From: an uncultured Chloroflexia bacterium
Lineage (GTDB): Bacteria > Chloroflexota > Limnocylindria > Limnocylindrales > CSP1-4
Reading direction: 5' to 3'
Length of the DNA: 64,000 nt
Assembly (NCBI GenBank): GCA_963727005.1
Contig: CAVSEO010000001.1
Span: 13,085 to 77,084 of the forward strand
The position numbers and the translations under genes are program-made. The notes under the pieces are model-generated. The model did not search any database and had not been told where the DNA came from. It saw only the letters and a list, made by a program, of their open reading frames with translations. Each line of letters opens with the position of its first letter. The first letter of the stretch is position 1. This document shows positions 1 to 64,000 of this stretch, one piece after another.

Positions 1-1260
1 TCGGGCGGCCGGGTTGGTCACGTCGTTGGCCCCGACCACGAGGGCCAGGTCCGTCCGCTCGAACTCCGGGTTTATCTCGTCCATCTCCCGCAGTTGCGGG
101 TATGGCACGTTCGCCTCGGCCAGCAGAACGTTCATATGGCCCGGCATGCGGCCGGCCACCGGATGGATCGCATACGAGACTTCTATGCCGCGGGCCTCGA
201 GCAGGTCGGCGAGTTCGCGCACGCCGTGCTGCGCCTGCGCCACTGCCAGGCCGTAGCCGGGGACGATGATCACCTTGCTGGCGTAGGCGAGCTGAATGGC
301 CGCGTCGTCGACCGAGACCTCGCGTATGGTGCCGCCCTCGGCCGTCAGGTCGGTTTGCGTGCCTTCCTTGCCGCCGAACCCGCCGACCAGGATGTTGGCG
401 ATCGAGCGGTTCATCGCGTTCGCCATGAGCCTCGTCAGAATCGCGCCGGATGCCCCGACGAGCGCTCCGGCGACGATGAGCATGACGTTGTTGACGACGA
501 AGCCGGCCATGGAGACCGCCGTGCCGGTGAAGGCGTTGAGGAGCGAGATGACGACCGGCATGTCGGCCCCGCCGATGGGCAGGACCATGGTCACGCCGAA
601 CACCAGGGCGCAGGCCAGCGCGACCAGCAGGAGGGCATATAGAACCGGCGTCTCGTATGTGACGACCCCCGCTCCGGCGAGGATGAGCACGATGGAAACG
701 CTCAGTCCGCAGACCACGGCGAACCAGGACAGGATCCGTCCGCCCGGGATGAGTATCGGCCGGCCCCGCAGGATGCCCATCAGCTTGGCCGTCGCGATCA
801 GCGATCCGGTGAAGGTGACCGAGCCGACGAGGATGTCGGCCAGGATGAAGAAGGTCCGCCAGCCATCCAGGCCCGGCGCCCCGCCGGCCAGGATGCGGTG
901 CCCGTCGAGGGCGAGGAAGTCGTTGAGTGCCAGGAGGCCGGCCGCGCCGCCGCCGACCGCGTTGAAGAGCGAGACGAGCTGGGGCATGGCGGTCATCTGC
1001 AGGGTGCGGGCCATCCGAAGACCGACGCCGCCGCCCAGGGCCAGGCCGCCGATGATGATTGCCCAGTTGCCGAGGCCGGTGTGGTTCTGGCTCACGAAGG
1101 CGAGCTCGGCGGCGACGGCGATGATCATGCCGGCGGCGGACAGGCGATTGCCCGTACGCGCGGTAGCCGGCGAATTCATCAAGTGCAGCCCGATGACGAA
1201 GAGAGCCGCACCGACGAGGAAGGAGAGCTGGACCGCGTAGCCGAGGTCGGTCGTGCTCAT
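1..1260 (-). CDS. pntB: NAD(P) transhydrogenase subunit beta (PntB); 3' end runs off the window start
   Basis: Absent from the ORF track because it is open at position 1. My minus-strand translation from ATG at 1260 reads MSTTDLGYAVQLSFLVGAAL... and reaches ...DLALVVGANDVTNPAA at the edge (conserved PntB dIII motif). ATGA stop/start overlap with upstream pntAB. Confidence 0.9.
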   Translation of the reverse strand, partial: MSTTDLGYAVQLSFLVGAALFVIGLHLMNSPATARTGNRLSAAGMIIAVAAELAFVSQNHTGLGNWAIIIGGLALGGGVGLRMARTLQMTAMPQLVSLFNAVGGGAAGLLALNDFLALDGHRILAGGAPGLDGWRTFFILADILVGSVTFTGSLIATAKLMGILRGRPILIPGGRILSWFAVVCGLSVSIVLILAGAGVVTYETPVLYALLLVALACALVFGVTMVLPIGGADMPVVISLLNAFTGTAVSMAGFVVNNVMLIVAGALVGASGAILTRLMANAMNRSIANILVGGFGGKEGTQTDLTAEGGTIREVSVDDAAIQLAYASKVIIVPGYGLAVAQAQHGVRELADLLEARGIEVSYAIHPVAGRMPGHMNVLLAEANVPYPQLREMDEINPEFERTDLALVVGANDVTNPAAR

Positions 1261-1589
1261 CGGGCGGCCTTCGTGGTCTCGCCCGCCTTGTCGGTCGGGG
1301 AGGGCGGGCGCCGTTTGAACATCTGCAGCATTCGATCCGTGACCCAGTAGCCGCCCACGACGTTTGCCCCGGCGAACGCCATGGCGACGAACGCCAGCGC
1401 GGCCGCGAGGGGGTCGTCGGCGGTGGCGGCCAATCCGATGGCGCCGACCAGGACGATCCCGTGGATCGAGTTGGTGCCGGACATGAGCGGCGTGTGGAGT
1501 GTCGCCGGCACTTTGCTGATGACCTCGAAGCCGAGCAGGATCGCCAGGACGAAGACCGTCAGTGAGTCGATGAGCATGCTGACGTTCAT
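1257..1589 (-). CDS. pntAB: NAD(P) transhydrogenase subunit alpha part 2 (small membrane subunit)
   Basis: 110-aa ORF with three hydrophobic helices (FVLAILLGFEVISKVP...HGIVLVGAIG...). Sits between pntAA and pntB with overlapping stops/starts. Confidence 0.85.
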   Translation of the reverse strand: MNVSMLIDSLTVFVLAILLGFEVISKVPATLHTPLMSGTNSIHGIVLVGAIGLAATADDPLAAALAFVAMAFAGANVVGGYWVTDRMLQMFKRRPPSPTDKAGETTKAAR

Positions 1590-2748
1590 GCCTTGGCGCC
1601 TCCTCTTGTTGTCGGCTGCAGGAGCTTCCGGGTGGCCTCCTGGATCACCTTCCCGCCGTGTGTGATGACAGTCGCGGCGGTGACTTCGTCATCGAAGTCC
1701 AATCTCAGCTCTCCGGACTTGACGAAGTTCAGGAGAAGGTTCGAGATGTTGCGTGAGTAGAAGATGCTCGCGCCGGTCGGCATCGAGGACGGCAGATTCG
1801 TGGGGGCGTGGATCTCGACGCCGTTCGGGGTGATCGTCACCTTGCCGGGGTTCGATAGCTCGCAGTTGCCGCCGAGCTCGCTGGCCGCCATGTCGATGAT
1901 CACCGAACCGGCGCCCATCGCTTCGACGGCTGCGCGGGTTACGAGAACCGGTGGCCGGCGGCCGGGGACCTGGGCCGTGGTGATGACCACGTCCTGCTTG
2001 GCGATGATGTCGTTGAGTTCGGCCTGCTGGGCGGCCTGCTCCGCCGCGGTGAGGGCCCGCGCGTAGCCGCCTTCACCGGTCGCGTCGCCAACCGAGCTGA
2101 GAGTCACGAACTGGGCGCCCAGCGATTCGACCTGCTCCTTGGTTTCGCGCCGGACGTCGTAGGCCTTGACCATTGCGCGCCGAGGCGGCGGGCCGTGGCA
2201 ATCGCCTGCAAGCCGGCGACGCCCACACCGAGAACCAGGACGTTGGCCGGCTTCGCCGTGCCGGCCGGGGTCGTTAGTAGCGGGAAGAAGCGCCCGAATG
2301 ACTCGGCCGCGATCAGGACTGCTTTGTAGCCGCCGACGTTGGCCTGTGAGGAGAGTGCGTCCATCGACTGGGCGCGGCTGATCGTCCGGGGGATCGCATC
2401 GAGGCTGATCGTCGTCAGCTGCAGGTTGGCCATCTCCAGCATCGCGAGGGGATCCAGCAGCGGAGCAAGCATGCCGATGATCACCTGGCCCGGGTGAGTA
2501 GCCTTGAGCTCGTCCGGCGTGGGCCGATGTATGCGAAGGATGATGTCGCTGCCGGAGTAGAGCGACGCCGTTGTGACTATCCGGGCATCCGCCTCCACGT
2601 AGGAGTCATCCGGGAATGCGGCCGCCGCGCCGGCGCCGCGCTCCACGAGCACGCTGATATCCGCGTCTCGGAGCTTGTCGATCGCGTCGGGGACGAGGGC
2701 GACGCGTCGTTCTCCCGGTGCGGTCTCCCTGGCGACGCCAACTTTCAT
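1586..2748 (-). CDS. pntAA: NAD(P) transhydrogenase subunit alpha part 1 (PntAA); one frameshift as assembled near 2165-2175
   Basis: N-terminal part in ORF 2104..2820 from MKVGVARETAPGERRVALVP to the NAD-binding VLVLGVGVAGLQAIATARRLGA. The rest is in ORF 1586..2173 (VKAYDVRRETKEQVESLGAQF...). The break falls directly after the Rossmann GxGxxG, so a natural split is implausible. Confidence 0.85.
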
Positions 2749-3190
2749 AGGTATCTCACCTGCTTCGCGGCTTGGATCGGCCATCCTTACGGCCAACGTC
2801 CGGCAAGGGCGCCGAGCCATCCGCCGGGACGCGGCGTCGGGACGCTAGGGCAGTCTAGCCGGGCGCGGCCGCCTGTGTCCTGGCGGGGCGGCTCGCGAGG
2901 GCGGTGGAGGCCACTCGGATGGGTCGTGGATCGCACTATGCAACTGGGCTGCCGTCCCGGGGGCCTTGCCGCGGTGTGCCGGCCGGGTCACCTTCCCCCT
3001 GGAGAGACAGCGTCCTCGGTTTCACACTTCGCGGGGCGGCATTCTGAGTCGATCAGATGTCGTCCGGCATTGCGGTTGGAGAATCCAGAAGTGACACCTA
3101 GTCACACGACGCCGAAAGCGTATAGTCGTCTTGCTACCGCCGCATCGCGGCCGAAAAGCCACTCGGGTCGTACGCTGAGAGAGGAAGAAG

Positions 3191-3529
3191 ATGGTTAAGG
3201 TCAGGAAGGCCGACCCGGCTCTAATGGACGCACCAGGCAAGCGAACCCGCAAGTTGAGTCCCGCGGCGCTTGCTCGAGAACAGCAGCAGCGCCAGTTCAA
3301 GCGGCTGATCGGCCAGCTCAAGGGACCGGAGCAGGTTTTCGAGGTTCGCCTCGATCCGATCGAGAAGCCGATCACCATCAGGCAGCGTCTCCTGCGCGTG
3401 GCCGCCGAGGCCAAGGTCGAGATCGCGGTGCGAAAGCACGGCGACGGGTTTCTGGTCGGGTTGCTCACACCTGAACGACGCACGAACCGAGGTCGGCGCC
3501 AGGGCGTCACGACGGCGAAGGGCCGGTAG
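3191..3529 (+). CDS. hypothetical small basic protein (112 aa)
   Basis: ATG preceded by GAGAGGAAGAAG. Codon third positions are GC-rich. No family recognised. Confidence 0.4.
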   Translation: MVKVRKADPALMDAPGKRTRKLSPAALAREQQQRQFKRLIGQLKGPEQVFEVRLDPIEKPITIRQRLLRVAAEAKVEIAVRKHGDGFLVGLLTPERRTNRGRRQGVTTAKGR

Positions 3530-3706
3530 CCGGCTAGTCGAGTCGGCCCGGCGCGGATAAGGGATGCCTTCGGGCTTGCGCGGGCGATCCTCCGCGGTGG
3601 ATTCGGGCAATACCCTGAGGCCGGAGTGGCGCGCCTTCTCGCCGGGCAGGAGTGACGGCTGCGGCTGACGGCCAGACAGCGTTTCAGTCGGGGGTGTCGA
3701 ACGAGA

Positions 3707-5167
3707 ATGAACCGAAGCCGGTCCAAGGCCACCCATGTGCGCGATAAGGCGTCGCCGGCCGGCGCCGACGTATCCGGAACCGCGGTCGACACTGCCGGCG
3801 ATCCGGAAGCGGGCCGAGCGCGCCTGATCGAGATCCGCTGCGGGTTCGCGGATCTCGCCAGGAAGGAAGCGGACGCCGCCCACGACCGAGCGTCCGAGGC
3901 CCGGAACCGGTACGAGGAGCAGCTGAGAGCGCTGGCCCGAGCTCGGGCGGCGTTGGACAAAGCCGCGGCGGTCAAGGACAAAGCCCGCCGCGCCTACCGG
4001 GCGAGCCTGGTGGGGGCAACCGACCGCCTCCAGGTCGAAGCCGCGGCGATGGCCTGGCTCAAAGACATCAATCGCATCAACGGCCAGGTTCTGGTTGCGC
4101 AGGCACGCATCGACCGCAAACGCGAGATCGTCGAAGCCTTGCTGGCAAAGGCGGACAAGCTGTCGATTACCGCGGAAGCGAATCGGGCCATGGCCGAAGC
4201 GGCTCTCGCGGCGTGCGAGGCGGCTCGGCAGGCTGTGGGACGACCCGACGAGGGGATGGCGCCGGAGATAGCCGGGGCTGGGGCCGCCGCGGCCGCGCCC
4301 GCGGTCAAGCCCAGGGCCAGATCCGCGGCCAGACCCGCGGCCAGGGCCAGGGCAGTCGTTGCAGTCGAGGCCGCTCCCGCTCCCGCTCCCGCTCCGCGAG
4401 CCAGGTCCAGGGCCAAGCCGGCGCCACCCGCCAAGCCCGCCGTGGCCGAGGCAGAGGCCCCGGCTCCGAGTCAGGCTGCTCCGGCGCCGACACCCGCTTC
4501 TACGATTCCCACGTCCGCCGCGGCATTGGGCCAGTCGCCCGCCCCAGCCCCGCCGGCCGCGGCCGGGGGCAGGTTGTCGACCGACTGGCTGGCGGTGGAC
4601 CTGCGGTCGCCTTCGCCGCAGGCGATCGTCCGGTTGGTCTGCCGGGACCGGGCCACGCTGGGCATGCTCGTCGACAAGCTCGCGGATGTTGACGCCACCG
4701 CCCGCAGAAGCTGGCAGCTTCTGCTTTCCAACTTCGTCGATGCCGTGGCGGCAGCGGCGATAGATGACGCCTTCTTCGAGTTCCCGCCCGGGAACCGCTT
4801 CTGGGATCTCTTCAAGCCGGACGAGGCCCGAGAGGTGGCGAGAGGCCTGGCCGCGCTTGGCTTCCGTTATGACGGATTGGGCGAGTTCGCCGACGACCGG
4901 GTGCCCATGCAGCGAGATCTCGCCTTCGCCGTTGGAGCCGCCGGCCTCCTGCCGGTGAGGATACGGTTCTGGCCGAATGCCGCCCAGACGGCCGAGCTGT
5001 ACAGGAACGTTCGAGTAGCCACCGAGGTCTTCGTCGCCGAGCGAGCCCCGGGTCTGACACTCGGCGAAACCGTCAGGCTCCTCGGCCGGAGAGCGGAGCA
5101 ACTGGCCGATCTATGGAACGAGTGGCCCCGAGTGCGGCCACTGCTCCTGGCCGCAAGCGTTCAGTAG
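3707..5167 (+). CDS. hypothetical protein: coiled-coil N-terminus, Ala/Pro-rich spacer, globular C-terminal domain
   Basis: 486-aa ORF with normal amino-acid diversity at both ends (e.g. DAFFEFPPGNRFWDLFKPDEAREVARGLAALGFRYDG). The overlapping 626-aa minus-strand ORF is Arg/Gly/Pro junk. Confidence 0.5.
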   Translation: MNRSRSKATHVRDKASPAGADVSGTAVDTAGDPEAGRARLIEIRCGFADLARKEADAAHDRASEARNRYEEQLRALARARAALDKAAAVKDKARRAYRASLVGATDRLQVEAAAMAWLKDINRINGQVLVAQARIDRKREIVEALLAKADKLSITAEANRAMAEAALAACEAARQAVGRPDEGMAPEIAGAGAAAAAPAVKPRARSAARPAARARAVVAVEAAPAPAPAPRARSRAKPAPPAKPAVAEAEAPAPSQAAPAPTPASTIPTSAAALGQSPAPAPPAAAGGRLSTDWLAVDLRSPSPQAIVRLVCRDRATLGMLVDKLADVDATARRSWQLLLSNFVDAVAAAAIDDAFFEFPPGNRFWDLFKPDEAREVARGLAALGFRYDGLGEFADDRVPMQRDLAFAVGAAGLLPVRIRFWPNAAQTAELYRNVRVATEVFVAERAPGLTLGETVRLLGRRAEQLADLWNEWPRVRPLLLAASVQ

Positions 5168-5173
5168 CTCGGG

Positions 5174-5920
5174 CTACCGGCGTTCCGGAGCCGCTTCCGC
5201 CGTAAGCGCCTCCGCGACTTCGTCGTTCTCCTCCGGATCCTGCTCCAGGACGACCAGTCGGTATCCCTCGGCTGCCGCCGTCCCGACTCGCCGTCCGCCT
5301 TCGGCCAGTCGCCCCCGGACCCGTTCGAACACGGCCTCCGGGTCGTGCAGCTGGCTCGAATGGCACCGCAGCGCCTCGATCTTGCGGTCCATGGTTCGGG
5401 TCACGTCTATCCACGCGTCCGCCTGGTTGCCCCACATCAGGTACAGCCGCCGGACCCGGTGCGCGGCGAGGCCTCCTCTGGCCAGCCACGGGAAGGCCAT
5501 CGGGTTGCGCGCCGCCGGATACACGGCGTCGATCGCGGCCATCGCCGCGGCCCGGTGGTCGGTGTGGTTGATGCCGCCGCCGGAGTGGACCACGATCTCG
5601 GGATCGCCGCAGATGACGGCATCCGGCTTGAACGTCCGGATCTCGCGGACCAGCGACTCGCGCAGGGGCAGGTCGTTCACCAGGCCGCCGTCGGGTTGGT
5701 GCAGGAAGCTCACGCCTGCGTAGCCGACGATCGCCGCTGCCCGCCGCTGCTCCTCTTCGCGGGCCTTCGCCAGCTCCACAGGATCGAGATCGGGATCCTC
5801 GCCGCCCGCCTCGCCTGACGTGCAGCAGACGAGCCAGCCTTCCGAACCGTCGTCGATCCAGGCGGACGCGGTTCCCGCGGGCCCGAAGTCGGCGTCATCG
5901 GGGTGGCCGACGATGACCAT
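5174..5920 (-). CDS. PIG-L/LmbE family N-acetylglucosaminyl deacetylase
   Basis: MVIVGHPDDADFG..., INHTDH and HSSQ motifs typical of LmbE/MshB-type zinc deacetylases. Confidence 0.85.
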   Translation of the reverse strand: MVIVGHPDDADFGPAGTASAWIDDGSEGWLVCCTSGEAGGEDPDLDPVELAKAREEEQRRAAAIVGYAGVSFLHQPDGGLVNDLPLRESLVREIRTFKPDAVICGDPEIVVHSGGGINHTDHRAAAMAAIDAVYPAARNPMAFPWLARGGLAAHRVRRLYLMWGNQADAWIDVTRTMDRKIEALRCHSSQLHDPEAVFERVRGRLAEGGRRVGTAAAEGYRLVVLEQDPEENDEVAEALTAEAAPERR

Positions 5921-6169
5921 GAAACGGCGTGGCCGCCATCGCGTGTAGTGGTTCTGTCTCGTCCGTCATCTGCCGCGTTTGATTCCTCGCTCGAAAAGGC
6001 CGTTGTCCATTGTCACCGACCGCGCTTGCCGTGGCCGGTCGCAACGTGCTGTTGGTGATTCCACACCATGTCGCTGGGAGTTATCATGCCGGCCGAGGCT
6101 TCGCTCGTCTCCCCCCACGGGCGAGGCCTCTCTCCATGCCCGGGACTCTACACGCTTGCCTGCGGACGG

Positions 6170-6655
6170 TCAGACGGGAGTCGCCCGAGCTTCCCGGAGG
6201 GCGGCCAGGACTTCAGTGGCGTGGTCCTCGGGCTTGACCTTCTCCCAGACGTGGGCGATGCGTCTATCGGGCCCCACGAGGAAACTGGTTCGCAGGATGC
6301 CCCAGTAGGTCTTGCCGTAGTTCTGCTTCTCTCCCCACGCGCCGTAGGCCTCGGCAACGGCGTGATCCTCGTCCGGGAGCAGGGTGAAAGGCAGCCCGTA
6401 CTTGGCCCTGAAGGCGGCCTTGCTGGCGGCTCCTTGAGGACTGAGGCCCCATACCTCGGTTTCCTCGTTGCCGAACGAGGCGTGAGCGTCGCGGAACGAG
6501 CAAGCCTCCTTGGTACAGCCGGTCGTGTCGTCGGCAGGGTAGAAGTAGACAACGGTGAAATGGCCGCGGCGGTCGGATAGTCGATGCGGCTTCCCTTCGT
6601 CGTCGCGGAGCTCGAAGTCGGGGGCGAGCTCGCCCACCTTCGGCATTGCGCTCAT
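6170..6655 (-). CDS. bcp: thioredoxin-dependent peroxiredoxin (Bcp type)
   Basis: ELAPDFEL..., VVYFYPADDTTGCTKEACSFRD (CxxxxC peroxidatic/resolving pair), WGLSPQG. Confidence 0.9.
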   Translation of the reverse strand: MSAMPKVGELAPDFELRDDEGKPHRLSDRRGHFTVVYFYPADDTTGCTKEACSFRDAHASFGNEETEVWGLSPQGAASKAAFRAKYGLPFTLLPDEDHAVAEAYGAWGEKQNYGKTYWGILRTSFLVGPDRRIAHVWEKVKPEDHATEVLAALREARATPV

Positions 6656-6791
6656 CGCTTCAGGCTAGCACCGAGGCCATTCGACGCCCGAGAGAGGCGG
6701 ATCCATCGCGCCGGCCGCGACAATCGGGTCGTGACCACGCGGGCGGGCCCCGACGGCGCGGCCGGTGTTAGGATTCTCGCAACCGAATACG

Positions 6792-6878
6792 CCTCCGGGG
6801 AGCGCCACGGGCGCTGAGAGTGCGGCTCCAGCCGCAGACCCGCCGTACCTGATCTGGGCAATACCAGCGAAGGAAGCA
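6792..6878 (+). promoter_or_regulatory. TPP (THI-box) riboswitch
   Basis: Read directly: CCGGGGAGCGCCACGGGCGCUGAGAGUGCGGCUCCAGCCGCAGACCCGCCGUACCUGAUCUGGGCAAUACCAGCGAAGGAAG. It contains the conserved CUGAGA, ACCC and ACCUGAUCUGG..AAUACCAGCG elements, about 70 nt upstream of thiD. Confidence 0.85.
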
Positions 6879-6944
6879 GGCTCGACCAAGCCCTCGCCGC
6901 ACTCCCCGCCGAGTGCGGCGAAATGTGTCTTGAGAGGTCGAGAA

Positions 6945-7772
6945 GTGATTCGGGAAGAACCGCCCGGCGCGGCGCCGCGCCGGCCCAGAGCGCTCACGAT
7001 TGCCGGCTCGGATTCCGGCGGTGGTGCGGGAATCCAGGCGGACCTCAAGACGTTCGCGGCATTCGGCGTATACGGTGCGTCGGCCATCACCGCCGTCACC
7101 GCCCAGAACACGATCGGCGTCCGGGCGATCCATGACGTGCCCGCCGCGGTGGTCGCGGCCCAGATCGACGCCGTCCTGGACGACATCGGCGCGGATGCGG
7201 CCAAGACCGGCATGCTCTCCAGCGCGGAGATCATCGAGACCGTGGCGGATCGGCTGCGTGCCCATGCCGTCACGGCGCTCGTGGTCGATCCGGTGATGGT
7301 CGCCAAGAGCGGCGACCGCCTGCTCCGCGAGGACGCGGTCCGGGCCCTGCGCGAGCTGCTGCTTCCGCTCGCGGCCGTCATCACTCCGAACGCACCCGAG
7401 GCGACCGTCCTGTCGGGCATCGACGTCGTGGACACGGCCTCCGCGCGAGAAGCGGCTCGCCTCATTCACGACCTGGGCCCCGCGCTGGTGGTCGTGAAGG
7501 GCGGGCATCTCGAGGGCGAAACATCCGACGACGTGGTCTTCGACGGGCGCACGTTCGAGATCCTGTCGGGGCGGCGGGTCGCCACCAGCCACACCCACGG
7601 CACGGGCTGCACCTTCTCGGCGGCCATTGCCGCGTGCCTTGCCTGCGGCCTGTGGCCGCCGGAGGCGGTCCGGGAGGCACGGGCTTATCTGCAAGGGGCC
7701 ATCGAGCACGCCGAACCGCTGGGCAGCGGCCATGGTCCGGTCGACCATCTCTGGAGGCTCTCGAATGGTTGA
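6945..7772 (+). CDS. thiD: hydroxymethylpyrimidine/phosphomethylpyrimidine kinase
   Basis: [21 protein letters not shown]..., [30 protein letters not shown] at 6945 follows GAGAGG. The track ORF starts further upstream inside the riboswitch. Confidence 0.9.
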
Positions 7773-8589
7773 GCTCGATCTGGCGGAGCTGACCGCCGCG
7801 TCGCTGGAGCGCATCCGCGAGCGGACGCCGCTGGTTCACAACATCACCAACTTCGTGGTGATGAACGACACGGCCAACGTTCTGCTGGCTATCGGTGCGT
7901 CGCCGGTGATGGCCCACGCCATAGAGGAAGTTCGCGAGATGGTCTCGTACGCCGGAGCGCTCGTCCTCAACATCGGCACCCTGGATAACGAGTGGGTCGA
8001 GTCGATGCTCATCGCCGGCGAGGAGGCGAACGCCCGCAAGGTCCCGGTCGTCCTGGATCCGGTCGGGGCAGGCGCGACCGCCCTGCGCACGGCGACGGCG
8101 CAGCAGATCCTGGACAACGTCACGGTGGCATCGGTGCGCGGCAATGCCGGGGAGCTGGCGACGATCGCCGGCCTCGGGGCCGAGGTTCGCGGCGTCGACT
8201 CCGTTTCCGCCGACTCGCCGGACGCGGCCGCCAGGGTGGTGGCGCGCAGGACCGGTGGCGCGGCCGTGGCCAGTGGCGTGGTGGACTACGTGTCCGATGC
8301 CACACGCCTGGCCGAGGTCCGGAACGGCCACCCGCTCATGGGCCGCATCACCGGCTCCGGTTGCATGGCGACGGCCCTGGTCGGGGCCTTCCTGGCGGTG
8401 GAGCCCGATCCGTTCCTGGCGAGCGTCGAGGCGATGATCGCCTTCGGGATCGCCGGCGAGGCCGCGGCGAAGATCAGCGCCGGCCCGGGCACGTTCCGCG
8501 CCAACCTGATCGATGCGGTCTCCCAGCTGGATCGAGCGGCGATCCTGGCCGGGTGCCGAGCCACTGCAAGGGTGTGGCAACCCGCATGA
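7765..8589 (+). CDS. thiM: hydroxyethylthiazole kinase
   Basis: PLVHNITNFVVMNDTANVLLAIGASPVMA, VLDPVGAG, GSGCMATALVGAF. ATG overlaps the thiD stop. Confidence 0.9.
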   Translation: MVELDLAELTAASLERIRERTPLVHNITNFVVMNDTANVLLAIGASPVMAHAIEEVREMVSYAGALVLNIGTLDNEWVESMLIAGEEANARKVPVVLDPVGAGATALRTATAQQILDNVTVASVRGNAGELATIAGLGAEVRGVDSVSADSPDAAARVVARRTGGAAVASGVVDYVSDATRLAEVRNGHPLMGRITGSGCMATALVGAFLAVEPDPFLASVEAMIAFGIAGEAAAKISAGPGTFRANLIDAVSQLDRAAILAGCRATARVWQPA

Positions 8590-9264
8590 CAGAGCCGAGC
8601 CGGGAACGCATTCGACGCCGCGAGCTGCTCCGTAGTGCGCCCGTCTACCTCGTCACCGAGGAGGCGCTGAGCGCCGGCCGCCGCTCCGAGGAGATAGCCG
8701 AAGCCGCGCTGGCGGCCGGAGTGCGGGTCGTACAGGTGCGTGAGAAGGAAGGCTCCGCCCGCCGCGCCCTCGACGTGGCAAGCCGCGTGCGTGAGCTGAC
8801 CCGGCGCTACGGCGCCCTGATGATCGTCAACGACCGGATCGACATCGCCCTGGCCGTCGGCGCCGACGGCGTCCACCTGGGCCAGGACGACCTGCCGATC
8901 GAGCTGGCACGGCGCCTGATGGGCGGCGACGCGCTCGTCGGCCTTTCCATCACCGGCCCCGATCAGCTTGCCGGGCGGGACGCCGCCGAGGCCGACTACC
9001 TCGGGGTGGGAGCGATCTTCCCGACGGGCTCGAAGGACGACGCCACGACCGACGGGGCTGGCCCTGTTGACTGCGGCTCGGGCGGCTACGAAGGCCCCGG
9101 TCGTGGCGATCGGCGGCATCAACGCCGGCAATGCCGGGCTCGCCATCGCCGCGGGCGCGGACAGCGTGGCCGTCATCAGTGCCATCACCGCGGCCACCGA
9201 TACGGTCGCGGCCGTGCAGGCTCTCGAAGCCGCAGTGGCCGCCGCCCGGGACGCTCGCCGATGA
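8586..9264 (+). CDS. thiE: thiamine-phosphate synthase; one frameshift as assembled at the G-run near 9054
   Basis: First part is in the frame of ORF 7992..10244 (VYLVTEE...VQVREK...NDRIDIALAVGADGVHLGQDD...GAIFPTGSKDDAT). The C-terminus is in ORF 8968..9264 (GLALLTAARAATKAPVVAIGGINAGNAG...). ATGA overlap with thiM. Confidence 0.85.
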
Positions 9265-10244
9265 GTGGCCTCGGCGAGTTCGATCTGATCGACGCTCTCG
9301 CCGCCCGCCTGGACCCGCCCGAAGACGGGCTCGGGATCGGCGACGACGCCGCCGTGTGGAGGCCGAGCCCCGGCTCGGTGGTGGTGGCGACGACGGACAT
9401 GCTGGTCGAGGGGGTCCACTTCCGGCTCGACTGGACTTCGCCTCGCGACCTCGGCTGGAAGGCTCTCGCGGTCAGCCTCTCGGACCTGGCCGCGATGGGA
9501 GCGCGGCCGGGCCGAGGCCTCGTCTCCGTCGCCCTCATGCCGGGCCAGGCGGAGCTGGTCGAGGAGCTGTATGAGGGGATGAGCGAGCTGGCCCGCATGA
9601 CGGGCGCGCGGATCGTCGGCGGGGACACGGTCCGCAGCTCCGGGCCGCTGGTCGTCGACGTGGCCATGCTGGGCGAGGCGTATCCCGAACAGCTCTTGCG
9701 CCGCGACGGGGCGCACTCGGGCGACCTGCTCGCCCTGACCGGAACGGTGGGCGCCGCCGCCGCCGGCCTGGATCTCCTGCTCCGTGACGATCGGCAGTCG
9801 CTGCAGCGGCCGGAGGCAGCCCGGCTCCTCGCCGCTCTTCACCGCCCCGAGGCCCGGCTCGCTGCCGGAGCCGCTCTCGCCGCTCTTGGCCTCAAGTGCG
9901 CCATAGACGTCAGCGACGGCGTGGCGAGTGAGGCGTGGCACGTGGCCCGGGCGAGCCGGGTCGCCATCGAGATCGACGTGGATCGGTTGCCGCTCGCCCC
10001 CGAAGCCGTTGCCTTGCTCGGCCGCTCGAAGGCTCGGGATCTGGCGCTCTCCGGCGGCGAGGACTACCAGCTCCTGTTCGCCGTATCGGAGGCGAGACTG
10101 GCGGAGGTTACGGACGCTCTGGGCGAGGATGGGCCGCCGGTCGTCGTTGGTCGTGTGACGGGCGACAGGCCGGGCGGCCACGTGACCCTCATGGCGTCGG
10201 GTGCGCCGGTCGAGAGCCGCGAATCCGGCTACGTGGCCTTCTGA
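9261..10244 (+). CDS. thiL: thiamine-monophosphate kinase
   Basis: GEFDLIDALA..., GIGDDAAVW, ATTDMLVEGVHF, GGDTV, SGGEDYQLLF. ATGA overlap with the thiE stop. Confidence 0.9.
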   Translation: MSGLGEFDLIDALAARLDPPEDGLGIGDDAAVWRPSPGSVVVATTDMLVEGVHFRLDWTSPRDLGWKALAVSLSDLAAMGARPGRGLVSVALMPGQAELVEELYEGMSELARMTGARIVGGDTVRSSGPLVVDVAMLGEAYPEQLLRRDGAHSGDLLALTGTVGAAAAGLDLLLRDDRQSLQRPEAARLLAALHRPEARLAAGAALAALGLKCAIDVSDGVASEAWHVARASRVAIEIDVDRLPLAPEAVALLGRSKARDLALSGGEDYQLLFAVSEARLAEVTDALGEDGPPVVVGRVTGDRPGGHVTLMASGAPVESRESGYVAF

Positions 10245-10259
10245 GCGCCGGGGATCGAC

Positions 10260-11607
10260 TTGGCCGCGCCCGCACAGCCACTCGCCGTCCCTCGGAGCGA
10301 CCTCGCCGCGGCTACCGTCGGCATCGAGCCTGTGCCGGCCCGTTTCCGTGTGCTCGGCTTCCTCGACTACTTCGTTCTGTGGGCCGACCTGGGCGTGGGC
10401 TTGCTGGTCCTTGCCGCCGGATCCTATCTGGTGCCGGGCCTGGGGCTGCCCGCAGGCGCTCGTGGCCATCGTCGTGGGCACTGCCGCGGGCAACCTGATG
10501 CTCGGTCTGGCCGGGGTCATCGGCAGCGAGCACGGCATTCCGTCCATGGTCAGCCTGCGGCCGAGCTTCGGCAGGCGCGGCAGCTACCTGCCCAGCCTGG
10601 TCAACGTCGTTCAGCTCGTCGGCTGGGGGGCCTTCGAGATCGTCATCATGGCCCAGGCCTCGTCCCGGCTGAGCGGCCCGATCCTGGGCCTGGCCAGCTA
10701 TCCGTTCTGGGCGCTGGGCTGGGGGGCGATCGTCATCCTGCTCGGCCTGGGCGGGCCGCTCGTCGTGGTCCGGCAGTGGCTCGAGAAGGTCGGGATCTGG
10801 CTGGTCCTGCTGACGATCTCCTGGATGGCCGTCTACGCGCTCACCCGAGGCGACCTTGGCAACATCTGGAACCGGCCCGGCGACGGGAGCCTCGGTTTCG
10901 CCCAGGCGATCGATCTCGTCGTGGCCATGCCGATCAGCTGGCTGCCGCTCGTGGCGGACTTCAACCGCTTCGCGAAGGATTCCCGGTCGTCGTTCGCGGG
11001 AACCGTGGCCGGGTTCGCCGTCGCGAACGTCGTCTGCTACGCCCTGGGGGCGGTTCTGATCCTGGTCCTGCCCTCGACGGACCTCATCGGTTCCATCATG
11101 ACGGTGGCGTTCGGTGCCGCGGGCCTGGTGCTCCTGCTCGGCGATGAGACGGACAACGCCTTCGCCGACGTCTACTCCAGCGCCATCTCCATCAAGAACG
11201 TCATTCCCGGCCTGCCCACGCGCGCCCTGGTGGCCGCGGTCGGCGGAACGTGTCTCGCTCTCGCGCTGACCGTCGATCTGGCCAGCTTCCAGGGGTTCCT
11301 GTACCTGGTCGGATCGCTGTTCACACCGCTCTTCGGCGTTCTGTTCGCCGACTACTTCCTGCTGCGCCGGCGGCGGTATACGAACGAGGACCTGTACCCG
11401 GTCAGCCTCCGAGGCGAGCTTCCCTGGGGCGTGAATCCGATCGCCCTGGTGGCCTGGGCCGCGGGCGTGGGCGCGTACCTGGCCGAGACGACCTATGTGG
11501 GCTGGCTGGGCGGGACACTACCCTCGCTGGGCGTGTCGATGGCCGTTTACCTGGTCGTGAGTCGGGCGATCGCGGTCGTCCGTCGAGCGCCCGAGCCGGT
11601 GAGATAG
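10260..11607 (+). CDS. cytX: NCS1-family permease, CytX-like putative hydroxymethylpyrimidine transporter; one frameshift as assembled near 10445
   Basis: About 12 hydrophobic segments. N-terminus in frame of ORF 10260..11147 (FLDYFVLWADLGVGLLVLAAGSYLV), remainder in ORF 10201..11607 (QALVAIVVGTAAGNLMLGLAGVIGSEHGIPSMV...). Last gene of the TPP-riboswitch operon. The precise substrate is inference. Confidence 0.65.
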
Positions 11608-11830
11608 CCGGGTCGGCAGCAGAGCCGCGTGGCTCGCCATCAGGGTGTCGCCAAATTGACACCCCGTCGATGCATCCAAACGCACTCGTTCGTCGAATAC
11701 TGTTGTGAGGGATAGGTGGACCTGTCCGGAGTCCTAATCGGAAGTACCACCGAAATCACGGTGTTTCGTCCCTCGGTGAAGCCGATACCTAGCATGTCGT
11801 CCAACTCGAACGAATGGTAGATTTCCAATC

Positions 11831-12388
11831 GTGACCGACCTCTCGCACCCAGCAATCCGGCGTGTTGTCGAGGCTGCCTCACGCAAGGGCGTCGCGCTCG
11901 ACATCACCGTTTTCAAGGACTCGACACGGACCGCCGAGGAAGCCGCCGCAACCGTGGGAGCGGAACTCGGCCAGATCGTCAAGTCGCTTGTCTTCGTGGC
12001 GCCGCGCCTCGACGGACGGCTGGTCCCGATCGTCTGCCTGGTCTCCGGCCGGAACCTCGTAGACCTCGGTCTGCTGGCCGCGGTTACCGGCGAGTCGGCG
12101 ATCCGGCGAGCCACGGCGACCGAGGTGCGGGACCTGACGGGCTTCTCCATCGGCGGCATCCCGCCTTTCGGCCACGGCCGGAACGTGCTGACGGTCATGG
12201 ATCAGGACCTCGGCGTCTACGAGTGGGTCTGGGCCGCTGCCGGCACCGACACCGCGGTCTTCCGCGTCTCTCCGGGCACTCTGCGAATGCTTGCCAATGC
12301 CTTCGTCGCCCCGATCGCCGAAACCGCGTGGATGCAACCGGCCCGCGCGAAGGCTGCCGAGCCGCGGCTCCAGTTCGAGGCCGGATAG
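11831..12388 (+). CDS. YbaK/EbsC-type aminoacyl-tRNA deacylase domain protein
   Basis: LGQIVKSLVFV..., VSGRNLVD, TGFSIGGIPPFGH motifs of the YbaK/ProX editing-domain family. Confidence 0.8.
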   Translation: MTDLSHPAIRRVVEAASRKGVALDITVFKDSTRTAEEAAATVGAELGQIVKSLVFVAPRLDGRLVPIVCLVSGRNLVDLGLLAAVTGESAIRRATATEVRDLTGFSIGGIPPFGHGRNVLTVMDQDLGVYEWVWAAAGTDTAVFRVSPGTLRMLANAFVAPIAETAWMQPARAKAAEPRLQFEAG

Positions 12389-12642
12389 AGGCCCGAGGCT
12401 CCGCTCCAGGCCGCCCCCGACTGTGGACAGTCGGTGGGAAACTCTCGTGGGGAACTACCCGACTAGGTGGATAAGCCCATTGCCCGGGCCATCCACGTGT
12501 CCTAGCTTGGTTGTACGCCCGAAGGGGTCGAGCGACTGCTAGCAGCCGAGATGACATCAAAGCTCACGCAGCGGGTAGGTTCCTTCGGGCGCTTTTGTTT
12601 GCCCGTCGCAAGCCCGGCAGCTGCGTTCGCTAGACTGCCAGG

Positions 12643-13830
12643 GTGCGAGTCCGCCAGTTCGAGCTTCGGCTTCTCGCCGTCGCACTGACGATCCTTTGGG
12701 CCGCGGGCGGCGGCGTGGTTCTGATCGCCTACCGGCCGGGCGGCCCCTTCGATCTGCTCGTAGGCATCGCGGCGTCCTTGCCGCTGCTGGTCAGCGTCGC
12801 CGCGATCGTCTGGCCGCCCCTCGTGCGCAGCGATGGGGGATCGGCCGGGGTCTTCTGGCTCGGTCTCGTGGCCGGGCTGCTGCTGCTGCCGTCGATCGCG
12901 GCCGTGATCGGGCAGGTCGTCGAGGGCGGCACTCAGGCTCTGGTGCCGTCCCTGGAAGTCGTCTACCCGTGGGTGCTGGCGCTTCTGGCGACGAGCCTCT
13001 TCGCCGGCCTCGGAATCAGCCGTCAGTTCATCAATGAGATCGGCGTGGGCAGGCGTCGCATGGCCGCATCGGTGGCATTCGCGGTGATCGCCACTTCGGT
13101 CATCGGCGGCATCTTCACCGGAGTCAGCCTGGCCGACGAGGCCGCCCTTCGCGACAGGCCGGCCCTCCACTCGAGATTCGGGCCGACGGCGGCGAACCTG
13201 GTGCCTCCGGAATGCACGAGCGCCCTGGTGAGCGCGACGAGCGCGAAGGTGGAGCTGGACCTCTGGGCGGACGTCGATGCCAGGTCGGTGGGAACGGTGA
13301 ATCTGACCGGGATCCGTTCCGGGACCGATGTCTCCTGGACTGCGCAGGTCGTCCGTGGCTCCGACCTCTTCGTCCAGTACGGAGCGGTGCGTCGGGGATC
13401 CGCCGCGTGGCTGCTCGAGCCAGGCGGCGCGTGGAATCGGGTCGCCGCGACCGAACTGGACGGCGACCTGGTGGATGCCTCAGCTCTGGCCGTGGCCTTG
13501 TCTCTCGGCAACCGGGCCACGGCCGAGAACCGCGGGTTCGAATACGTTGAAGGTGCGCGCGCTCGCCGTTGCCGCATCGCCGTGGACGGCGCCACGTTCC
13601 AGGCATCGTTCCCCCAGGTGGTCTGGCTCGTCGGGGATGCCAAGACCGCGGCCTGGCGAGGCGAGCTCGACTACTGGGTCTTCGGCGATGGGGAGGTGGG
13701 CAGGATCGAGGGCCGCGTCAACGGGGCTTCGCAGGAGATCCTGCCTCACGGCCTCCTGGCGACGGTCAACGTTCGGCTGACCGCGACGGACCGGGACTCC
13801 CCGATCTCGGTTTCGACGCCGCGCCCGTGA
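12643..13830 (+). CDS. hypothetical membrane protein (about 5 N-terminal TM helices plus extracytoplasmic domain)
   Basis: 395-aa ORF. Hydrophobic N-terminal 170 aa, then a soluble domain of normal composition. No family recognised. It ends 11 nt before the WYL regulator gene. Confidence 0.55.
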   Translation: MRVRQFELRLLAVALTILWAAGGGVVLIAYRPGGPFDLLVGIAASLPLLVSVAAIVWPPLVRSDGGSAGVFWLGLVAGLLLLPSIAAVIGQVVEGGTQALVPSLEVVYPWVLALLATSLFAGLGISRQFINEIGVGRRRMAASVAFAVIATSVIGGIFTGVSLADEAALRDRPALHSRFGPTAANLVPPECTSALVSATSAKVELDLWADVDARSVGTVNLTGIRSGTDVSWTAQVVRGSDLFVQYGAVRRGSAAWLLEPGGAWNRVAATELDGDLVDASALAVALSLGNRATAENRGFEYVEGARARRCRIAVDGATFQASFPQVVWLVGDAKTAAWRGELDYWVFGDGEVGRIEGRVNGASQEILPHGLLATVNVRLTATDRDSPISVSTPRP

Positions 13831-13840
13831 TCGATCGCGA

Positions 13841-14837
13841 ATGAACGCGCCGTCGGAGCCGCTCGATCGACCGGCCAAGCGCGATCGGCTGGCCCGCTTC
13901 TACCGGGTCATTCGGTACCTGGCCGCTCATCCGGAGGGTGCCGAAGTCGATGCGGTCGCCGGCTTCGTCGGCATGTCTCGCCGGACCGTCTACCGCGATC
14001 TCCAGGCCCTCGAGGGCGAGATCGGGATTCCGCTGTGGAGCGAAGGCGGCCGCTGGGGGATCGTGGAGGGCGCCTTTCTGCCGCCGCTGCGGCTGACGCT
14101 GGACGAAGCCGTGGCATTCTTCTTCGCCGCGCGCCTGACGGCCCAGTTCGCCGACCGATACGACCCGGACATGGGCGCGGCGTTCCAGAAGCTCGCCGAG
14201 ATCCTGCCGCCGGTCGTGGCCGGCCACCTGGAGCGGACCATCGACGTGCTGGCCAGCCGGCCGCCGGACCAGCGGTTGACCCGGCACCTGCGGCTGCTCG
14301 CTCGCGCCTGGGCTGGGCGTCGAGTCGTGGAGCTGACCTACAACGTGGCCGCTCACAGCCCGGGACGGCCGCCGAGGCGAGCGCGCGTGCATCCGTACCT
14401 GCTCGAGGCGTCGGCGACGACGCGGGCCCTTTACCTGATGGGCTTCGACGAATCGCGCGGCGCCGTGCGCACTTTCAAACTGCAGCGAATCATGGACCTG
14501 TCTCTCGCCCCCGAGACATTCGAGCCGCCTCGACTCCGCCGCCGTGCAGGAAGGGCTGGACCGCGCCTGGGGCGTAATCGCCGACCAGGACGAAGTGGAG
14601 GTCGTACTGAGGTTCGATCCGGCGATCGCCGGCCAGGTGACGGAGACAACCTGGCACCCCACGGAGCGAGTGGCGCCCCAGGCGGACGGAAGTGTCGTGT
14701 GGCGGGCCCGCGTTCCGGGCACCATCGAGATCAGGCGCTGGATCCTCTCGTGGGGTTCGCAGGTGCAGGTGCTCGAGCCGCCCGAGCTGCGCGACGAAGT
14801 GGCCGCCACCTACCGCGCCGCGGCGGCGCGGTACTGA
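13841..14837 (+). CDS. HTH-WYL-WCX transcriptional regulator; one frameshift as assembled near 14525-14545
   Basis: N-terminal DeoR-like HTH (VAGFVGMSRRTVYRDLQALEGEIGIPL), WYL core (RRVVELTYN...VHPYLLEA...LYLMGFDESRGAVRTFKLQRI). The C-terminal part continues in ORF 14544..14837 (WGVIADQDEVEVVLRFD...ILSWGSQVQVLEPPELRDEV). Confidence 0.8.
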
Positions 14838-14930
14838 CTCCCTGGGGCTAGGCTTGCGGCATGCAGGACGAGACGCCACGACCACGCCGCAGCCGGCGAC
14901 GGCTCCGGGACCCATCCGCTCCTGTGGGCC

Positions 14931-16355
14931 GTGAACCTGGTCAGCGACCCGATCCACGGCTACATCGAACTCACCAAGCGGCTTACGACCGATCGCGCTC
15001 GCCGGCTGGGACTGGCCGCCGAGGAAGCGGCCGAGGGCGACTCTGCTCGATTCGGCCTGGCTGCAGCGGATGCGGCGCATCAGCCAGCTCCAGAGCGCGC
15101 GCTGGGTCTTCCCCACGGCCGAGCACAGCCGCTTCACCCACAGCCTGGGCGTGATGCACGAGGCCGGGCTCTGGGCGCGCCACCTCTACCCGAGCCTGCG
15201 CGGCGAGCTGGCAGCCGCCGAACCGGCCGTCGAGCCGCCCTCCGAAGGCCTGGTCGTCGAAACGCATGCGGCTGGCCGGGCTCCTGCACGACGTGGGCCA
15301 CGGGCCGTTCGCCCACTTCTTCGACGAGCACGTCCTGTGCCACTTCCCCGCGCCGGCCGACCCGCGCCGGCCGGCACAAGAGCCTTACCCACGAGGACCT
15401 CTCGCAGCTGATCATCGAGCGCGAGCTGGGCGGACTGATCCGATCCATCCGGCGGGCGCCGGGGGCCGTCCCGGAGCGCGACGCCCTCCGGCCGGACGAG
15501 TCGATCGATCCGCGCTGGCTCTCGTTCCTGATCTCGAAGCCCGCCCTGACCGATCCGTCGATGCCGCGCTGGCTGCGCTGGCTCCAGCCGCTGCTGTCGG
15601 GCGTCTTCACGGTCGACAACCTGGACTACGTCCGCCGCGACTCGTACCTGATCGGCGTCTCCGACGGGGCCGGTCGAGGTGGAGCGGCTGCGCCGGTACA
15701 GCTTCGTGGGGCCGCGCGGGCTGTCGCTGTACGAGCCCGGTCTGGGGGCCCTGGAGATGTTCCTCACCGCCCGGCTGTTCATGTATCAGCAGATCTACTT
15801 CCACCGATCCGTCCGGGCGATCGACCTGGATCTGGCGGAGGTCTTCCGGCCGAGCATCCTGGCGATCTTCGGCGAGGGTTCGCCGGCCGACGAGCTGAGC
15901 CACTATGCCGATCTCGACGAATACGCCCTGCTGCACCAGGCGGCGCTGTGGGCTCGGGGCGAGGCGCTCTCGGAGCGGCCCGTCCCGGGCGACGGGACGG
16001 TCACGCCCGAAGTAGGGCGGGTCTGGCACGCGATCCTGCTTGCGCCGGCCGCGCTGGCACGCCGAGGCCGAGCTTCGGCGAGCGTACGAAGCCGCGCGAG
16101 CGGGACGCGGCCGTCGCTGGCGGCGCGGCGCGAGCTCGGGCATGACGAGGCCGGCGTCGTGGCGATCGATCTGGCCGAGGTGGACGCCCGGCCGGCCGAG
16201 GCCACGGCCACCGATTCGCTGCTGGCGGTGGTCGGGAGGGACGGGCCGTCCGGCGGCTCCTCTCAGCCAGGCCCTGGGCCGGATTGCCCGCCTACTCACT
16301 CGTGGCCAGGCGGTACCGGCGCATGCAGGCCGAGGGCCAGCTCGCCGAAGGCTAG
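14931..16355 (+). pseudogene. SAMHD1-like HD-domain (d)NTP triphosphohydrolase family (COG1078), multiply frameshifted as assembled
   Basis: Stitching three frames gives VSDPIHGYIELT / LLDSAWLQRMRRISQLQSARWVFPTAEHSRFTHSLGVMHEAG / LAGLLHDVGHGPFAHFFDEH / KSLTHEDLSQLII...VFTVDNLDYVRRDSYLIGVS / VERLRRYSF...LFMYQQIYFHRSVRAIDL.... At least 5 frame changes, probably about 8. Stop TAG at 16353-16355 shares CTAG with the convergent M23 gene stop. Confidence 0.75.
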
Positions 16356-17426
16356 GCCGGCGGCACGAGAGGGGGCTCGGGCGTCGGTGCCGGTGTCTCG
16401 GTCGGCGTGGGCTCGGGCGCCGGTGTATCCGTCGGCGTTTCCGTTGGAGTGGACACGGATGTGGCGGTCGGCGTGGGAGTTGCGCTCGAGGCCGGCGGGT
16501 TCGTCGGTGTCGGCTTCGCCGTCGGTCGCCTGGTCGGAGGCGGACAGCTCCTGGCCTGATACGGCATCAGCGCGACCATTTCCTCAACGTCGCAACGGAA
16601 CGGCAGGACCAGCAGCGGGTCGATGCGGGCAATCTCGGCCGGGGGCATCCGGTCGCGTTCGATCACTCCGGGATCGAGCGCGAACGTCCTGGTCTCCATG
16701 GGGCTGAAGATGCTGTAGTGGAGGTGGCAGCCGGTCGCGAGTCCGGTCCGGCCTTCGTAGCCGATGAGATCGCCGGCTTTGACCTGCTGGCCAGGCTGGA
16801 CGGTCAGGGCCGACTCATGGGCGTAGATGCTGCGGTAGCCGTTGCCGTCGTCGATGACGACGACAAGAGGAACGGTGTCCCAGAACTTGTGCTCCGTGAG
16901 CCAGTTGTAGTAGGGCGTCAGGTCGCCCTGCCAGCCGACGAAATCGTCGTAGTTGCGCCCGGCCGCCAGCACCACTCCGTCATGGGCCGCGTAAACCCCA
17001 GGCCCGCAGCCGGTCGAGATGTCGAGGCCGTCGTGGAACCTCTTGCCGCCCACGATCATCTCGCCCCAGTCCGTGGGCCCGAAAGGGAGCGTGACGTTGG
17101 CGTTGACGAGCGGCCATACGTAGCCGGTCAGCAGCTCGGCCGGCACGAGGGCAGGGGGCGTCGCCGGTGCATTGGCCGTTGGGGACGGGGCCACCGAGGC
17201 CGATGCGGCGGGGGCGGTCTGTGACGGCAGACGGCGACGGCGATGGCGACGGCGCGAGCACGAGCCAGGCGGCGTTGGCCGATACCGCTCCGCCGGAGCT
17301 GGCGTCCAGCCGGGGTCCGAGGACAAGCGTTGCACCGGCGACCGCGACCAGCCCGATAGCCAGGACCGCAACCCACACTCGCGGCCGGCCTGGCAATTCG
17401 CCGTGGAAAGGCCAGGCGAGGCGCAT
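16352..17426 (-). CDS. secreted M23-family metallopeptidase with C-terminal Pro/Thr-rich tail; one frameshift as assembled near 17225
   Basis: HDGLDIS, GYRSIYAHES, GDLIGYEGRTGLATGCHLHYSI (HxxxD / HxH zinc motifs). Signal-anchor N-terminus (MRLAWPF...VWVAVLAIGLVAVAGA) lies in the frame of ORF 16980..17603. Tail is KPTPTNPPASSATPTPTATSVSTPTETPTDTPAPEPTPTETP. Confidence 0.8.
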
Positions 17427-17576
17427 CCGACGACCGGGGCCGCTCACCGGGGCGTTGTAGCACGTCTGCCCGGCGCTTGTTAGCCGCTGCCGCACGGCCG
17501 CGCCACGGCGACGAGACGGTATCTGTCCCACTGCCCGGCCCGACGGGAGAGGTTGAACGTTCCCGCGTTCTATATG

Positions 17577-17606
17577 TGGACTGCCCGGCGACCCGCCACT
17601 CATAAT
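17577..17606 (+). promoter_or_regulatory. candidate sigma70-type promoter for cydAB (TGGACT - 18 nt - CATAAT)
   Basis: Hexamers read directly in a locally lower-GC stretch about 80 nt upstream of cydA. A GAACGTTC palindrome lies just upstream (17554-17561). Purely sequence-pattern based. Confidence 0.3.
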
Positions 17607-17686
17607 GCGGGCGACTAGTCCGGGGCTAGCTCCCTGTCGAGAGCGGCAATTCCGAAAGCCTTACCCGATCCACTTGAGGAGTGCGC

Positions 17687-19108
17687 GTGGACGTCGTCGA
17701 ACTGTCCCGAATCCAGTTCGCCCTGACCATCAGCTTCCATTTCGTCTTTCCCGCGGTGACGATCGGCCTGGCCGGACTGATCGCCATCGTGGAGACGATG
17801 CGGTGGCGGACCAAACGCGATGTCTACGACCGGCTGTCGGTCTTCCTCACGAAGCTGTTCGCCGTCACCTTCGTCATCGGCGTGGTGAGCGGCATCGTCA
17901 TGGAATTCCAGTTCGGCACCAACTGGTCCACCTTCTCGGGCTTCGTCGGCGACATCTTCGGAGCGCCCCTGGCCGCCGAAGGGATCTTCGCCTTCTTCCT
18001 CGAGTCGGCGTTCGTGGGCATCGTTCTCTTCGGCCGAAACCGGGTCGGCTCGACGGTACGCTGGATCGCCGGCCTTCTGGTTTGCCTGGGAACGACGCTT
18101 TCGGCCTTCTGGATCCTTGTCGCCAACTCGTGGATGCAGACGCCGGCCGGATTCAAGATCGTCACCGACGCGAACGGCGTCTCGAAGGCCCAGATGACCG
18201 ACTTCTGGCAGGCCATCTTCAATCCGTCAATCTGGCAGCGGTTCTTCCACACCATGGCGGCCTGCTGGGTCGTCGGGGCGTTCTTCCTCATGGGAATCTC
18301 GGCCTGGTACGTCCTGCGCCATCGCAACTCGGACGCGACCTCGATCGCGCTGCGGTTGGCGGTCGATAGTCGCGTTCTTCGGTTCGGGGCTCATGTTCGT
18401 CAGCGGCGATCTTCAGACCCGTGAGGTCCAGGCGAACCAGCCCCTCAAGTTCGCGGCGATGGAAGGCGTCTTCACGACATCCAACGGCGTGGCGCTGGAC
18501 ATCATCGGGTTGCCGCCCAGCCAGACCGGACCGGCCGCCATACCGCCGATCGCCATCCCGTACGGCCTCAGCGCAATGACCAATCTCGATCCGAACAGCC
18601 AGATCAAGGGCCTGGACCAGGAGCCGGACAAGTCCCTCTGGCCGCCGGTCGGCCTCACGTGGATGAGCTTCCACCTGATGGTGGGCCTGGGCGTCGTGAT
18701 GATGCTGCTGATGCTCTTCGGGGCCTTCTTCTGGTGGCGGCGCTCGCTCGAGACGAAGCGCTGGTGGCTGCGCCTCGCCGTTCTTGCGATCCCGCTGCCC
18801 ATCATCGCCGTCGAGCTCGGCTGGATGACCGCCGAGGTCGGCCGGCAGCCCTGGATCGTGCAGGGGCTGATGATGACGACCAAGGGGGTCTCGCCGGGCG
18901 TCTCGGCGACGGACGTGGGGATCTCGCTGATAGCGATCCTCGTGGTGTACGCGCTCCTTTTCTTCCTGTGGATCTACGCCCTGGTCAAGGAGATAGGGCG
19001 TGGGCCCGAGCTGGCCCCCTCCGCGCCGGTCGTGGCCGCTCCGGTCGTGGCCCCGCTCCGGTCGTGGCCGCCGCGCCGAAGGCCGGACGAGCAAAGGGAG
19101 GCCGCTGA
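17687..19108 (+). CDS. cydA: cytochrome bd ubiquinol oxidase subunit I; two frameshifts as assembled (near 18360 and the C-run at 19051-19054)
   Basis: VVELSRIQFALTISFHFVFPAVTIGLA, EGIFAFFLESAFVG, Q-loop and GRQPWIV motifs. Split between ORF 17681..18424 and ORF 18393..20129. True stop inferred as the TGA at 19106-19108 (frame of ORF 18659..19108), preceded by AAGGGAGG and followed by the cydB ATG. Confidence 0.9.
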
Positions 19109-19109
19109 C

Positions 19110-20129
19110 ATGCCTTCGCTGCAGACAGTCTGGTTCGTCCTGATCGGCCTGCTCCTGGTCGGCTATGCGGTTCTCGACGGCTTCGACCTGGGGGCAGGCA
19201 TCGTCCATCTCTTCGTCGCCCGCAACGACGAGGAGCGACGCAGCGTCCTGAACGCGATCGGTCCGGTCTGGGATGGCAACGAGGTCTGGCTGATCACGGG
19301 CGGTGGCGCTCTCTTCGCCGCCTTCCCGCTGGTGTACGCGACCGTCTTCTCGGGCTTCTACCTCGCCGTGATGCTGCTGCTCGGAGCGCTCATCCTTCGG
19401 GCGGTTTCGATCGAGTTCCGCAGCAAGGAGACCAACGGACTGTGGCGCCGGTCGTGGGACGCGGGTTTCGCGCTCGGATCGGCTCTGGCCGCGCTCCTCT
19501 TCGGCGTCGCCCTGGGCAACGTCGTGCGCGGCCTGCCGCTCGACGCAGGCGGCGTCTACCGTGGCGGCCTGGCGGGCCTGCTCAACCCGTTCGCGATCGT
19601 GATGGGCTTGCTGACCCTCGGATTGGCCGCTCAGCAGGGTTCGTCCTGGCTCGTCCTCAAGACGGAAGGAGCGCTCCAGGCCCGAGCCCGGATAGCCGGC
19701 CTTGCGGCCACGCTCCTGGTCGTCGCGGCCTGGATCGTGGCGACCGTGATCGCCTGGGGCGACTCCAACCGGATCTTCGACAACTTCGGGCGTACCCCTC
19801 TGGCCTGGACCGGTCCCGTGGCCGCCGCCATCGCCCTGGCGGCGATGCTTTATGCCTACCGCCGGCGGCGGGAACTCCTGGCGTTCCTCCTGTCCAGCGT
19901 GGTCGTCGCGGGGCTGGCCGTCACGGCCGGCGCGACCCTCTACCCCAACCTGGTTCCGGCGGTGGATGCGACCCGGAGCCTGACGGTGGACAACGCCCAC
20001 TCCTCGGACGTCACCCTCACGGTCATGCTCGTCGTGGCTCTCGTCGGCATGCCGATCGTGCTGGCCTATACGGGCTTCGTCTACTGGAAGTTCAAGGGCA
20101 AAGTCCAGCTGGACGAAGCCGGCTACTGA
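19110..20129 (+). CDS. cydB: cytochrome bd ubiquinol oxidase subunit II
   Basis: MPSLQTVWFVLIGLLLVGYAVLDGFDLGAGI, GPVWDGNEVWLI. RBS AAGGGAGG lies 10 nt upstream. Confidence 0.9.
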   Translation: MPSLQTVWFVLIGLLLVGYAVLDGFDLGAGIVHLFVARNDEERRSVLNAIGPVWDGNEVWLITGGGALFAAFPLVYATVFSGFYLAVMLLLGALILRAVSIEFRSKETNGLWRRSWDAGFALGSALAALLFGVALGNVVRGLPLDAGGVYRGGLAGLLNPFAIVMGLLTLGLAAQQGSSWLVLKTEGALQARARIAGLAATLLVVAAWIVATVIAWGDSNRIFDNFGRTPLAWTGPVAAAIALAAMLYAYRRRRELLAFLLSSVVVAGLAVTAGATLYPNLVPAVDATRSLTVDNAHSSDVTLTVMLVVALVGMPIVLAYTGFVYWKFKGKVQLDEAGY

Positions 20130-21061
20130 CCGTCCGTTCGTCAGTGTCTGGGCGGCCACCGAGATGGGCTGGGCCGCGAGGTCGATCAAGGTGCGGTTGC
20201 CCAGCGGCCTTTTCAGGGTGACCGCAGCCGTCCTCTCGAAGCCCACGGCGGCGCATGGGACCGGCAGTCGGATTGCCGTGCTCGAAGACGACGACGACTA
20301 CTCCTGTGTCCGACTCGACCGCTTCGGCTGTGTAGTCCGCGCCACAGGGCTTGTCGCCGGCGTCGCGAGCGCCCACGAACGTGACCGTCAGAACGAGGCC
20401 GGTCGCGTCGATCGTCGCCGACTGGACGGCGGGCCCGACCCACGGAGCCGACTCCGGCGGGTTCTGCGAGTCGGGGGTCGGCAGGGCAGGCGGTGTGACC
20501 GATTCGGCAACCGCGATCTGGTCGAGCTTGACGTCCGTGTCCTTCAGGCTGAACTCCCAGGCGGGCGCCTGGGCCGAGCCTTCGCTCGTGTCGAACCTCG
20601 CGGTCGTCAACTTCGCGCCGGTCACGTGGAGAGGAGTGCAATCCGGGCAAGCCTGTGCCGGCCCCGCCTTCAAGTCCGCGAAGGCCTGTTGTGCGGAAAT
20701 CACCGGCACCGACGCGGTCTTGCCGTTTGACCAGGAGACCTGGGCATCGGACGGGATCTCGCCCGGGAGTGCCACATCCGACTCGAAGAGACCGGCGTAC
20801 CAGGCAGCCTTGGCGTTGCCGCCATCGATGTTCGGCCCCCAGTCGTTGCCCACGAAGAGAGTCTTCTCGGAGACGAGAATGAAGCTCGGTCCGCCCGACG
20901 AGCTTGCCAGCGCACTGCTCCAGCGCGCCAGCGCGTCCTGCGCCTGTTGGTCGTATCCCAGACGTGGAAGGGCCTGCGCTGGCGCCCGGCGATACGCATC
21001 CATAGACACCGGCCGCCAGGCCGACAACAGCCAGAAACCGGAACCCGCGCCAGCCGCTCAT
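20092..21061 (-). CDS. hypothetical lipoprotein; frameshifted near both ends as assembled
   Basis: Signal/lipobox MSGWRGFRFLAVVGLAAGVYGC in the frame of ORF 20213..21061. Main body in ORF 20092..21027. The C-terminal about 40 codons are ambiguous between frames, so the 3' end is uncertain. Confidence 0.5.
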
Positions 21062-21144
21062 CTCCGTCCTCCCTCAGCCCTCTCATCAGATCCTACGCCG
21101 ATCGCGGTCGGGAAGATCAATCGCGCCGCGATCGGCCCCGCGGC

Positions 21145-22450
21145 CTACCAGTCCGGGTCGATCTGGCGGTCGAGGAATTCCGTCGGCGACATGCGCGGTC
21201 GAATGAGGCGGGCGCGACCGCCCTTGACCGCAACCTCCGCCGGCCACGGATGCGACAGGAAGAGCGGCATCGACTCCGTGAAGCCGTAGGCGCCTACGTC
21301 CAGCATCGCCACCAGGTCGCCGACTCGCGGCCGCGGAAGCATCGCCTCCGTCGTGAATACGTCCAGGCCGGTGCACAGCGGCCCCGCCACGGTGGTCCGG
21401 ACGAGGGCCCGGACCGCGTCGGAAGTCAGGACGGCGAGGCGGTGCTCGGTCCTCACCAGGGCCGGCCGCACCGCGTGGTTGATGCCGCCGTCCAGGATCG
21501 CCACGGGCGCGGACTCCGGGCCCTTGACGTCCACGACCCGGGCGACGTAGGCCCCGGCCGGTCCCACCAGGAAGCGGCCCGGCTCCAGGAGCACGGTCAT
21601 GTCGCGCAGTCCGGGGCTGGCGTCCCAGTGGGTTCGAAGCTCCGCGAGACGCCGGCCGAGCCGAGCGAGGTCCAGCGGCCGCTCCCCGTCGACGTAGGGG
21701 ATACCCAGCCCGCCGCCCGCGTCCACGATGCGGAGAGGAACGCCCGCTTCGGTGGCCACTTGCCGGCCGATCTCCACGAGCTCCGCGACGTGACCGGCCA
21801 GCTGCTCGGCATCGCGCAGGTTGGAGGCGCCGAAGGCGTGGACGCCCAGAAGCTCCAGGTGCGGCGACCCGGCCGCCTCCCGCGCGGCCTCCATCAGCGT
21901 GTGGAGCGGCATACCGAACTTGCCCTCTACGCCGCCGATCAGGCGCACCGTCTCCAGTCGCGAATCCTCGGAGACGGCGAGGCGCAAGAGGATGGGCTGG
22001 CGGCGGTCGAGTCCGGCCGCGATCTTCTCGAGCCGGCGCAGCTCGCCCACCGACTCGACCGTGACCATGCCGACGCCGGCGGCCACCGCGGCCGCCAGTT
22101 CGTCCTCGCGCTTCCCGGGGCCCGTCATCGCGACAGAGGCCGGATCGAAGCCGGCCCGCAGGACCGTCTCCAGCTCGCCACCGGACGCGATATCCGCGCC
22201 GACTCCGCAGCGGCGCAGGTGGGCCACCACGGCCAGCGCGGGGTTCGCCTTCACCGCGAAAGCCACCCGGAAACCTCGCGGCAGGATCGCCTGAAGAGCT
22301 TCGACTCGCCGTCCGATCAGGTCCAGGTCGTAAACGTAGAAGGGCGTACCGAATTCCTCGGCCAGGGCCTCCGGGGCGAGACCGGCAAGCCGGCCCAGCG
22401 TCCAGGATCCCGCCGATGCCTTCAGCCGAGCCGGCGGCCGATTGCGTCAC
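21145..22450 (-). CDS. lysA: diaminopimelate decarboxylase; N-terminal frameshift as assembled near 22395
   Basis: AFAVKANP..., DIASGGELE, GGGLGIPY, EPGRFLVGPAG, CTGLD. In-frame upstream sequence (LAGLAPEALAEEFGTPFYVYDLDLIGRRVEAL) has no start codon. A GTG at 22450 overlapping the dapD stop (GTGA) is in another frame. Confidence 0.85.
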
Positions 22451-23271
22451 CGTAGCGCCTCCTCGAGCGCGACTCGAGCGTCCGTGCGTTCGTCACGGTA
22501 TTTCACCACGATGGCGACGGAGAGGGCCAGTCCGTTGCTCTCGGCGAAGGCCCCCGCTGCGCTCCGGACGCCCGGCACGACGACCGCGCCGGCGGGGACG
22601 ACGAGCGGCTCTTCCAGCGTCCCGACGATCACCCGATCCCGAACCAGGTCGTACAGCCTGCTCGTGCCCGTCAGGATGACCCCGGCGGCGACTACCGCGC
22701 CCTTCTTGACGAGCACGCCCTCCAGGAGGGCGGCCTGGGCGCCGACGAAGACCTCGTCCTCGACGATGACCGGGCGACGCCCGGGCGGCTCCAGGACGCC
22801 GCCGATCTGGACCCCGGCGGAGAGGTGGACCCGCGAACCGATCTGGGCGCACGACCCCACCAGGACGTGCGAGTCGATCATGGTCGATTCGCCCACCCAG
22901 GCCCCGACGTTGATGTAAGAGGGCGGCATGATGGTCACGCCCGGGGCAAGGTAGACGCCGCCGCGGACGGAGGTGCCACCGGGGACTACGCGCCACGGCT
23001 TGCCGGCCGCGAGCGCCGCCTGCGCCTCCTCCGAATCCAGCAGCTCCTTGACGGGCAGCCCGACGCGATCGCGGAACTGGAGGGCGCCTTCCAGATCCCA
23101 GGTTCGAGTCTCGCGGTTGCCGAAAAGCCCGAGGATCGCCTGCTGGATCTCCGGGTTGACGCGCCAGCCGCCCGGCGAGTCTTCGTCCGGCTGAGCGGCT
23201 CGAACGCGTCCCGCGTCCAGGTCGGCCAGGATGCCGGGTAGGACGCCGGGTGAGCCTGCCGTTCCGCTCAC
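22447..23271 (-). CDS. dapD: tetrahydrodipicolinate N-succinyltransferase
   Basis: Left-handed beta-helix hexapeptide region (GVYLAPGVTIMPPSYINVGAWVGESTMIDSHVLVGSCAQIGSRVHLSAGVQIGGVLEP). GTG at 23271 overlaps the dapA stop (GTGA). The track ORF extends further upstream as Arg-rich junk. Confidence 0.85.
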   Translation of the reverse strand: MSGTAGSPGVLPGILADLDAGRVRAAQPDEDSPGGWRVNPEIQQAILGLFGNRETRTWDLEGALQFRDRVGLPVKELLDSEEAQAALAAGKPWRVVPGGTSVRGGVYLAPGVTIMPPSYINVGAWVGESTMIDSHVLVGSCAQIGSRVHLSAGVQIGGVLEPPGRRPVIVEDEVFVGAQAALLEGVLVKKGAVVAAGVILTGTSRLYDLVRDRVIVGTLEEPLVVPAGAVVVPGVRSAAGAFAESNGLALSVAIVVKYRDERTDARVALEEALR

Positions 23272-24254
23272 GCGTGAGCCGCGGTGGCGCTGCGCGAACG
23301 TCGGGCGATCGGGATCGGGTGCGCGCCGGCCGATCCTTCGGCCGCCTCCAGCAGACCCGCGTTCTCGAGAACGAGCTGCAGCCGGCTCCGGTGCGGCTCG
23401 TCGAGCGGCAGTAGCGGCTGGCGGAGCGCGTCCGTGATCAGGCCCATCATCGACATCGCCGCCTTGACCGGGACGGGGTTCGGCCCGCCGGAGAAGTTGG
23501 CCTTCATCAGCGGCAGCCACTGTTCGTGGATGCGCCGCGCGGCGTCCCAATCGCCGGCGAACGCGGCGTCGCACATCGCCGCCATCTCGGCCGGTATCTC
23601 ATTGGCGCAGGTGCAGATGACGCCGTCGCCACCGAGGGCGAGCATCGGCATCGTCCACGTGTCGTCACCGGCCAGGACCGAGAAGTCGGCCGGACGGTCG
23701 CGCAGGATCGTGGCGATCTGGTCCATGTTGGCCGAGGCTTCCTTCACCGCCACGATGCGCGGGTGCTCCGCGAGCCGCAGAAGCGTCGCCGCCTCGACGT
23801 TCACGCCCGTTCGGCCGGGGACGTTGTAGACGATGATCGGGAGATCCCCTTCCTCGGCGACCGCCAGGAAGTGCGCTTCGAGCATCCTCTGGTCCGGCTT
23901 GTTGTAGTACGGAGCCACGACCAGGGCCGCATCCACGCCCAGCTCGGCGGCGCGGCGCGTCGAGCGGATGGCGGTCGCGGTGCTGTTGGAGCCCGTTCCG
24001 GCGATGACGCGGAGGCGGGCCCGGCTCGGCCGCTCGGAAGCGATCTCGAGGGTCGTTCCGATGACCCACTCATCTTCTTCGTGGCTCAGCGTCGGGGTCT
24101 CGCCGGTTGTGCCGCAGGGCACCAGGCCGTGGATTCCGGCGTCGATCTGGCGCCGGACGAGCATTCGGAAGGCGGCTTCATCGATTGCGCCGGTGGAGGT
24201 GAACGGTGTCACGAGGGCTGTGAACGCTCCTCGAAGCTGGCGGGTTGGTGGCAT
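23268..24254 (-). CDS. dapA: 4-hydroxy-tetrahydrodipicolinate synthase
   Basis: TALVTPF, GLVPCGTTGE, YNVPGRTG, VAVKEAS (Schiff-base Lys). AAGGAG RBS upstream. Confidence 0.92.
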   Translation of the reverse strand: MPPTRQLRGAFTALVTPFTSTGAIDEAAFRMLVRRQIDAGIHGLVPCGTTGETPTLSHEEDEWVIGTTLEIASERPSRARLRVIAGTGSNSTATAIRSTRRAAELGVDAALVVAPYYNKPDQRMLEAHFLAVAEEGDLPIIVYNVPGRTGVNVEAATLLRLAEHPRIVAVKEASANMDQIATILRDRPADFSVLAGDDTWTMPMLALGGDGVICTCANEIPAEMAAMCDAAFAGDWDAARRIHEQWLPLMKANFSGGPNPVPVKAAMSMMGLITDALRQPLLPLDEPHRSRLQLVLENAGLLEAAEGSAGAHPIPIARRSRSATAAHA

Positions 24255-25119
24255 CTGGTCTGCTCCTTCGGTTTGGGCGAGTCAGGGGCGGGCGGGCGGG
24301 GAGGGCGTCCGATGTGCCGGTCGATTGGCGACCGTTCGATTCGGCACCTGGGGCTTTGGCGCCCGAGGCTTTGGCGATGATCGAATCGACGACTTCGTCG
24401 AAGCTGTGGAAGCCCGGGGCTCGGGGTTCGGCCAGGAGCCACTCGGCGGCGGTGACGGCGCCGGCGGCGTAGGCCGATCGATCGCGAGCGGTGAGGCGCA
24501 TCTCCAGGCTCTCCCCGGGGGCGTCGAAGCCGACCAGGTGCATTCCCGGCGCGCTGCCGGCCCGGATGACGGCGACGTCCAGCTCGTCCGGAGCGGGGGC
24601 GCCGTGGGCCATCGGCTGGGCCACTCTCTGCTTGCGCGGATGAGCGGCGATCAAGCGTCGAGACAGGTCGATGGCGGTGCCGGAAGGGCGGTCCGCCTTG
24701 GTGCGGCGGTGCCACTCCACCAGGTACGGGTCGTATTCGGTGAACGGGCCGAAGAGGCGCGCGGCGTCTTCGACGAGCCGGGCGAACAGCATCACTCCCA
24801 GGCTGAAGTTGGGCGAGACCACGGCCGTTGCCTCGGCCTGGAGCAGCAGGGCCTCGACCGAGGCACGGTCGGACGACCAGTTGGTCGTGCCGATGACGAA
24901 ATGGCGGACCCCGCCCTCGAGCGCTCCATGGACGTTCTGGAGAACGGCATCGCCGACGGTGAAGTCCAGGAGCACGTCCGCGCCGGCGAATCGGGTGGGC
25001 GCGTGGCCGGCGGCCGTCTCGGGCATGCCCAGGATCGTCAGCGGTGGCATGCCGCGTCCGGCCAGCGCGCCGGCCACGGCACGGCCCATCTCTCCGTCGC
25101 CGGCGACGATGCTGAGCAT
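24178..25119 (-). CDS. dapB: 4-hydroxy-tetrahydrodipicolinate reductase; 3' end uncertain
   Basis: VIGTTNW, SPNFSLGV, EWHRRTKADRPSGTA. ATG at 25119 after GGAGG. The last about 60 codons are low-complexity and overlap dapA by 77 nt, so a C-terminal indel is possible. Confidence 0.85.
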   Translation of the reverse strand: MLSIVAGDGEMGRAVAGALAGRGMPPLTILGMPETAAGHAPTRFAGADVLLDFTVGDAVLQNVHGALEGGVRHFVIGTTNWSSDRASVEALLLQAEATAVVSPNFSLGVMLFARLVEDAARLFGPFTEYDPYLVEWHRRTKADRPSGTAIDLSRRLIAAHPRKQRVAQPMAHGAPAPDELDVAVIRAGSAPGMHLVGFDAPGESLEMRLTARDRSAYAAGAVTAAEWLLAEPRAPGFHSFDEVVDSIIAKASGAKAPGAESNGRQSTGTSDALPARPPLTRPNRRSRPDATNPPASRSVHSPRDTVHLHRRNR

Positions 25120-25160
25120 TCCGATGACCTCCGATGTATGCGTTGCGGTGACTCTCCGCC

Positions 25161-25202
25161 GCGAAAACAAAAGGCCGCGGCACCGCCCTCGGTGTCGCGG
25201 CC
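25161..25202 (-). terminator. intrinsic-terminator-like hairpin plus U-tract 42 nt upstream of the dapB start (candidate attenuator)
   Basis: Minus-strand RNA reads GGCCGCGACACCGAGGGCGGUGCCGCGGCC followed by UUUUGUUUU, directly before the dapB RBS. Confidence 0.55.
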
Positions 25203-25334
25203 CTCGGGAGCCTCAAGCCCCTCGGCTCCGCGGTTCGCTACGAACGCCGCCGAGCCCTAGGGCCGTGCCTCCCGGCAGGGCCGCCAGCGCTTCGATTTCG
25301 GCTTGGCGAGCATTCGAACGAACATGGTTCGCGG

Positions 25335-25364
25335 ATTATGCACCAGATGGCGGCTGATGCGCAA
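25335..25364 (-). promoter_or_regulatory. candidate promoter for the dapB operon (TTGCGC - 18 nt - CATAAT) inside an ATGCA-box array
   Basis: Read on the minus strand in the only clearly lower-GC patch of this intergenic region. A second CATAAT lies 41 nt upstream (25376-25381). Pattern-based only. Confidence 0.3.
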
Positions 25365-25765
25365 GCGTTGCGATGATTATGCAGCTTGCATACCGAGCGG
25401 ATGCATAGACGGTATGCGCCGCGGATTCGCGACCGGAGCCGGCTGCCGTGGCGGGTAAGTCCGGGCTGCCGCGTCCGTGTCCTCGGCCGGCGCTCCTGGG
25501 CTCACTTTCCCGCTCAATTCCACCGTGGGAGGAGCTAAGCGTGATGGACGGTCACGAGAGGGCCCCGGCTGCCGGTTCGAGGGCAGAATCCGGTCCGAGT
25601 TAGCCGTGAACGGCTAACTCGACGCCTTGGGGCAGGGGAGCGCCGACACCGGTCGCACCTAGTTCTTCTGGGGGTGGAAATTGGCAGAAATCGTGCTTGC
25701 CACTGCCGCCCACGCCGCTCCGCGCGCCGCGCCCCGGCTGCCGCCCCGCGCCCCCGCGCCGCTCG

Positions 25766-26791
25766 CTACTTGAGCGCCTCGGCCAGGATCGTTGTGAGCT
25801 GATCCCACTCGACCAGGAAGGCGTCGTGGCCCTTGGTCGAGAGGATCTCGCGGTAGACCGCGTCCATGCCCGCCTCCTTCGCCGTCTCGACCATCGCCTG
25901 GACCTGGTTGGTGCCGTAGAGGATGTCGCCCTCGATGCCGACGCCGGTCAGGCGCGTTCCGTAGGCGGCCAGCCGCCGCAGGGCGGCCACCTCCCCGCCG
26001 CGATCGCGGCCGATGTCGTGCGAGTCCATCGCCAGGACGAGCGCGCGGTAGGTGTCCGGATCGAATCGATCCAGGAGCTTGCGACCCTGGTGCTGGAGGT
26101 AGCTGACGATCGAGGGCGTGCCGTCCGGCTCGACTCGACCGGTGAAGCGCTGCTCGAAGTCGATCTCGCTGCGATAGGTCGTGATCGCCAGCTGGCGAGC
26201 CAGATCGAGGCCCTCCATGCCGAGCTTGTCCACGATCTCCAGCTGGATGTGGTCCCAGCCGACCGCGAGCTGGCCGATGCGCGCGGGTGCGGCCATCGGC
26301 ACGACGCGGCTGATCTCGCCGGGCCGTTCGAGTGCGACTTCCAGGGCGACCATGCCGCCGAGCGATCCGCCAACCGCGAGGGCCAGCTTGCCGATCCCCA
26401 GCGCGTCGAGCAGGCGCCACTGGGCCCGGGCCTGATCGCGGACCGAGACGCGGGGGAACGATCGACCGTAGGGCTTGCCCGTTACCGGGTTGCGTGAAAT
26501 CGGGCCGCTGGTGCCGTAGCGCCCGCCGAGCAGGTTCATGCAGATGACGCCGTACTTGTCGGTGTCGAGGATCTGGCCGGGCCCGATCAGCGGCGCCCAC
26601 CAGTCGCCGGCGGCATCGGCGGAGCCGGTCAGGGCGTGAACGACCAGGATCTGCCGCCCCTCGCCGATCGCGACGCCGTCGTGGCGGTAGGCCACGACCA
26701 GATCGGGCAGCACCTCGCCCGACTCGAGCTGGAAACGCCCGAGCCAGCGAGACGCGATCTTGCCGGCCTGCGGGTCGGGCTGGTTGTCCAC
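25766..26791 (-). CDS. metX: homoserine O-acetyltransferase
   Basis: VVHALTGSADAAGDWW, AVGGSLGGMVALE (nucleophile elbow), SHDIGRDRGG, ILSTKGHDAFL. Confidence 0.9.
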   Translation of the reverse strand: MDNQPDPQAGKIASRWLGRFQLESGEVLPDLVVAYRHDGVAIGEGRQILVVHALTGSADAAGDWWAPLIGPGQILDTDKYGVICMNLLGGRYGTSGPISRNPVTGKPYGRSFPRVSVRDQARAQWRLLDALGIGKLALAVGGSLGGMVALEVALERPGEISRVVPMAAPARIGQLAVGWDHIQLEIVDKLGMEGLDLARQLAITTYRSEIDFEQRFTGRVEPDGTPSIVSYLQHQGRKLLDRFDPDTYRALVLAMDSHDIGRDRGGEVAALRRLAAYGTRLTGVGIEGDILYGTNQVQAMVETAKEAGMDAVYREILSTKGHDAFLVEWDQLTTILAEALK

Positions 26792-27129
26792 ATCGTTCAG
26801 GCTACGAAAACCGAGATCCCCGCGTGCGGTCGAGACGCCCGGATCGGCGGCGATGAACCTCGATTTGGGGGATCGAGGGGCAGGAGTGGCCGCTTCGGCC
26901 GTGGCCGAGACCGCAGCCGGAGGTCCGGCCGTGGCCGCGGCACCGGCCGTAGCCTCAGACGAAGCGGCGCCGAGTCCCGCGGGGGACCCGGCGCGTTCGA
27001 TCGCGGAGCCGGCAGAGGTTCGGGGCGAGCGGCGTCGGGGCGCGCGGCATCAGTCCGCGCGGAACCGGTCCGCTTCCCCGAAACCCAACGAGTTGCCGAC
27101 GCCGACATGGCGGTACTCCGAGGCGTGGT

Positions 27130-28671
<1,542 letters not shown>

Positions 28672-28906
28672 CTAGTGCGCTGGCGCCTCAGACCCCATCC
28701 TCCGCACTTCGGGGCCGCCCGGGCATGGACATCATAGAACCGCGCAGGCTAAGCGAGCTTTCGCTCGAGGCCTGGCGCGAATTCTCCCGGCGGCTGAAGG
28801 TGCTGGCGTTCATTGGGGGCAGAGTGTGCCGTATCGGGCGCGGACGCGTCAAGTGCGCCGCACAGGGCGTTGCCTCTGCCGAACCAGGCAGGCGAGCGAC
28901 GCGGAT

Positions 28907-30922
28907 CTAGCGAGAACGGCGGCGGGGCGACATCTCCTCCAGCCGAGCTCGGGCCCGGATGGTGAGCGGGTTGTCCTCCCCGAGGGTCCGGCGATATCCG
29001 TCGACGACGGTGCGAGCCAGGTTCCTGGCCGCGACCTTCCGGCCCAGATCCATCAGCGCCTCGGCGTCATGGCCGACCAGCTCGAGGGTGTCCGGATCTT
29101 CGGGTCCGGGGTGCTTGCGCAGGATCGCGAGAGCCTCGCCGTATGCCGCATGCGCCGCGGCCGGATCGGACATCCTGCAGGCGACGTCCGCCAGGTGGCC
29201 GCGCAGGTCGCCCACGGCGCGACCGCGCTTGCCCTGCACCACCAGGTATCCGTCGAGAGTCGCCTGATAGGTTGCCCGGGCCGGCTCGAACTGGCCCAGC
29301 CGCTCGAGGGTCCGGCCGAGGTTGTGACCGAGCTCCAGCGTGCGTGGATCGTTCGGGCCGATCGCCTCGCAGCTGCTGGCGTACAGCCGACCCAGCGGAC
29401 CCGCCACTCGCTCGGAGATGCTCCGGGCCTGCTCCTCCTCGCCTATCTCCTCCAGCATCTCGGCCAGCCACACCAGCGCGTCCAGGGTGCGCTCGTCCTT
29501 CGGTCCGTGGAGCTGCTCGTGAGTCTCGACGAGCCGTTTCCAGTGGTCACGGGCAGAATCGAGCTCGCCGACCTTGCGCTCCTCCCAGGCCAATCCCCGG
29601 AGCGCCTCCAGCGTCTCCTCGGCCTCTGCCCCCAGGCGGCGGTCCTGCGTCTCGTACAGCCGGGCGAAGGCGCGGCGTGCGTCGGCGTGCGCTTCCATCT
29701 TGGTCAGGACGCGGGTCAGCCCCTGGAGTGTCCACACGGTGTCCGGCTCGTCCGGACCGATGATCCGGATCCGGGCCTCGGCCAGCTCGCCCAAGCGCGC
29801 CGCGGCGCCGCTCAGGTCGCCCAGCTGCTCGAGGTTCCAGGCCAGGTCGCCGATCGCCCACATCGTCGCCGGGTGATCCGGCCCGAGGATCTTCTGCCGG
29901 CGCTCCAGCAGCTGAACGTCGAGGTCGTGCGCCCGGCGATGGTCGCCGCCGCGCCCGATGGCGTCGGCCAACCCGGCCAGGGCGTCGAGAGTGGCGACAT
30001 CCTCGGGCCCGTTGAGGCGGGTGAGCTTGTCGAACAGGTTGCGATACGCGATCGCCGCCGCTTTCCCTTCGCCCAGCTTGAGAACCAGGCGGGCGTGTTG
30101 TGAGATCGCCGCGAGCGTCTCCGGCGCATCCGGCCCGAAGGCGGCGATCGTGGCCGCCAGGGCCTGCTCGGAGAGCGATCGTCCGGAGGCACTGTCGCCT
30201 GCCCCGACCAGCGCCCGGGCGAGGCTCAGCATCGCGTCGAGCGTGTCCGCGTGACTCGGTCCCAGGACGCGGCGGCTGCGGTCGACTCGCTCGGCCAGCA
30301 CCTCACACGCCCTCGGGTACTCCTCCATGGCGATGAGGACGCTGCCCAGGTTCGTCATCGTCCGAAGGGTCAGCGCGTTCTCCGGCCCGAGGACGCGACG
30401 TTGCGTGTCCAGGAGCTGCTCGAACGTGGCCCGCGCAGCGGCGTTATCGCCGAGGGCGCGGTGGGTAAGGCCCAGGTTGTGAAGGGCGCTGAGCGTGGCC
30501 GGGTCCTCCGCGCCCAGGGAGTTGCGCCGGCCGTTGTAGACCCGCTCGTACAAGGGCCGGGCCAGCTGCGGCTCCTCCATGTACGACAGGGCGATCGCCA
30601 GGCCGTGCACCGCCGAGAGCGTGTCGAGGTTGCGTGGTCCGAAGACGCGTTCCGACCTCTCGAGCAGGACGGTGTAGGCGTCCCGGGCGGCCTGGTATTC
30701 CTCGAGTTCCATGGAGATGGCCGCGAGACGCGCCTCGACCTCGATCGTGGTCGGGTGGTCCGGGCCGAGCAGTTTCCGGCGCGCTTCCAGAACCTGCCGA
30801 CATATCGGTCGCTGCAGGCGGGGGTCTGCAACTCCTTCGAGCAGGACGCTCAGGTCTTGCAGCGCCGCGAGTCCGGCGATTGCTCGAGCCGGCGTGTCCG
30901 TGCCGGCTGACACGCGATCCAT
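28907..30922 (-). CDS. standalone tetratricopeptide-repeat protein (TPR_10/TPR_12, kinesin-light-chain-like array)
   Basis: 671 aa made almost entirely of about 42-aa repeats with the recurring ...LGPDHPxTL.../...LGPExxxTL... signature (about 14-15 copies by eye). No enzymatic or NTPase domain visible. Confidence 0.85.
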   Translation of the reverse strand: MDRVSAGTDTPARAIAGLAALQDLSVLLEGVADPRLQRPICRQVLEARRKLLGPDHPTTIEVEARLAAISMELEEYQAARDAYTVLLERSERVFGPRNLDTLSAVHGLAIALSYMEEPQLARPLYERVYNGRRNSLGAEDPATLSALHNLGLTHRALGDNAAARATFEQLLDTQRRVLGPENALTLRTMTNLGSVLIAMEEYPRACEVLAERVDRSRRVLGPSHADTLDAMLSLARALVGAGDSASGRSLSEQALAATIAAFGPDAPETLAAISQHARLVLKLGEGKAAAIAYRNLFDKLTRLNGPEDVATLDALAGLADAIGRGGDHRRAHDLDVQLLERRQKILGPDHPATMWAIGDLAWNLEQLGDLSGAAARLGELAEARIRIIGPDEPDTVWTLQGLTRVLTKMEAHADARRAFARLYETQDRRLGAEAEETLEALRGLAWEERKVGELDSARDHWKRLVETHEQLHGPKDERTLDALVWLAEMLEEIGEEEQARSISERVAGPLGRLYASSCEAIGPNDPRTLELGHNLGRTLERLGQFEPARATYQATLDGYLVVQGKRGRAVGDLRGHLADVACRMSDPAAAHAAYGEALAILRKHPGPEDPDTLELVGHDAEALMDLGRKVAARNLARTVVDGYRRTLGEDNPLTIRARARLEEMSPRRRSR

Positions 30923-31026
30923 CGACAGAACAACTACTCCTGACTAGACGCCCTGTGGGCGCCAATGATGGCAGGTTCTCCGCTCAAACGGTCACCGCCC
31001 GTTTCGGCGCCGGCGGTTCGGGCCGG

Positions 31027-31066
31027 CGTAAGGGCCGGCGTTCGGGCCGGCGTTCGGCAGACCCGG
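31027..31066. repeat. three tandem copies of a 12-nt unit (TTCGGGCCGGCG) between the TPR gene start and the plsY stop
   Basis: GGGCCGGCG occurs at 31030, 31042 and 31054 with exact 12-nt period. Confidence 0.6.
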
Positions 31067-31074
31067 GATCCGCG

Positions 31075-31749
31075 TCAGGGCCGGGTTTCTGTGGCCCGAT
31101 TGGGCGGTCCGCCGTCATCCCCGGCGCCGCTGGATCGCGGACCGATCCGTCGCTCCTTGCCGGCCAGGAGCCGCTGGATGTTGTCCGCGTGGAACAGCCA
31201 GATCAGGCCGGGCACGCCCACTCCGTACAGGAAGTAGATCGGGGGAAGGTTGGCGACGACCGTCACGACGACCATGGCCGCGCCGCCGATGGCGCTGGCC
31301 GCAAGGGAGCCGAGCGAGGAGACGCGGGTCAGCAGGATCGTGACGGCGAACACGGGGAAGATGGCCGCCAGAATCAACGGCTCGATGACCAGGGCGCCGC
31401 CGGTGGCCGGCGCGACTCCGCGGCCGCCATGCATGGCGATGAACGGGGAGCGGCTGTGGCCGACGATCGCCGCCAGCGCGGCCAGGATCCGCGGAACGTC
31501 GCCGCCGCCTATGGCGATGACAAGGAGGACGGCCGCGCTCGCCTTGGCGACGTCCAGGAGGCCCGAGACCGCGGCCCAGCGATAGCCGACTGCTCGGGAG
31601 ACGTTCGCGCCGCCGGTCCGGCCGCTGCCGACCGTCCGCGGATCCGGTCCGCCGATCAGACGCGGCACGATGATCCCGAATGGAATGCCGCCGAGTAGAT
31701 AGCCCGCGACCAGCGCGAAGGCGACCCGGACAAGGTCGATTGTCTGCAT
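31075..31749 (-). CDS. plsY: glycerol-3-phosphate acyltransferase (acyl-phosphate dependent)
   Basis: YLLGGIPFG, GSGRTGGANVSR, HSRSPF. Polytopic membrane protein. Confidence 0.9.
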   Translation of the reverse strand: MQTIDLVRVAFALVAGYLLGGIPFGIIVPRLIGGPDPRTVGSGRTGGANVSRAVGYRWAAVSGLLDVAKASAAVLLVIAIGGGDVPRILAALAAIVGHSRSPFIAMHGGRGVAPATGGALVIEPLILAAIFPVFAVTILLTRVSSLGSLAASAIGGAAMVVVTVVANLPPIYFLYGVGVPGLIWLFHADNIQRLLAGKERRIGPRSSGAGDDGGPPNRATETRP

Positions 31750-31836
31750 CGCCCGGAAGTATAGGTCGGCGGATCGAGTCCGACCGCGATCGCTACGGCC
31801 CGCGGAACACGTCGGCCGCGAGGACCCGGCCTGCAG

Positions 31837-32952
31837 CTAGGGCGTCCGGTGGTCGCCGGATTCGGCCAGTGCCGCGATCAGCCGCTCGGGGTGGCCACGC
31901 AGCCACGCCCGGCGTTGCGGGTCCGAGGCCACTTCGTCGACCAGCTCCGCGAGGCGGGCATTGACCGGAGTCCGTATCTCCAGCTCCGCTCCGGCGCGGG
32001 CCACGGCGCCGTTCATCCAGGGGGCCTCGGTGGGCTCGGAGGCGGCGCCGTCGGGAGGTGCCGATCCGACGTGGATCCGCAGCGATGGCGCCTTGCCGGC
32101 CCGAGCCCCGCCGACGGCACGGGTCAGGATCGGGCGGCCGAGCCATGCCGGCATGCGGAACCCTCGCGCCAGCCACGGAACCGGAGCGCCCGGGAGCGCG
32201 ACCGGCCGAAGCCCGAGCCCGGCCATGACCGCCAGCGTCTCGAGGATCTGCCGCCGTTCGATGGCGAAGAGCCGCTTGTCTCGATAGATCCGTTCGGCGT
32301 CCATGTCGAGGATCGCTCCGGTCGCGTTGGCCAGCAGGTTGGCGAGCAGCTTCGACCACTTCATGGAGCGAGCGTCGGGGAGCCGAGCCGCCCGGATCCC
32401 GGCGCCGCGGAATTCTGCGGTCAGGCCCTGCAAGAGCGGTTCCGCGTCCGGCGTCGCGGCCGCAAGACCCAACCCGCCCCTGCCCATCCACTCGACCGCG
32501 TCCTCGGACGCGAGCCGGATGGGCGCGGTGAGCGATCCGGCCACGATGGGCGCCCCGGGGCGGACCTGCGCCGCGATCTCCTCCGCGCCGATGCCGTTCT
32601 CGACGGTGAGCGTCGGAACGGACGGCCAGAGCAGCGTCGGCGACAGCGCGTCGCGCAGGGCGGGCATCTTGACGGCCACGAGGATCAGGTCCGGGGCGGG
32701 GGCGTCTTGCGTGCGAGTCACCCGCCGGACCGGAATCGTGACCCGCCTGCCGTCCGGGCGGACCAGGTCGATCGGTCGCTCGGAGTCGGGCTCGAAGATG
32801 CGGACGAGCGTGACGTCATCCCCCACGGAGCCGAGGAGAGCCCCGAGAAACGACCCGACGGCGCCGGCTCCCACGACCAGCACGCGCCTCGGTGGCGGCG
32901 CGGCCTCGTCGGAAGCGCCCGGGAGCGGGTGGGATCTCACGCCGACCGACAT
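31837..32952 (-). CDS. ApbA/PanE (ketopantoate reductase) family NAD(P)-dependent oxidoreductase
   Basis: RVLVVGAGAVGSFLGALLG Rossmann motif, VAVKMPAL, KWSKLLANLLANA. Start abuts the stop of the upstream Fe-S subunit gene. Confidence 0.75.
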   Translation of the reverse strand: MSVGVRSHPLPGASDEAAPPPRRVLVVGAGAVGSFLGALLGSVGDDVTLVRIFEPDSERPIDLVRPDGRRVTIPVRRVTRTQDAPAPDLILVAVKMPALRDALSPTLLWPSVPTLTVENGIGAEEIAAQVRPGAPIVAGSLTAPIRLASEDAVEWMGRGGLGLAAATPDAEPLLQGLTAEFRGAGIRAARLPDARSMKWSKLLANLLANATGAILDMDAERIYRDKRLFAIERRQILETLAVMAGLGLRPVALPGAPVPWLARGFRMPAWLGRPILTRAVGGARAGKAPSLRIHVGSAPPDGAASEPTEAPWMNGAVARAGAELEIRTPVNARLAELVDEVASDPQRRAWLRGHPERLIAALAESGDHRTP

Positions 32953-33817
32953 CTAGTCGCCGCGGCCGAAGAGCGACTTGACGCGGCCGATCGCGACTCG
33001 ACGGCGAAGCCGGAACAACGCCTGTGCCGGATCCACGGCCGAAGGGCAGACCGCCGTGCATTGCATGGCATCGCGGCATCGCCACACCAAATCCGGCTCT
33101 GCCGCCAGTGCGAGCACCGGGCCGAGCGGCTGGCCGCGAGGCTCTTCGGCGACGCGGGCGGCAGCCGCGAGCGCGGCAGGGCCCAGGTAGGACCGATCGG
33201 CGCGCGAGATCGGGCACGCCGACAGGCACAGGCCGCACTCGATGCAGTTCTCCAACCGGGTGTACGCCTTCACGCCCTCCGGCGGCTCCAGCCCCGCGCC
33301 TCCTTCGACCGATCGCGTCAGCGGAAGGCCGGCCGCCTCGAAGCGGGCGTAGAAGTCGACCATGTCCGTCGCCAGGTCCGCCACGGGACGCTGATTCGCG
33401 AGCGGTTCGATCTTGACCGTAGGTCCCGGCAGTCCGGTCGCCTTCGTATCGCAGGCGAGAGATTCGCGACCGTTGACGCGGATGCCGCACGTCCCGCACG
33501 AGGCATGCATGCAGGAATGGCGCAGCACCAGCGACGGGTCCCGGTGCCGCCGGATCTCGATCAGGACGTCCAGCACCGTCATGCCGGGTTCCGGCGTGTA
33601 CTCGAACTCGTCGAAATGGGGCTTGCTGTCGCCCGTCCTGAAGCGGGAGATCCGCCACCGAAGGGCCGGCGGTGCGGGCTCGGCCGGCGGTGCGGGCTCG
33701 GCCGGCGCGGGCCGCCGGTGCGGTCGGCTCGGCCGGCGGTGCGGGCTCGGCCGTCAGGGCCGCCTCCGCCGGGTCAGGCGCCGGCGGCGGGATCTGCGGG
33801 GGCGCCGATTCGGTCAT
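32953..33817 (-). CDS. SdhB/FrdB-like iron-sulfur subunit; one frameshift as assembled near 33700 inside a tandem repeat
   Basis: CMHASCGTCGIRVNG (2Fe-2S), CIECGLCLSACP and CTAVCP (4Fe-4S/3Fe-4S). N-terminus MTESAPPQIPPPAPDPAEAALTAEPAPPAEP... is in the frame of ORF 32816..33895. ATGA overlap with the glpA-like stop. Confidence 0.75.
33664..33755 (-). repeat. about 4 tandem copies of an 18-nt unit (GGCCGGCGGTGCGGGCTC) encoding AEPAPP repeats
   Basis: Exact copies at 33664, 33682 and 33731. A degenerate copy between them contains the frame change. Confidence 0.6.
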
Positions 33818-35040
33818 CGCGAGTACCAGGCTGTGTGAGGGAGCAGCGTCACCTCGGCCGTCTGGCCCGCCCGGTCGATTCCGAGCTTGCCGCAAACCAT
33901 GTCGGCCGCGACTTCGGCCGTGGCCCGCAAGCTCGTCGTCATGCCGCCCGCGATCGTGACGAAGCCCTCGATCGGAGTGGCATCCAGGGCGTGGTCGAAG
34001 CAGTGCGATTCGCGGGCCGAGCCCGGCCCGGCCACGGCGCCACTATCGCCGACGAGGGGTCGCACGGCCGACCAGGTGGCTCTGATCTGCGCGCCTCGAA
34101 GAGCCGGCAGCAACCTCGATGCTTCGCTCACGACCGCCTCTACATGATCGGCCGGGACGCCCTGATCGTCCGGCTCGCCGACCGGCCGCGAGCTCGTCCC
34201 GAGCACGGTCATCTGGCGCTGGGGAAGCGCTACGTCGCCGTCGCCCGGGGCGTGGAGCCGGTTGACGACCATGTTGCAGTGACGGCCGCGCACGGCGACC
34301 AGGACTCCGGCCGAGAGCTCGATCGGGACCGTGACGCCGGCCATCGCGGCCACTTTGCCCGCCCACGCCCCCGCGGCGTTGACGACGAGATCCGCGCCGA
34401 TCTCGTAATCGCGGCCGGCGGCGTGGTCGCGGACCGCAACTCCACGGACCGACGGCCCGGCCAGCGTCACGCCCGTCACCTCGGTGAAGGCGAGGATCTC
34501 GGCACCGTTGCGCCTGGCCGTGGCGAAGAATCGCAAGGCCAGCCGCATGGGGTCCATCGTGGCATCGGGCACCTGCACCGCGAGGCGCATCTCCGGGTTG
34601 AGACCCGGCTCCAATCGAAGTGCCTCCGCCCGGTCGATCCGGCGGGTGGGGACGGCGCACTGCCAGCATCCCTCGAGGAACTGGCGCTCGAATTCGGCGT
34701 CCTCGTCGGTCAGAGCGACGAACAGCCCGTCGTTCTCCTCGAACGATCCTGGGGCGATGCGCCGCAGGACCTTGTTCTCGGCGATGCACTCGATGGCGGT
34801 GGCACGGTCGGTGGTCGCGAATCGGGCGCCGCTGTGGAGAAGACCCTGGTCACGGCCCGTCGTCCCGGAGATGACCTCGCCCCGTTCGACGAGGGTCACG
34901 CGCAAGCCGCGCAGCGCCAGGTCGTGGGCGAGTGCCCCGCCGGCGCCGCCGCCACCCACGATCAGGACATGGGGCGTCTCTTTCGGGGCCGGTCCGGGCG
35001 CCCGTCTGCGCTTCGGTTCGGCGGTCGACTTGGGGCTCAT
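33814..35040 (-). CDS. FAD-dependent glycerol-3-phosphate dehydrogenase, GlpA-like
   Basis: HVLIVGGGGAGGALAHDLALRGLRVTLVERGEVISGTTGRDQGLLHSGARFA closely matches the GlpA/GlpD N-terminal signature. ATG at 35040. The track ORF extends upstream as junk. Confidence 0.85.
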   Translation of the reverse strand: MSPKSTAEPKRRRAPGPAPKETPHVLIVGGGGAGGALAHDLALRGLRVTLVERGEVISGTTGRDQGLLHSGARFATTDRATAIECIAENKVLRRIAPGSFEENDGLFVALTDEDAEFERQFLEGCWQCAVPTRRIDRAEALRLEPGLNPEMRLAVQVPDATMDPMRLALRFFATARRNGAEILAFTEVTGVTLAGPSVRGVAVRDHAAGRDYEIGADLVVNAAGAWAGKVAAMAGVTVPIELSAGVLVAVRGRHCNMVVNRLHAPGDGDVALPQRQMTVLGTSSRPVGEPDDQGVPADHVEAVVSEASRLLPALRGAQIRATWSAVRPLVGDSGAVAGPGSARESHCFDHALDATPIEGFVTIAGGMTTSLRATAEVAADMVCGKLGIDRAGQTAEVTLLPHTAWYSR

Positions 35041-35168
35041 CGTCCTTAGACTAGCCGCGGCCGGCGAGGTCGTCTCGTGCGATTCGCCCGGCGCCGGGCG
35101 GACGACCGCTGATGCGCCCTGCGGGCGAGACGGCAGCGACGACGCCGCGCGCGTGCGGAAGGGACACC

Positions 35169-36635
35169 ATGGCGGAGATGCGGACGCCACGAAGAGCGAT
35201 CGGAATCCGAACTCGGGGCTTTGCCCTGGCCCTGGCGTTGGGAGCGCTCGCGGGCGCCTGCGGGTCGGCGACGCCGTCGACGTTCGAGCCTTCCCCGACG
35301 GTGGTGGCATCCCCGGCCGCCACTCCCACGCCGGAGCCAACGCCCTCTGCCACGCCGACGCCCTCTCCCAGCCCCTCCGCCACTCCGTCGGACCTGGGGG
35401 ATTGGCCCGTCTACCACCTCGACGCCGAGAGGACCGGCTACGCCCCGGCATTTCCTGCATTCACCGGCAAGCTGACCGCGGCCTGGTCGGCGAAGCTGGA
35501 CGGCGCGGTATACGGTCAACCGCTGGTGGTGCACGGGCGAGTGATCGCCGCCACCGAAGGAGACAGCGTCTACGCCCTCGACCCGGCCAGCGGCGCGACC
35601 GTGTGGCGCACCAACCTGGGAACGCCGGTCCGGCAGTCGACGCTGCCGTGCGGCGACATCGACCCGCTCGGCATAACGGGAACGCCCGCCTACGATCGGG
35701 CGACGAACCTGCTGTTCGCCGTCGCGGAGGTGACGGGACCTCATCACATCCTCTTCGCGCTGGACGCCGATTCCGGGACGGTGGCCTGGTCCCGCAACGT
35801 GGACCTCCCCGGCAGCGATCCGAGGACCCACCAGCAGCGACCCGCCCTGGCGGTGGCAAACGACTACGTCTACATCGGCATCGGAGGCCTGGCCGGCGAT
35901 TGCGGCCAGTACACGGGCAAGGTCGTCGGAGTGCCCACGAGTGGGCAGGGCGCGACGATCTCCTATGTCGTGCCGGTAGCCCGCGAAGGTGCGGTCTGGG
36001 CGACGGGCGGTCCCGCGATCGACGCCGCCGGGAACCTGTACGTGTCGACCGGCAACGGCAGCTCCACCTCCAAGTACGACGGCAGCGACTCCGTCGTCCA
36101 GCTCTCGCCGGCTCTGCTGCCGATCTCATGGTTCGCGCCCAAGAACTGGGCTCAGGACAACGCCAACGACGCGGACCTGGGCTCCACGAGCCCGATGCTC
36201 CTGCCCGGAGGCTGGGTCCTGATCGTCGGCAAGAACGGGCAGGGATACGTGCTGCGCCAGGGTGCGCTCGGCGGGATAGGCGGACAGGTGTCTTCGACCG
36301 CGGTATGCGCGGCATTCGGGGCCGCTGCCCGAGACGGCAACGTGGTCTACGTGCCCTGCCAGGACGGGCTCCGCCAGGTCGAGATCACGGCCGGGGGGTC
36401 GATCACGGTGGGCTGGCGGACGGCGACCGGGGCCGGCGGCCCCCCGGTGGTCGGCGGAGGCGCGGTCTGGAGCCTCAACATCGACGGGGGCAAGCTCTAC
36501 GCGCTCGATCCGAAGACAGGCGGCGCTCTGGCCAGCTTCCCCGTCGGCGATCTGCCCCATTTCGCCTCTCCGACTCTGTGGCAGGGCCAGGTATTCATAG
36601 GGACGATGGCCGGCGTGTCGGCCGTCAAGGCTTGA
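35169..36635 (+). CDS. PQQ-like beta-propeller repeat lipoprotein with Pro/Thr/Ser linker
   Basis: Lipobox LALGALAGAC, linker SPAATPTPEPTPSATPTPSPSPSATPS, then repeated ...YALDPASGATVWR / FALDADSGTVAWS / YALDPKTGGAL... propeller blades. Confidence 0.8.
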   Translation: MAEMRTPRRAIGIRTRGFALALALGALAGACGSATPSTFEPSPTVVASPAATPTPEPTPSATPTPSPSPSATPSDLGDWPVYHLDAERTGYAPAFPAFTGKLTAAWSAKLDGAVYGQPLVVHGRVIAATEGDSVYALDPASGATVWRTNLGTPVRQSTLPCGDIDPLGITGTPAYDRATNLLFAVAEVTGPHHILFALDADSGTVAWSRNVDLPGSDPRTHQQRPALAVANDYVYIGIGGLAGDCGQYTGKVVGVPTSGQGATISYVVPVAREGAVWATGGPAIDAAGNLYVSTGNGSSTSKYDGSDSVVQLSPALLPISWFAPKNWAQDNANDADLGSTSPMLLPGGWVLIVGKNGQGYVLRQGALGGIGGQVSSTAVCAAFGAAARDGNVVYVPCQDGLRQVEITAGGSITVGWRTATGAGGPPVVGGGAVWSLNIDGGKLYALDPKTGGALASFPVGDLPHFASPTLWQGQVFIGTMAGVSAVKA

Positions 36636-36710
36636 TGCCGAGGCGGCCGCGCTAAGCTTTAGCGACACCGAACCAACCGCCGCCGAGGCTCACAACCCAG
36701 GAGATGCCCG

Positions 36711-37248
36711 ATGGCCCGGATGTCACCGGAGGAGGCCGACGCCTACCGCAAGCCCGTGCTCGACGCGCTGGGTGCGGATGACCCATTCGAAGTCCAGGAG
36801 GCCGAGTTCGAGGCCTGGCAAGCGGATGGTGAAAGCCGCCGGCGAGGATCTCCGCGAACGTCCGGCGCACGAGGAATGGTCGGTCGTCGAGCTCCTGGGT
36901 CATATCGTGGACTCGGAGCTGGTGAGTTCGACGCGTTACCGCTGGATGCTCGCCGAGAAGGAACCGGCGCTGCCCGGCTTCGACCAGGAGGCGTGGACGG
37001 CTCAGTTCAACCACCGCAGCGACGACCCGGAGTTGCTGCTGACGCTCTTCGGGGCGCTGAGGCTGGCCAACCTGGACCTGTGGGAGCGGACCGAGGTCCA
37101 GGAACGCGACCGCTTCGGTATCCACGCCGAGCGGGGACCGGAGTCGTTCGAGCTTCTGTTCCGGCTGCAGGCCGGCCACGGCCGCGTGCATTTGAAGCAG
37201 GCCGGGGAAGCGCTGGCGGCCGTCCGGAGCCGCCGATCGCCGGCCTGA
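36711..37248 (+). CDS. DinB-family protein; one frameshift as assembled near 36820
   Basis: N-terminus MARMSPEEADAYRKPVLDALGADDPFEV in the frame of ORF 36711..37301. Body in ORF 36772..37248 with EWSVVELLGHIVDSELV and HLKQ. Confidence 0.75.
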
Positions 37249-37278
37249 CCCGCGCCGACTGGCTATTGGCAGCGCCGG

Positions 37279-38277
37279 GTGGCGTCGGTACTCTTCGATG
37301 AGTTGGGGACACGTCACAGCCGGGAGGATGGGCTCTTGAACATTGCCGCGGTCATCGCAGCCACGGGCATAACGGCCGTCGCGGCATTCTTCTTCCTCCT
37401 GGAGTGGGACGCTCTGAAGGAAAGCCATGCCCGGCCCGCGGCGCACATCCTCAACGCCGGCCGGTGGGGCTGCGTGATCGCCCTGTGCTGGGTCCTCATC
37501 CCCGCGGCCGTCTCGGCACCCGTGGCGGAACGGGCGGCGACTCTGGTGGGCCTGGCCGCCCTGACCGGCGCCTTGATGCTCGTCCCGGCACGCTGGTTCG
37601 TCCGCGTCGGCGGCCGGCAGCCGCTCTGGGAGCTGCGGCGCATCCGAGTCGATGTGACTCGATTGGCGAACTCGGTCCGGCGAGACCCGGGATCGGCGGC
37701 CCCGGGTCCTACGCGGGATCTGATCGATCGCATCGCCCGGGCCTACACGCCCGAAACGGCCGAGTTGTGCAATCTGCTCGTGGCCGAGCTGACGGACGTG
37801 CTCAGCGGCAACGAATCGTGGAACGAGGCGGGCCGGCGAACCATCCGGATCGACGAGCTGTGCCGCGAATTCTGGCCGGACGACATGCCCCCGCCGGACT
37901 TCGACGTCCCCGAAGCCACCTTCCGGTGGCGCATGTACCGGACCCTGGGGCAGCTCATAGAGATCGGCATGGACAGCCCCGAAGCCGAGGCCCGCGCCGA
38001 GTTCTTGCGCCTGCTGCGCTCTCTCGACGGCTTCCGGCGGCCGGACACGAGGGATCTGATCCGCGACATCCGGCGCTCGGCCAACCTCTGGCTCGCCAAG
38101 CGTTCAGCCGAACAACCCTGGATCGAGGCATTCGACTTCTCTGTCCTGGGCCCTCACGGACCCGAAGAAGTCAAGCGCATATGGGGCCGGGACGCCGCCC
38201 TGTGGGGTGCGGAGCTCGAGGAGGACGACCGCCGCGCTCTCCAGGAGGACCTGGCGAGGCGCGCTTCGCCGTCCTAG
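37279..38277 (+). CDS. hypothetical membrane-anchored protein
   Basis: 332-aa ORF, three N-terminal hydrophobic segments then a soluble helical domain. No family recognised. Confidence 0.5.
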   Translation: MASVLFDELGTRHSREDGLLNIAAVIAATGITAVAAFFFLLEWDALKESHARPAAHILNAGRWGCVIALCWVLIPAAVSAPVAERAATLVGLAALTGALMLVPARWFVRVGGRQPLWELRRIRVDVTRLANSVRRDPGSAAPGPTRDLIDRIARAYTPETAELCNLLVAELTDVLSGNESWNEAGRRTIRIDELCREFWPDDMPPPDFDVPEATFRWRMYRTLGQLIEIGMDSPEAEARAEFLRLLRSLDGFRRPDTRDLIRDIRRSANLWLAKRSAEQPWIEAFDFSVLGPHGPEEVKRIWGRDAALWGAELEEDDRRALQEDLARRASPS

Positions 38278-39278
38278 CCGTTCGCGTTCTGGCGGCCCAG
38301 GATCCGGTCGATCTGGTCCATCTGCTCCGGCGTGAGCGGCCCGAACTCCATCGCCTTCGCGTTCTCCTCGACCTGGGCGACGGTTCGGAAGCCCGGGATC
38401 GGGACGGTGTTCGGGCTGCGGCCCCAGATCCAGGCCAGCGCGCCCTGGGCGAGGGTCCGGCCGTTGCCGGTGAGTACGTCTCGGATGGAGGCGAGGGCGT
38501 CCAGCCATTCCCGGGTCGCGTGGCCGTCCTTGATGCCCGGGAACCAGTCCACTTTCTGGCGGACGTCGCCGTCCGCGAACCGCGTCTCCGGCGTCATCTT
38601 GCCGGTGAGCACGCCCATCCCCAGCGGGGCTCGAACGACGATGCCGAGGTTCAGCTTCTCGGCCAGTTGAGTCAGCTCCGCGCTGCCGGTCAGGACGTTC
38701 AGTTGCTGCTCGAGGACGCCGCAGCCGGGCCCGGTGGAGAAGGCCTCGATCGCGTCGACCCGGTCCGTGCTCCAGCCGTAGGTCCGGATCTTGCCCTCCG
38801 TGACGAGGTCCTCGAAGACCTCGCGAGCCTCCAGGGCGCGCTCGATCGAAAGGCCCCACGTATGCAGCAGATAGACGTCGACGTAGTCGGTCTGCAACCG
38901 CCGAAGGGTGTTCTCGAGGTCGGCCCGCAGGTGCGGGGCGACGTCGCTCTCTTCCTCGGTCGCTCCGTAATAGTCGACCGATCTGCCGGCCTCGTCGACC
39001 TTGTGACCAACCTTGGTGGCGATGACCGCCTGGTCGCGACGGCCCGACAGAGCTTGTCCCAGGACCCGCTCGCTGTGGCCGGCGCCGTAATTGGCCGCGG
39101 TGTCGAAGAAGCCGGCGCCGAGTTCCAGGGCGGCGTGGATCGCCCGTGTCGACTCGGCGTCGTCAACGACCCCCCAGCCCGCCTCGGCACCGGCCAGGGC
39201 CCAGGTCCCGCCGATGGCCCAGCAGCCCATCCCGACGGCGGGAACCTCGATGCCGCTTCGTCCGAGCGTTCGCTTCAT
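38274..39278 (-). CDS. aldo/keto reductase
   Basis: GMGCWAIGG, FFDTAANYGAGHSE, DYVDVYLLH, PIPGFRTVAQVEEN. ATG at 39278; the track ORF has a 36-codon junk extension. Confidence 0.9.
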   Translation of the reverse strand: MKRTLGRSGIEVPAVGMGCWAIGGTWALAGAEAGWGVVDDAESTRAIHAALELGAGFFDTAANYGAGHSERVLGQALSGRRDQAVIATKVGHKVDEAGRSVDYYGATEEESDVAPHLRADLENTLRRLQTDYVDVYLLHTWGLSIERALEAREVFEDLVTEGKIRTYGWSTDRVDAIEAFSTGPGCGVLEQQLNVLTGSAELTQLAEKLNLGIVVRAPLGMGVLTGKMTPETRFADGDVRQKVDWFPGIKDGHATREWLDALASIRDVLTGNGRTLAQGALAWIWGRSPNTVPIPGFRTVAQVEENAKAMEFGPLTPEQMDQIDRILGRQNANG

Positions 39279-39280
39279 GT

Positions 39281-40462
39281 CTAGCGCCACGGGATCGGCA
39301 GGATGCCGTCCTTGCGGGCGGCGGGAACATCGACCCAGGCGTAGTCGGCCTCCCCGGCGGCGACGTTCGGCTGGGCCTTCTTCCATTCGGAAAGGCCCGT
39401 CGTGGTCGCCTCATCGAAGGTCGCCCCGCCGATCATCGTCGTTTCGACGAAGTAGTAGGACTGGTCCGTGTTATCCAGGCTGATCGCGACATAGGCGTGG
39501 CCCGGGACGATGACCAGCGCCGAATGCAGGCCGAGGTACTCGGCCGCGGCGGCGTAGAGCAGGGTCAGCTCGATGCAGTTGCCGCTCGACTGGTCGAGGA
39601 CCTCGCCCGGCAGGCGAATTCGTTGTGACTGATTGGCCGCGAAGGTGATCGGGGTGCTGATGTAGGTGAGGCTGTAGTCGTTCGTCTCCGCCTCCCAGAT
39701 GTTCGAAAGGCGCTGCCAGACGGTTCCCTTCTCGTCCATCGCGCTGTCGTAGCCGCTCGTCATGATCTTCCCGGGGTCGTAGTTGGCGGCGGCGCGGATG
39801 AGCGCGTTCACCGACGGGTCGGTGGGGGTGATCATCGCCACGACCAGGTCGTAGTTCTCCTGCGGGGTGAAGCCCTTGATAGACCAGGGGAAGTCGTCCC
39901 GGGAGGTGATCAGGGTCTGGCTCGTCTGGTCGAGGATCGTCCGTGGCTGGCCGGATTCGAGGTACGAGACGACCACGTGCAAGTCGGCCGGGTGCTGGCT
40001 GTTGAGGCTGTCGTAGCCCGCCTGCGTCAACCTTGGGTTCTGGCGAACCTCCTCGGTCCCGTTGGCCGCGACCGTCACCGTGTCGCTGGCCTTGTCCGTG
40101 TAGCCCGAGATGTCGCTCTGGACCGTGACCTTGACCGGCGACGAGTTGGCGTTGTCGATCGTCACCACCACGAAGTCATCGATGAAGCTGCCGTACAGAT
40201 GCGCGATCGGCGTGATCAGCTCCGACGTGTAGACGTAGTCGGCGGTGATCTGATCGACCGTGGCCGCGGCCGCCGTCGCTCTCGGGGCTTCCGACTGGGC
40301 GGCCCCGGACGCCGGCGCGGCGGGAGTGGGCAGGTCGACATGGGCGCCCCCGGACGGCATGACGGCCGGCCAGGTCGCGGACGCACTGCTGCAGCCGGCC
40401 AGCATGACGACCGTGAGCACCAGGGCCCCGAGCCGCCCGTAAGCGTTTCGCCACGACCCCAT
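39281..40462 (-). CDS. lipoprotein with transglutaminase-like cysteine-protease core
   Basis: Lipobox VVMLAGCSS. C-terminal SSGNCIELTLLYAAAAEYLGLHSALVIVPGHAYV resembles the Cys...His core of transglutaminase-like domains. Family assignment is by eye only. Confidence 0.6.
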   Translation of the reverse strand: MGSWRNAYGRLGALVLTVVMLAGCSSASATWPAVMPSGGAHVDLPTPAAPASGAAQSEAPRATAAAATVDQITADYVYTSELITPIAHLYGSFIDDFVVVTIDNANSSPVKVTVQSDISGYTDKASDTVTVAANGTEEVRQNPRLTQAGYDSLNSQHPADLHVVVSYLESGQPRTILDQTSQTLITSRDDFPWSIKGFTPQENYDLVVAMITPTDPSVNALIRAAANYDPGKIMTSGYDSAMDEKGTVWQRLSNIWEAETNDYSLTYISTPITFAANQSQRIRLPGEVLDQSSGNCIELTLLYAAAAEYLGLHSALVIVPGHAYVAISLDNTDQSYYFVETTMIGGATFDEATTTGLSEWKKAQPNVAAGEADYAWVDVPAARKDGILPIPWR

Positions 40463-40630
40463 CGGAACCTCCTCGGCCGCAAGGCGCGGCTGACTCCCTG
40501 CCCGGAATTGGGCGGGACGATGGTAGCGTGGCCCGTGGGCGTCTACCAGGGGCGAATAGTCCGGGCACCCCGACGTGCATCCTGCGTAGCGAATGCCGGG
40601 CGCCGGGGAGCCGGCCGGGTGGGCGCGCGG

Positions 40631-41556
40631 CTATTTGCCCGCCAGAGCCTCGACCAGCGGCGCCATCGACTCCATCGAGCGGCTGGGGATCGTGTAGTAG
40701 CTGATGCCGAGGGCATCGCGGCGCCGCAGCAGCCGGTCCCGCACGGCCCCGAGCGTCCCGTACAGGACGTACGGACTGCCGTAGACGGCCGTCGCGGCGC
40801 CCGCCGTGGCCGCCAGCGGCGGAACCCCGCAGGGAATTGCCGCTTCCGGCGAGGCCCGCGTGGCTGACCCAGACGTTCAGCTCCAGGTCTTCGAATCGGT
40901 CGCCGGCCGCCTCCTTGACGACCGCGACCTTCTCGGCCGTGGCCTTCTCCGTGGCCTGCCCGAACAGAGGCCAGCCACGGGCGCTGAAGCCCGGCTGCAG
41001 CCCGACGATCTCGGCCTCGCGGGCCGCGATCCTGAGCATTCGAGGCCCGCCGGCGCCGATCGCGAGCGGCGGTCTGGGCCGTTGCACCGTGGGCACGCCG
41101 GCCGACGCTCGCTCCATCTGGTAGTGCTCGCCGCGGTGCGTGACCGTCTCGCCGGCCAGGAGGCGCTTCACGAGCGGGATTGCCTCCTCCAACCGGTCGA
41201 CTCGGCGCGGCGGCAGGTCGTAGCTCATCCCCAGGCCGCGGTAGTCGCTGGTCATCCAGCCGGCGCCCAGGCCCATCTCGAAACGACCGGCCGGAGAGCA
41301 CGTCCAGGGTTGCGGCCTCGCGCGCGAGCATCAGGGGGTGGCGGTAGTCGTTGGCGAAGACGAACGCCCCGATGCGCAGGCGTTTCGTCGCCGCCGCGGC
41401 CGCGGCCAGCGCGGAGAACGGCGAGAACTGGTGGTTGAGGTGGTCCGGCATCACCAGGAGGTCGTAACCGAGGGCCTCGGCCCGCTGAGCGAGGGCCGCC
41501 CATTCCTCTGAGCTCGACGCGGACGCCTGCTGGACCGCGAATCGGAACGGATGCAC
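40631..41556 (-). pseudogene. LLM-class (F420/flavin-dependent) oxidoreductase; two frameshifts as assembled (near 41275 and 40845)
   Basis: Three frames stitch to MHPFRFAVQQ...LVMPDHL...LDVLSG / MGLGAGWMTSDYRGLGMSYD...GEHYQ...NVWVSHAG / AVYGSPYVLYGTLGAVRDRLLRRRDALGISYYTIPSRSMESMAPLVEALAGK*. Confidence 0.8.
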
Positions 41557-41697
41557 CGGCGGAGGTTACTCCGACGCCGAAAAGAGGTGCGCCGGGCCGG
41601 CCGCTGGCGCGGCGCTTGCTCGCGGTCGACCGTCGCTCCGCCAAAGCCGCAAGTGGCCCAGAGCTTCGCGAGCGGTCGCCGCTCCCGTCGCCGCGCT

Positions 41698-43707
41698 CTA
41701 GGCCACCTCGGCGATCGCTTCCTCGAACTGCGAGTTGTAGAGGTCGAAGTAGAAGCCCTTGCGGGCGATCAGCTCGTCGTGGCTGCCCTGCTCCACGATC
41801 TTGCCGTGGTCCATGACCAGGATCTCGTCGGCGTTGCGGATCGTCGAGAGACGGTGGGCGATGACGAAGGCCGTGCGGCCCTTCATGAGCCGGGCCATCG
41901 CCTCCTGGACCAGGACCTCGGTGCGGGTGTCGACCGAGCTGGTGGCCTCGTCCAGGATCAGGATCTGCGGATCGGCCAGGAAGGCCCGGGCGATGGTCAG
42001 CAGCTGCTTCTCGCCCTGCGACAGGTTCGAGGCGTCGTCGTCGATCACGGTGTCGTAGCCGTGGGGCATCGTCCGCACGAAGTGGTCCACGTGGGCGGCC
42101 TTTGCCGCGGCGATGATCTCCTCCTCGGTCGCGCCCTCGCAGCCGTAGGCGATGTTCTCGCGGATCGTCCCGCCGAACAGCCACGTGTCCTGGAGGACCA
42201 TGCCGAAGGTTCGCCGGAGGTTGTCGCGGGTCAGGTTCCGGATGTCGATGCCGTCGACCTTGATGGCGCCGCCGTCGATCTCGTAGAAGCGCATCAGCAG
42301 GTTGACGACGCGTCGTCTTGCCGGCGCCGGTCGGTCCGACGATCGCCAGAACCTCGCCCGAACGGACGTCCGCGTTGAGGTTGTCGATGAGCGGGGTCTC
42401 GGGCTCGTAGCGGAACGAGACGTCCTCGAGCGTGACGTGGCCTCTCGCGGCCGCGAGAACGGCCGGCTGCTCGGTGTCCGGGAGCTTCCTCGGGCTCGTC
42501 GAGCAGCTCGAATACCCGCTCGGCCGATGCGATCGTCGATTGCAGGAGGTTGGCGATGCTGGCCGTCTGGGTGATCGGCATGGTGAACGAGCGCGAGTAC
42601 TGGATGAACGCCTGGACGTCGCCGAGGGACATCGTGCCGGTCGCGACCTGCAGGCCGCCGAGGACGCCGATGGCGACGTAGTTGAGGTTCAGAGGAAGTT
42701 CATCGTCGGCATGATGATTCCGGAGATGAACTGGGCCTTGAAGCTGGCCTCGTAGACGCGCTGGTTCTCTTCGTCGAAGCGGCGTATGGCGTCTTCCTGA
42801 TGGCCGAACGACTTGACGATCGGGTGGCCGGTGTGCGACTCCTCGACGTGGCCGTTGAGCGTCCCGGTGTGCTCCCACTGGGCGGCGAACTGCTTCTGCG
42901 ACCGCTTCGCGATCAGCATCGTCAGGATGGCCGCCGCGGGGATCACCAGCAGCGAGACGACCGCCAGCGTCGGGCTGATCCAGAACATCATCGCCAGCAC
43001 GCCGACGATCGTGGCGATGCGACGTGATGATCTGGCTCAGGCTCTGCTGCAGCGTGTTGCCGATGTTGTCGATGTCGTTGGTGACGCGGCTCAGGGTGTC
43101 GCCGCGCTGGTGCGTGTCGAAGTACTTGAGCGGCAGGCGGGCGAGCTTGGTGTCGACGTCGCGGCGGAGCCGGTAGACGGTCCGCTGGGACACGCCGGCC
43201 ATGGTGTACCAGGAGAGCCAGCGACGAGGGCGGCCGCGAGGTACAGGCCCGCCAGGCAGAGAGCACGAAGCCCAGGGCGCCGAAGTCGACGCCGACTCCC
43301 GGCACGGCGGTGGTGCTCGCGAAGAGGTCCGCGATCTGCGGCTGGGTCTGGCGCAGTATCACGACGGCCTGGTCGTGAGTCGTGCCCGGCGGCAGGTACT
43401 GGCCGAGCTGCTTGCCGACGCAGCCCGTCCATGAGCTGGTTGATGGCGTTGCCCAGGATCTTGGGCCCGAAGATGGTCCCGGCCGTGCTGACGAACGCGA
43501 GAACGGATCGCGAACAGGATGAGGGGCCGCTCCGGCCGCATCTCGCCTATGAGCCGCTTCAAGGTGCCCCGGAAGTTCTTGGGCTTCTCGGCCGGAATCA
43601 TCATTCCGTGGGCCGGGCCGCCGCCCATCGGGCCGCGCCCTGGCGCCGCGGCCGCCCGGGCCGCCCATCGGCGCCCCGCCCCCTGCCGCCGCCCATCGGG
43701 CCGCTCA
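41698..43707 (-). pseudogene. ABC exporter fused permease/ATPase (MdlB/type-I exporter), about 10-11 frame changes as assembled
   Basis: Conserved pieces are scattered over all three frames: [121 protein letters not shown]. The intact ATPase tail has [15 protein letters not shown] and [16 protein letters not shown] overlap with the upstream ABC gene. Confidence 0.85.
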
Positions 43708-45434
43708 TGCGACTTCCTCCTGGCTGAGCTGCGAGTACACGATCTCGCGGTAGGTCTCGCAGGTCTTCATCAGTTGCTCGTGCGTGCCCTATGCCGACGA
43801 TCTCGCCGCTGTCCAGGACGACGATCTGGTCGGCGTGCATGATCGTGCCGACGCGCTGGGCGACGATGATCACCGTCGCGTCGCGGGTCTCGTTTCGCAG
43901 CGCCGGCGCAGCTGCTGGTCGGTCTTGAAGTCGAGGGCCGAGAAGCTGTCGTCGAAGATGTAGACCTTCGGTTTCTTCACGATCGCCCGGGCGATCGCCA
44001 GGCGCTGGCGTTGGCCGCCCGAGACGTTCGTCCCGCCCTGGTCGACCTCGTTCGCCAGCTTCCCGGGCATCTCGGTCACGAAGTCCTTGCCCTGGGCGGT
44101 CTCCAGCGCCTTCCAAGCTCTTCGTCGTGGCGGTTTCATCGCCGTAGCGGAGGTTGCTCGCGACCGTGCCGCTGAACAGGAAGGCCTTCTGGGGCACGAC
44201 GCCGACGAGATGCCACAGGTCCTCCTGGAGCATCCTGCGGACGTCGACGCCGTCGATCGGTGACCGAGCCGGAAGTGACGTCGTAGAAGCGCGGCACCAG
44301 GTTGATGAGCGTGGTCTTGCCCGAGCCCGTGCCCCCGACGATGGCCGTGGTCTGGCCCGGTTTGGCGGTGAAGCTGATGCCGCACAGGACGGCATCCTCG
44401 GCGCCGGGGTAGCGGAACTCGACGTCTTTGAACTCGACCACTCCCTTTGCGCCGCTGACGTCCGTCGGGTCGTCGGGGTCGCAGAGCGTGGCTTCCGTCT
44501 CGAGGACTTCCTGGATCCGTTCGGCCGAGGCCGCCGCGCGCGGCACCATGACGAACATCAGGGCCGCCATCATCACCGAGAAGAGGATCTGCATGACGTA
44601 CTGCAGGAAGGCCGACAGGTTGCCGATCGGCATTCCGCCGGAGTCGATACGCATGCCCCCGAACCACACGATCGCGACGGTCGAGAGGTTCATGATCCCG
44701 AAGAGGAACGGAATCATGACCGCGAAGAGGCGGTTGACGCGGAGCGAGGTATCCATCAGCTCCACGTTCGCCTGGTCGAAGCGCTTCTCCTCGTAGTCCG
44801 TCCGGACGAAGGCTCGAATGACGCGCATGCCGCTGAGCGTCTCGCGCATGACCTGGTTGATGCGGTCCGTCCTCTTCTGGACGGTGCGGAACAGCGGCAC
44901 GGCGATGGCCGCCACGATGCCGATGACGATGAGCACCAGCGGGATGATGACGATGAGGGTGGCCGAGAGGGGCACGTCCTCGCGCAGGGCCATGATGATG
45001 CCGCCGACCATCATGATCGGGGCCATGATCATCATGTTGAAGGCCATCACCAGCAGCATCTGGACCTGCTGGACGTCGTTGGTGTTGCGGGTGATCAGGG
45101 TCGGCGTTCCGAAGAGGTTCGTCTCCTTCTGGGAGAAGCCCATCACCTTCCGGAAGATCGCGCTGCGGACATCTCGCCCGAAGGCCATCGCCACCATCGA
45201 GCCGAAGTAGACGCTCGCGATCGCGCACACGCCCACCAGGAACGTGATGAGCAGCATCAACGCGCCGGTTCGGATGATGTAGTTGGTGTCGCCCTTGACG
45301 ACGCCGTTGTTGATGATGTCCGCGTTGAGGTTCGGCAGGTACAGGTTGGCCAGCGCCTGGATGCTCACGAGGACCAGGACGGCCAGCAGCTGCCGGCGGT
45401 GCGGCCACAGGAAGCGGGGCAGGAGTCTGGTCAT
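43704..45434 (-). pseudogene. ABC exporter fused permease/ATPase (MdlA/type-I exporter), about 4 frame changes in the 3' third as assembled
   Basis: Intact TMD plus Walker A (GGTGSGKTTLINL) in ORF 44136..45434. Then IDGVDVRRMLQEDLWHLVGVVPQKAFLFSGTV, VSGGQRQRLAIARAIVKKPKVYIFDDSFSALD, TVIIVAQRVGTIMHADQIVVLDSGEIVG and HEQLMKTCETYREIVYSQLSQEEVA* lie in other frames. Confidence 0.85.
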
Positions 45435-46132
45435 TCGGGAGCGCTCCTAGTTGTCGAATCGATCGATGTTGCCCGATAAGCTTCGGGCCGAGTTGTGAGG
45501 AAGGCGTGAAGGGCGGCCGGAGAAGTCACGATCCGGCGTTCATCCGCCTGGTTCCTGGGCGCCGTCGGCTGCACCTGCGGCGGCCGGTTCGCGTGGCATC
45601 CGGTTCGGTCTGGAAGACTCTGCTTGCGGGCGGCGTGGATCGCTCGCATCCCGATCAGCAGGGCGGCGATCTCATCGGCGGTGAGCTGGGCCAGGATCTT
45701 CGACAGCCGTTCGCGGCGATGAGCCGCCATGTCGATGAAGACCTGGCGGCCGGCGGCCGTGGCGTGGACCAGCACGACCCGGCGGTCGTCTGTGCCGTGC
45801 ATACGTTCCACCAGGCCGCGCTTCTCCATGCGATCGACGATGCCGGTCGCGCTTGCGTCGGAGACGTCGAGCGCCTCGGACAGGCGCGTCATGGAGAGGG
45901 GACCTTCGGCTTCGATCGCGCTCAGGACGTTGAGGTGGACGAGACTCAGGGCGTGGCGATGCCAGCTCTTGAAGACGCCGCCCCGATCGCGTGGCGACCA
46001 GGAGGTCATCTCGTCGAGCAGCTCGCGCTCGAGGGTCGCTCGGTCGCCGGGCGGGGTCCCGAGCGGCTGGCTCCCGAGCTGCGCGTCGCTCTGGTCCGGA
46101 TGTCCGTTCTGTGCGCCATTGATATTCAACAC
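45431..46132 (-). CDS. MarR-family transcriptional regulator
   Basis: Winged-helix core LSMTRLSEALDVSDASATGIVDRMEKRGLVERMHGTDDRRVV. Stop overlaps the ABC exporter start (ATGA), so the three genes form one unit. Confidence 0.85.
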   Translation of the reverse strand: MLNINGAQNGHPDQSDAQLGSQPLGTPPGDRATLERELLDEMTSWSPRDRGGVFKSWHRHALSLVHLNVLSAIEAEGPLSMTRLSEALDVSDASATGIVDRMEKRGLVERMHGTDDRRVVLVHATAAGRQVFIDMAAHRRERLSKILAQLTADEIAALLIGMRAIHAARKQSLPDRTGCHANRPPQVQPTAPRNQADERRIVTSPAALHAFLTTRPEAYRATSIDSTTRSAPE

Positions 46133-46134
46133 GA

Positions 46135-46150
46135 GGCTAAGTATATAGCC
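46135..46150. promoter_or_regulatory. imperfect palindrome GGCTAAGTATATAGCC with embedded TATACT -10-like hexamer, 3 nt upstream of the marR start (possible leaderless promoter/operator)
   Basis: Read directly. On the minus strand, TATACT ends 7 nt before the GTG and no Shine-Dalgarno is visible. Local AT-rich patch. Confidence 0.3.
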
Positions 46151-46239
46151 ATTTTGCCCAAACGCAAATGCTCAGGAACGCCCTGGAAGCCGAAGGGGTA
46201 GTTGACCGTACGGGCCTCCGGTCGTGGAATTGAAGCCTG

Positions 46240-46862
46240 ATGCAAGTACCGTTTCCCGCCGCGAGTGTGCCCGCGCTCGGCCTCGTCACGGCCGCGGCCG
46301 CTCTCATCGTGGCGATCGTGAGCTCGCCGGCCTCCGGCTCGCCGACGCCCGCGCCGTCGGCACCGAGGTTCGCCAGTCGCGGAGCACCGGCGAGCCCGGC
46401 TTGGCCAGCCCGACCCCCGCGTTCCAGCTGGGGATCGTGCCGGGCAACTCGGCCGGCGCACCCCTTCCGACCGACGCCCCGGCCGCCCTGATCCCACTAC
46501 CGCACCTGCCGTCGTGCGGCGCCGAGGTGCTGTTCGAGGAGGACGTCGACATCAGCCCGGTCCCGACGGCGCCCGGCCCGGTCACCGATCCGACGGCCAA
46601 CCAGCAGGCGACCGATTGCCTCCTCTCGGCCTGGGAGAACGGACGGGCCGCCGTCCTGGTCACGTCCGCGATCAGCGACGAGGCCGATGAGATCTACTCC
46701 ATCTACCGTCTCCCCGGCGACGGGACGGTCGACGTGATCGTGCGCGTCCGTTCCCACTCCGATCAGACGGTCTCCTGGACGGAGAGGACCTGCCGTCAGC
46801 TCTCGGTGCAACAGGGCGCCGTGACGCCCGCCGATTGCGATCCCGAGGCGCCAATGAATTGA
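46240..46862 (+). CDS. hypothetical secreted protein; one frameshift as assembled near 46390
   Basis: Signal peptide MQVPFPAASVPALGLVTAAAALIVAIVSS in ORF 46240..46491. Mature part in ORF 46224..46862 (...CGAEVLFEEDVD...TDCLLSAWENGRAAVLVTS...). Confidence 0.5.
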
Positions 46863-47167
46863 TCGCGTCCCGTGGCCACCGGACGCGTTTCCCCATCCCA
46901 ATGGGTTGGGCCCGATTGACCAGTGAGGCTCAGGCATTGGAGCCCCACCGGGACCGGACATCATCGCCATCGACTTGGACGGCCCACGAGTCCAAGGTAT
47001 TTCGTATCCAGTCGGTCACCGCCGGCGTCAATCGCAGGCAGACAGGGACCACCCGATTCGGCGCATCACATCGCGGCCGCGTCACCCGCCCGCGCCGAGC
47101 GTCTCCGTCCGTCTCCAGCCGCTCCTGAACCGCGCCGTGGCGCGGGATCGAACGGCAAGGAGGAACG

Positions 47168-49122
47168 ATGTTCACAAGGTTCGCCAACGCCCCTACCGTC
47201 GAAGGGACTCGCAAGCGCTCGCCGCGAAAGGTGCGGCTGGTGTTCCTGGCGGCTGCGGCCGTGCTCGCTCTGTCGACGGCAATGACCGTCTTCGCGGCGA
47301 CCGCCCGGGTGTCAACGCCCGCGGCAGCGGCGCCCGGCGAGCAGATCGCCGTCAGCGGGACCGGCTTCGCGTCCGGCCAGTCGGGCAAGCTGACCTTCAA
47401 CGGAAGCGCCGTGACGACGTTCAAGGCGTCGTCCAGCGGCGCGTTCAACGTCCCATTCGTCGTGCCCAGCTGGGCCGTGGCGAATTCCACCGGCCGTATC
47501 TCCGCCAAGACGAGCTCGGATTCGCTGATCGCCACCACGACGCTCACGATCGCAGCGTCCGTCGTCCCGGCTGTCGGCCACCCGACGCTTGCCGCCCCCA
47601 CCCAGGCCATGCCCGGCACGCAGATCACACTCGATAGCGCCGGATTTGCGGCCGGCCAGACCGGCAACCTCTCGGTCAACGGCGTCGCCGTCACCACCTT
47701 CACCGCCGCGCCGGACGGCACGTTCAGCGTCCCGTTCGACATTCCGGCTACCACGACCATCGGCATGGGCCTCATCGCGGCCCGGGATGGGAACGGCGCC
47801 GCACTTGCCACTACCTGGCTGGGCATCGGAGTCGACGTAACCGGACCTATGATCTCCGTCCCGTCACAGGCCCCGGCCGGCTCCACGATCTGGGTCGACG
47901 GCCTCTTCTTCGGTCCCGGCCAGGCCGGGAACCTGACCTACAACGGCGCCGTGATCACCGAGTTCACGGCCGCGACCCGCGGTTCCTTCGGTGTCCAGTT
48001 CGTGATTCCGACCGGCGCCGCGAACGGCAGCACGGGCCGCATCTCGGCCAAGACCAGTTCCGGTTCGCTCCTGGCCACGACTACGCTGGTCATCGGGCCG
48101 GCCGCGCCGGCTCCGAACCCGACTTCACCGCCGGCCCCGACTCCGACCGCCACTCCGACGGTCCTGACGACACCGGGCCCCACGCCGACGCCGGCTCTAT
48201 CGGCCACGCCGACGGCCGCGGCCACGGCGACACCGACGGGCACGCCCACCGCGACGCCCGCGGCAACGCCAACTCGCGCACGCCCACCGCCACTCCGACT
48301 GCCACGCCGACGGCCACTCCGCCGCCCGCGAGCCTGCCCAACTTCAGCCACGTCTACGTGATCATCTTCGAGAACAAGGAGTACTCGAGCATCGTCGGCT
48401 CGAGCAGCGCCCCCTACATCAACTCCCTGATCTCGCAGTACGGCCTGTCCACCAACTTCACGGCCGAGCGGCATCCCTCGGAGCCCAACTACATCGCCCT
48501 CACGTCGGGCGGTACCCAGGGCATCACCGATGACGGCACCTACAACCTGGGCGTGAACAACGTCTTCGACCAGATCACCGCGTCCGGGCGGACGTGGAAG
48601 GCCTACCAGCAGGGCAACCCGGGCAACTGCTTCACCGGCTCTTCATCCTCGGCCGTCGTCGACGGCGTGGGCAAGTCCGGAGGCTACGTCCGCAAGCACA
48701 ACCCCGCGATCAGCTACACGAGCATCAGCGGCAACGCGGCCGCCTGCGCCAACATCACCAACCTCGCCAGCTTCGATCCGGCGGCGGCGAACTTCGAGTT
48801 CATCACGCCCAACATGATCAACGACATGCACGACGGAACCGTCGCCGACGGCGACAACTTCCTGAAGGCCTTCCTGCCGAAGATCACGGGCAGCCCCGCG
48901 TTCGCCAACTCCGTCGTCTACGTCACGTTCGACGAAGGCAGCACCAACGTCAGCGGCGGCGGCCACATCTTCACTCTCGCGATCACACCGAACATGACGC
49001 CGGGCTACAAGGCAACCGCGGCCTACACGCATTACTCGATGCTCCGAACCATCGAACAGGCGTGGAGCCTCCCGCCCCTCGGGAACGCGGCCTCCGCCTC
49101 GCCGATGAGCTTCCCCTACTGA
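47168..49122 (+). CDS. secreted multidomain protein: 3 Ig/IPT-like repeats, Pro/Thr linker, phosphoesterase-family (PF04185-like) domain; one frameshift as assembled in the linker near 48280
   Basis: AAGGAGGAA RBS and signal anchor. Three about 95-aa repeats (each ...G.GF..GQ.G.L..NG..VT.F.A...G.F.V.F..P...). Linker PTSPPAPTPTATPTVLTTPGPTPTPALSATPT.... After the frame change: HVYVIIFENKEYSS, PSEPNYIALTSG, TPNMINDMHDG, YVTFDEG. Confidence 0.75.
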
Positions 49123-49146
49123 GATCAGGCGTAACTCGCCAAAGCG

Positions 49147-49189
49147 AGAAGCGGCCCACCGGAGATCCGGTGGGCCGCTTCTTTCGTTG
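49147..49189 (+). terminator. strong intrinsic terminator (15-bp perfect stem, AGAT loop, T-tract), shared by two convergent genes
   Basis: GAAGCGGCCCACCGG-AGAT-CCGGTGGGCCGCTTC followed by TTTCGTTGT, 25 nt after the stop at 49122. ORF 48983..49729 reads through it, which supports an earlier true stop for that gene. Confidence 0.8.
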
Positions 49190-49206
49190 TCGAGCGGGGC
49201 CAGGCG

Positions 49207-49729
49207 TCAGCGGGCCGGGGAAACCTGTATCTCGAACCGGCCGATCAATCGATCGAAGCCATAGAGGTGTCCGGCGATGACCCCACACTGACCGTGCCGT
49301 CCGGCCGGGGCCAGCTCCAGCCGGTCCAGGACCGTCTGGAAGTCCTCCAGCCGCATCGAGGCGCCGTGCTCGGTCTCCGACTCGTCCTGCTTCGGCTTCG
49401 TCGGTCTCCTCGACGGTACCTCCGTCCTCCTCGCCGCCGATGCCGATCGCGGAGACCGTCTGCTCCGCCACGATCTCGTCGGCCCCTATCTCACCGCCCA
49501 ATTCGTCGGTTAGCCTGACCCTCAAGGCGTATTCCATTTCGAGCGGGCCTTCGACCTGGCCCGCCATTCCGGGTGCGGTCCGCCCGAGCGTGAACATCCC
49601 GGCCTGGACTATCGCATCGAGGGCCGCACCGACACAGGCCGGGCAACCATCGAATGTCAGAGCCGAGTAGGATCGGCACGCAGCTGTGGTCACGGTGCCC
49701 ATTCTCTGCTTCTCTCTGATATCTATCAT
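49207..49729 (-). CDS. hypothetical acidic Cys-containing protein; one frameshift as assembled near 49385
   Basis: N-terminal 115 aa as in ORF 48983..49729 (..AACRSYSALTFDGCPACVGAALDAIV...). After the acidic run, my translation of the +1 frame gives QDESETEHGASMRLEDFQTVLDRLELAPAGRHGQCGVIAGHLYGFDRLIGRFEIQVSPAR* with stop at 49207-49209, just before the terminator. Confidence 0.45.
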
Positions 49730-49837
49730 GTGCCGACTGTAGGCAAGCCAGATGAACAGGGGCTGAACACGGAGTTAACACCTCTACATAAACCGGCCCC
49801 GCCGCGTGACAGTCGCGGCGCCCCGATCGGGTATCTG

Positions 49838-50990
49838 GTGCGCCTGGCCCTCGTCGGGCTGGCGGTCGCGGCCTGCGGGTCTTCGCAGCCGAGCCCCCAG
49901 CCGAGCCCCGCCGGGTCGGTCCTCGAGCCGCCAACCGCGCTGCCTTCTCTCGCCCAGCCAAGCGCCTCCCTGTCGGACACGCCGCAGCCCTCGCCGCAGC
50001 CCGTCGCATCGACGGACGTGACCGCTTTCTACTACCTGTGGTACGGGACCCCGGCCCATGACGGCGCCTGGCGCCACTGGAATCAGACTCGCCCACAAGC
50101 CCCCGGACGACCTGGCCGCCACCTTCTATCCGGCTCGCGGCCCCTACAGCTCTCGTGACCCGGCGGTGTTGGCCAGTCAGATGCAAGAGCTGCGGTCCGC
50201 TCGCGTCGGCGTAATCGCCGTCAGCTGGTGGGGCCAGGGCGGATGGGAGGATCAGACGCTCGATGCCCTCTTTGCGGCCGCCGACGCCGCGGGGATTCGG
50301 ATCGCCTTTCACATGGAGCCGTACCAGGGTCAGACCGCCGCGTCGATCGCCGCCGACATCCACTACTTGCTCGGCCGCTTCGGGACGTCGCCGGCTCTGT
50401 TCAGGACGTCTCGTGCCACGTCGGGGAGCGCCTCTTCGGACCCGCGGCCCGTCTTCTACCTGTTCGGCAGCAGCAAGCTTCCCCCTGCCGACCTGAAGGC
50501 GGCAATCCAGGGCCTGAGAGGCACGCCGGACGACTCGATCATCATGGTCCACTCCCCGAAGGCCGTCTCGGCGACGCGCGTGGGAGCCGACGGGGTCTAC
50601 ACGTACGATGCGATGGCCTCGCCCGATTCCTTCGCCGTGCTGGCCGCGGACTGCGCCGCGGCCAGGATCATCTGCAGCCCGAGCGTGGCCGCGGGCTTCG
50701 ACAATCGCCAGGCCGTGGCGACGGGACAGATCGTGGTGGACCGGCAGAACGGCGCCCGCTACGACGCCATGTGGCAGGCGGCCGTGGCCGCTCATCCGAC
50801 GTGGGTGAGCGTGACGTCGTTCAACGAATGGCACGAGAGCACGCAGATCGAGCCCGCGACCGACTTCCAGGGCGGATCCAGGACCTACACGGGTTATGAA
50901 GGCGCGTTCGGAACGTCCGGGGCCGATGCCCCGAATGCGTACCTGGCCCGCACGGCGTACTGGGTCGGCCGGCTGGCGCCTGCCAACTGA
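49838..50990 (+). CDS. GH99-like (endo-alpha-mannosidase family) lipoprotein; one frameshift as assembled near 50085
   Basis: Lipobox LVGLAVAACGSS and Ser/Pro linker (QPSPQPSP). FYYLWYG...WRHWN in ORF 49730..50158, then PPDDLAATFYPARGPYSS, VIAVSWWGQG, IAFHMEPY and VTSFNEWHESTQIEP in ORF 50058..50990. Start could also be GTG 49730. Confidence 0.8.
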
Positions 50991-50999
50991 CAGCGGAGC

Positions 51000-52948
51000 C
51001 TAGGAGCCCGGAGGCGCCGGCAGATCCATCGGCGTACCGAGCGGGTCGGTGCCACCGCCGAGCGCCATCGGAACGAGAGGGCTGCCGATGCCGTAGGCCC
51101 AAACCTTGAGGTAGTAGACGCCCGATGCCAGGGGGGCGCCTCTCGCGTCCACGAAACTGAACGGCTTCGAACCCTGGGTCAGTCCATGGCGGGTGACGCC
51201 CGACGGCACGACGATCGCCCCATCGGCCGGGCCTCCGCCCACCGGGGAGTCCGAGCCTTCCTCTACCGTCGGGTCGCCCGCGCCGACCTGCCACGCCAGC
51301 ACGAGCTTGCCGCTGGCATCGCGCTGGTAGGCAGCGGCCCGGAACGCCGTGGGGCCGGTGCCGAGGACGACGCCCAGCGGATAGCGGTTGTCGACCTCGA
51401 CCGAGACGTCGACCGCATCCGCCTGAACCGGCGTGCCACCGCCGATCACGACCGTCGGTCCGGCCGCGGCCGCCCGAGCGGTCACCACCGCCCGAACCTG
51501 GACGAAGGACGATCCGGCCATGTTCGGCAGTGCCCAGAAGGCGGTGAAGGCCACGGCTCCGCCGGCCAGCCCGAGCGCCAGGATCGTGCGACCGCGACCG
51601 GATGTCATCGGATCGGCCGTCCGAGCGAATCGGGTCCGTTGGGGCGCATCTGTTCTGCCGTCCCAGGCCCCTCGCTGGGTCGCGCGGCCGCGGCTCCGCA
51701 GCCGATAGCCGGCAATTCCGAGCAACGCCAACAGGATCGCCGCAACCAGGACGGACACGATCAGGTCGGATGACGAACCGCGGCCGGGCGGGGTTCCACC
51801 GACCGCCCCTGCGGCCGCCCCACCGACGCGGGAAGGCTGCTCCGTGGGCGTAGGAGCCGCGGTGACCGCGGGAGTGGGGGTTGGGGCGTGGTTTACCGGA
51901 CCTGCGGCTCCGGTGAGCAGCGCCAGCACCGCCAGGTACCGCTCACCGTAGTTCTTGCTGGGCTCAACGTACGAGTTCTCGGTGTACTCGTTCCAGCTGA
52001 TCACGGCCATTCCGTCCGGGTTCGTGGCCAGAGCGTCGTCCCACGCCGCGGTGAGGGTCGCGCCGTTGCGCCGGTCGACGACAGTGGTCCCGCCGTTCAG
52101 ACGCGCGTCGAAGCCCGCGGCGGCCGGTGCGAGCCACAGCCCGTTGTCGTTGTGGACCGCCGTCGCGAGGTCGCCGAGGCGCTTCTGGTAGCCCGGCGTG
52201 GTCAATGGATCGGCCGACGACCAGTAGTAGGCGTCGCCGTCGAAGAGGGCGGCACGGGGCTGATACTCGGCCGCGCTTCGTTGTGAGCCGAGCAGCAGCA
52301 CCTTGTTCGGCGCACCGATCGAAGCGCGCACCGTTGAGATGTCGGCGTCGCTGAATCGCCACGTGCCCGACCAGATGACCGCCGGCTTGCCGAACAGGTC
52401 GAAGACCGGGTCGGATCCGTACTGGTCCTCGAACCACTGCAGGTCCGATTCCACCTGGGAGGCCGGAATCGGGTTTCGGTTGACGTCGAGGCCTTCGTAG
52501 ATGAGCACGAGCTTCAGGCCCTGGCTATGACACTCCGCCACAAGCTCGGACAGGGCCAGGTTCAAGTCGGGCGTGCTCTTCCAGGACACGATGAACGCGT
52601 CCACGCCGGACTCCTTCGCCCAGGTCACCTGCTGCTTTATCACCGCGGGGCTCGTGCTCGAGTACGCGCCAAGAACGGGGACGTCCGTCTTGGCGTGAGT
52701 CCAGCTCCCCGAGTTGAACCACATGTAGTAGTAAGCCAGGACGGGTGGGCGGGACGCGGCGCCCGGAGAGGGCCGGCGGCGCCCGAGGGACCGGCAGAGC
52801 CCGAAGGGGCGGCCGCGGAGGATGGCACCGGGCTGGTCGACGGCGCCAGCCCAAGAGAGCTGATTCCGGCGATCGCCAGGAGGAGCGGTATGGCCCGAGT
52901 CCAGCCCAGGTGTCCGGGCCCGGAGCCACCGCGTCGCGATCGATCCAC
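51000..52948 (-). CDS. membrane protein with GH99-like domain, Pro/Thr linker, TM segment, and a C-terminal part that may be a separate secreted beta-rich protein; one frameshift as assembled near 52750
   Basis: GTG 52948 after GAGG with signal anchor AIPLLLAIAGISSLG (frame of ORF 52640..53494). Then in ORF 51000..53069: LAYYYMWFNSGSW, FIVSWKS, LVLIYEG, VISWNEYTENSYVEPS, HAPTPTPAVTAAPTPTEQP, TM LIVSVLVAAILLALLGIAGY. An internal MTSGRGRTILALGLAGGAVAFTAFWA begins at an ATGA (about 51606-51609). Confidence 0.7.
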
Positions 52949-52965
52949 CGCCTCGACCCCGGGCG

Positions 52966-54364
52966 TCAGGCTGTCGCCTGGGAGCCGCTGTTGGCCCTGC
53001 GCCGGATGCGCCTCGAGACGACGACCCAGCGCGCGATGGCGGCGGTACCCACGAGGAGGATGATCCCAAGCACCAGCGCGACGTCCAGGTACGTGATCAC
53101 CCGCAGGGTGGAGTCCTGCACCTTGGACAGGGCAACGGGCGTCGGCGGCGAATAGGCGACCGAGCTCAGGGCGAGCTGGTACTGGCCACGCGGCAGATTC
53201 TCGAAGGTGATCCGGCCGGCCGAATCCACCCGCTCCTGAACCGCGACGCCGTCCGGGTAGGTCAGCTTCAGCTGTCCGGAGACCGGGGTACCGAACAGGG
53301 CATCGCGCGTCTGCACCGTCATGCTGTAGAGCAAGAGCTGGATCGTCCAGACGCCGTTCTGAGTCGGCGTCCAGGCCTGCTGGCCGCGGTTGACGACTTC
53401 GGCCCCGTGGATCGTGACGGAGAGCGCCCGATACGTGGTTGGCGATGCGGTGAGCGAGGTGCTGAACCGTACCGCCGAGGCGGCCGTCCACCACACATCT
53501 TTTGCGCCGGTCTGTGAGTTCAGGACGATGTCGTCCGTACCGGTGCCGGTGCTGAATTGGGCCTGAGAGATGATCGTCGGATCGACGGGCTGGCTATTCA
53601 GGTCGACATACTGGATGGTTGCCCGGTACGCGACTCGTGATGCCCATCACAAACGTGGCCGGACCGACGACGTCGATCGTCCGGTTGGCCGTATAGACGT
53701 TGTCCAGCCAGCGCACGAAGCTCGCCTTGACCGTGGCCGTGGCAGAGATGTCGGGATTGAGGTCGACCGTCAGCTGGTAGGCGCCGGTCTTCGGCACGGG
53801 CAGCGCCGCGACCCCGTCGGGCCCGGTCAGCGCCGTCTCCGTGCCGAGCGTGAAGCGCAGGTCCGGCTGGGCCGGGACCGTCCGGAACTGGATGCCCGCG
53901 GCCAGGATCGTGAGAGTCGCGTTGGCACTGGATGCGGCAAGGCCACGAGCGCCACCGAACGTAACCTGGACCGCGTAGGCCCGAGCCTCGCTGATGTCCT
54001 TGGCCGCGATTACCAGCGGGACCTTGCCGGTAGTGTCGGTCTTGTCGCTGCGCACCTGATTGCCGTCGAGAAGGAGCGACAGGTGCTCGCCCACGATGGG
54101 CTGGCCGCCCTGTGTGGTCAGCGATGCACCAACGGTGACGTCGTTGCCCAGGACGCTGCCCGTCGGGACCTCGAGCTTGATGACCGTGGCGACGATCGGA
54201 ATCGGCGCCGCGGCTCTGGTGCCGGCCAACGGAATCGGCTGGCTCGAGAGAGCCGCCGCCGCAGCCGGGGCCAGGGCCAGCCCGAGAGAGCAGGCGAGTG
54301 CCACCGCCGCGGTAATGGAAGCGACCCTGCGCCTCGGCGACAGGCTCGCGGAAAGCTCGTGCAT
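52966..54364 (-). CDS. secreted beta-sandwich (Ig-like / carboxypeptidase-regulatory-like) protein with C-terminal TM anchor; one frameshift as assembled near 53630
   Basis: Signal peptide ITAAVALACSLGLALAPAAAAA in ORF 53594..54364. Continuation in ORF 52966..53496 with GRITFENLPRGQYQL and anchor VALVLGIILLVGTAAIARWVVVSRRIRRR. Confidence 0.6.
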
Positions 54365-55879
54365 TAGCGGGACCTCGCGCTTCGCTCGGGCGCCTGGCGG
54401 AGCCAGGGCCGCGCGATGAATGAGCCGCAGATCACCGCGAACGCGACGACGACGGCATAGATGGCGAGCAGGATCGACCGATTGGCGGCCTCGGTAGTCG
54501 TTGGGCCCGGGAATGTCTGGGCCGGGAAGACCGGCGCGGCCGGTGGACGACCGAGGTCGAGAGCGTCGGCGATGCTGTTGGCGGTCGCGTCGCGCGCCGT
54601 GAGCGGCTGAAGCGACCAGTTGTCCTCGATGAACTTGAGAATCGATGTGAAGTCGTATGTGGTGGTGTCGATCAGCCCGCTCCGTGCGTAGGGCGAAACG
54701 ATGATCGCCGGCACACGGAACCCGTAGCCGTCACTGTCGACCTGCGGGGGCGGGACGTGGTCGTACCAGCCACCCCAATCGTCCCACGTGACCGCCCAGA
54801 CGCTGCTGTCCCAGGCCGAGCTGCGCATCAGCGACGTGGCCGTCGTTACGGCGAAGGACTGGCCCGCGGTGATGTCGCCGGGCGGGTGCTCCGACAGGCC
54901 GCTCGGAACCAGATAGGCCACGGCCGGGAGCTGGCCCTTCTGCAGGTCCGTGTAGTACTGCTGGAGGTCGACGATGTGCGACGAGAGCGCCGGGTCGTCG
55001 ATGAAGCGGGCGTAGTTGAGGAGCGGAGCCCAGATCAGCTGGGACTCCTTGGGCGTGGTGGTGCCGGCCGCGGCGCTCGTGGCGGCGGCGCTCGTAGTCC
55101 GGAAGGTGATACTGGGGTCGTAGTTCTGGACGTAGAACTTCCAGGAGACGCCCGCCGCCTGGAGCCGGTCGAAGATCGTGGGGAAGTCGTACCCGGCCGC
55201 TGGGACCGGTCCGCCACCGCGGGCCGCGATCGAGTACATGTGGTTGATCTGGCTCGAGCCCATGGCCGAGCTGAAGAAGCGCGTCGCCAGCACGTATTGA
55301 CTGGCCAGGTTGTAGTAGACGGGCAGATCCGTGCCGTCGTAGTAACCCACCGCCAGGTTGTTGGGCAGGTTGTACTGGTCCTGCGCGGCCGAGAAGCCGT
55401 CCATTCGTCCGCCGTCGAAGGCTCGGAGGGCCGCTTCGGTGCTGTGGTTCAGGTCGACTGTGCGATGGCTCGAGAGGTGGAAGGGCGCGTAGCACTCGCT
55501 GGCCGATGGGGCCGCGCGTCGGAGACGGAGTCGGGCTCGGCGTGGCCTTGTTCTTGGAGCTCGCGGACGGCTTGGGCGAGCCTGACGGCGCCGGGGTAGG
55601 GCTCTTGGTGGGGGTGGGATTGGGCACGGGCGTGGGGATCCAGTTGGGCTGGCAGGTGTTCGGCTCCGGGTCCACGCCCGGGAAGGCGGAGAAGTAGTTG
55701 TCGAACGTGTGGTTCTCCTGCATCAGGAAGACCACGTGCTGGATGGGCTTGCCGGCCGCCGCCGCCGGAGAGGCGAACGCAAGCGGCGCCGCCGCGATTC
55801 CGGCGACCATCGCCAGGCCGGCAAGGCGTGCCAGCCGGGGGCTGTACCGGAACGGGGACCGGACGGAGAAGAGGCTCAC
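54364..55879 (-). CDS. phosphoesterase family protein (PF04185: phospholipase C / acid phosphatase type) with internal Pro/Thr/Ser insert and C-terminal TM anchor; one frameshift as assembled near 55500
   Basis: Signal peptide, then [23 protein letters not shown] and [24 protein letters not shown] in ORF 54731..55879. Then [59 protein letters not shown] and anchor [20 protein letters not shown] in ORF 54364..55404. Confidence 0.8.
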
Positions 55880-58800
55880 GGCCGGACCTCGTAGATCTGT
55901 ATGACGACCTGCGTCGACACCTTGCCGGACGCGTCTCGCGTCACGGCCGACTGCTGGTAGACCAGCGTGCCGTGATATCGGGTCACGTAGGTCTTGGTCA
56001 ACCCATCGAAGAAGGGCGAGCGCTGGGCCGACCAGATGTCCGTGGCGATGTACTGGATCTGGTTCAGCTGGAGCGCCCTGTCCGGGTTCACGATCGGGTC
56101 GTAGGCCGGGTTGCGGCGAATCGGGTTCGGGCTGACCGAGAGGCCGTAGGCCCGTCGCTGCCCGTAGAACTCGACGATGTTGGCCAGCGTGGGCCCGGTG
56201 GTCAGGAACGCCGCCCCCTGGGGGACGTTCTCCTTGATCCAGAGCCCCGCGTCGCGGCCACCCGGCAGGCCGCCGGTTCCGGCCAGTGACCCACTCATCG
56301 AGGGCGAGATCACGGCTTCCGCGGTCGGTATGGCGATGCTCATGAGCGTGATTGCGAGGAAGGCCGCGGTCGCGACAACGGGCGCCCGGCGCGAGTCTCC
56401 GAGGCGCTCAGGCAGGCGGCTGATGACCGGTCTCAGGGCGCTGCCTGTGAGGTCGGAAACCCTGCGCTGCAGTCTCAACCGGCGAGATGACGGGGCGGCA
56501 GCCGGCGGGGCGGCGGCCAGCAAGCGGTCGAAGGCCGGCCCGTAGGCCGCCCGCGAACTGGTCGCGGCCGTGAGCATGCGGTCGAATGACACCCCGACCA
56601 GGATCGCCCCAGCGGGCGCGATCGGCAGGAGGTACTGGAAGCCCTTGACCGGCCAGAGCTCGAAGAACGCGAGTGGAACCATGATCCAGGCCAGGATCAG
56701 CTTGTCCTCCCAGCCGCCGCGCCGGAGCACGTAGACAAGCCCGACGATGGCGGTGATGAGAACGAGAGGGCCCATCGCCCCGGGAAGGATGTCCGCGTAG
56801 AAGGTCCAGGTATGGTTCGGCTGCCGCAGTACCTCCCAGGCCACGAAGGAACCGGCGGCGTTGGTGCCCTTGCCGATCAAGATGGCGGCCGGATAGGGCG
56901 CCACGGCCATAACGAATAGGGCGATGGCGAGGATCTGGCGGCGAGCCGAGATCCGGATCTCGGGGGCGAGCAGAAGGAAGCTGATCGCGACGGGGACCAG
57001 GAGGATCGCCGTCTCCTTGGCGAGCACGGTGAGCCCGATGGCGAAGGCCGCGCCATACAACCAGCGGGACTGCCTGCTCCGAGCGTATCGGGCAAGCAGG
57101 TAGATGCTGAGCAGGAACAGCGTCGTTTCCGGCCCGTCGAGGAGGGCCTGCCGGGTGACGATTACGTGATAGGGCATCACGGCCATCACCGCCGCGGCGA
57201 TGAGCCCGACTCTGCGGTTGTACAGCAGCGCGCCGGTGGCGTACGCGAGGCCGATCGCGGCCAGGCCGAAGGCCACCGAGATCAGTCTGGGCGTGACATC
57301 GTTCACGCCGAACAGGCGGAACGGAATTGAGTTGAGGAACTGCACCAGCAGGGGATGAGCGCGGAAGATGGCGAACAACGGGCCATAGGTCGGGTCTCCG
57401 GCGAGCGACGCGCCCTGACCCATGTAGACCGCTTCGTCGTTGTTGAAGCCGATCGACCCGATGGCCCACAGCCGAACCGCCGCCCCTACCAGGAGCGCGG
57501 CGCTGAGGGCCAGCCAAACCCGGGCATTGGCCCGGACGCGACTCACGGCCCGGTCGCGGATCGCTCCGAAGTCGGGCACGAGAGGGAATCCGCCGGCCAG
57601 CCGGAGGCCGCCCATGGGTTCGATCGCGATGGCCTCGGCTATGCCCGCCGAGGCCGCCCCGCCGCCGCTCCTTTTCGGATCATCGTCTCGGGGAGGCTTC
57701 CTGCGCTTTCTACGGTCCGGGGAAGTTGACGCGACCGGAAAAGGGCGCTCACCTCCCGCGCTCGTGCCGTAGGTATCGCTGCCGACGGTTGTTGCGTAGG
57801 AGAAGGCCGCCGCGGCGACTTCGGCGTGGGCCTGTGCCGGAACCGGCAGACCGGCCGGGGCGTAGCCTCCGGCTTCGGCGGCCGCCACCGTGACGGGCGC
57901 CTCGGGCTCGATCGGGATTCCGACCGGCTCGCGGTCGTTGGTCTCGATCGGGATGCCGACCGGCTCGCGGTCGTCGTCGGTGCCGAGGATCAGCTTGGGG
58001 AGCAACTCGCCCCACTCGTGGCCGCGGACTCGCAGCCGCCACACCGTCACGTTCGAGATCGCCTGGGTGAGGAGCCGCCTCTCATGGTCTCGAAGCTGCT
58101 CGTAGTTCTCGCCTCCGATCACGAGGTTCGGGGCGAGAGTGGCGAACGGCGGGAAGCCGTAGGCGTCGTCGGTGTTCTCGATCAGCTGGTCGATCGCCGC
58201 CTCGAGCTCGACGCGTTCCTGGACTGGCTCGCCGCGCTCCATCAGGAAGACGTTGGCGATGGGCGTCTCGGTCGCGATGTGGGCCGGCAGCAGCTTGGTG
58301 ATGTGGTACTTGGGCGGGGGAACCATGATCTGGAGGACGCTGTTGATGGACATGATCGGCACGTTGAGGCTGCCGAGGCCCTTGCCCACCGTGCGGCCGC
58401 TCTTCGAGTGGACGCGGCTTTGCACCTGCAGCTGCATGCGCTTCCTGGGGCTGAGCGTGGAGGCGTCCACGGCGCGGGTCATGGTGTGATAGGAGAGCGT
58501 CATCGGCTTGGGGAAGGTCCGGACGAAGCCGGCCGGGTCGATGATCGCCATGTCGTCGGAGATGAACCGCCAGTGGCGCTCGCGCACGAGGTTGATGACG
58601 GTGCTCGTCTTGCCGGTGTCGGTCTGAGCGGAGAGCAGGGTGGCCTTGCCTTCGACTTCCAGCCCGGCCGAATGGAGCAGCACGTATCCCTTGGAGACGA
58701 GCACGAACCGCAGCAGCGCCTCGACGACGTTCGTGTAGAGGACGTGCCGGGACAGGCCCAGGAGCGGCGACGCGTCAATCGTGATGGGGTTGCCCATGGT

Positions 58801-59496
58801 CACGTTGAAGTCGGCCCCGAGGACGCCCAGGTGCTCCCTGTACGTGATGCGCTCGCCATCGCGCCGCATCCGGACTCGAAGGTTCGGCAGCGCGCCCACC
58901 CGGTGGACGCGGATTCGGATGTCCGGAGGGGTGGTGAGTTCGGTTCGGAAATAGGACAGTTCGGGAAGCTCGGAGTCCGAGTCCAGCCGGAGCAGGCCGC
59001 CGATGTCATAGCGGTACTTCGGGGCCTTCACGGCCGACCCGCCAAGCTCGGCCGAAGCGAGGTCGCCTTCCTTCTTTCGCCAGACCCATCCGTCCGAGAC
59101 GGCGAAGCGCAGGACGAAGAGGGCGGCGAGAGTGATGAGGTTCGACGACGCCGAGCCCAGCCGCCCGAAGTCGGTAAGCGCCCACAGCATCGGCACGCGC
59201 AGGCCCAGCAGGGCGACGTTCATGCCCGCGTAGGCGAGGTAGCGGACCGTGGCCCGTCCGGCGAAGCGACGACCCCTGAACGACCAGAACTCGTTGCCCG
59301 CGAAGTTCCAGGTGGTGGAGAAAGCCGTCGCCGCGAAGGCCGAAGCGACGAACCAGACGCGCAGGTTGTCGGTCAGGGCGACGTAGACGATCTCGTTGAC
59401 GAGGATGCCGCTGAATCCCACCAACAGGAACTTGGTGAGAGCGGCCACCCGAGGCGAGACCGATGCGGATCTGCCCTGGCGTGTGAGGACCTTCAT
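55876..59496 (-). CDS. 1206-codon fusion ORF: GtrA-like 4-TM module, HprK-like P-loop kinase domain, disordered linker, GT-C (ArnT/PMT_2-like) glycosyltransferase with periplasmic C-terminal domain
   Basis: Real start taken as ATG 59496 (MKVLTRQGRS...). The 371 codons upstream in ORF 55876..60609 overlap the GT2 gene out of frame. GtrA-like: FLLVGFSGILVNEIVYVAL...WNFAGNEFWSF. Kinase: VLLHSAGLEVEGKATLLSAQTDTGKTSTVINLV...RFISDDMAII. GT-C: AVRLWAIGSIGFNNDEAVYMGQG...LAKETAILLVP plus about 11 further hydrophobic segments. ATGA overlap with the downstream phosphoesterase. Confidence 0.8.
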   Translation of the reverse strand: MKVLTRQGRSASVSPRVAALTKFLLVGFSGILVNEIVYVALTDNLRVWFVASAFAATAFSTTWNFAGNEFWSFRGRRFAGRATVRYLAYAGMNVALLGLRVPMLWALTDFGRLGSASSNLITLAALFVLRFAVSDGWVWRKKEGDLASAELGGSAVKAPKYRYDIGGLLRLDSDSELPELSYFRTELTTPPDIRIRVHRVGALPNLRVRMRRDGERITYREHLGVLGADFNVTMGNPITIDASPLLGLSRHVLYTNVVEALLRFVLVSKGYVLLHSAGLEVEGKATLLSAQTDTGKTSTVINLVRERHWRFISDDMAIIDPAGFVRTFPKPMTLSYHTMTRAVDASTLSPRKRMQLQVQSRVHSKSGRTVGKGLGSLNVPIMSINSVLQIMVPPPKYHITKLLPAHIATETPIANVFLMERGEPVQERVELEAAIDQLIENTDDAYGFPPFATLAPNLVIGGENYEQLRDHERRLLTQAISNVTVWRLRVRGHEWGELLPKLILGTDDDREPVGIPIETNDREPVGIPIEPEAPVTVAAAEAGGYAPAGLPVPAQAHAEVAAAAFSYATTVGSDTYGTSAGGERPFPVASTSPDRRKRRKPPRDDDPKRSGGGAASAGIAEAIAIEPMGGLRLAGGFPLVPDFGAIRDRAVSRVRANARVWLALSAALLVGAAVRLWAIGSIGFNNDEAVYMGQGASLAGDPTYGPLFAIFRAHPLLVQFLNSIPFRLFGVNDVTPRLISVAFGLAAIGLAYATGALLYNRRVGLIAAAVMAVMPYHVIVTRQALLDGPETTLFLLSIYLLARYARSRQSRWLYGAAFAIGLTVLAKETAILLVPVAISFLLLAPEIRISARRQILAIALFVMAVAPYPAAILIGKGTNAAGSFVAWEVLRQPNHTWTFYADILPGAMGPLVLITAIVGLVYVLRRGGWEDKLILAWIMVPLAFFELWPVKGFQYLLPIAPAGAILVGVSFDRMLTAATSSRAAYGPAFDRLLAAAPPAAAPSSRRLRLQRRVSDLTGSALRPVISRLPERLGDSRRAPVVATAAFLAITLMSIAIPTAEAVISPSMSGSLAGTGGLPGGRDAGLWIKENVPQGAAFLTTGPTLANIVEFYGQRRAYGLSVSPNPIRRNPAYDPIVNPDRALQLNQIQYIATDIWSAQRSPFFDGLTKTYVTRYHGTLVYQQSAVTRDASGKVSTQVVIQIYEVRP
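57907..57978 (-). repeat. tandem 36-nt duplication (2 mismatches in the first 32 nt, last 4 nt diverged) encoding (D)REPVGIPIE twice in the fusion-protein linker
   Basis: CTCGATCGGGATTCCGACCGGCTCGCGGTCGTTGGT followed by CTCGATCGGGATGCCGACCGGCTCGCGGTCGTCGTC. Confidence 0.85.
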
Positions 59497-59618
59497 TGAG
59501 AGCACTCCCCGAAGATGCGGTGGCGGATGGGACGAGCTGGACGATGACTGGATGGTCGGAGCGAGAGGATTGGCGCTTGGGCGGATGGAATGGTGCGAAA
59601 CCTCACGTCGGCCATGAG

Positions 59619-60377
59619 CTACGTCCGGCTCGGTCTGGCCACCGGGACACGGCCTCGCACGGCCGCCCATCGAAGCGCCACGACGACCTTGAACGCCTCC
59701 AGGACGATCGACCGGCTCATCTTCGAGGCGCCCTCTCGGCGTTCCTCGAACGTGATCGGGACCTCCAGGATGCGGGCGCCGAGACGGTGAGCCCGGAAAG
59801 TCATCTCTATCTGGAATGCGTAGCCCCCGGCGTGCACGTCGTTGAGGTCGATGGACTCGAGGAGATCCACGCGCCACGCCTTGAAGCCACCGGTGAGGTC
59901 GCGCTCGGGCAGGCGCAGGACGGCCCTGGCGAAAATGCTGCCGCCCTTGCTGATGAATCTCCGGACGGGATTCCAGCGCGGGATGACACCGCCCGGGACG
60001 TATCGGCTGCCCAGGACCAGGTCTGCGCGACCGTCGATGATCGGCTCGAGGAGGGAAGGCAGGTAGCGCACTGGATGGCTGAAGTCCGCGTCCATCTGGA
60101 CGACGATCCCGGCCCCTCTGGCTTCCACGCTGCAGAACCCGTCCACGTAGGCTCGACCGAGGCCCTGCTTGGATTCGCGGTGGAGCACGGCGATGTTGGG
60201 CTTCGCCGCCGCCATCTGGTCGCCCAGAACGCCCGTGCCGTCCGGCGAGTTGTCGTCGACGATCAAGATCGAGGCCTCGGGCACCGTCCCCAGAATCGCC
60301 TCGGTTATCGGTCCCAGGTTGTCCTTCTCGTTGTATGTGGGCAGGACCACCCAGATGTGTGAATCGGCGGGGCGCAC
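59619..60377 (-). CDS. GT2 polyprenol-phosphate glycosyltransferase (Ppm1/DPM1/GtrB-like)
   Basis: VVLPTYNEKDNL, ILIVDDNSPDGT, VQMDADFSHP, GSRYVPGG, GFKAW. Typical dolichol/polyprenol-phosphate mannose (or glucose) synthase signature. Confidence 0.9.
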   Translation of the reverse strand: MRPADSHIWVVLPTYNEKDNLGPITEAILGTVPEASILIVDDNSPDGTGVLGDQMAAAKPNIAVLHRESKQGLGRAYVDGFCSVEARGAGIVVQMDADFSHPVRYLPSLLEPIIDGRADLVLGSRYVPGGVIPRWNPVRRFISKGGSIFARAVLRLPERDLTGGFKAWRVDLLESIDLNDVHAGGYAFQIEMTFRAHRLGARILEVPITFEERREGASKMSRSIVLEAFKVVVALRWAAVRGRVPVARPSRT

Positions 60378-60842
60378 CGGATCCTCCTCTTTCGTGGCAG
60401 ACCAGTAGTCGGGCTAGGGCTAGATGGCGTCGGGCGGCACCGCGCGTCCGATTTCGAGGTCGGACTTTACGGCCAACGCGCCCCCAGAAGATGCACAGGG
60501 CCGATTTGTTGCGCCCGGTGTGCAACCGTCGCGGCAGGCGGAAGGGGGGACCGGCGTACCAGCTGAAAGGGCGGGAACAATCCCGTCTGAACGAGTAGTC
60601 AGGCGCCACCCCTGAGGGTCGGCCACGACGGGCAGGTCAGATTCCCCGAACCGGGCACCCGGGGATACGCACGCTCCCACCCCAATGGAGCGGCCCTTCT
60701 GGACGGTAGCGGAGGCCGGATGGGGCGAGGCATACTCAGTCGGTTCGAGCCCCGTGGGCATCCGCTGCCGCATGCGGATTCAGGGGTACCGTCGCCTCGA
60801 CCACCCAGCCCGTCAGCACCGCAACGCCATTGGAGCTTCCAC

Positions 60843-62405
60843 ATGTCCAGCTTCCGACCCGGACGGAGGACCCGAGCCCTGCCGCAGATCGCCCGCCTGG
60901 TTGCGGTCGCGTCTGTCGTGGCTCTGATCGTGGCGTTCACGTCTTCCGCGAACGCGGCCACGTCGGTTTCGCTCAAGCCGGTCGCCGACTCCTGGGTCAA
61001 TGCCCAGAGCCCTGGAACGAATTACGGCTCCAGCACCTCCCTTCGCCTCGATGGCTCGCCGGTCTGGAAGGCCTACCTCCGTTTTGACATGGGCTCGACC
61101 CTCGGAACGATCACCGGCGCCTCGCTGAAGCTCTACCCCAACAGCTCCAGCAAGGCGGGCCTGTCGGTCCATCGAGTCGCAAGCACGACCTGGTCGGAAA
61201 GCTCCGTCACGGCCGCAAGCGCGCCCGCCATCGACGCGGCAGCCGTTTCCTCCGGTCCGCTGACGGCCGGACGCGCCGCCAGCATCGACGTCGGTGCGCT
61301 GGTCAGCGGCAACGGTCTCGTGAGTCTCGCCCTGACGGACAACGACGCCACCGCGATCAACCTGGCCAGTCGCGAGTCGTCGCACCCGCCCCTTCTTGTC
61401 CTGACCGTGGTTTCCTCCACTCCCACCCCGACCCCGACCCGACTCCGACGCCGACGCCAACCCCGACTCCAACGCCGACCCCGACTCCCACCCCGACGCC
61501 AACCCCGACTCCGACCCCAACGCCAACCCCGACGCCGACTCCGACCCCCACGCCTACCCCGACCCCCGACGCCCACTCCGACCCCGACCGCGCCTTCAGG
61601 CGGTCCGGTGAGGGCCGCTTTCTACTACCCGTGGTTCCCGGAGGCCTGGAACCAATCCGGCCTGGACCCGTTCACGCACTACCATCCTTCGGCCGGCTTC
61701 TACGACGGCTCGAACAAGTCGATCGTCGCCCAGCAGATCCAGGCAATGCAGTACGGCAAGATCAGCGTGGGTATCGCCTCCTGGTGGGGCCAGGGCTCGG
61801 CGACCGACGCCAGGTTCCCAACCCTGCTTTCCGTGGCCGCCGGGACCGGCTTCCACTGGGCTTTCTACTACGAGCCCGAAGGCACGACCGACCCCTCGCC
61901 AAGCCAGATCGCCTCGGACCTCGCCTACATCAATAGCCGGTACGCCTCGGACCCGAGCGTGTACAAGATCAACGGACGCCCCGTCGTCTTCGTCTATGCC
62001 GGGCCCTCGGACGGCTGCGGGATGGCGAGTCGATGGGCCCAGGGCAACGCTTCGGCCCAGGACTACATCGTCCTGAAGGTCTTCGCCGGCTACCTGGGCT
62101 GCGCCGACCAGCCGAACAGCTGGCATCAGTACTCGCCGGCCGTGGCCGAAGACCACCAGGCCGGCCGCAGCTTCAGCATCAGCCCCGGGTTCTGGCTCGC
62201 GACGGGCAGCGTGCGACTGGCCCGAGACCTGACTCGCTGGCAGGCCGATATCCGGGCCATGGTTGCCTCGGGTGAGCCGTGGCAGCTTGTCACCACCTTC
62301 AATGAATGGGGCGAGGGGACCGCCGTGGAGAGCGCCACGGAATGGGCCAGTGCCTCGGGCTACGGGTCTTACCTGGACGCGCTCCACAACGACGGGGCGC
62401 CGTAG
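60843..62405 (+). CDS. secreted DNRLRE-domain, (Pro-Thr)n linker, GH99-like domain protein; two compensating frameshifts as assembled inside the linker
   Basis: Signal peptide [26 protein letters not shown]-type domain ([28 protein letters not shown]...AYLRFD). The linker reads TPTPTPT then [14 protein letters not shown]... (out-of-frame PT repeat) then TPTPTPT. C-terminal part has [44 protein letters not shown]. Confidence 0.8.
61419..61589 (+). repeat. (CCGACN)n microsatellite-like array encoding a (Pro-Thr)n linker
   Basis: About 170 nt of ACC/ACG/ACT-CCG/CCC/CCA alternation. Antisense ORFs translate to GVGVGV. Confidence 0.9.
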
Positions 62406-62549
62406 GTCCGCACCATGGATCGGTGTAACCACCAGGTAGAACGGCCTACTAAATAGTCACTACTTCACTGCACTATCCCGCTTGGCACCACGACGCCACC
62501 TTCCTTCTCGCCGGGCAGTCGTGCCGTCCAGCCAAAGGGGAAGCACGCA

Positions 62550-64000
62550 ATGCGAAGAGTCGAAGCCGGGCCGGTCCCGAGCGCGCGCTCGATTGTGCCG
62601 TTCGGCCGGAACGCCCGGCTCCGGTGGGCTCGCAGGACCAAGGCAATGCTGGTGGTGGCCTTCGCGCTGACATGGCTCGTGACGTTCCCGTCCGTGATGC
62701 GCCAGGTGGCCGCGGCCTCCGATCCCGTGATCGCCGCCGCCGGCGACATCGCCTGCGATCCGAACGACTCGCATTTCAACAACGGCATCGGTAGCGGTAG
62801 CGGCTCGCAGGACACCTGCCGGCAGGGTGCCGTCTCCAACCTGCTGGTCGGCGGCGGCTACAGCGCCGTCCTCTCGCTGGGTGACAACCAGTACTACTGC
62901 GGCAGCCTCGCGGCATTCCAGGCTTCCTACGACGCGAGCTGGGGGCGTGTCAAGGCGATCACCCACCCGGTTGTCGGCAACCACGAGTACCTGACCAGCG
63001 GGGCTGTCGACTGCACAACCGCGAACGCGAATGCCGCGGGTTACTTCGCCTATTTCGGGGCTGCGGCAGGCAGCCAGGGCGCGGGTTACTACAGCTATGA
63101 CCTCGGCGCGTGGCACCTGATCGCGATCAACTCGAACTGCTCGAGTGCCGGCGGCTGCTCGGCCACTTCGGCCCAGGGCAAGTGGCTGGCCGCCGACCTG
63201 GCCGCGCACCAGAACCAGTGCATCCTGGCCTACTGGCACATTCCGCTATTCAGCTCCGGTGGCCGGGCCAACAACAACACGAAGTCGATCTGGACGCAGC
63301 TGTACGCGGCTCACGCCGACCTGGTCCTCGACGGCCACGACCACATCTACGAGCGGTTTGCCCCTCAGACGCCGGCCGGCGTTGCGGACCCCGTCAACGG
63401 AATCACCGAGATCACCGTTGGCACGGGCGGCGCGAACCACACCTCGATCGCCGCGGTGGCGGCCAATAGCGTCGTTCGCGATACGACGTCGTTCGGCGTT
63501 CTCCGGCTGACTCTCCACAGCGGCAGCTACAACTGGCAGTTCCTCCCGGTGGACGGCAGCTTCACCGACAGCGGGTCGGGCACTTGCCACAACGTCTCGG
63601 GGGCCCCGACGCCGACCCCGACGCCCAACGCCGACGCCAACCCCGACCCCGACGCCCACCCCGACGCCAACCCCGACCCCGACGCCGACGCCGACCCCGA
63701 CACCAACCCCGACCCCAACGCCAACCCCAACCCCGACGCCGACGCCGACCCCGACACCAACCCCGACCCCAACGCCAACCCCGACCCCAACGCCAACCCC
63801 GACGCCAACCCCGACCCCGACCCCAACGCCAACCCCGACCCCAACGCCGACCCCGACGCCGACACCCACGCCGACCCCCACCCCGACGCCAACGCCGACA
63901 CCGACGCCGACCCCCACACCGACACCGACGCCGACACCCACACCCACACCGACGCCAACCCCAACACCCACACCGACGCCAACCCCAACACCCACGCCGA
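62550..64000 (+). CDS. secreted calcineurin-like metallophosphoesterase with very long (Pro-Thr)n C-terminal linker; open at the window end
   Basis: Absent from the track because there is no stop before position 64000. My translation from ATG 62550 (RBS AAAGGGGA) gives a signal anchor MLVVAFALTWLVTF, then AAGDIACD, LSLGDNQYY, VVGNHEY, ILAYWHIPLFS, LDGHDHIYERF, VGTGGANH. From 63606 it reads APTPTPTP, then the out-of-frame reading NADANPDPDAHPD.... Confidence 0.85.
   Translation, partial: MRRVEAGPVPSARSIVPFGRNARLRWARRTKAMLVVAFALTWLVTFPSVMRQVAAASDPVIAAAGDIACDPNDSHFNNGIGSGSGSQDTCRQGAVSNLLVGGGYSAVLSLGDNQYYCGSLAAFQASYDASWGRVKAITHPVVGNHEYLTSGAVDCTTANANAAGYFAYFGAAAGSQGAGYYSYDLGAWHLIAINSNCSSAGGCSATSAQGKWLAADLAAHQNQCILAYWHIPLFSSGGRANNNTKSIWTQLYAAHADLVLDGHDHIYERFAPQTPAGVADPVNGITEITVGTGGANHTSIAAVAANSVVRDTTSFGVLRLTLHSGSYNWQFLPVDGSFTDSGSGTCHNVSGAPTPTPTPNADANPDPDAHPDANPDPDADADPDTNPDPNANPNPDADADPDTNPDPNANPDPNANPDANPDPDPNANPDPNADPDADTHADPHPDANADTDADPHTDTDADTHTHTDANPNTHTDANPNTHA
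63606..64000 (+). repeat. (CCGACN)n array of at least 395 nt encoding a (Pro-Thr)n linker, truncated by the window end
   Basis: Continuous ccgac[g/c]cc[a/g]ac... periodicity to the last base. Source of the 249-aa GVGVGV antisense ORF 63246..63995. Confidence 0.9.

Follow-up and report, generated by a model that had tools for sequence, protein, structure and literature searches.

A conserved cassette predicted to couple lipid-linked sugar transfer to membrane-anchored ecto-enzymes in Candidatus Limnocylindrales

The window, a stretch of 64,000 nucleotides from an uncultured Chloroflexia bacterium of soil, carries at its end (46224-64000) a region whose nearest relatives belong to Candidatus Limnocylindrales (Chloroflexota). 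Domain annotation using Pfam and NCBIfam identified three GH99-type proteins, two PF04185 phosphoesterases, one purple-acid-phosphatase (PAP)-like enzyme, a DPMS-like GT2, and a 1206-aa fusion of GtrA, HprK/PEPCK-like kinase, and GT-C domains. This inventory agrees with a preliminary description of the sequence, the third phosphoesterase being a weak Metallophos match. Signal peptides or transmembrane (TM) segments were predicted in 10 of the 12 region products, as expected from the earlier remark that nearly all of them are exported or membrane-anchored.

The GT2 gene (59619-60377, minus strand) is an intact ORF encoding a soluble protein of 252 aa (PF00535, E 1.8e-25; dN/dS = 0.07). The protein matched the P. 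furiosus dolichol-P-mannose synthase (DPMS; PDB: 5mlz) at E 4e-32, compared with 3e-5 for ArnC, while NCBIfam matches (AglJ, PpgS, and others) were all well under their cut-offs. Judged by sequence, it is a DPMS/Ppm1-like polyprenyl-phosphate hexosyltransferase, and its similarity to DPMS together with the GH99 family label makes mannose, from GDP-mannose, the most likely predicted sugar.

The fusion is encoded by an uninterrupted ORF (55876-59496, minus strand) in which Pfam recognized GtrA and PMT_2. Its four-helix GtrA/DPMS-TM membrane domain spans aa 22-139, and the family profile matched the TM domain of DPMS in the PDB at E 1.5e-14. A two-lobed HprK/PEPCK-like P-loop domain follows (aa ~160-500, Walker A at 290-297). 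Its AF2 model (pLDDT 84.9) retrieved PEPCK (E 1e-6) and HprK/P (E 3e-4) in Foldseek, the NCBIfam model HprK_rel_A matched at E 5e-8, and TDTGKT and SDD were unchanged in 60 sequences. By sequence and fold, it is a cytoplasmic P-loop domain of the HprK/PEPCK superfamily, its Walker A and SDD motifs being intact. A disordered linker then leads to the GT-C transferase (aa ~660-1000), whose DEAVY motif at 687-691 is invariant, and the protein ends in an alpha/beta outer domain. The GT-C domain matched PMT_2 at E 2.5e-21 with a weak PMT (PF02366) match alongside, and its profile reached ArnT at 3.3e-11 vs PMT at 2e-4 in the PDB. Foldseek searches with the AF2 model (pLDDT 85.8) returned STT3 and ArnT at TM ~0.6, with the protein-glycosylating enzymes STT3, AglB, and PglB among the top structural matches and PMT ranking 27th. 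The domain has a true GT-C fold, with ArnT and STT3 as closer relatives than PMT.

Three co-directional, closely packed genes continue the operon downstream of the fusion. The first (54364-55879, minus strand) encodes a PF04185 phosphoesterase of the AcpA/PLC type that has a signal peptide and a PT/PS insert and is anchored by a C-terminal TM segment; PF04185 scored 208 bits over positions 63-355, plus positions 1-31 in another frame, and the orthologue matched AcpA (PDB: 2d1g) at E 7.5e-30 with QENxxFDxYF retained. The second (52966-54364, minus strand) encodes an Ig-like/CarboxypepD_reg-like beta-sandwich protein that likewise has a signal peptide and is anchored at its C terminus by a TM segment; it gave weak Big_3_5 and CarboxypepD_reg matches, has 465 aa in relatives, and is uninterrupted in loci L001-L003. 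The third (51605-52948, minus strand) encodes a divergent TIM-barrel protein resembling GH99, GH71, and WbsX, which contains a short PT linker and has a TM segment at its N terminus and a TM anchor at its C terminus, a topology kept across phyla; PF16317 scored 36.7 bits with weaker GH71 and WbsX matches, and the orthologue, which retains the NE..E motif, matched BtGH99 (PDB: 4acz) at E 5e-7. The junctions of the chain are a 122-nt gap between GT2 and fusion, an overlap of the fusion stop with the phosphoesterase start at 55876-55879, a TAATG stop/start overlap at 54362-54366, and a 17-nt gap (52966 to 52948) before the GH99-like gene. All had been described correctly except the second, which reads GTGA and not ATGA.

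The region holds further genes. A small exported protein (46224-46862, plus strand) without a Pfam match corresponds to a 208-aa protein of locus L003 that bears an N-terminal hydrophobic segment; tblastn aligned L003 residues 52-207 to 46389-46856 (84% identity), and the first ~50 residues fail to align in this frame. The Ig-PF04185 gene (47168-49122, plus strand) specifies three Ig-like repeats behind a signal peptide and, beyond a PT/A linker, a PF04185 domain lying in the second frame (E 2.7e-27); the protein has 623 aa in relatives, and the intact L003 orthologue matches the window in two frames. Two-frame tblastn matches were also obtained for an acidic 164-aa protein without a signal peptide (49210-49702, minus strand), found in this clade only and without a Pfam match, and for a GH99 lipoprotein with a P/S/Q-rich tether (49817-50990, plus strand; PF16317, 187.8 bits). 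The orthologue of the latter matched human MANEA (PDB: 6zdc) at E 2e-46 with NEWHExTQIE conserved, so that by homology it is a canonical GH99 (endo-alpha-1,2-mannosidase family). A canonical GH99 with its catalytic motif fits a mannose glycan. What had been taken for one gene starting at 51000 is two, the GH99-like gene described above and a gene for a protein of ~200 aa that combines an N-terminal TM segment with a beta-rich ectodomain (51000-51608, minus strand; 73% identity to a 216-aa L003 protein by tblastn). The literal sequence merges this second gene into the upstream ORF; in L002 and L003, its equivalent is a gene of its own, overlapping by 4 nt. On the other side of the GT2, a CBM96-GH99 protein (60843-62405, plus strand) combines a signal peptide, a CBM96/DNRLRE domain (CBM96, E 1e-25; DNRLRE by NCBIfam), a (TP)n linker, and a GH99 domain (E 8e-15, above the Pfam cut-off). 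A PAP-like metallophosphoesterase with a PT tract (62550-64000, plus strand) is cut by the window end; Metallophos matched at E 5.6e-4 and 20.8 bits, slightly below the 21.5 cut-off, Metallophos_C at E 1.2e-3, and GDxxxD/GDNxY/GNHE/GHDH motifs can be read in the sequence. In its L003 orthologue, a CBM96 domain and a TM anchor follow. From their distribution, the GH99 lipoprotein and the CBM96-GH99, Ig-PF04185, and PAP-like-PT-CBM96 proteins are apparently clade-specific or more variable accessories.

Several of these genes are not the continuous ORFs they had been taken for. By searching with intact orthologues (tblastn) and aligning the DNA to a contig of 96.6% identity, we found at least 11 small frame-breaking indels across nine region genes: within the linker of 47168-49122 (about 48270-48289), near 49392 in 49210-49702, at about 50085-50104 in 49817-50990, at about 52775 and about 51630-51680 in the GH99-like gene, as 1-nt insertions at 53639 (vs L001) in the beta-sandwich gene and at 55516 in the phosphoesterase gene, as two mutually compensating errors in C-runs of 60843-62405 (about 61438 and about 61565), and at about 63625 in 62550-64000. 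If real, these breaks would make most region genes pseudogenes in this genome. Such decay would suit the sheer number of breaks, with about 12 others in the neighboring ABC genes and at least one in cydAB, their uneven distribution (none within the 4.4 kb of the GT2 and fusion), and the position of 53639 and 55516 outside homopolymers. However, the same genes are intact in all relatives at 67-97% identity, dN/dS past the breaks at 55516 and 53639 (0.07 and 0.18 vs L001) is in line with that of intact genes, several breaks fall in C-runs of PT repeats, as is typical of sequencing error, and cydAB, which are essential-type genes, are likewise hit. Because the relatives' genes are intact and dN/dS is unchanged past the breaks (0.07-0.3 for all genes, post-break parts included), we consider decay very improbable and the breaks most likely to be sequencing or assembly errors. 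Even so, the broken frames of nine genes in the literal sequence mean that the system need not be functional in this very genome.

Comparison of 40 related loci from three phyla (Chloroflexota, Actinomycetota, and Dormibacterota) showed that the order fusion, PF04185 phosphoesterase, beta-sandwich protein, GH99-like protein is kept in 36, the three downstream genes being individually present in 38, 39, and 38 loci, respectively. Whether the GT2, fusion, PF04185, and GH99-like genes occur together had been proposed as a check; they do, to a degree that greatly exceeds chance. A literature search returned no paper on this cassette, and the operon is apparently undescribed yet widely conserved. 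Among relatives, the GT2, GtrA, kinase, and GT-C parts are found split or fused in several combinations: all four form one protein in P0044 and P0045, and locus L086 has a GT2-GtrA-kinase protein with a separate GT-C. Such fusions tie the parts to one another. Paralogous GtrA-kinase and GT-C pairs also exist without phosphoesterase and GH99 partners, and the ecto-enzymes would therefore be dispensable for the core chemistry. A horizontal origin of the region, for which a test had been proposed, was not supported. Its GC content does not stand out from the window, codon usage correlates with the rest of the window (RSCU r = 0.987; control 0.982), and the flanks, including the MarR-ABC unit, are syntenic in relatives, as is the region itself.

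The conserved order and strand, the start/stop overlaps, and the C-terminal anchors, which are kept on all three downstream proteins in every lineage examined, suggest that this triad acts at the cell's own membrane. We think it fairly probable, from homology and gene order, that the system makes a lipid-linked sugar, transfers the sugar outside the cell, and builds or remodels a surface glycan. On the inner face, the GT2 would charge polyprenyl phosphate with a hexose, most likely mannose taken from GDP-mannose; the GtrA/DPMS-TM domain may serve as membrane partner of the GT2, as flippase, or both; and the GT-C domain would hand this sugar over to an acceptor on the outer side. An ATP-dependent step may come from the kinase-like domain, which could regulate the synthase or phosphorylate either the carrier lipid or the sugar, and the anchored phosphoesterase and GH99-like enzyme would work on this same glycoconjugate close to the membrane. 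The end product is probably a surface glycan that contains mannose, be it a lipoglycan, a wall polymer, or a glycoprotein.

Alternatively, the secreted proteins with GH99, CBM96, or phosphoesterase domains might scavenge organic phosphate and the (phospho)mannan of foreign fungi or yeasts, being chance neighbors of a glycosylation operon. The lipoprotein is indeed a relative of canonical endo-alpha-1,2-mannosidases/mannanases, CBM96 modules and long linkers typify secreted polysaccharide-active enzymes, and the accessory genes differ between clades, but the fixed position of the triad right after the fusion in three phyla, its overlapping codons, and its anchors render such scavenging highly unlikely. 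That the ecto-enzymes could act on exogenous substrates is nevertheless a point against surface glycan assembly as the main reading.

Compatible with that main reading is an envelope-remodeling regulon for phosphate limitation, in which the two PF04185 enzymes and the PAP-like enzyme free the phosphate bound in phospholipids or wall polymers, the glycosylation machine makes glycoconjugates without phosphate to replace them, and a neighboring two-component system is in control. The PF04185 family includes phosphate-starvation phospholipases C. Three phosphoesterases occur in the region, PF04185 and the PAP/Metallophos protein accompany the cassette in distant lineages too, and an OmpR-type response regulator and a HisKA kinase adjoin it in L003, L086, and L087. 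Against this, pst/phoU genes and a recognized Pho box were absent from the inspected loci, and the kinase domain and GH99 enzymes are left unexplained; we regard this regulon as quite unlikely.

Six region proteins carry Pro/Thr or Pro/Ser linkers. An uninterrupted P/T run of 43 codons (61439-61567) reaches ~55 codons with its in-frame PT flanks, and a run of 125 codons (63625-63999) reaches at least 130 with its flank, so the counts reported earlier hold at the DNA level; in the literal sequence, the long runs and their catalytic domains lie in different frames. These linkers had led to the proposal that a Pmt-like GT-C O-mannosylates the region's own secreted enzymes with polyprenyl-phosphate-mannose from a Ppm1-like GT2, GH99 trimming the O-mannan. 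Consistent with this are the DPMS-like GT2, the linkers themselves, the weak PF02366 match, and the protein-glycosylating enzymes among the best structural matches. However, the GT-C domain is far closer to ArnT than to PMT and lacks a PMT_4TMC match in Pfam, and the nearest relatives, in Limnocylindrales, lie outside the Actinomycetota that framed the proposal. Moreover, no PT/PS stretches were found in the triad proteins of distant full-operon cassettes, such linkers in cassette proteins being limited to the subclade of the window, and further PT linkers lie outside the region (16343-16543 and 35271-35387) in an unrelated M23 peptidase and a PQQ beta-propeller. Given these distributions, the linkers are unlikely to be dedicated substrates and look like a genome-wide linker style. 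Dedicated O-mannosylation is weakly supported, since the GT-C resembles ArnT/STT3 and not PMT and distant cassettes lack the linkers, and we consider it unlikely; of the self-contained system first envisaged, lipid-linked sugar synthesis and outside transfer are supported, whereas the linkers are unlikely dedicated targets.

By its domain content, the system falls in the class of GtrB/GtrA/GT-C "three-component" glycosylation systems, exemplified by Shigella GtrABC, Listeria GtlA/GtcA/GtlB, and B. subtilis CsbB/GtcA/YfhO (PMC8035078). It shares with them a GT2 for the polyprenyl-phosphate sugar, a GtrA-family membrane domain, and an outside-acting GT-C, encoded by adjacent, co-oriented genes. 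In contrast, the window has GtrA and GT-C in one polypeptide, joined through the HprK/PEPCK-like domain, its GT2 is of the soluble DPMS type, and its operon goes on with the anchored triad. With P. furiosus DPMS, it has homology in both the GT2 catalytic domain (also homologous to actinobacterial Ppm1) and the four-helix TM domain. These parts are contiguous in 1400-aa relatives but on separate polypeptides in the window, where sugar and lipid specificity are predicted. Actinobacterial protein O-mannosylation by Ppm1 and Pmt (GT39), as in Streptomyces coelicolor (PMC5882110), follows the same donor logic of polyprenyl-phosphate-mannose and a GT-C, with Pro/Thr-rich exported proteins close by here. 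Unlike Pmt (PMT + PMT_4TMC), the window GT-C is of the PMT_2/ArnT/STT3 type, the kinase domain and ecto-enzyme partners have no counterpart there, and the window's relatives are Chloroflexota.

ArnT (GT83), the lipid A aminoarabinose transferase, is the bacterial enzyme that comes closest to the GT-C domain in both structure and sequence (5ezm/5f15; TM ~0.62-0.65) and shares its C-terminal outer domain. Unlike in the ArnT system, the GT2 resembles DPMS and not ArnC, and ArnA, ArnB, ArnD, ArnE, and ArnF were not found near the locus. The cassette-carrying lineages are generally considered to lack lipid A. The kinase-like domain has the fold of HprK/P and PEPCK and the H...G-x4-GK[ST] and [AS]DD motifs of HprK/P and HprK-related peptide kinases (TIGR04352, ScmC / PF27840), but it sits between the membrane domains of a glycosylation enzyme, with no HPr, PqqD, or RiPP context around it. 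Among the GH99-type proteins, the lipoprotein is a clear member of the family of human MANEA and Bacteroides GH99 with its catalytic motif conserved, and the CBM96-linked copy passes the Pfam cut-off, whereas the operon-core copy is distant, scores similarly against GH71 and WbsX, and is anchored in the membrane at both ends.

Six-frame reading with GC3 and codon scores, together with Pfam and NCBIfam searches, bore out the gene content that a preliminary description had proposed for 46.2-64.0 kb of the window. On the minus strand, Pfam and NCBIfam identified a soluble GT2 (59619-60377), which is followed by a 1206-aa fusion of a GtrA/DPMS_TM domain, a kinase-like central domain, and a PMT_2 GT-C domain (55876-59496). 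Downstream lie the genes for an anchored PF04185 phosphoesterase (54364-55879), an Ig-like/CarboxypepD_reg-like beta-sandwich protein (52966-54364), a weakly matching GH99/GH71/WbsX-like protein (51605-52948), and a small TM protein (51000-51608). We refer to the first five of these genes as the cassette. The plus strand encodes an Ig-repeat-PT-PF04185 protein (47168-49122), a GH99 lipoprotein (49817-50990), a CBM96-(TP)n-GH99 protein (60843-62405), and a purple-acid-phosphatase-like metallophosphoesterase that begins at 62550 and runs into a very long Pro/Thr (PT) run at the window end. Judged on intact orthologues, 10 of the 12 products carry a signal peptide or TM segments. The junctions quoted previously were right, except that the overlap at 55876-55879 reads GTGA and not ATGA. 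Between the Ig-PF04185 and GH99 lipoprotein genes, on the opposite strand, lies a gene for an acidic 164-aa protein (49210-49702, minus strand), which is conserved, has the N-terminal Cys motif CRSYSALTFDGCPAC, and showed neither a signal peptide nor a family match. A promoter and terminator scan of 46-64 kb returned nothing exceeding shuffle expectation, and Rfam found no RNA families in the region; the sole Rfam match in the window was a TPP riboswitch (RF00059) at 6786-6893 on the plus strand (65.3 bits, E 1.4e-10).

Most of the genes in the region are not continuous ORFs as written. Frame-breaking indels lie near 48.27, 49.39, 50.09, 51.65, 52.775, 53.639, 55.516, 61.44, 61.565, and 63.625 kb. 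Using tblastn with intact orthologues from the related locus L003, we found two-frame matches in the window for the Ig-PF04185, 164-aa, GH99 lipoprotein, beta-sandwich, and anchored PF04185 proteins. DNA alignment with L001, a contig 96.6% identical to the window, placed insertions of one base at 55516 and at 53639 and of 2 nt at 52775; owing to indels near 51.65 kb, the GH99-like gene reads through into its neighbour. The CBM96-GH99 gene has a stretch of 43 pure P/T codons (61439-61567) whose frame differs from that of the PT codons on either side; the shift follows from a C4-to-C3 change at one end of the linker and a C5 run at the other. A longer P/T stretch of at least 125 codons (63625-63999) in the metallophosphoesterase gene does not share a frame with the catalytic domain; the L003 orthologue has its (TP)n linker in frame, a CBM96 domain, and a TM anchor. 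Since these runs lie in other frames, the PT counts of the preliminary description, correct in the DNA, hold at that level only: the literal proteins are not PT there and read RLRRRRQ... and NPDPDA....

Further breaks lie outside this region. Two genes for ABC exporters (ABC_membrane and ABC_tran) beside MarR, at 41700-45450 on the minus strand, contain about 12 frame switches, with the Walker A motif, the LSGGQ signature, and the subsequent strands each in differing frames, a density far above that of the adjoining intact 3.6-kb fusion gene. The cydA/cydB genes, outside the region under study (17680-20130, plus strand), contain a frame error too: the ORF at 18198-20126 holds CydA positions 216-418 and all of CydB in one frame, with the N-terminal half of CydA elsewhere. 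The genes are intact in all relatives examined, and dN/dS against L001 was 0.07 and 0.18 past two mapped breaks, compared with 0.07 for the intact GT2 and 0.19 for the fusion. Because the relatives are intact and dN/dS is unchanged past the breaks, we think that the breaks are probably artefacts of assembly or sequencing. That they are real and mark a very recent inactivation of the window copy strikes us as quite improbable, and pseudogenisation specific to the island is unlikely, given the breaks in the ABC and cydAB genes and the unchanged dN/dS. Elsewhere, the C-terminal third of P0078, the homologue in Streptomyces diastatochromogenes (locus L007), aligned as low-complexity Arg/Pro-rich text, so the record may carry a frame error or a decaying gene; the PF04185 and GH71/99-like genes are nonetheless present downstream of it.

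A scan of one genome per species across 185,579 species yielded 438 confirmed relatives of the fusion, which puts the cassette in hundreds of genomes at species level. The best 78 of these 438 loci were taken with 10-kb flanks and searched by tblastn using 15 proteins of the L003 locus, and counts were made over the 40 loci in which the fusion is full-length and followed by at least 4.5 kb of sequence. A PF04185 gene lay directly downstream on the same strand in 38 of the 40 loci, a beta-sandwich gene was found in 39, and a GH99-like gene in 38. The co-occurrence of GT2, fusion, PF04185, and GH99 genes put forward earlier was thus upheld, with the downstream trio present in that order in 36/40 loci and the GT2 gene as a separate tblastn match in 31/40. 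The metallophosphoesterase was present in 35 and the CBM96 protein in 36 of the same 40 loci. Cassette carriers include Limnocylindria, other Chloroflexota, Dormibacterota, and Actinomycetota (Streptosporangiaceae, Acidimicrobiaceae, Nitriliruptorales, Jatrophihabitantaceae, and Streptomyces diastatochromogenes). In every lineage examined, all three downstream proteins have an N-terminal signal or TM segment and a C-terminal TM anchor. At least three ways of joining the GT2, GtrA, kinase, and GT-C modules were found, namely a single GT2-GtrA-kinase-GT-C protein of about 1400 aa, a GT2-GtrA-kinase protein with a separate GT-C, and, as in the window, a GT2 with a GtrA-kinase-GT-C protein; this range of fusions shows that the four act jointly.

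A paralogous GtrA-kinase gene of about 45% identity is also present in Limnocylindria. One related locus (L068, 7510-11563) has it immediately downstream of a PMT_2 GT-C gene and another (L064, 8011-11548) downstream of an unannotated 593-aa gene, both in a housekeeping setting with miaA or hflX nearby. No phosphoesterase or GH99 partners were found near these two paralogues and a PF04185 gene was present in just 3 of 19 paralogous loci, so we rejected an obligatory kinase-phosphoesterase pairing as a general rule.

The locus showed no sign of the horizontal origin considered in the preliminary description. G+C is about 69% across the window (0.66-0.70 inside the region and 0.65-0.73 outside), and the RSCU correlation between the region and the rest of the window was 0.987, compared with 0.982 for the control. 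From the MarR-ABC genes through the metallophosphoesterase, the order is syntenic in L003, in a second related locus (L005), and in many genome loci, and synteny in the flanks, MarR-ABC among them, extends to relatives of 67-90% identity. On G+C, RSCU, and the syntenic flanks, we rejected a recent transfer; the region is not a new arrival but a locus conserved in the chromosome. Actinomycetota are not its closest relatives: the best matches of the fusion are Candidatus Limnocylindrales MAG proteins (97%, 90%, and 79% identity), of the phylum Chloroflexota. In four relatives (L003 at 1-3333, L005, L008, and L009), the metallophosphoesterase is followed by a second, separate GtrA of 163 aa, then a 666-aa PMT_2 and YkcB_C GT-C, and then an OmpR-type response regulator with a HisKA kinase, all corresponding to sequence beyond the window's right end. 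L003 has an additional 348-aa metallophosphoesterase paralogue that is missing from the window.

The GT2 matched PF00535 (E 1.8e-25) and aligned over residues 8-239 with the Pyrococcus furiosus dolichol-phosphate mannose synthase (DPMS; 5mlz) at E 4e-32, compared with 3e-5 for ArnC; it has the features of a GT-A-fold GT2 of the polyprenyl-phosphate glycosyltransferase type, and its scores against NCBIfam equivalogs were all far under the cut-offs. The GtrA domain of the fusion (aa 22-139) matched PF04138 over the full model length (E 1e-15), and the GtrA family profile matched the TM domain of the DPMS structure (E 1.5e-14). Because the GT2 is similar to DPMS and GtrA to its TM domain, the pair looks like a split archaeal-type DPMS at the sequence level.

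The central domain of the fusion (aa ~160-500) was modelled by AF2 as a two-lobe fold (pLDDT 84.9), for which Foldseek returned ATP-dependent PEP carboxykinases (E 1e-6, TM 0.41-0.44) and the HprK/P structures 1jb1 and 1kkm (E 3e-4). The H-x-A...TDTGKT...SDD residues are invariant, in keeping with an HprK-type P-loop core with Walker A and catalytic DD motifs, and Hpr_kinase_C was matched weakly in a relative (E 0.004). A weak likeness to ScmC (PF27840) was seen in precomputed annotations and in NCBIfam, where the domain scored 16 bits against a cut-off of 125; TIGR04352 (HprK-related kinase A) gave 32 bits against a cut-off of 200. With these scores under the cut-offs, and no HPr, PqqD, or RiPP genes in the loci inspected, we rejected membership in the curated HprK/P family, and the domain is related to HprK/P at the superfamily level only. 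Its family is a small one, with 151 clusters at E<=1e-30 in a search of 1.84 billion representatives, and hit lengths suggest that it occurs alone or behind GtrA- or GT2-GtrA-sized N-terminal extensions. From its position between the GtrA and GT-C membrane domains, we infer that it lies on the cytoplasmic side. The disordered linker between kinase and GT-C (fusion aa ~523-552; window ~57841-57930, minus strand) contains the tandem peptide repeat DDREPVGIPIETNDREPVGIPIE, present in 2-3 copies in relatives.

The GT-C domain matched PMT_2 (E 2.5e-21), and D687, E688, and Y691 are invariant, consistent with a polytopic GT-C fold bearing an acidic motif in its first outer loop. Its AF2 model (pLDDT 85.8) retrieved STT3 and ArnT in Foldseek (E 1e-10, TM ~0.6). 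The preliminary description had taken a Pmt/GT39-type transferase as its precedent, a link that these comparisons contradict: PF02366 scored 37 bits versus 77 for PMT_2, PMT_4TMC was not among the Pfam matches of the fusion, the sequence profile favoured ArnT (3e-11) over PMT (2e-4), and PMT1/2 ranked 27th in Foldseek with a TM of 0.30. Profile and model alike thus place the domain much nearer STT3/ArnT than Pmt1/2. The ArnT likeness that had been named as a possible objection is there, but its usual partners are not: ArnA/B/D/E/F were absent from the annotated neighbours at 8 loci and the GT2 is of DPMS and not ArnC type, which rules out the ArnT lipid A pathway.

Among the ecto-enzymes, the anchored PF04185 protein scored 208 bits, with an N-terminal piece in another frame, and its orthologue aligned with AcpA (2d1g) at E 7.5e-30 across QENNSFDRYF, with GSS opposite GPS; the protein is AcpA/PLC-like and matches the family over its full length, with the N-terminal QENxSFD metal motif and the Ser/Thr nucleophile region kept. 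Assignment to GH99 was based on PF16317 above the gathering score plus the catalytic Glu pair (NEWHEGTQIE motif). By alignment, the GH99 lipoprotein is a clear relative of endo-alpha-1,2-mannosidases with the catalytic motif (187.8 bits; aligned to 6zdc with NEWHESTQIE); the CBM96-GH99 protein scored 55.3 bits and has NEWGEGT. The GH99-like copy in the operon core, with 36.7 bits against a cut-off of 33 and NE(Y/F)TEN aligned to 4acz with the Glu pair kept, is a borderline, remote candidate member. That the ecto-enzymes purely scavenge foreign mannan is at odds with the conserved operon and the membrane anchors, and we consider it very unlikely.

In the three downstream proteins, PT/PS-rich stretches are confined to the window's own subclade; since distant cassettes lack them, we rejected the idea that PT linkers are conserved with the cassette. 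Linkers of PT type are found as well in an M23 peptidase (linker 16343-16543, gene 16355-17443, minus strand) and in a PQQ/BamB-like beta-propeller protein (linker 35271-35387, gene 35055-36632, plus strand) and are thus a genome-wide feature of exported proteins here. The earlier model, in which a Pmt-like GT-C mannosylates PT linkers, is therefore unlikely, as the GT-C is not PMT-like and the linkers are neither conserved in nor specific to the cassette.

We favour, with moderate confidence, a DPMS-like GT2/GtrA/GT-C surface glycosylation system with a kinase-like step and anchored editing enzymes. The GT2 would charge polyprenyl phosphate with a hexose, most likely mannose, to judge by the likeness to DPMS and the GH99 partners; the GtrA/DPMS-TM domain would act as membrane partner and/or flippase; and the GT-C would pass the sugar on to an acceptor outside the membrane (a lipoglycan, a wall polymer, or a glycoprotein). 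The kinase-like domain may provide a regulatory or substrate-phosphorylating step. The three ecto-proteins, presumably co-transcribed with the machine and tethered in the same membrane, would include a phosphoesterase and a GH99-like enzyme that edit the product at the membrane surface. Compatible with this model, though improbable in our estimation, is a role in envelope remodelling under phosphate starvation, toward which the three phosphoesterases and the two-component systems nearby point. The natural acceptor of ArnT is a phosphate group, and a more speculative idea, to which we give little credence, is that the kinase, the ArnT-like GT-C, and the anchored phosphoesterase run a phosphate-linked glycosylation or a carrier-lipid cycle. 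In one version, the carrier, sugar, or acceptor would be phosphorylated inside the cell and the sugar joined outside via or beside that phosphate, to be removed or edited by the ecto-phosphoesterase and GH99-like enzyme. In the other, the phosphoesterase would strip phosphate from spent polyprenyl phosphate outside and the kinase would re-phosphorylate polyprenol inside, giving a self-contained carrier-lipid cycle within the glycosyltransferase. Either, if true, would be a mode of surface glycosylation for which we found no description.

The cell envelopes of Limnocylindria, soil Actinomycetota, and Dormibacterota, which are abundant and for the most part uncultured, are to our knowledge almost unexplored. 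The literature searched, with incomplete coverage, described general three-component systems, Ppm1/Pmt, and a differing Actinoplanes GtrA cluster; neither the cassette nor any kinase module within a transmembrane glycosylation system was described there. Three features appear to be new: a glycosylation machine with a kinase-like module built in, its obligate pairing in one operon with the anchored PF04185 phosphoesterase, beta-sandwich protein, and GH99-like protein, and the distribution in little-studied soil lineages. The cassette offers a testable entry point: two genes should suffice for the lipid-linked sugar, the soluble domains of the three anchored ecto-enzymes lend themselves to assay, and some actinomycete carriers can be cultivated. 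Should the kinase prove to act on the carrier lipid or on the sugar, textbook accounts of extracytoplasmic glycosylation would gain a new step. Compared with known systems, the window system is neither Ppm1/Pmt (GT39) nor Arn because their defining features were tested and differ: the window GT-C is not of the PMT type of the former (PF02366 plus PMT_4TMC), and the window GT2 is not of the ArnC type of the latter, whose ArnA/B/D/E/F partners were absent from the annotated neighbours at the 8 loci. In contrast, all three sequence and fold features of the GT2/GtrA/GT-C transmembrane glycosylation class are shared, and the window system, as judged from sequence and predicted structure, belongs to this extracytoplasmic glycosylation class.

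Follow-up and report, generated by a model that had tools for sequence, protein, structure and literature searches.

The stretch of DNA analyzed here, called the window below, comprises 64,000 nucleotides from an uncultured Chloroflexia bacterium, and it raises the question of whether a GtrA-type membrane domain, a kinase-like P-loop domain and a GT-C glycosyltransferase really form one polypeptide and, if they do, what the P-loop domain would be doing between the two membrane modules. GT2/GtrA/GT-C systems are the standard bacterial route for decorating surface glycans outside the cell, and we know of no described version with a nucleotide-dependent enzyme. The fusion and its neighbors are arranged as follows, in window coordinates.

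60720..62405, forward strand: divergent gene for a secreted CBM96 + GH99-like protein, syntenic in locus L081
59619..60377, reverse strand: GT2 polyprenyl-phosphate-hexose-synthase-like gene, 252 aa (PF00535, E 1.8e-25)
55876..59496, reverse strand: intact 1206-aa fusion ORF (GtrA domain, PEPCK/HprK-fold P-loop domain, linker, GT-C)
59080..59433, reverse strand: GtrA/DPMS-type 4-TM domain, aa 22-139 (PF04138, E 1e-15)
57982..59034, reverse strand: conserved cytoplasmic P-loop domain, aa ~155-505, ~350 aa (alignment A1, AF2, Foldseek, TIGR04352)
58606..58629, reverse strand: variant Walker A, A290-Q-T-D-T-G-K-T297, invariant in A1 and aligning to the HprK P-loop
58552..58557, reverse strand: Asp314-Asp315 (SDDM), aligned to the ADD of 1ko7 and the counterpart of the HprK "ADD" and, as we presume from the E. 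coli PEPCK sequence, of the PEPCK "GDDEH" metal-binding acidic pair
57547..57981, reverse strand: low-complexity disordered linker, aa 506-650, ~145 aa, differing in length and sequence among close relatives
57907..57972, reverse strand: two copies of the DREPVGIPIE repeat, aa 509-530; relatives have 2-5
55879..57546, reverse strand: GT-C glycosyltransferase, aa 651-1206, with a TM region and a C-terminal alpha/beta domain, ~1080-1206 (PMT_2, AF2, Foldseek)
57433..57438, reverse strand: Asp687-Glu688 in the first external loop (FNNDEAVY), invariant in alignments A2 and A3
54364..55879, reverse strand: PF04185 (PLC/AcpA-type) phosphoesterase gene, its start overlapping the fusion stop (GTGA), frame broken at ~55380-55506
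53050..54244, reverse strand: gene orthologous to that of the cassette's beta-rich protein ("IgTM"), which is secreted and membrane-anchored; frame broken at ~53638
51831..52724, reverse strand: GH71/GH99/WbsX-like cassette gene, match truncated

The fusion frame runs without interruption from an ATG at 59496 (MKVLTRQ...) to the stop at 55876, and tblastn follows it as a single frame end to end. Upstream of the ATG the frame continues without a stop as far as 60609, giving a nominal 1577-aa ORF, but this extension was rejected because it only reads the GT2 gene out of frame and translates to low-complexity nonsense. The ATG at 59496 is instead supported by full-length homologues, which are ~1170-1290 aa long (mostly 1185-1227) and cover 99-100% of the 1206-aa product; protein P0001, from an independent MAG, is 97% identical to it over 100% of its length. 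The original prediction had noted one unbroken polypeptide in a window otherwise riddled with frame breaks, and both parts of that observation hold, since tblastn with intact orthologues detects frame switches in the phosphoesterase gene and the gene after it, at the positions listed, and in a GH99-like gene at ~50088. They resemble single-base indels that fall within conserved coding regions. Such breaks, and the occurrence of the modules as separate genes in some lineages, are what would favor an artefact in which indel errors in an error-prone assembly merged separate gtrA, kinase and GT-C genes. This explanation is barely credible, as the same ~1200-aa length and layout recur in 40 independent protein clusters from NCBI, JGI, ENA and Logan assemblies (selected at identity ≥60% to the fusion protein; 60-97% identity, 99-100% coverage), and the domain junctions are kept in frame across relatives. 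The recurrence of the layout in these clusters establishes that the 1206-residue fusion gene is genuine and not an assembly artefact.

At its N terminus, the fusion carries the GtrA-family 4-TM domain that had been predicted there, with the PF04138 (GtrA_DPMS_TM) match scoring 58.4 bits against a cut-off of 26.1 and extending over model positions 1-117 of 117, and hence over the whole ~117-residue domain. The GT2 gene lies 122 nt upstream of the fusion, as had been stated; it is 76% identical to its L081 orthologue and gives weak AglJ, Dol-P-hexose transferase and PpgS matches in profile searches. GT2, GtrA and GT-C are encoded together, the first as a separate gene and the other two within the fusion, and this is conserved in relatives. 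The label "flippase module" for the GtrA domain exceeds the evidence, because in relatives it serves as the membrane-spanning part of a type-III-DPMS-like GT2, and translocation of lipid-linked sugars by the GtrA family is only proposed in the literature. In the type III DPMS of Pyrococcus furiosus, a GT2 catalytic domain is joined to a GtrA-like 4-TM domain (PMC5526996, PMC12992685), and relatives of ~800 aa and of 1300-1500 aa begin with the same arrangement. The Pyrococcus enzyme stops after its TM domain, whereas in the window the GT2 has its own gene and GtrA runs on into the P-loop domain and GT-C.

The C-terminal part, in which the original prediction saw a GT-C domain with an acidic loop-1 motif, contains the quoted FNNDEAVYMGQG at aa 684-695 and matches PMT_2 (PF13231) at aa 714-866 with E 2.5e-21 (77 bits, cut-off 26.1) and PMT with E 3e-9 (37.1 bits, cut-off 22.7). 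Its AF2 model (pLDDT 82, pTM 0.82) retrieves STT3, AglB and ArnT in Foldseek at E 1e-10 to 5e-9, with STT3 at E 1e-10 and ArnT at TM 0.62/0.63, and D687 and E688 are invariant in alignments of 26 and of 7 sequences. Profile scores above cut-off, a polytopic fold with a C-terminal external domain and acidic first-loop residues place it in GT-C_A, features that it has in common with ArnT/PMT_2-type enzymes (5f15) and STT3/AglB. The predicted 150-aa periplasmic tail has to be corrected to a soluble domain of ~125 aa. It forms a distinct subfamily relative to ArnT and STT3, with G[FLM]N[SNG]DEAVY and RAHPL motifs and a phosphoesterase orthologue directly downstream in 49 of 49 informative metagenome loci. 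The family 39 (GT39) protein O-mannosyltransferase label is not established, because there is no match to the MIR domain that true PMTs have, and because Pmt4 and Pmt1-2 (E 3e-3) come no higher than 26th among the structural matches, after STT3, ArnT and ALG. The linker that precedes the GT-C part has no family match in profile searches, is presumed cytoplasmic and ends in a basic pre-TM segment; both the tandem repeat and the RRKRRKPPRDDDPKR patch (aa 595-609) reported for it are present.

Between these modules, the soluble folded region is ~350 aa rather than the ~480 aa first proposed, residues ~506-650 belonging to the linker. The motifs VLLHSAGLEVEGKATLLSAQTDTGKTST and RFISDDM occur in the protein as originally quoted. 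In its AF2 model (pLDDT 88.7, pTM 0.87) the domain resembles ATP-PEPCK best (E 1e-6) and then HprK/P (E 4e-4), and all 50 PDB matches at E ≤1e-3 in Foldseek are PEPCK or HprK/P, so that the predicted HprK-like P-loop kinase fold is upheld. H275, K296, T297, D314 and D315 do not vary in A1, and in a set of 76 representatives clustered at 50% identity their conservation is 90-100%; in that set D293, G295, T297 and Asp314-Asp315 reach ≥95% and K296 90-95%. Structural similarity together with the conserved His, Walker A Lys/Thr and Asp-Asp places the domain in the PEP-carboxykinase-like P-loop superfamily, and as modeled it has the PEPCK/HprK fold with a complete set of nucleotide- and metal-binding residues. 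It is likely to be an active NTP-dependent domain. About 55 of its positions are ≥90% conserved in the 76 representatives, 37 of those ≥95%, and many have polar or basic side chains (K330, H363, R368, K396), the pattern one would expect at a specific substrate site. The positive-inside rule and relatives with an N-terminal GT2 fusion put the domain in the cytoplasm, in line with the topology anticipated, and the loop with Asp-Glu outside.

No dedicated family model covers this domain. TIGR04352 (HprK_rel_A) matches aa 269-335 at E 5e-8 with 32 bits, below its cut-off of 200; TIGR00679 (HPr kinase/phosphorylase) and ScmC (TIGR04249) are weaker, at 15 bits against 240 and 16 against 125, PF07475 finds nothing in the fusion protein and reaches 16-27 bits in relatives, below its cut-off of 33.3, and precomputed PF27840 matches are marked weak or faint. 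HprK/P (1kkm, 1jb1 and 1ko7 are among the Foldseek matches), HprK_rel_A and ScmC (PF27840/TIGR04249) have the P-loop core His...Walker A...Asp-Asp in common with the domain, but it scores far below every one of their cut-offs, reads TDTGKT instead of GxSGxGKS, with Asp replacing the Gly of HprK and PEPCK, and adds an ~80-aa helical insertion and the motifs PKPxTxSxHT, QSRxHSKxGR, PPPK and NTDDAYGFPP. Its context is membrane glycosylation, whereas that of HprK-type kinases is PTS or RiPP. ATP-PEPCK (E. coli PckA; 6com, 1aq2, 1k3c) is the best structural match over both lobes (TMq 0.47, ~380-430 aligned columns), with identical spacing of His, Walker A and DD, but identity is ~10%, no PEPCK family matches, the length is 350 aa against 540 aa, and the PEPCK oxaloacetate-binding motifs were not found in an informal comparison.

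The P-loop domain, abbreviated mid in gene orders, occurs in at least 587 species genomes of Chloroflexota, Dormibacterota and Actinomycetota, and also in archaeal MAGs; the carriers include soil groups (Limnocylindria, Dormibacterota, many Actinomycetota) and the cultured Leekyejoonella antrihumi, Micromonospora yasonensis and Streptomyces diastatochromogenes. The first-loop Asp-Glu motif of the GT-C is specific enough to seed a metagenome scan, which returned at least 572 stretches with the domain fused or adjacent to GT2/GtrA/GT-C machinery and mid directly upstream in 41 of 46 loci. The P-loop domain is found alone or joined to GT2, GtrA and GT-C in all combinations, in Rosetta-stone-type fusions (GT2, then GtrA-mid-GTC; GT2-GtrA-mid, then GTC; four-in-one; mid-GtrA; GT2-mid-GtrA; all separate). 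The order mid, GT-C, PF04185 phosphoesterase, anchored beta-rich protein is kept across three bacterial phyla and archaeal-type contigs, with orthology of the "IgTM" protein across bacterial and archaeal-type loci, and the conserved cassette consists of these four with GT2 and GtrA as further members. The 1206-aa gene is one fused form of this widespread, unstudied cassette of soil bacteria and some archaea, and its architecture and cassette membership are virtually certain. The belief that no system of this architecture had been described stands insofar as homologues carry only names such as "glycosyltransferase family 39 protein" and "putative flippase GtrA", which marks the architecture as deposited but uncharacterised, and a literature search found no paper on the middle-domain family or the cassette; it is not a one-off, given the 40 clusters and the hundreds of genomes with split or fused forms. 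In most members mid is fused directly to GtrA, on either side, which might suggest that it acts as an ATP-driven motor with which GtrA flips the lipid-linked sugar. That is very improbable, as PEPCK/HprK is a phosphotransferase fold and not a transport ATPase fold, L087 has a standalone mid without GtrA, and L088 has an MprF-type TM protein in GtrA's place. Cassettes lacking GtrA or GT2 also occur, and they link mid to the GT-C, not to flipping.

The P-loop domain probably adds a phosphate-dependent step to cell-surface glycosylation. As its most likely role we tentatively propose that it phosphorylates a lipid-linked intermediate in an ATP-dependent manner. The separately encoded cytoplasmic GT2 would load a hexose onto polyprenyl phosphate, with the GtrA/DPMS-type domain as its membrane and translocation partner; the P-loop domain, held at the inner membrane face between the GtrA and GT-C modules, would act as a phosphotransferase on the intermediate before export; and the ArnT/STT3-like GT-C, whose Asp-Glu loop lies outside the cell, would pass the sugar on to an extracytoplasmic acceptor. 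The likeliest reaction would convert the polyprenyl-P-sugar to a cassette-specific phospho-sugar donor, the alternative being phosphorylation of a lipid acceptor; the specific substrate is a guess, and the coupling of phosphorylation to transfer that was first suggested is purely inferential. The Gtr proteins of Shigella phages and ArnC/ArnD/ArnEF/ArnT are three-component lipid-carrier glycosylation systems, and ArnD, like the deacetylase step of the PpgS/Rv3779 pathway, provides a precedent by altering a lipid-linked monosaccharide after the GT2 step and before the GT-C step, at the cytoplasmic face. PpgS/Rv3632/Rv3779 is a further lipid-carrier glycosylation system (PMC11127046). As here, GtrA/GtrB/Gtr(type), Arn and PpgS encode a GT2 synthase, a small GtrA-type protein and a GT-C together, but they have no P-loop PEPCK/HprK-fold domain, no obligatory secreted PF04185 phosphoesterase and no anchored beta-rich partner, and it is the cassette whose modules are fused in many combinations.

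The sequence-family matches are only to HprK-type kinases (HprK_rel_A, ScmC, HprK/P), which are known to act on Ser residues of proteins or peptides and not on lipids or sugars, and the P-loop is atypical (TDTGKT, Asp for Gly), points that weigh against a kinase of a lipid-linked intermediate. HPr-kinase homologues do phosphorylate lasso-peptide Ser residues, as the original prediction stated, and in pseudomycoidin the kinase-installed phosphate is later glycosylated, which is a precedent (PMC8498205). Loci L165 and L150 represent a minority form in which a deviant-Walker-A ATPase of the ParA/MinD/BcsQ type, a switch driven by ATP rather than a small-molecule kinase, is joined to the N terminus of the orthologous GT-C; the same phosphoesterase and partner genes come next. 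Because this ATPase takes the position of the P-loop domain, regulation is a serious rival: an HprK-like protein Ser kinase/phosphorylase or ATP switch would steer the activity, assembly or placement of GT2/GtrA/GT-C and leave sugar and lipid unmodified, much as BY-kinases and BcsQ act on other polysaccharide machines. We consider it possible but somewhat doubtful, since the linker, the GT-C N terminus and the partner's tail show no obvious conserved Ser/Thr target, and the many conserved positions together with a PEPCK-like fold of two lobes fit a substrate-specific enzyme better. Mid may also be encoded elsewhere in these organisms, as the contigs are short (in L165 the 5.9 kb upstream contain none of mid, GtrA and GT2, and in L150 the upstream sequence extends over ~3.7 kb).

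Phosphorylation of a lipid-linked intermediate would also give a role to the secreted PLC/AcpA-type and metallophosphoesterases that invariably accompany the GT-C, which would process the exported phosphorylated product, although they could be glycosylation substrates or phosphate scavengers unrelated to any kinase product. The phosphoesterases and partner proteins have signal-peptide-like N termini and mid has none; GH71/99-like, CBM96 and purple-acid-phosphatase-like genes are often near the cassette, and its phosphate-related neighbors include extra AcpA-like and NAGPA (phosphodiester glycosidase) genes. A domain tethered to the membrane beside a polyprenyl-phosphate-consuming enzyme, in strict co-occurrence with a PF04185 phosphoesterase around the same GT-C, could instead recycle the carrier lipid: the PF04185 protein, from a family of phospholipases C and acid phosphatases, would cut the lipid-phosphate bond outside, and the neutral lipid alcohol would flip back to be re-phosphorylated by the P-loop domain beside the GT2, as DgkA/DgkB recycle diacylglycerol and undecaprenol kinase acts on its lipid. 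Targets of the phosphoesterase in such a scheme could be polyprenyl-P, polyprenyl-P-glycan or a phospholipid anchor. We regard recycling as improbable: polyprenyl-P supply is a housekeeping matter that gives little reason for a cassette-specific kinase, polyprenyl-P is already regenerated by the GT-C reaction, cassettes without a local GT2 exist, and we know of no lipid kinase with the PEPCK/HprK fold.

The fullest form of the proposal is a new envelope-glycosylation step in Bacteria and Archaea, in which a PEPCK-fold kinase phosphorylates a polyprenyl-P-linked sugar (or lipid acceptor), a dedicated GT-C performs extracytoplasmic phospho-glycosylation, and phosphoesterases and GH71/99-like enzymes remodel the phosphoglycan; taken as a whole it is rather unlikely. 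If the domain does phosphorylate a lipid-linked sugar, it would be the first kinase of lipid-linked sugars, would give the HprK/PEPCK superfamily a new class of substrate, would represent new lipid-carrier biochemistry, and would account for an unknown envelope polymer in these phyla, which are abundant yet poorly understood soil groups. If it is regulatory, it would represent a new control principle for GT-C enzymes. On either reading, this is a P-loop family still without a dedicated model or a correct name, and its cultured carriers make it testable.

The fusion gene runs without interruption on the minus strand from 59496 to 55876 and encodes 1206 residues that stay in a single frame when compared with orthologues, as expected from the original prediction of one uninterrupted polypeptide. 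From the ATG at 59496, which has GGGGAG just ahead of it, 99-100% of the product length is covered by homologues of ~1170-1290 residues (most 1185-1227), and 40 protein clusters from NCBI, JGI, ENA and Logan assemblies have the same length and layout at 60-97% identity, with the junction regions aligning in frame. On these sequence comparisons the fusion is judged genuine, and the alternative that an assembly artefact produced the single ORF is ruled out by the 40 clusters and has a vanishingly small probability. A mechanical ORF list gives a nominal 1577-residue ORF, but its upstream extension (59497-60609, minus strand) crosses the GT2 gene out of frame and translates as Arg/Pro/Gly-rich nonsense; this extension and a 557-residue antisense ORF opposite the fusion gene (57826-59499, plus strand) are by-products of the 68% G+C content and not genes.

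The 3.6-kb fusion ORF has no frame break at all, unlike four neighbouring genes of its cassette, which are broken at the following window positions:

~55380-55506, PF04185 phosphoesterase gene, by comparison with orthologues
~53638, gene for the anchored partner protein, next after the phosphoesterase
~51831, GH71/99-like gene
~50088, GH99-like gene

Every one of these breaks is flanked on both sides by conserved residues, a pattern that points to indel errors of a single base, or to decay that is very recent, within conserved coding sequence, and because they resemble such indels the assembly of the window is likely to be error-prone. Elsewhere in the window there is a TPP riboswitch (RF00059; 6786-6893, plus strand, 65 bits, E 1e-10), and no tRNA genes were found in it.

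The domains called at the two ends of the fusion are recovered by Pfam, with GtrA_DPMS_TM at residues 22-139 (E 1e-15) and PMT_2 and PMT at residues 714-866 (E 2.5e-21 and 3e-9), and all of the peptide motifs that had been quoted occur in the product. The soluble region between them, given originally as about 480 residues, proved to be a folded part of ~350 residues (155-505), here called the middle domain, followed by a low-complexity linker of ~145 residues, and the C-terminal soluble domain measures ~125 residues rather than 150. Two further features belong here, the first of which had also been correctly placed:

59619-60377, GT2 gene, 122 nt upstream of the fusion (PF00535, E 2e-25)
57907-57972, tandem copies of the linker motif (D/E)REPVGIPIE

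The motif, which contains neither Ser nor Thr, keeps its sequence among relatives (P0003-P0007, P0039), with a tandem copy number of 2-5.

The middle domain falls below every curated family threshold in Pfam and NCBIfam; residues 269-335 give sub-threshold NCBIfam matches to HprK-related kinase A (E 5e-8), ScmC and HPr(Ser) kinase. The candidate PF27840 is in fact the ScmC family, with weak or faint matches in precomputed annotation, and there is no dedicated family model. Single-sequence and profile searches of the PDB returned chance-level matches only (5gro, E 0.64; L7Ae, E 0.28; HprK 1ko7, E 0.84), and the fold was therefore obtained through AlphaFold2 and Foldseek. The model is confident (pLDDT 88.7, pTM 0.87), and all 50 of its significant PDB matches are either to PEP carboxykinases, which rank first (best E 1e-6, with a TMq of 0.47 over ~380-430 aligned columns), or to catalytic domains of HprK/P (E 4e-4 to 1e-3), in line with the HprK/PEPCK-like P-loop fold proposed from the sequence; in the weak 1ko7 profile alignment (E 0.84) the His, P-loop and Asp-Asp are nevertheless in register. 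An alignment of 19 diverse copies (mean per-column identity 62%) contains the invariant blocks LLHSA, AxTDTGKT, FxSDDM, PKPxTxSxHT, QSRxHSKxGR, PPPK, ERG and NT[DE]DAYGFPP, and among 76 representatives of nearly full length (clustering at 50% identity) conservation reaches at least 95% for H275, D293, G295, T297, D314, D315, K330, H363, R368 and K396, and 90-95% for K296. Modeled fold and residue conservation together identify the middle domain as a predicted PEPCK/HprK-fold P-loop protein with its nucleotide- and metal-binding set intact.

For the C-terminal part, the AlphaFold2 model of residues 650-1206 (pLDDT 82, pTM 0.82) matches STT3, AglB and ArnT at E 1e-10 to 5e-9 (ArnT TM 0.62/0.63), followed by ALG9/12, PglB and AftA, with true PMTs far lower, and the first-loop residues D687 and E688 do not vary in alignments of relatives. 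On this evidence the part is a GT-C_A enzyme, and the NCBI label "GT39" carried by homologues is not established. The N-terminus of the fusion and the segment following GtrA TM4 are basic, and in relatives a cytoplasmic GT2 is joined directly ahead of GtrA; since the four GtrA helices bring the chain back to the cytoplasm, the P-loop domain is probably cytoplasmic. Another basic segment precedes GT-C TM1, which together with the homology to ArnT and STT3 would put both the DE loop and the C-terminal domain on the external side, and these placements agree with the topology first proposed.

With each species represented by a single genome, a scan confirmed at least 587 copies of the middle domain, carried by Chloroflexota (Limnocylindria), Dormibacterota and many Actinomycetota, including the cultured Leekyejoonella antrihumi and Micromonospora yasonensis, and the domain is present in Streptomyces diastatochromogenes as well. 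An exhaustive representative search gave 248 clusters with E values of 1e-30 or below. A cluster of the standalone form (that of P0173) has members named Bathyarchaeota and Nitrososphaeria. The middle domain occurs in the following architectures:

Standalone, about 350-440 residues
GtrA-middle domain
Middle domain-GtrA
GT2-GtrA-middle domain
GT2-middle domain-GtrA
GtrA-middle domain-GT-C (the type in the window)
GT2-GtrA-middle domain-GT-C

An operon with all modules unfused was found too, and the long forms begin with the GT2-GtrA arrangement of type-III DPMS. The architecture of the fusion is not unique, occurring in 40 clusters, with split and fused variants in hundreds of genomes.

Around these proteins the gene order is kept: (GT2, GtrA), middle domain, GT-C, a PF04185 phosphoesterase of the PLC/AcpA type, and a partner protein of ~400-580 residues with a signal peptide and, in those inspected (L087, L088), a C-terminal TM helix. 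Often next are GH71/GH99/WbsX-like, CBM96 and purple-acid-phosphatase-like proteins, with a second AcpA-like gene at one locus. The window carries the same cassette, the phosphoesterase start overlapping the fusion stop (GTGA), and three further genes are syntenic with the related locus L081:

48334-49110, plus strand, second AcpA/PLC-like phosphoesterase
50091-50981, plus strand, another GH99-like gene
62550-63644, plus strand, metallophosphoesterase-like gene

All four core genes of the Limnocylindria locus have orthologues on an archaeal-type contig from Guaymas, at 40% identity for the middle domain, 37% for GT-C, 38% for the phosphoesterase and 23% for the partner. In the partner of an actinobacterial locus (L082:15464-17050) a long region of repeats is rich in Ser, Thr and Pro (…PTDSAPPTDSSVPTDS…); such repeats are typical of O-glycosylated linkers, and this protein is a candidate acceptor. 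At L090 a NAGPA-family phosphodiester glycosidase (PF09992; 6293-7534) lies just upstream of a standalone P-loop gene, which fits a phosphodiester-linked glycan theme.

An independent scan that took the GT-C subfamily as its seed places the middle domain immediately upstream of GT-C at 41 of 46 informative loci and the phosphoesterase immediately downstream at all 49. The domain is genetically linked with a specific subfamily of GT-C and with secreted phosphoesterases. One reading of this association, though an improbable one, is a kinase that recycles the carrier lipid in tandem with PLC-type cleavage. Two cassettes lack GT2 and GtrA and retain standalone middle domain, GT-C and phosphoesterase, which rules out a tie to GT2-GtrA instead of GT-C and counts against the middle domain as a flipping motor, a role we regard as very improbable. 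In one of them, an archaeal-type version from Guaymas sediment (L088), an MprF-like TM protein (PF03706) occupies the GT2/GtrA place, ahead of P-loop domain, GT-C, phosphoesterase, partner and a purple-acid-phosphatase-like protein. Nor does the middle domain always accompany this GT-C, as two variants show:

L165:5098-7587, GT-C fused N-terminally to a ParA/MinD/BcsQ-type deviant-Walker-A ATPase
L150:2864-5329, the same fusion

The ATPase part of these orthologous GT-Cs (AAA_31, E 4e-39) has the motif KGGTAKTT, and no middle domain was detected in the ~5.9 kb (L165) and ~3.7 kb (L150) of sequence upstream, on contigs too short to prove genome-wide absence. One cytoplasmic P-loop module may here have been replaced in place by an unrelated one. 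These variants, and the HprK-type relatives of the middle domain (PMC8498205), favor a regulatory Ser-kinase or ATP switch, a reading only slightly less probable than the one that we prefer.

The middle domain appears to be a cytoplasmic, membrane-tethered, catalytically intact phosphotransferase-fold domain, and such a soluble enzyme and an outward-facing GT-C would have in common only the membrane lipid, or the proteins themselves. Our tentative preference, put forward as a possibility by analogy with ArnD or with the deacetylation of the PpgS pathway, is that the middle domain would phosphorylate a lipid-linked sugar, or a lipid acceptor, ahead of export, and that secreted phosphoesterases would then work on the exported product.

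Database names of homologues are generic, and no account of the architecture or the cassette was found in open-access full text, a coverage in which absence is not proof. The family, which extends well beyond the window, is uncharacterized; the system joins the known three-component lipid-carrier glycosylation scheme to a nucleotide-dependent module and obligatory secreted partners, and the fusion and its cassette are real, widespread and testable, with a function that we infer.
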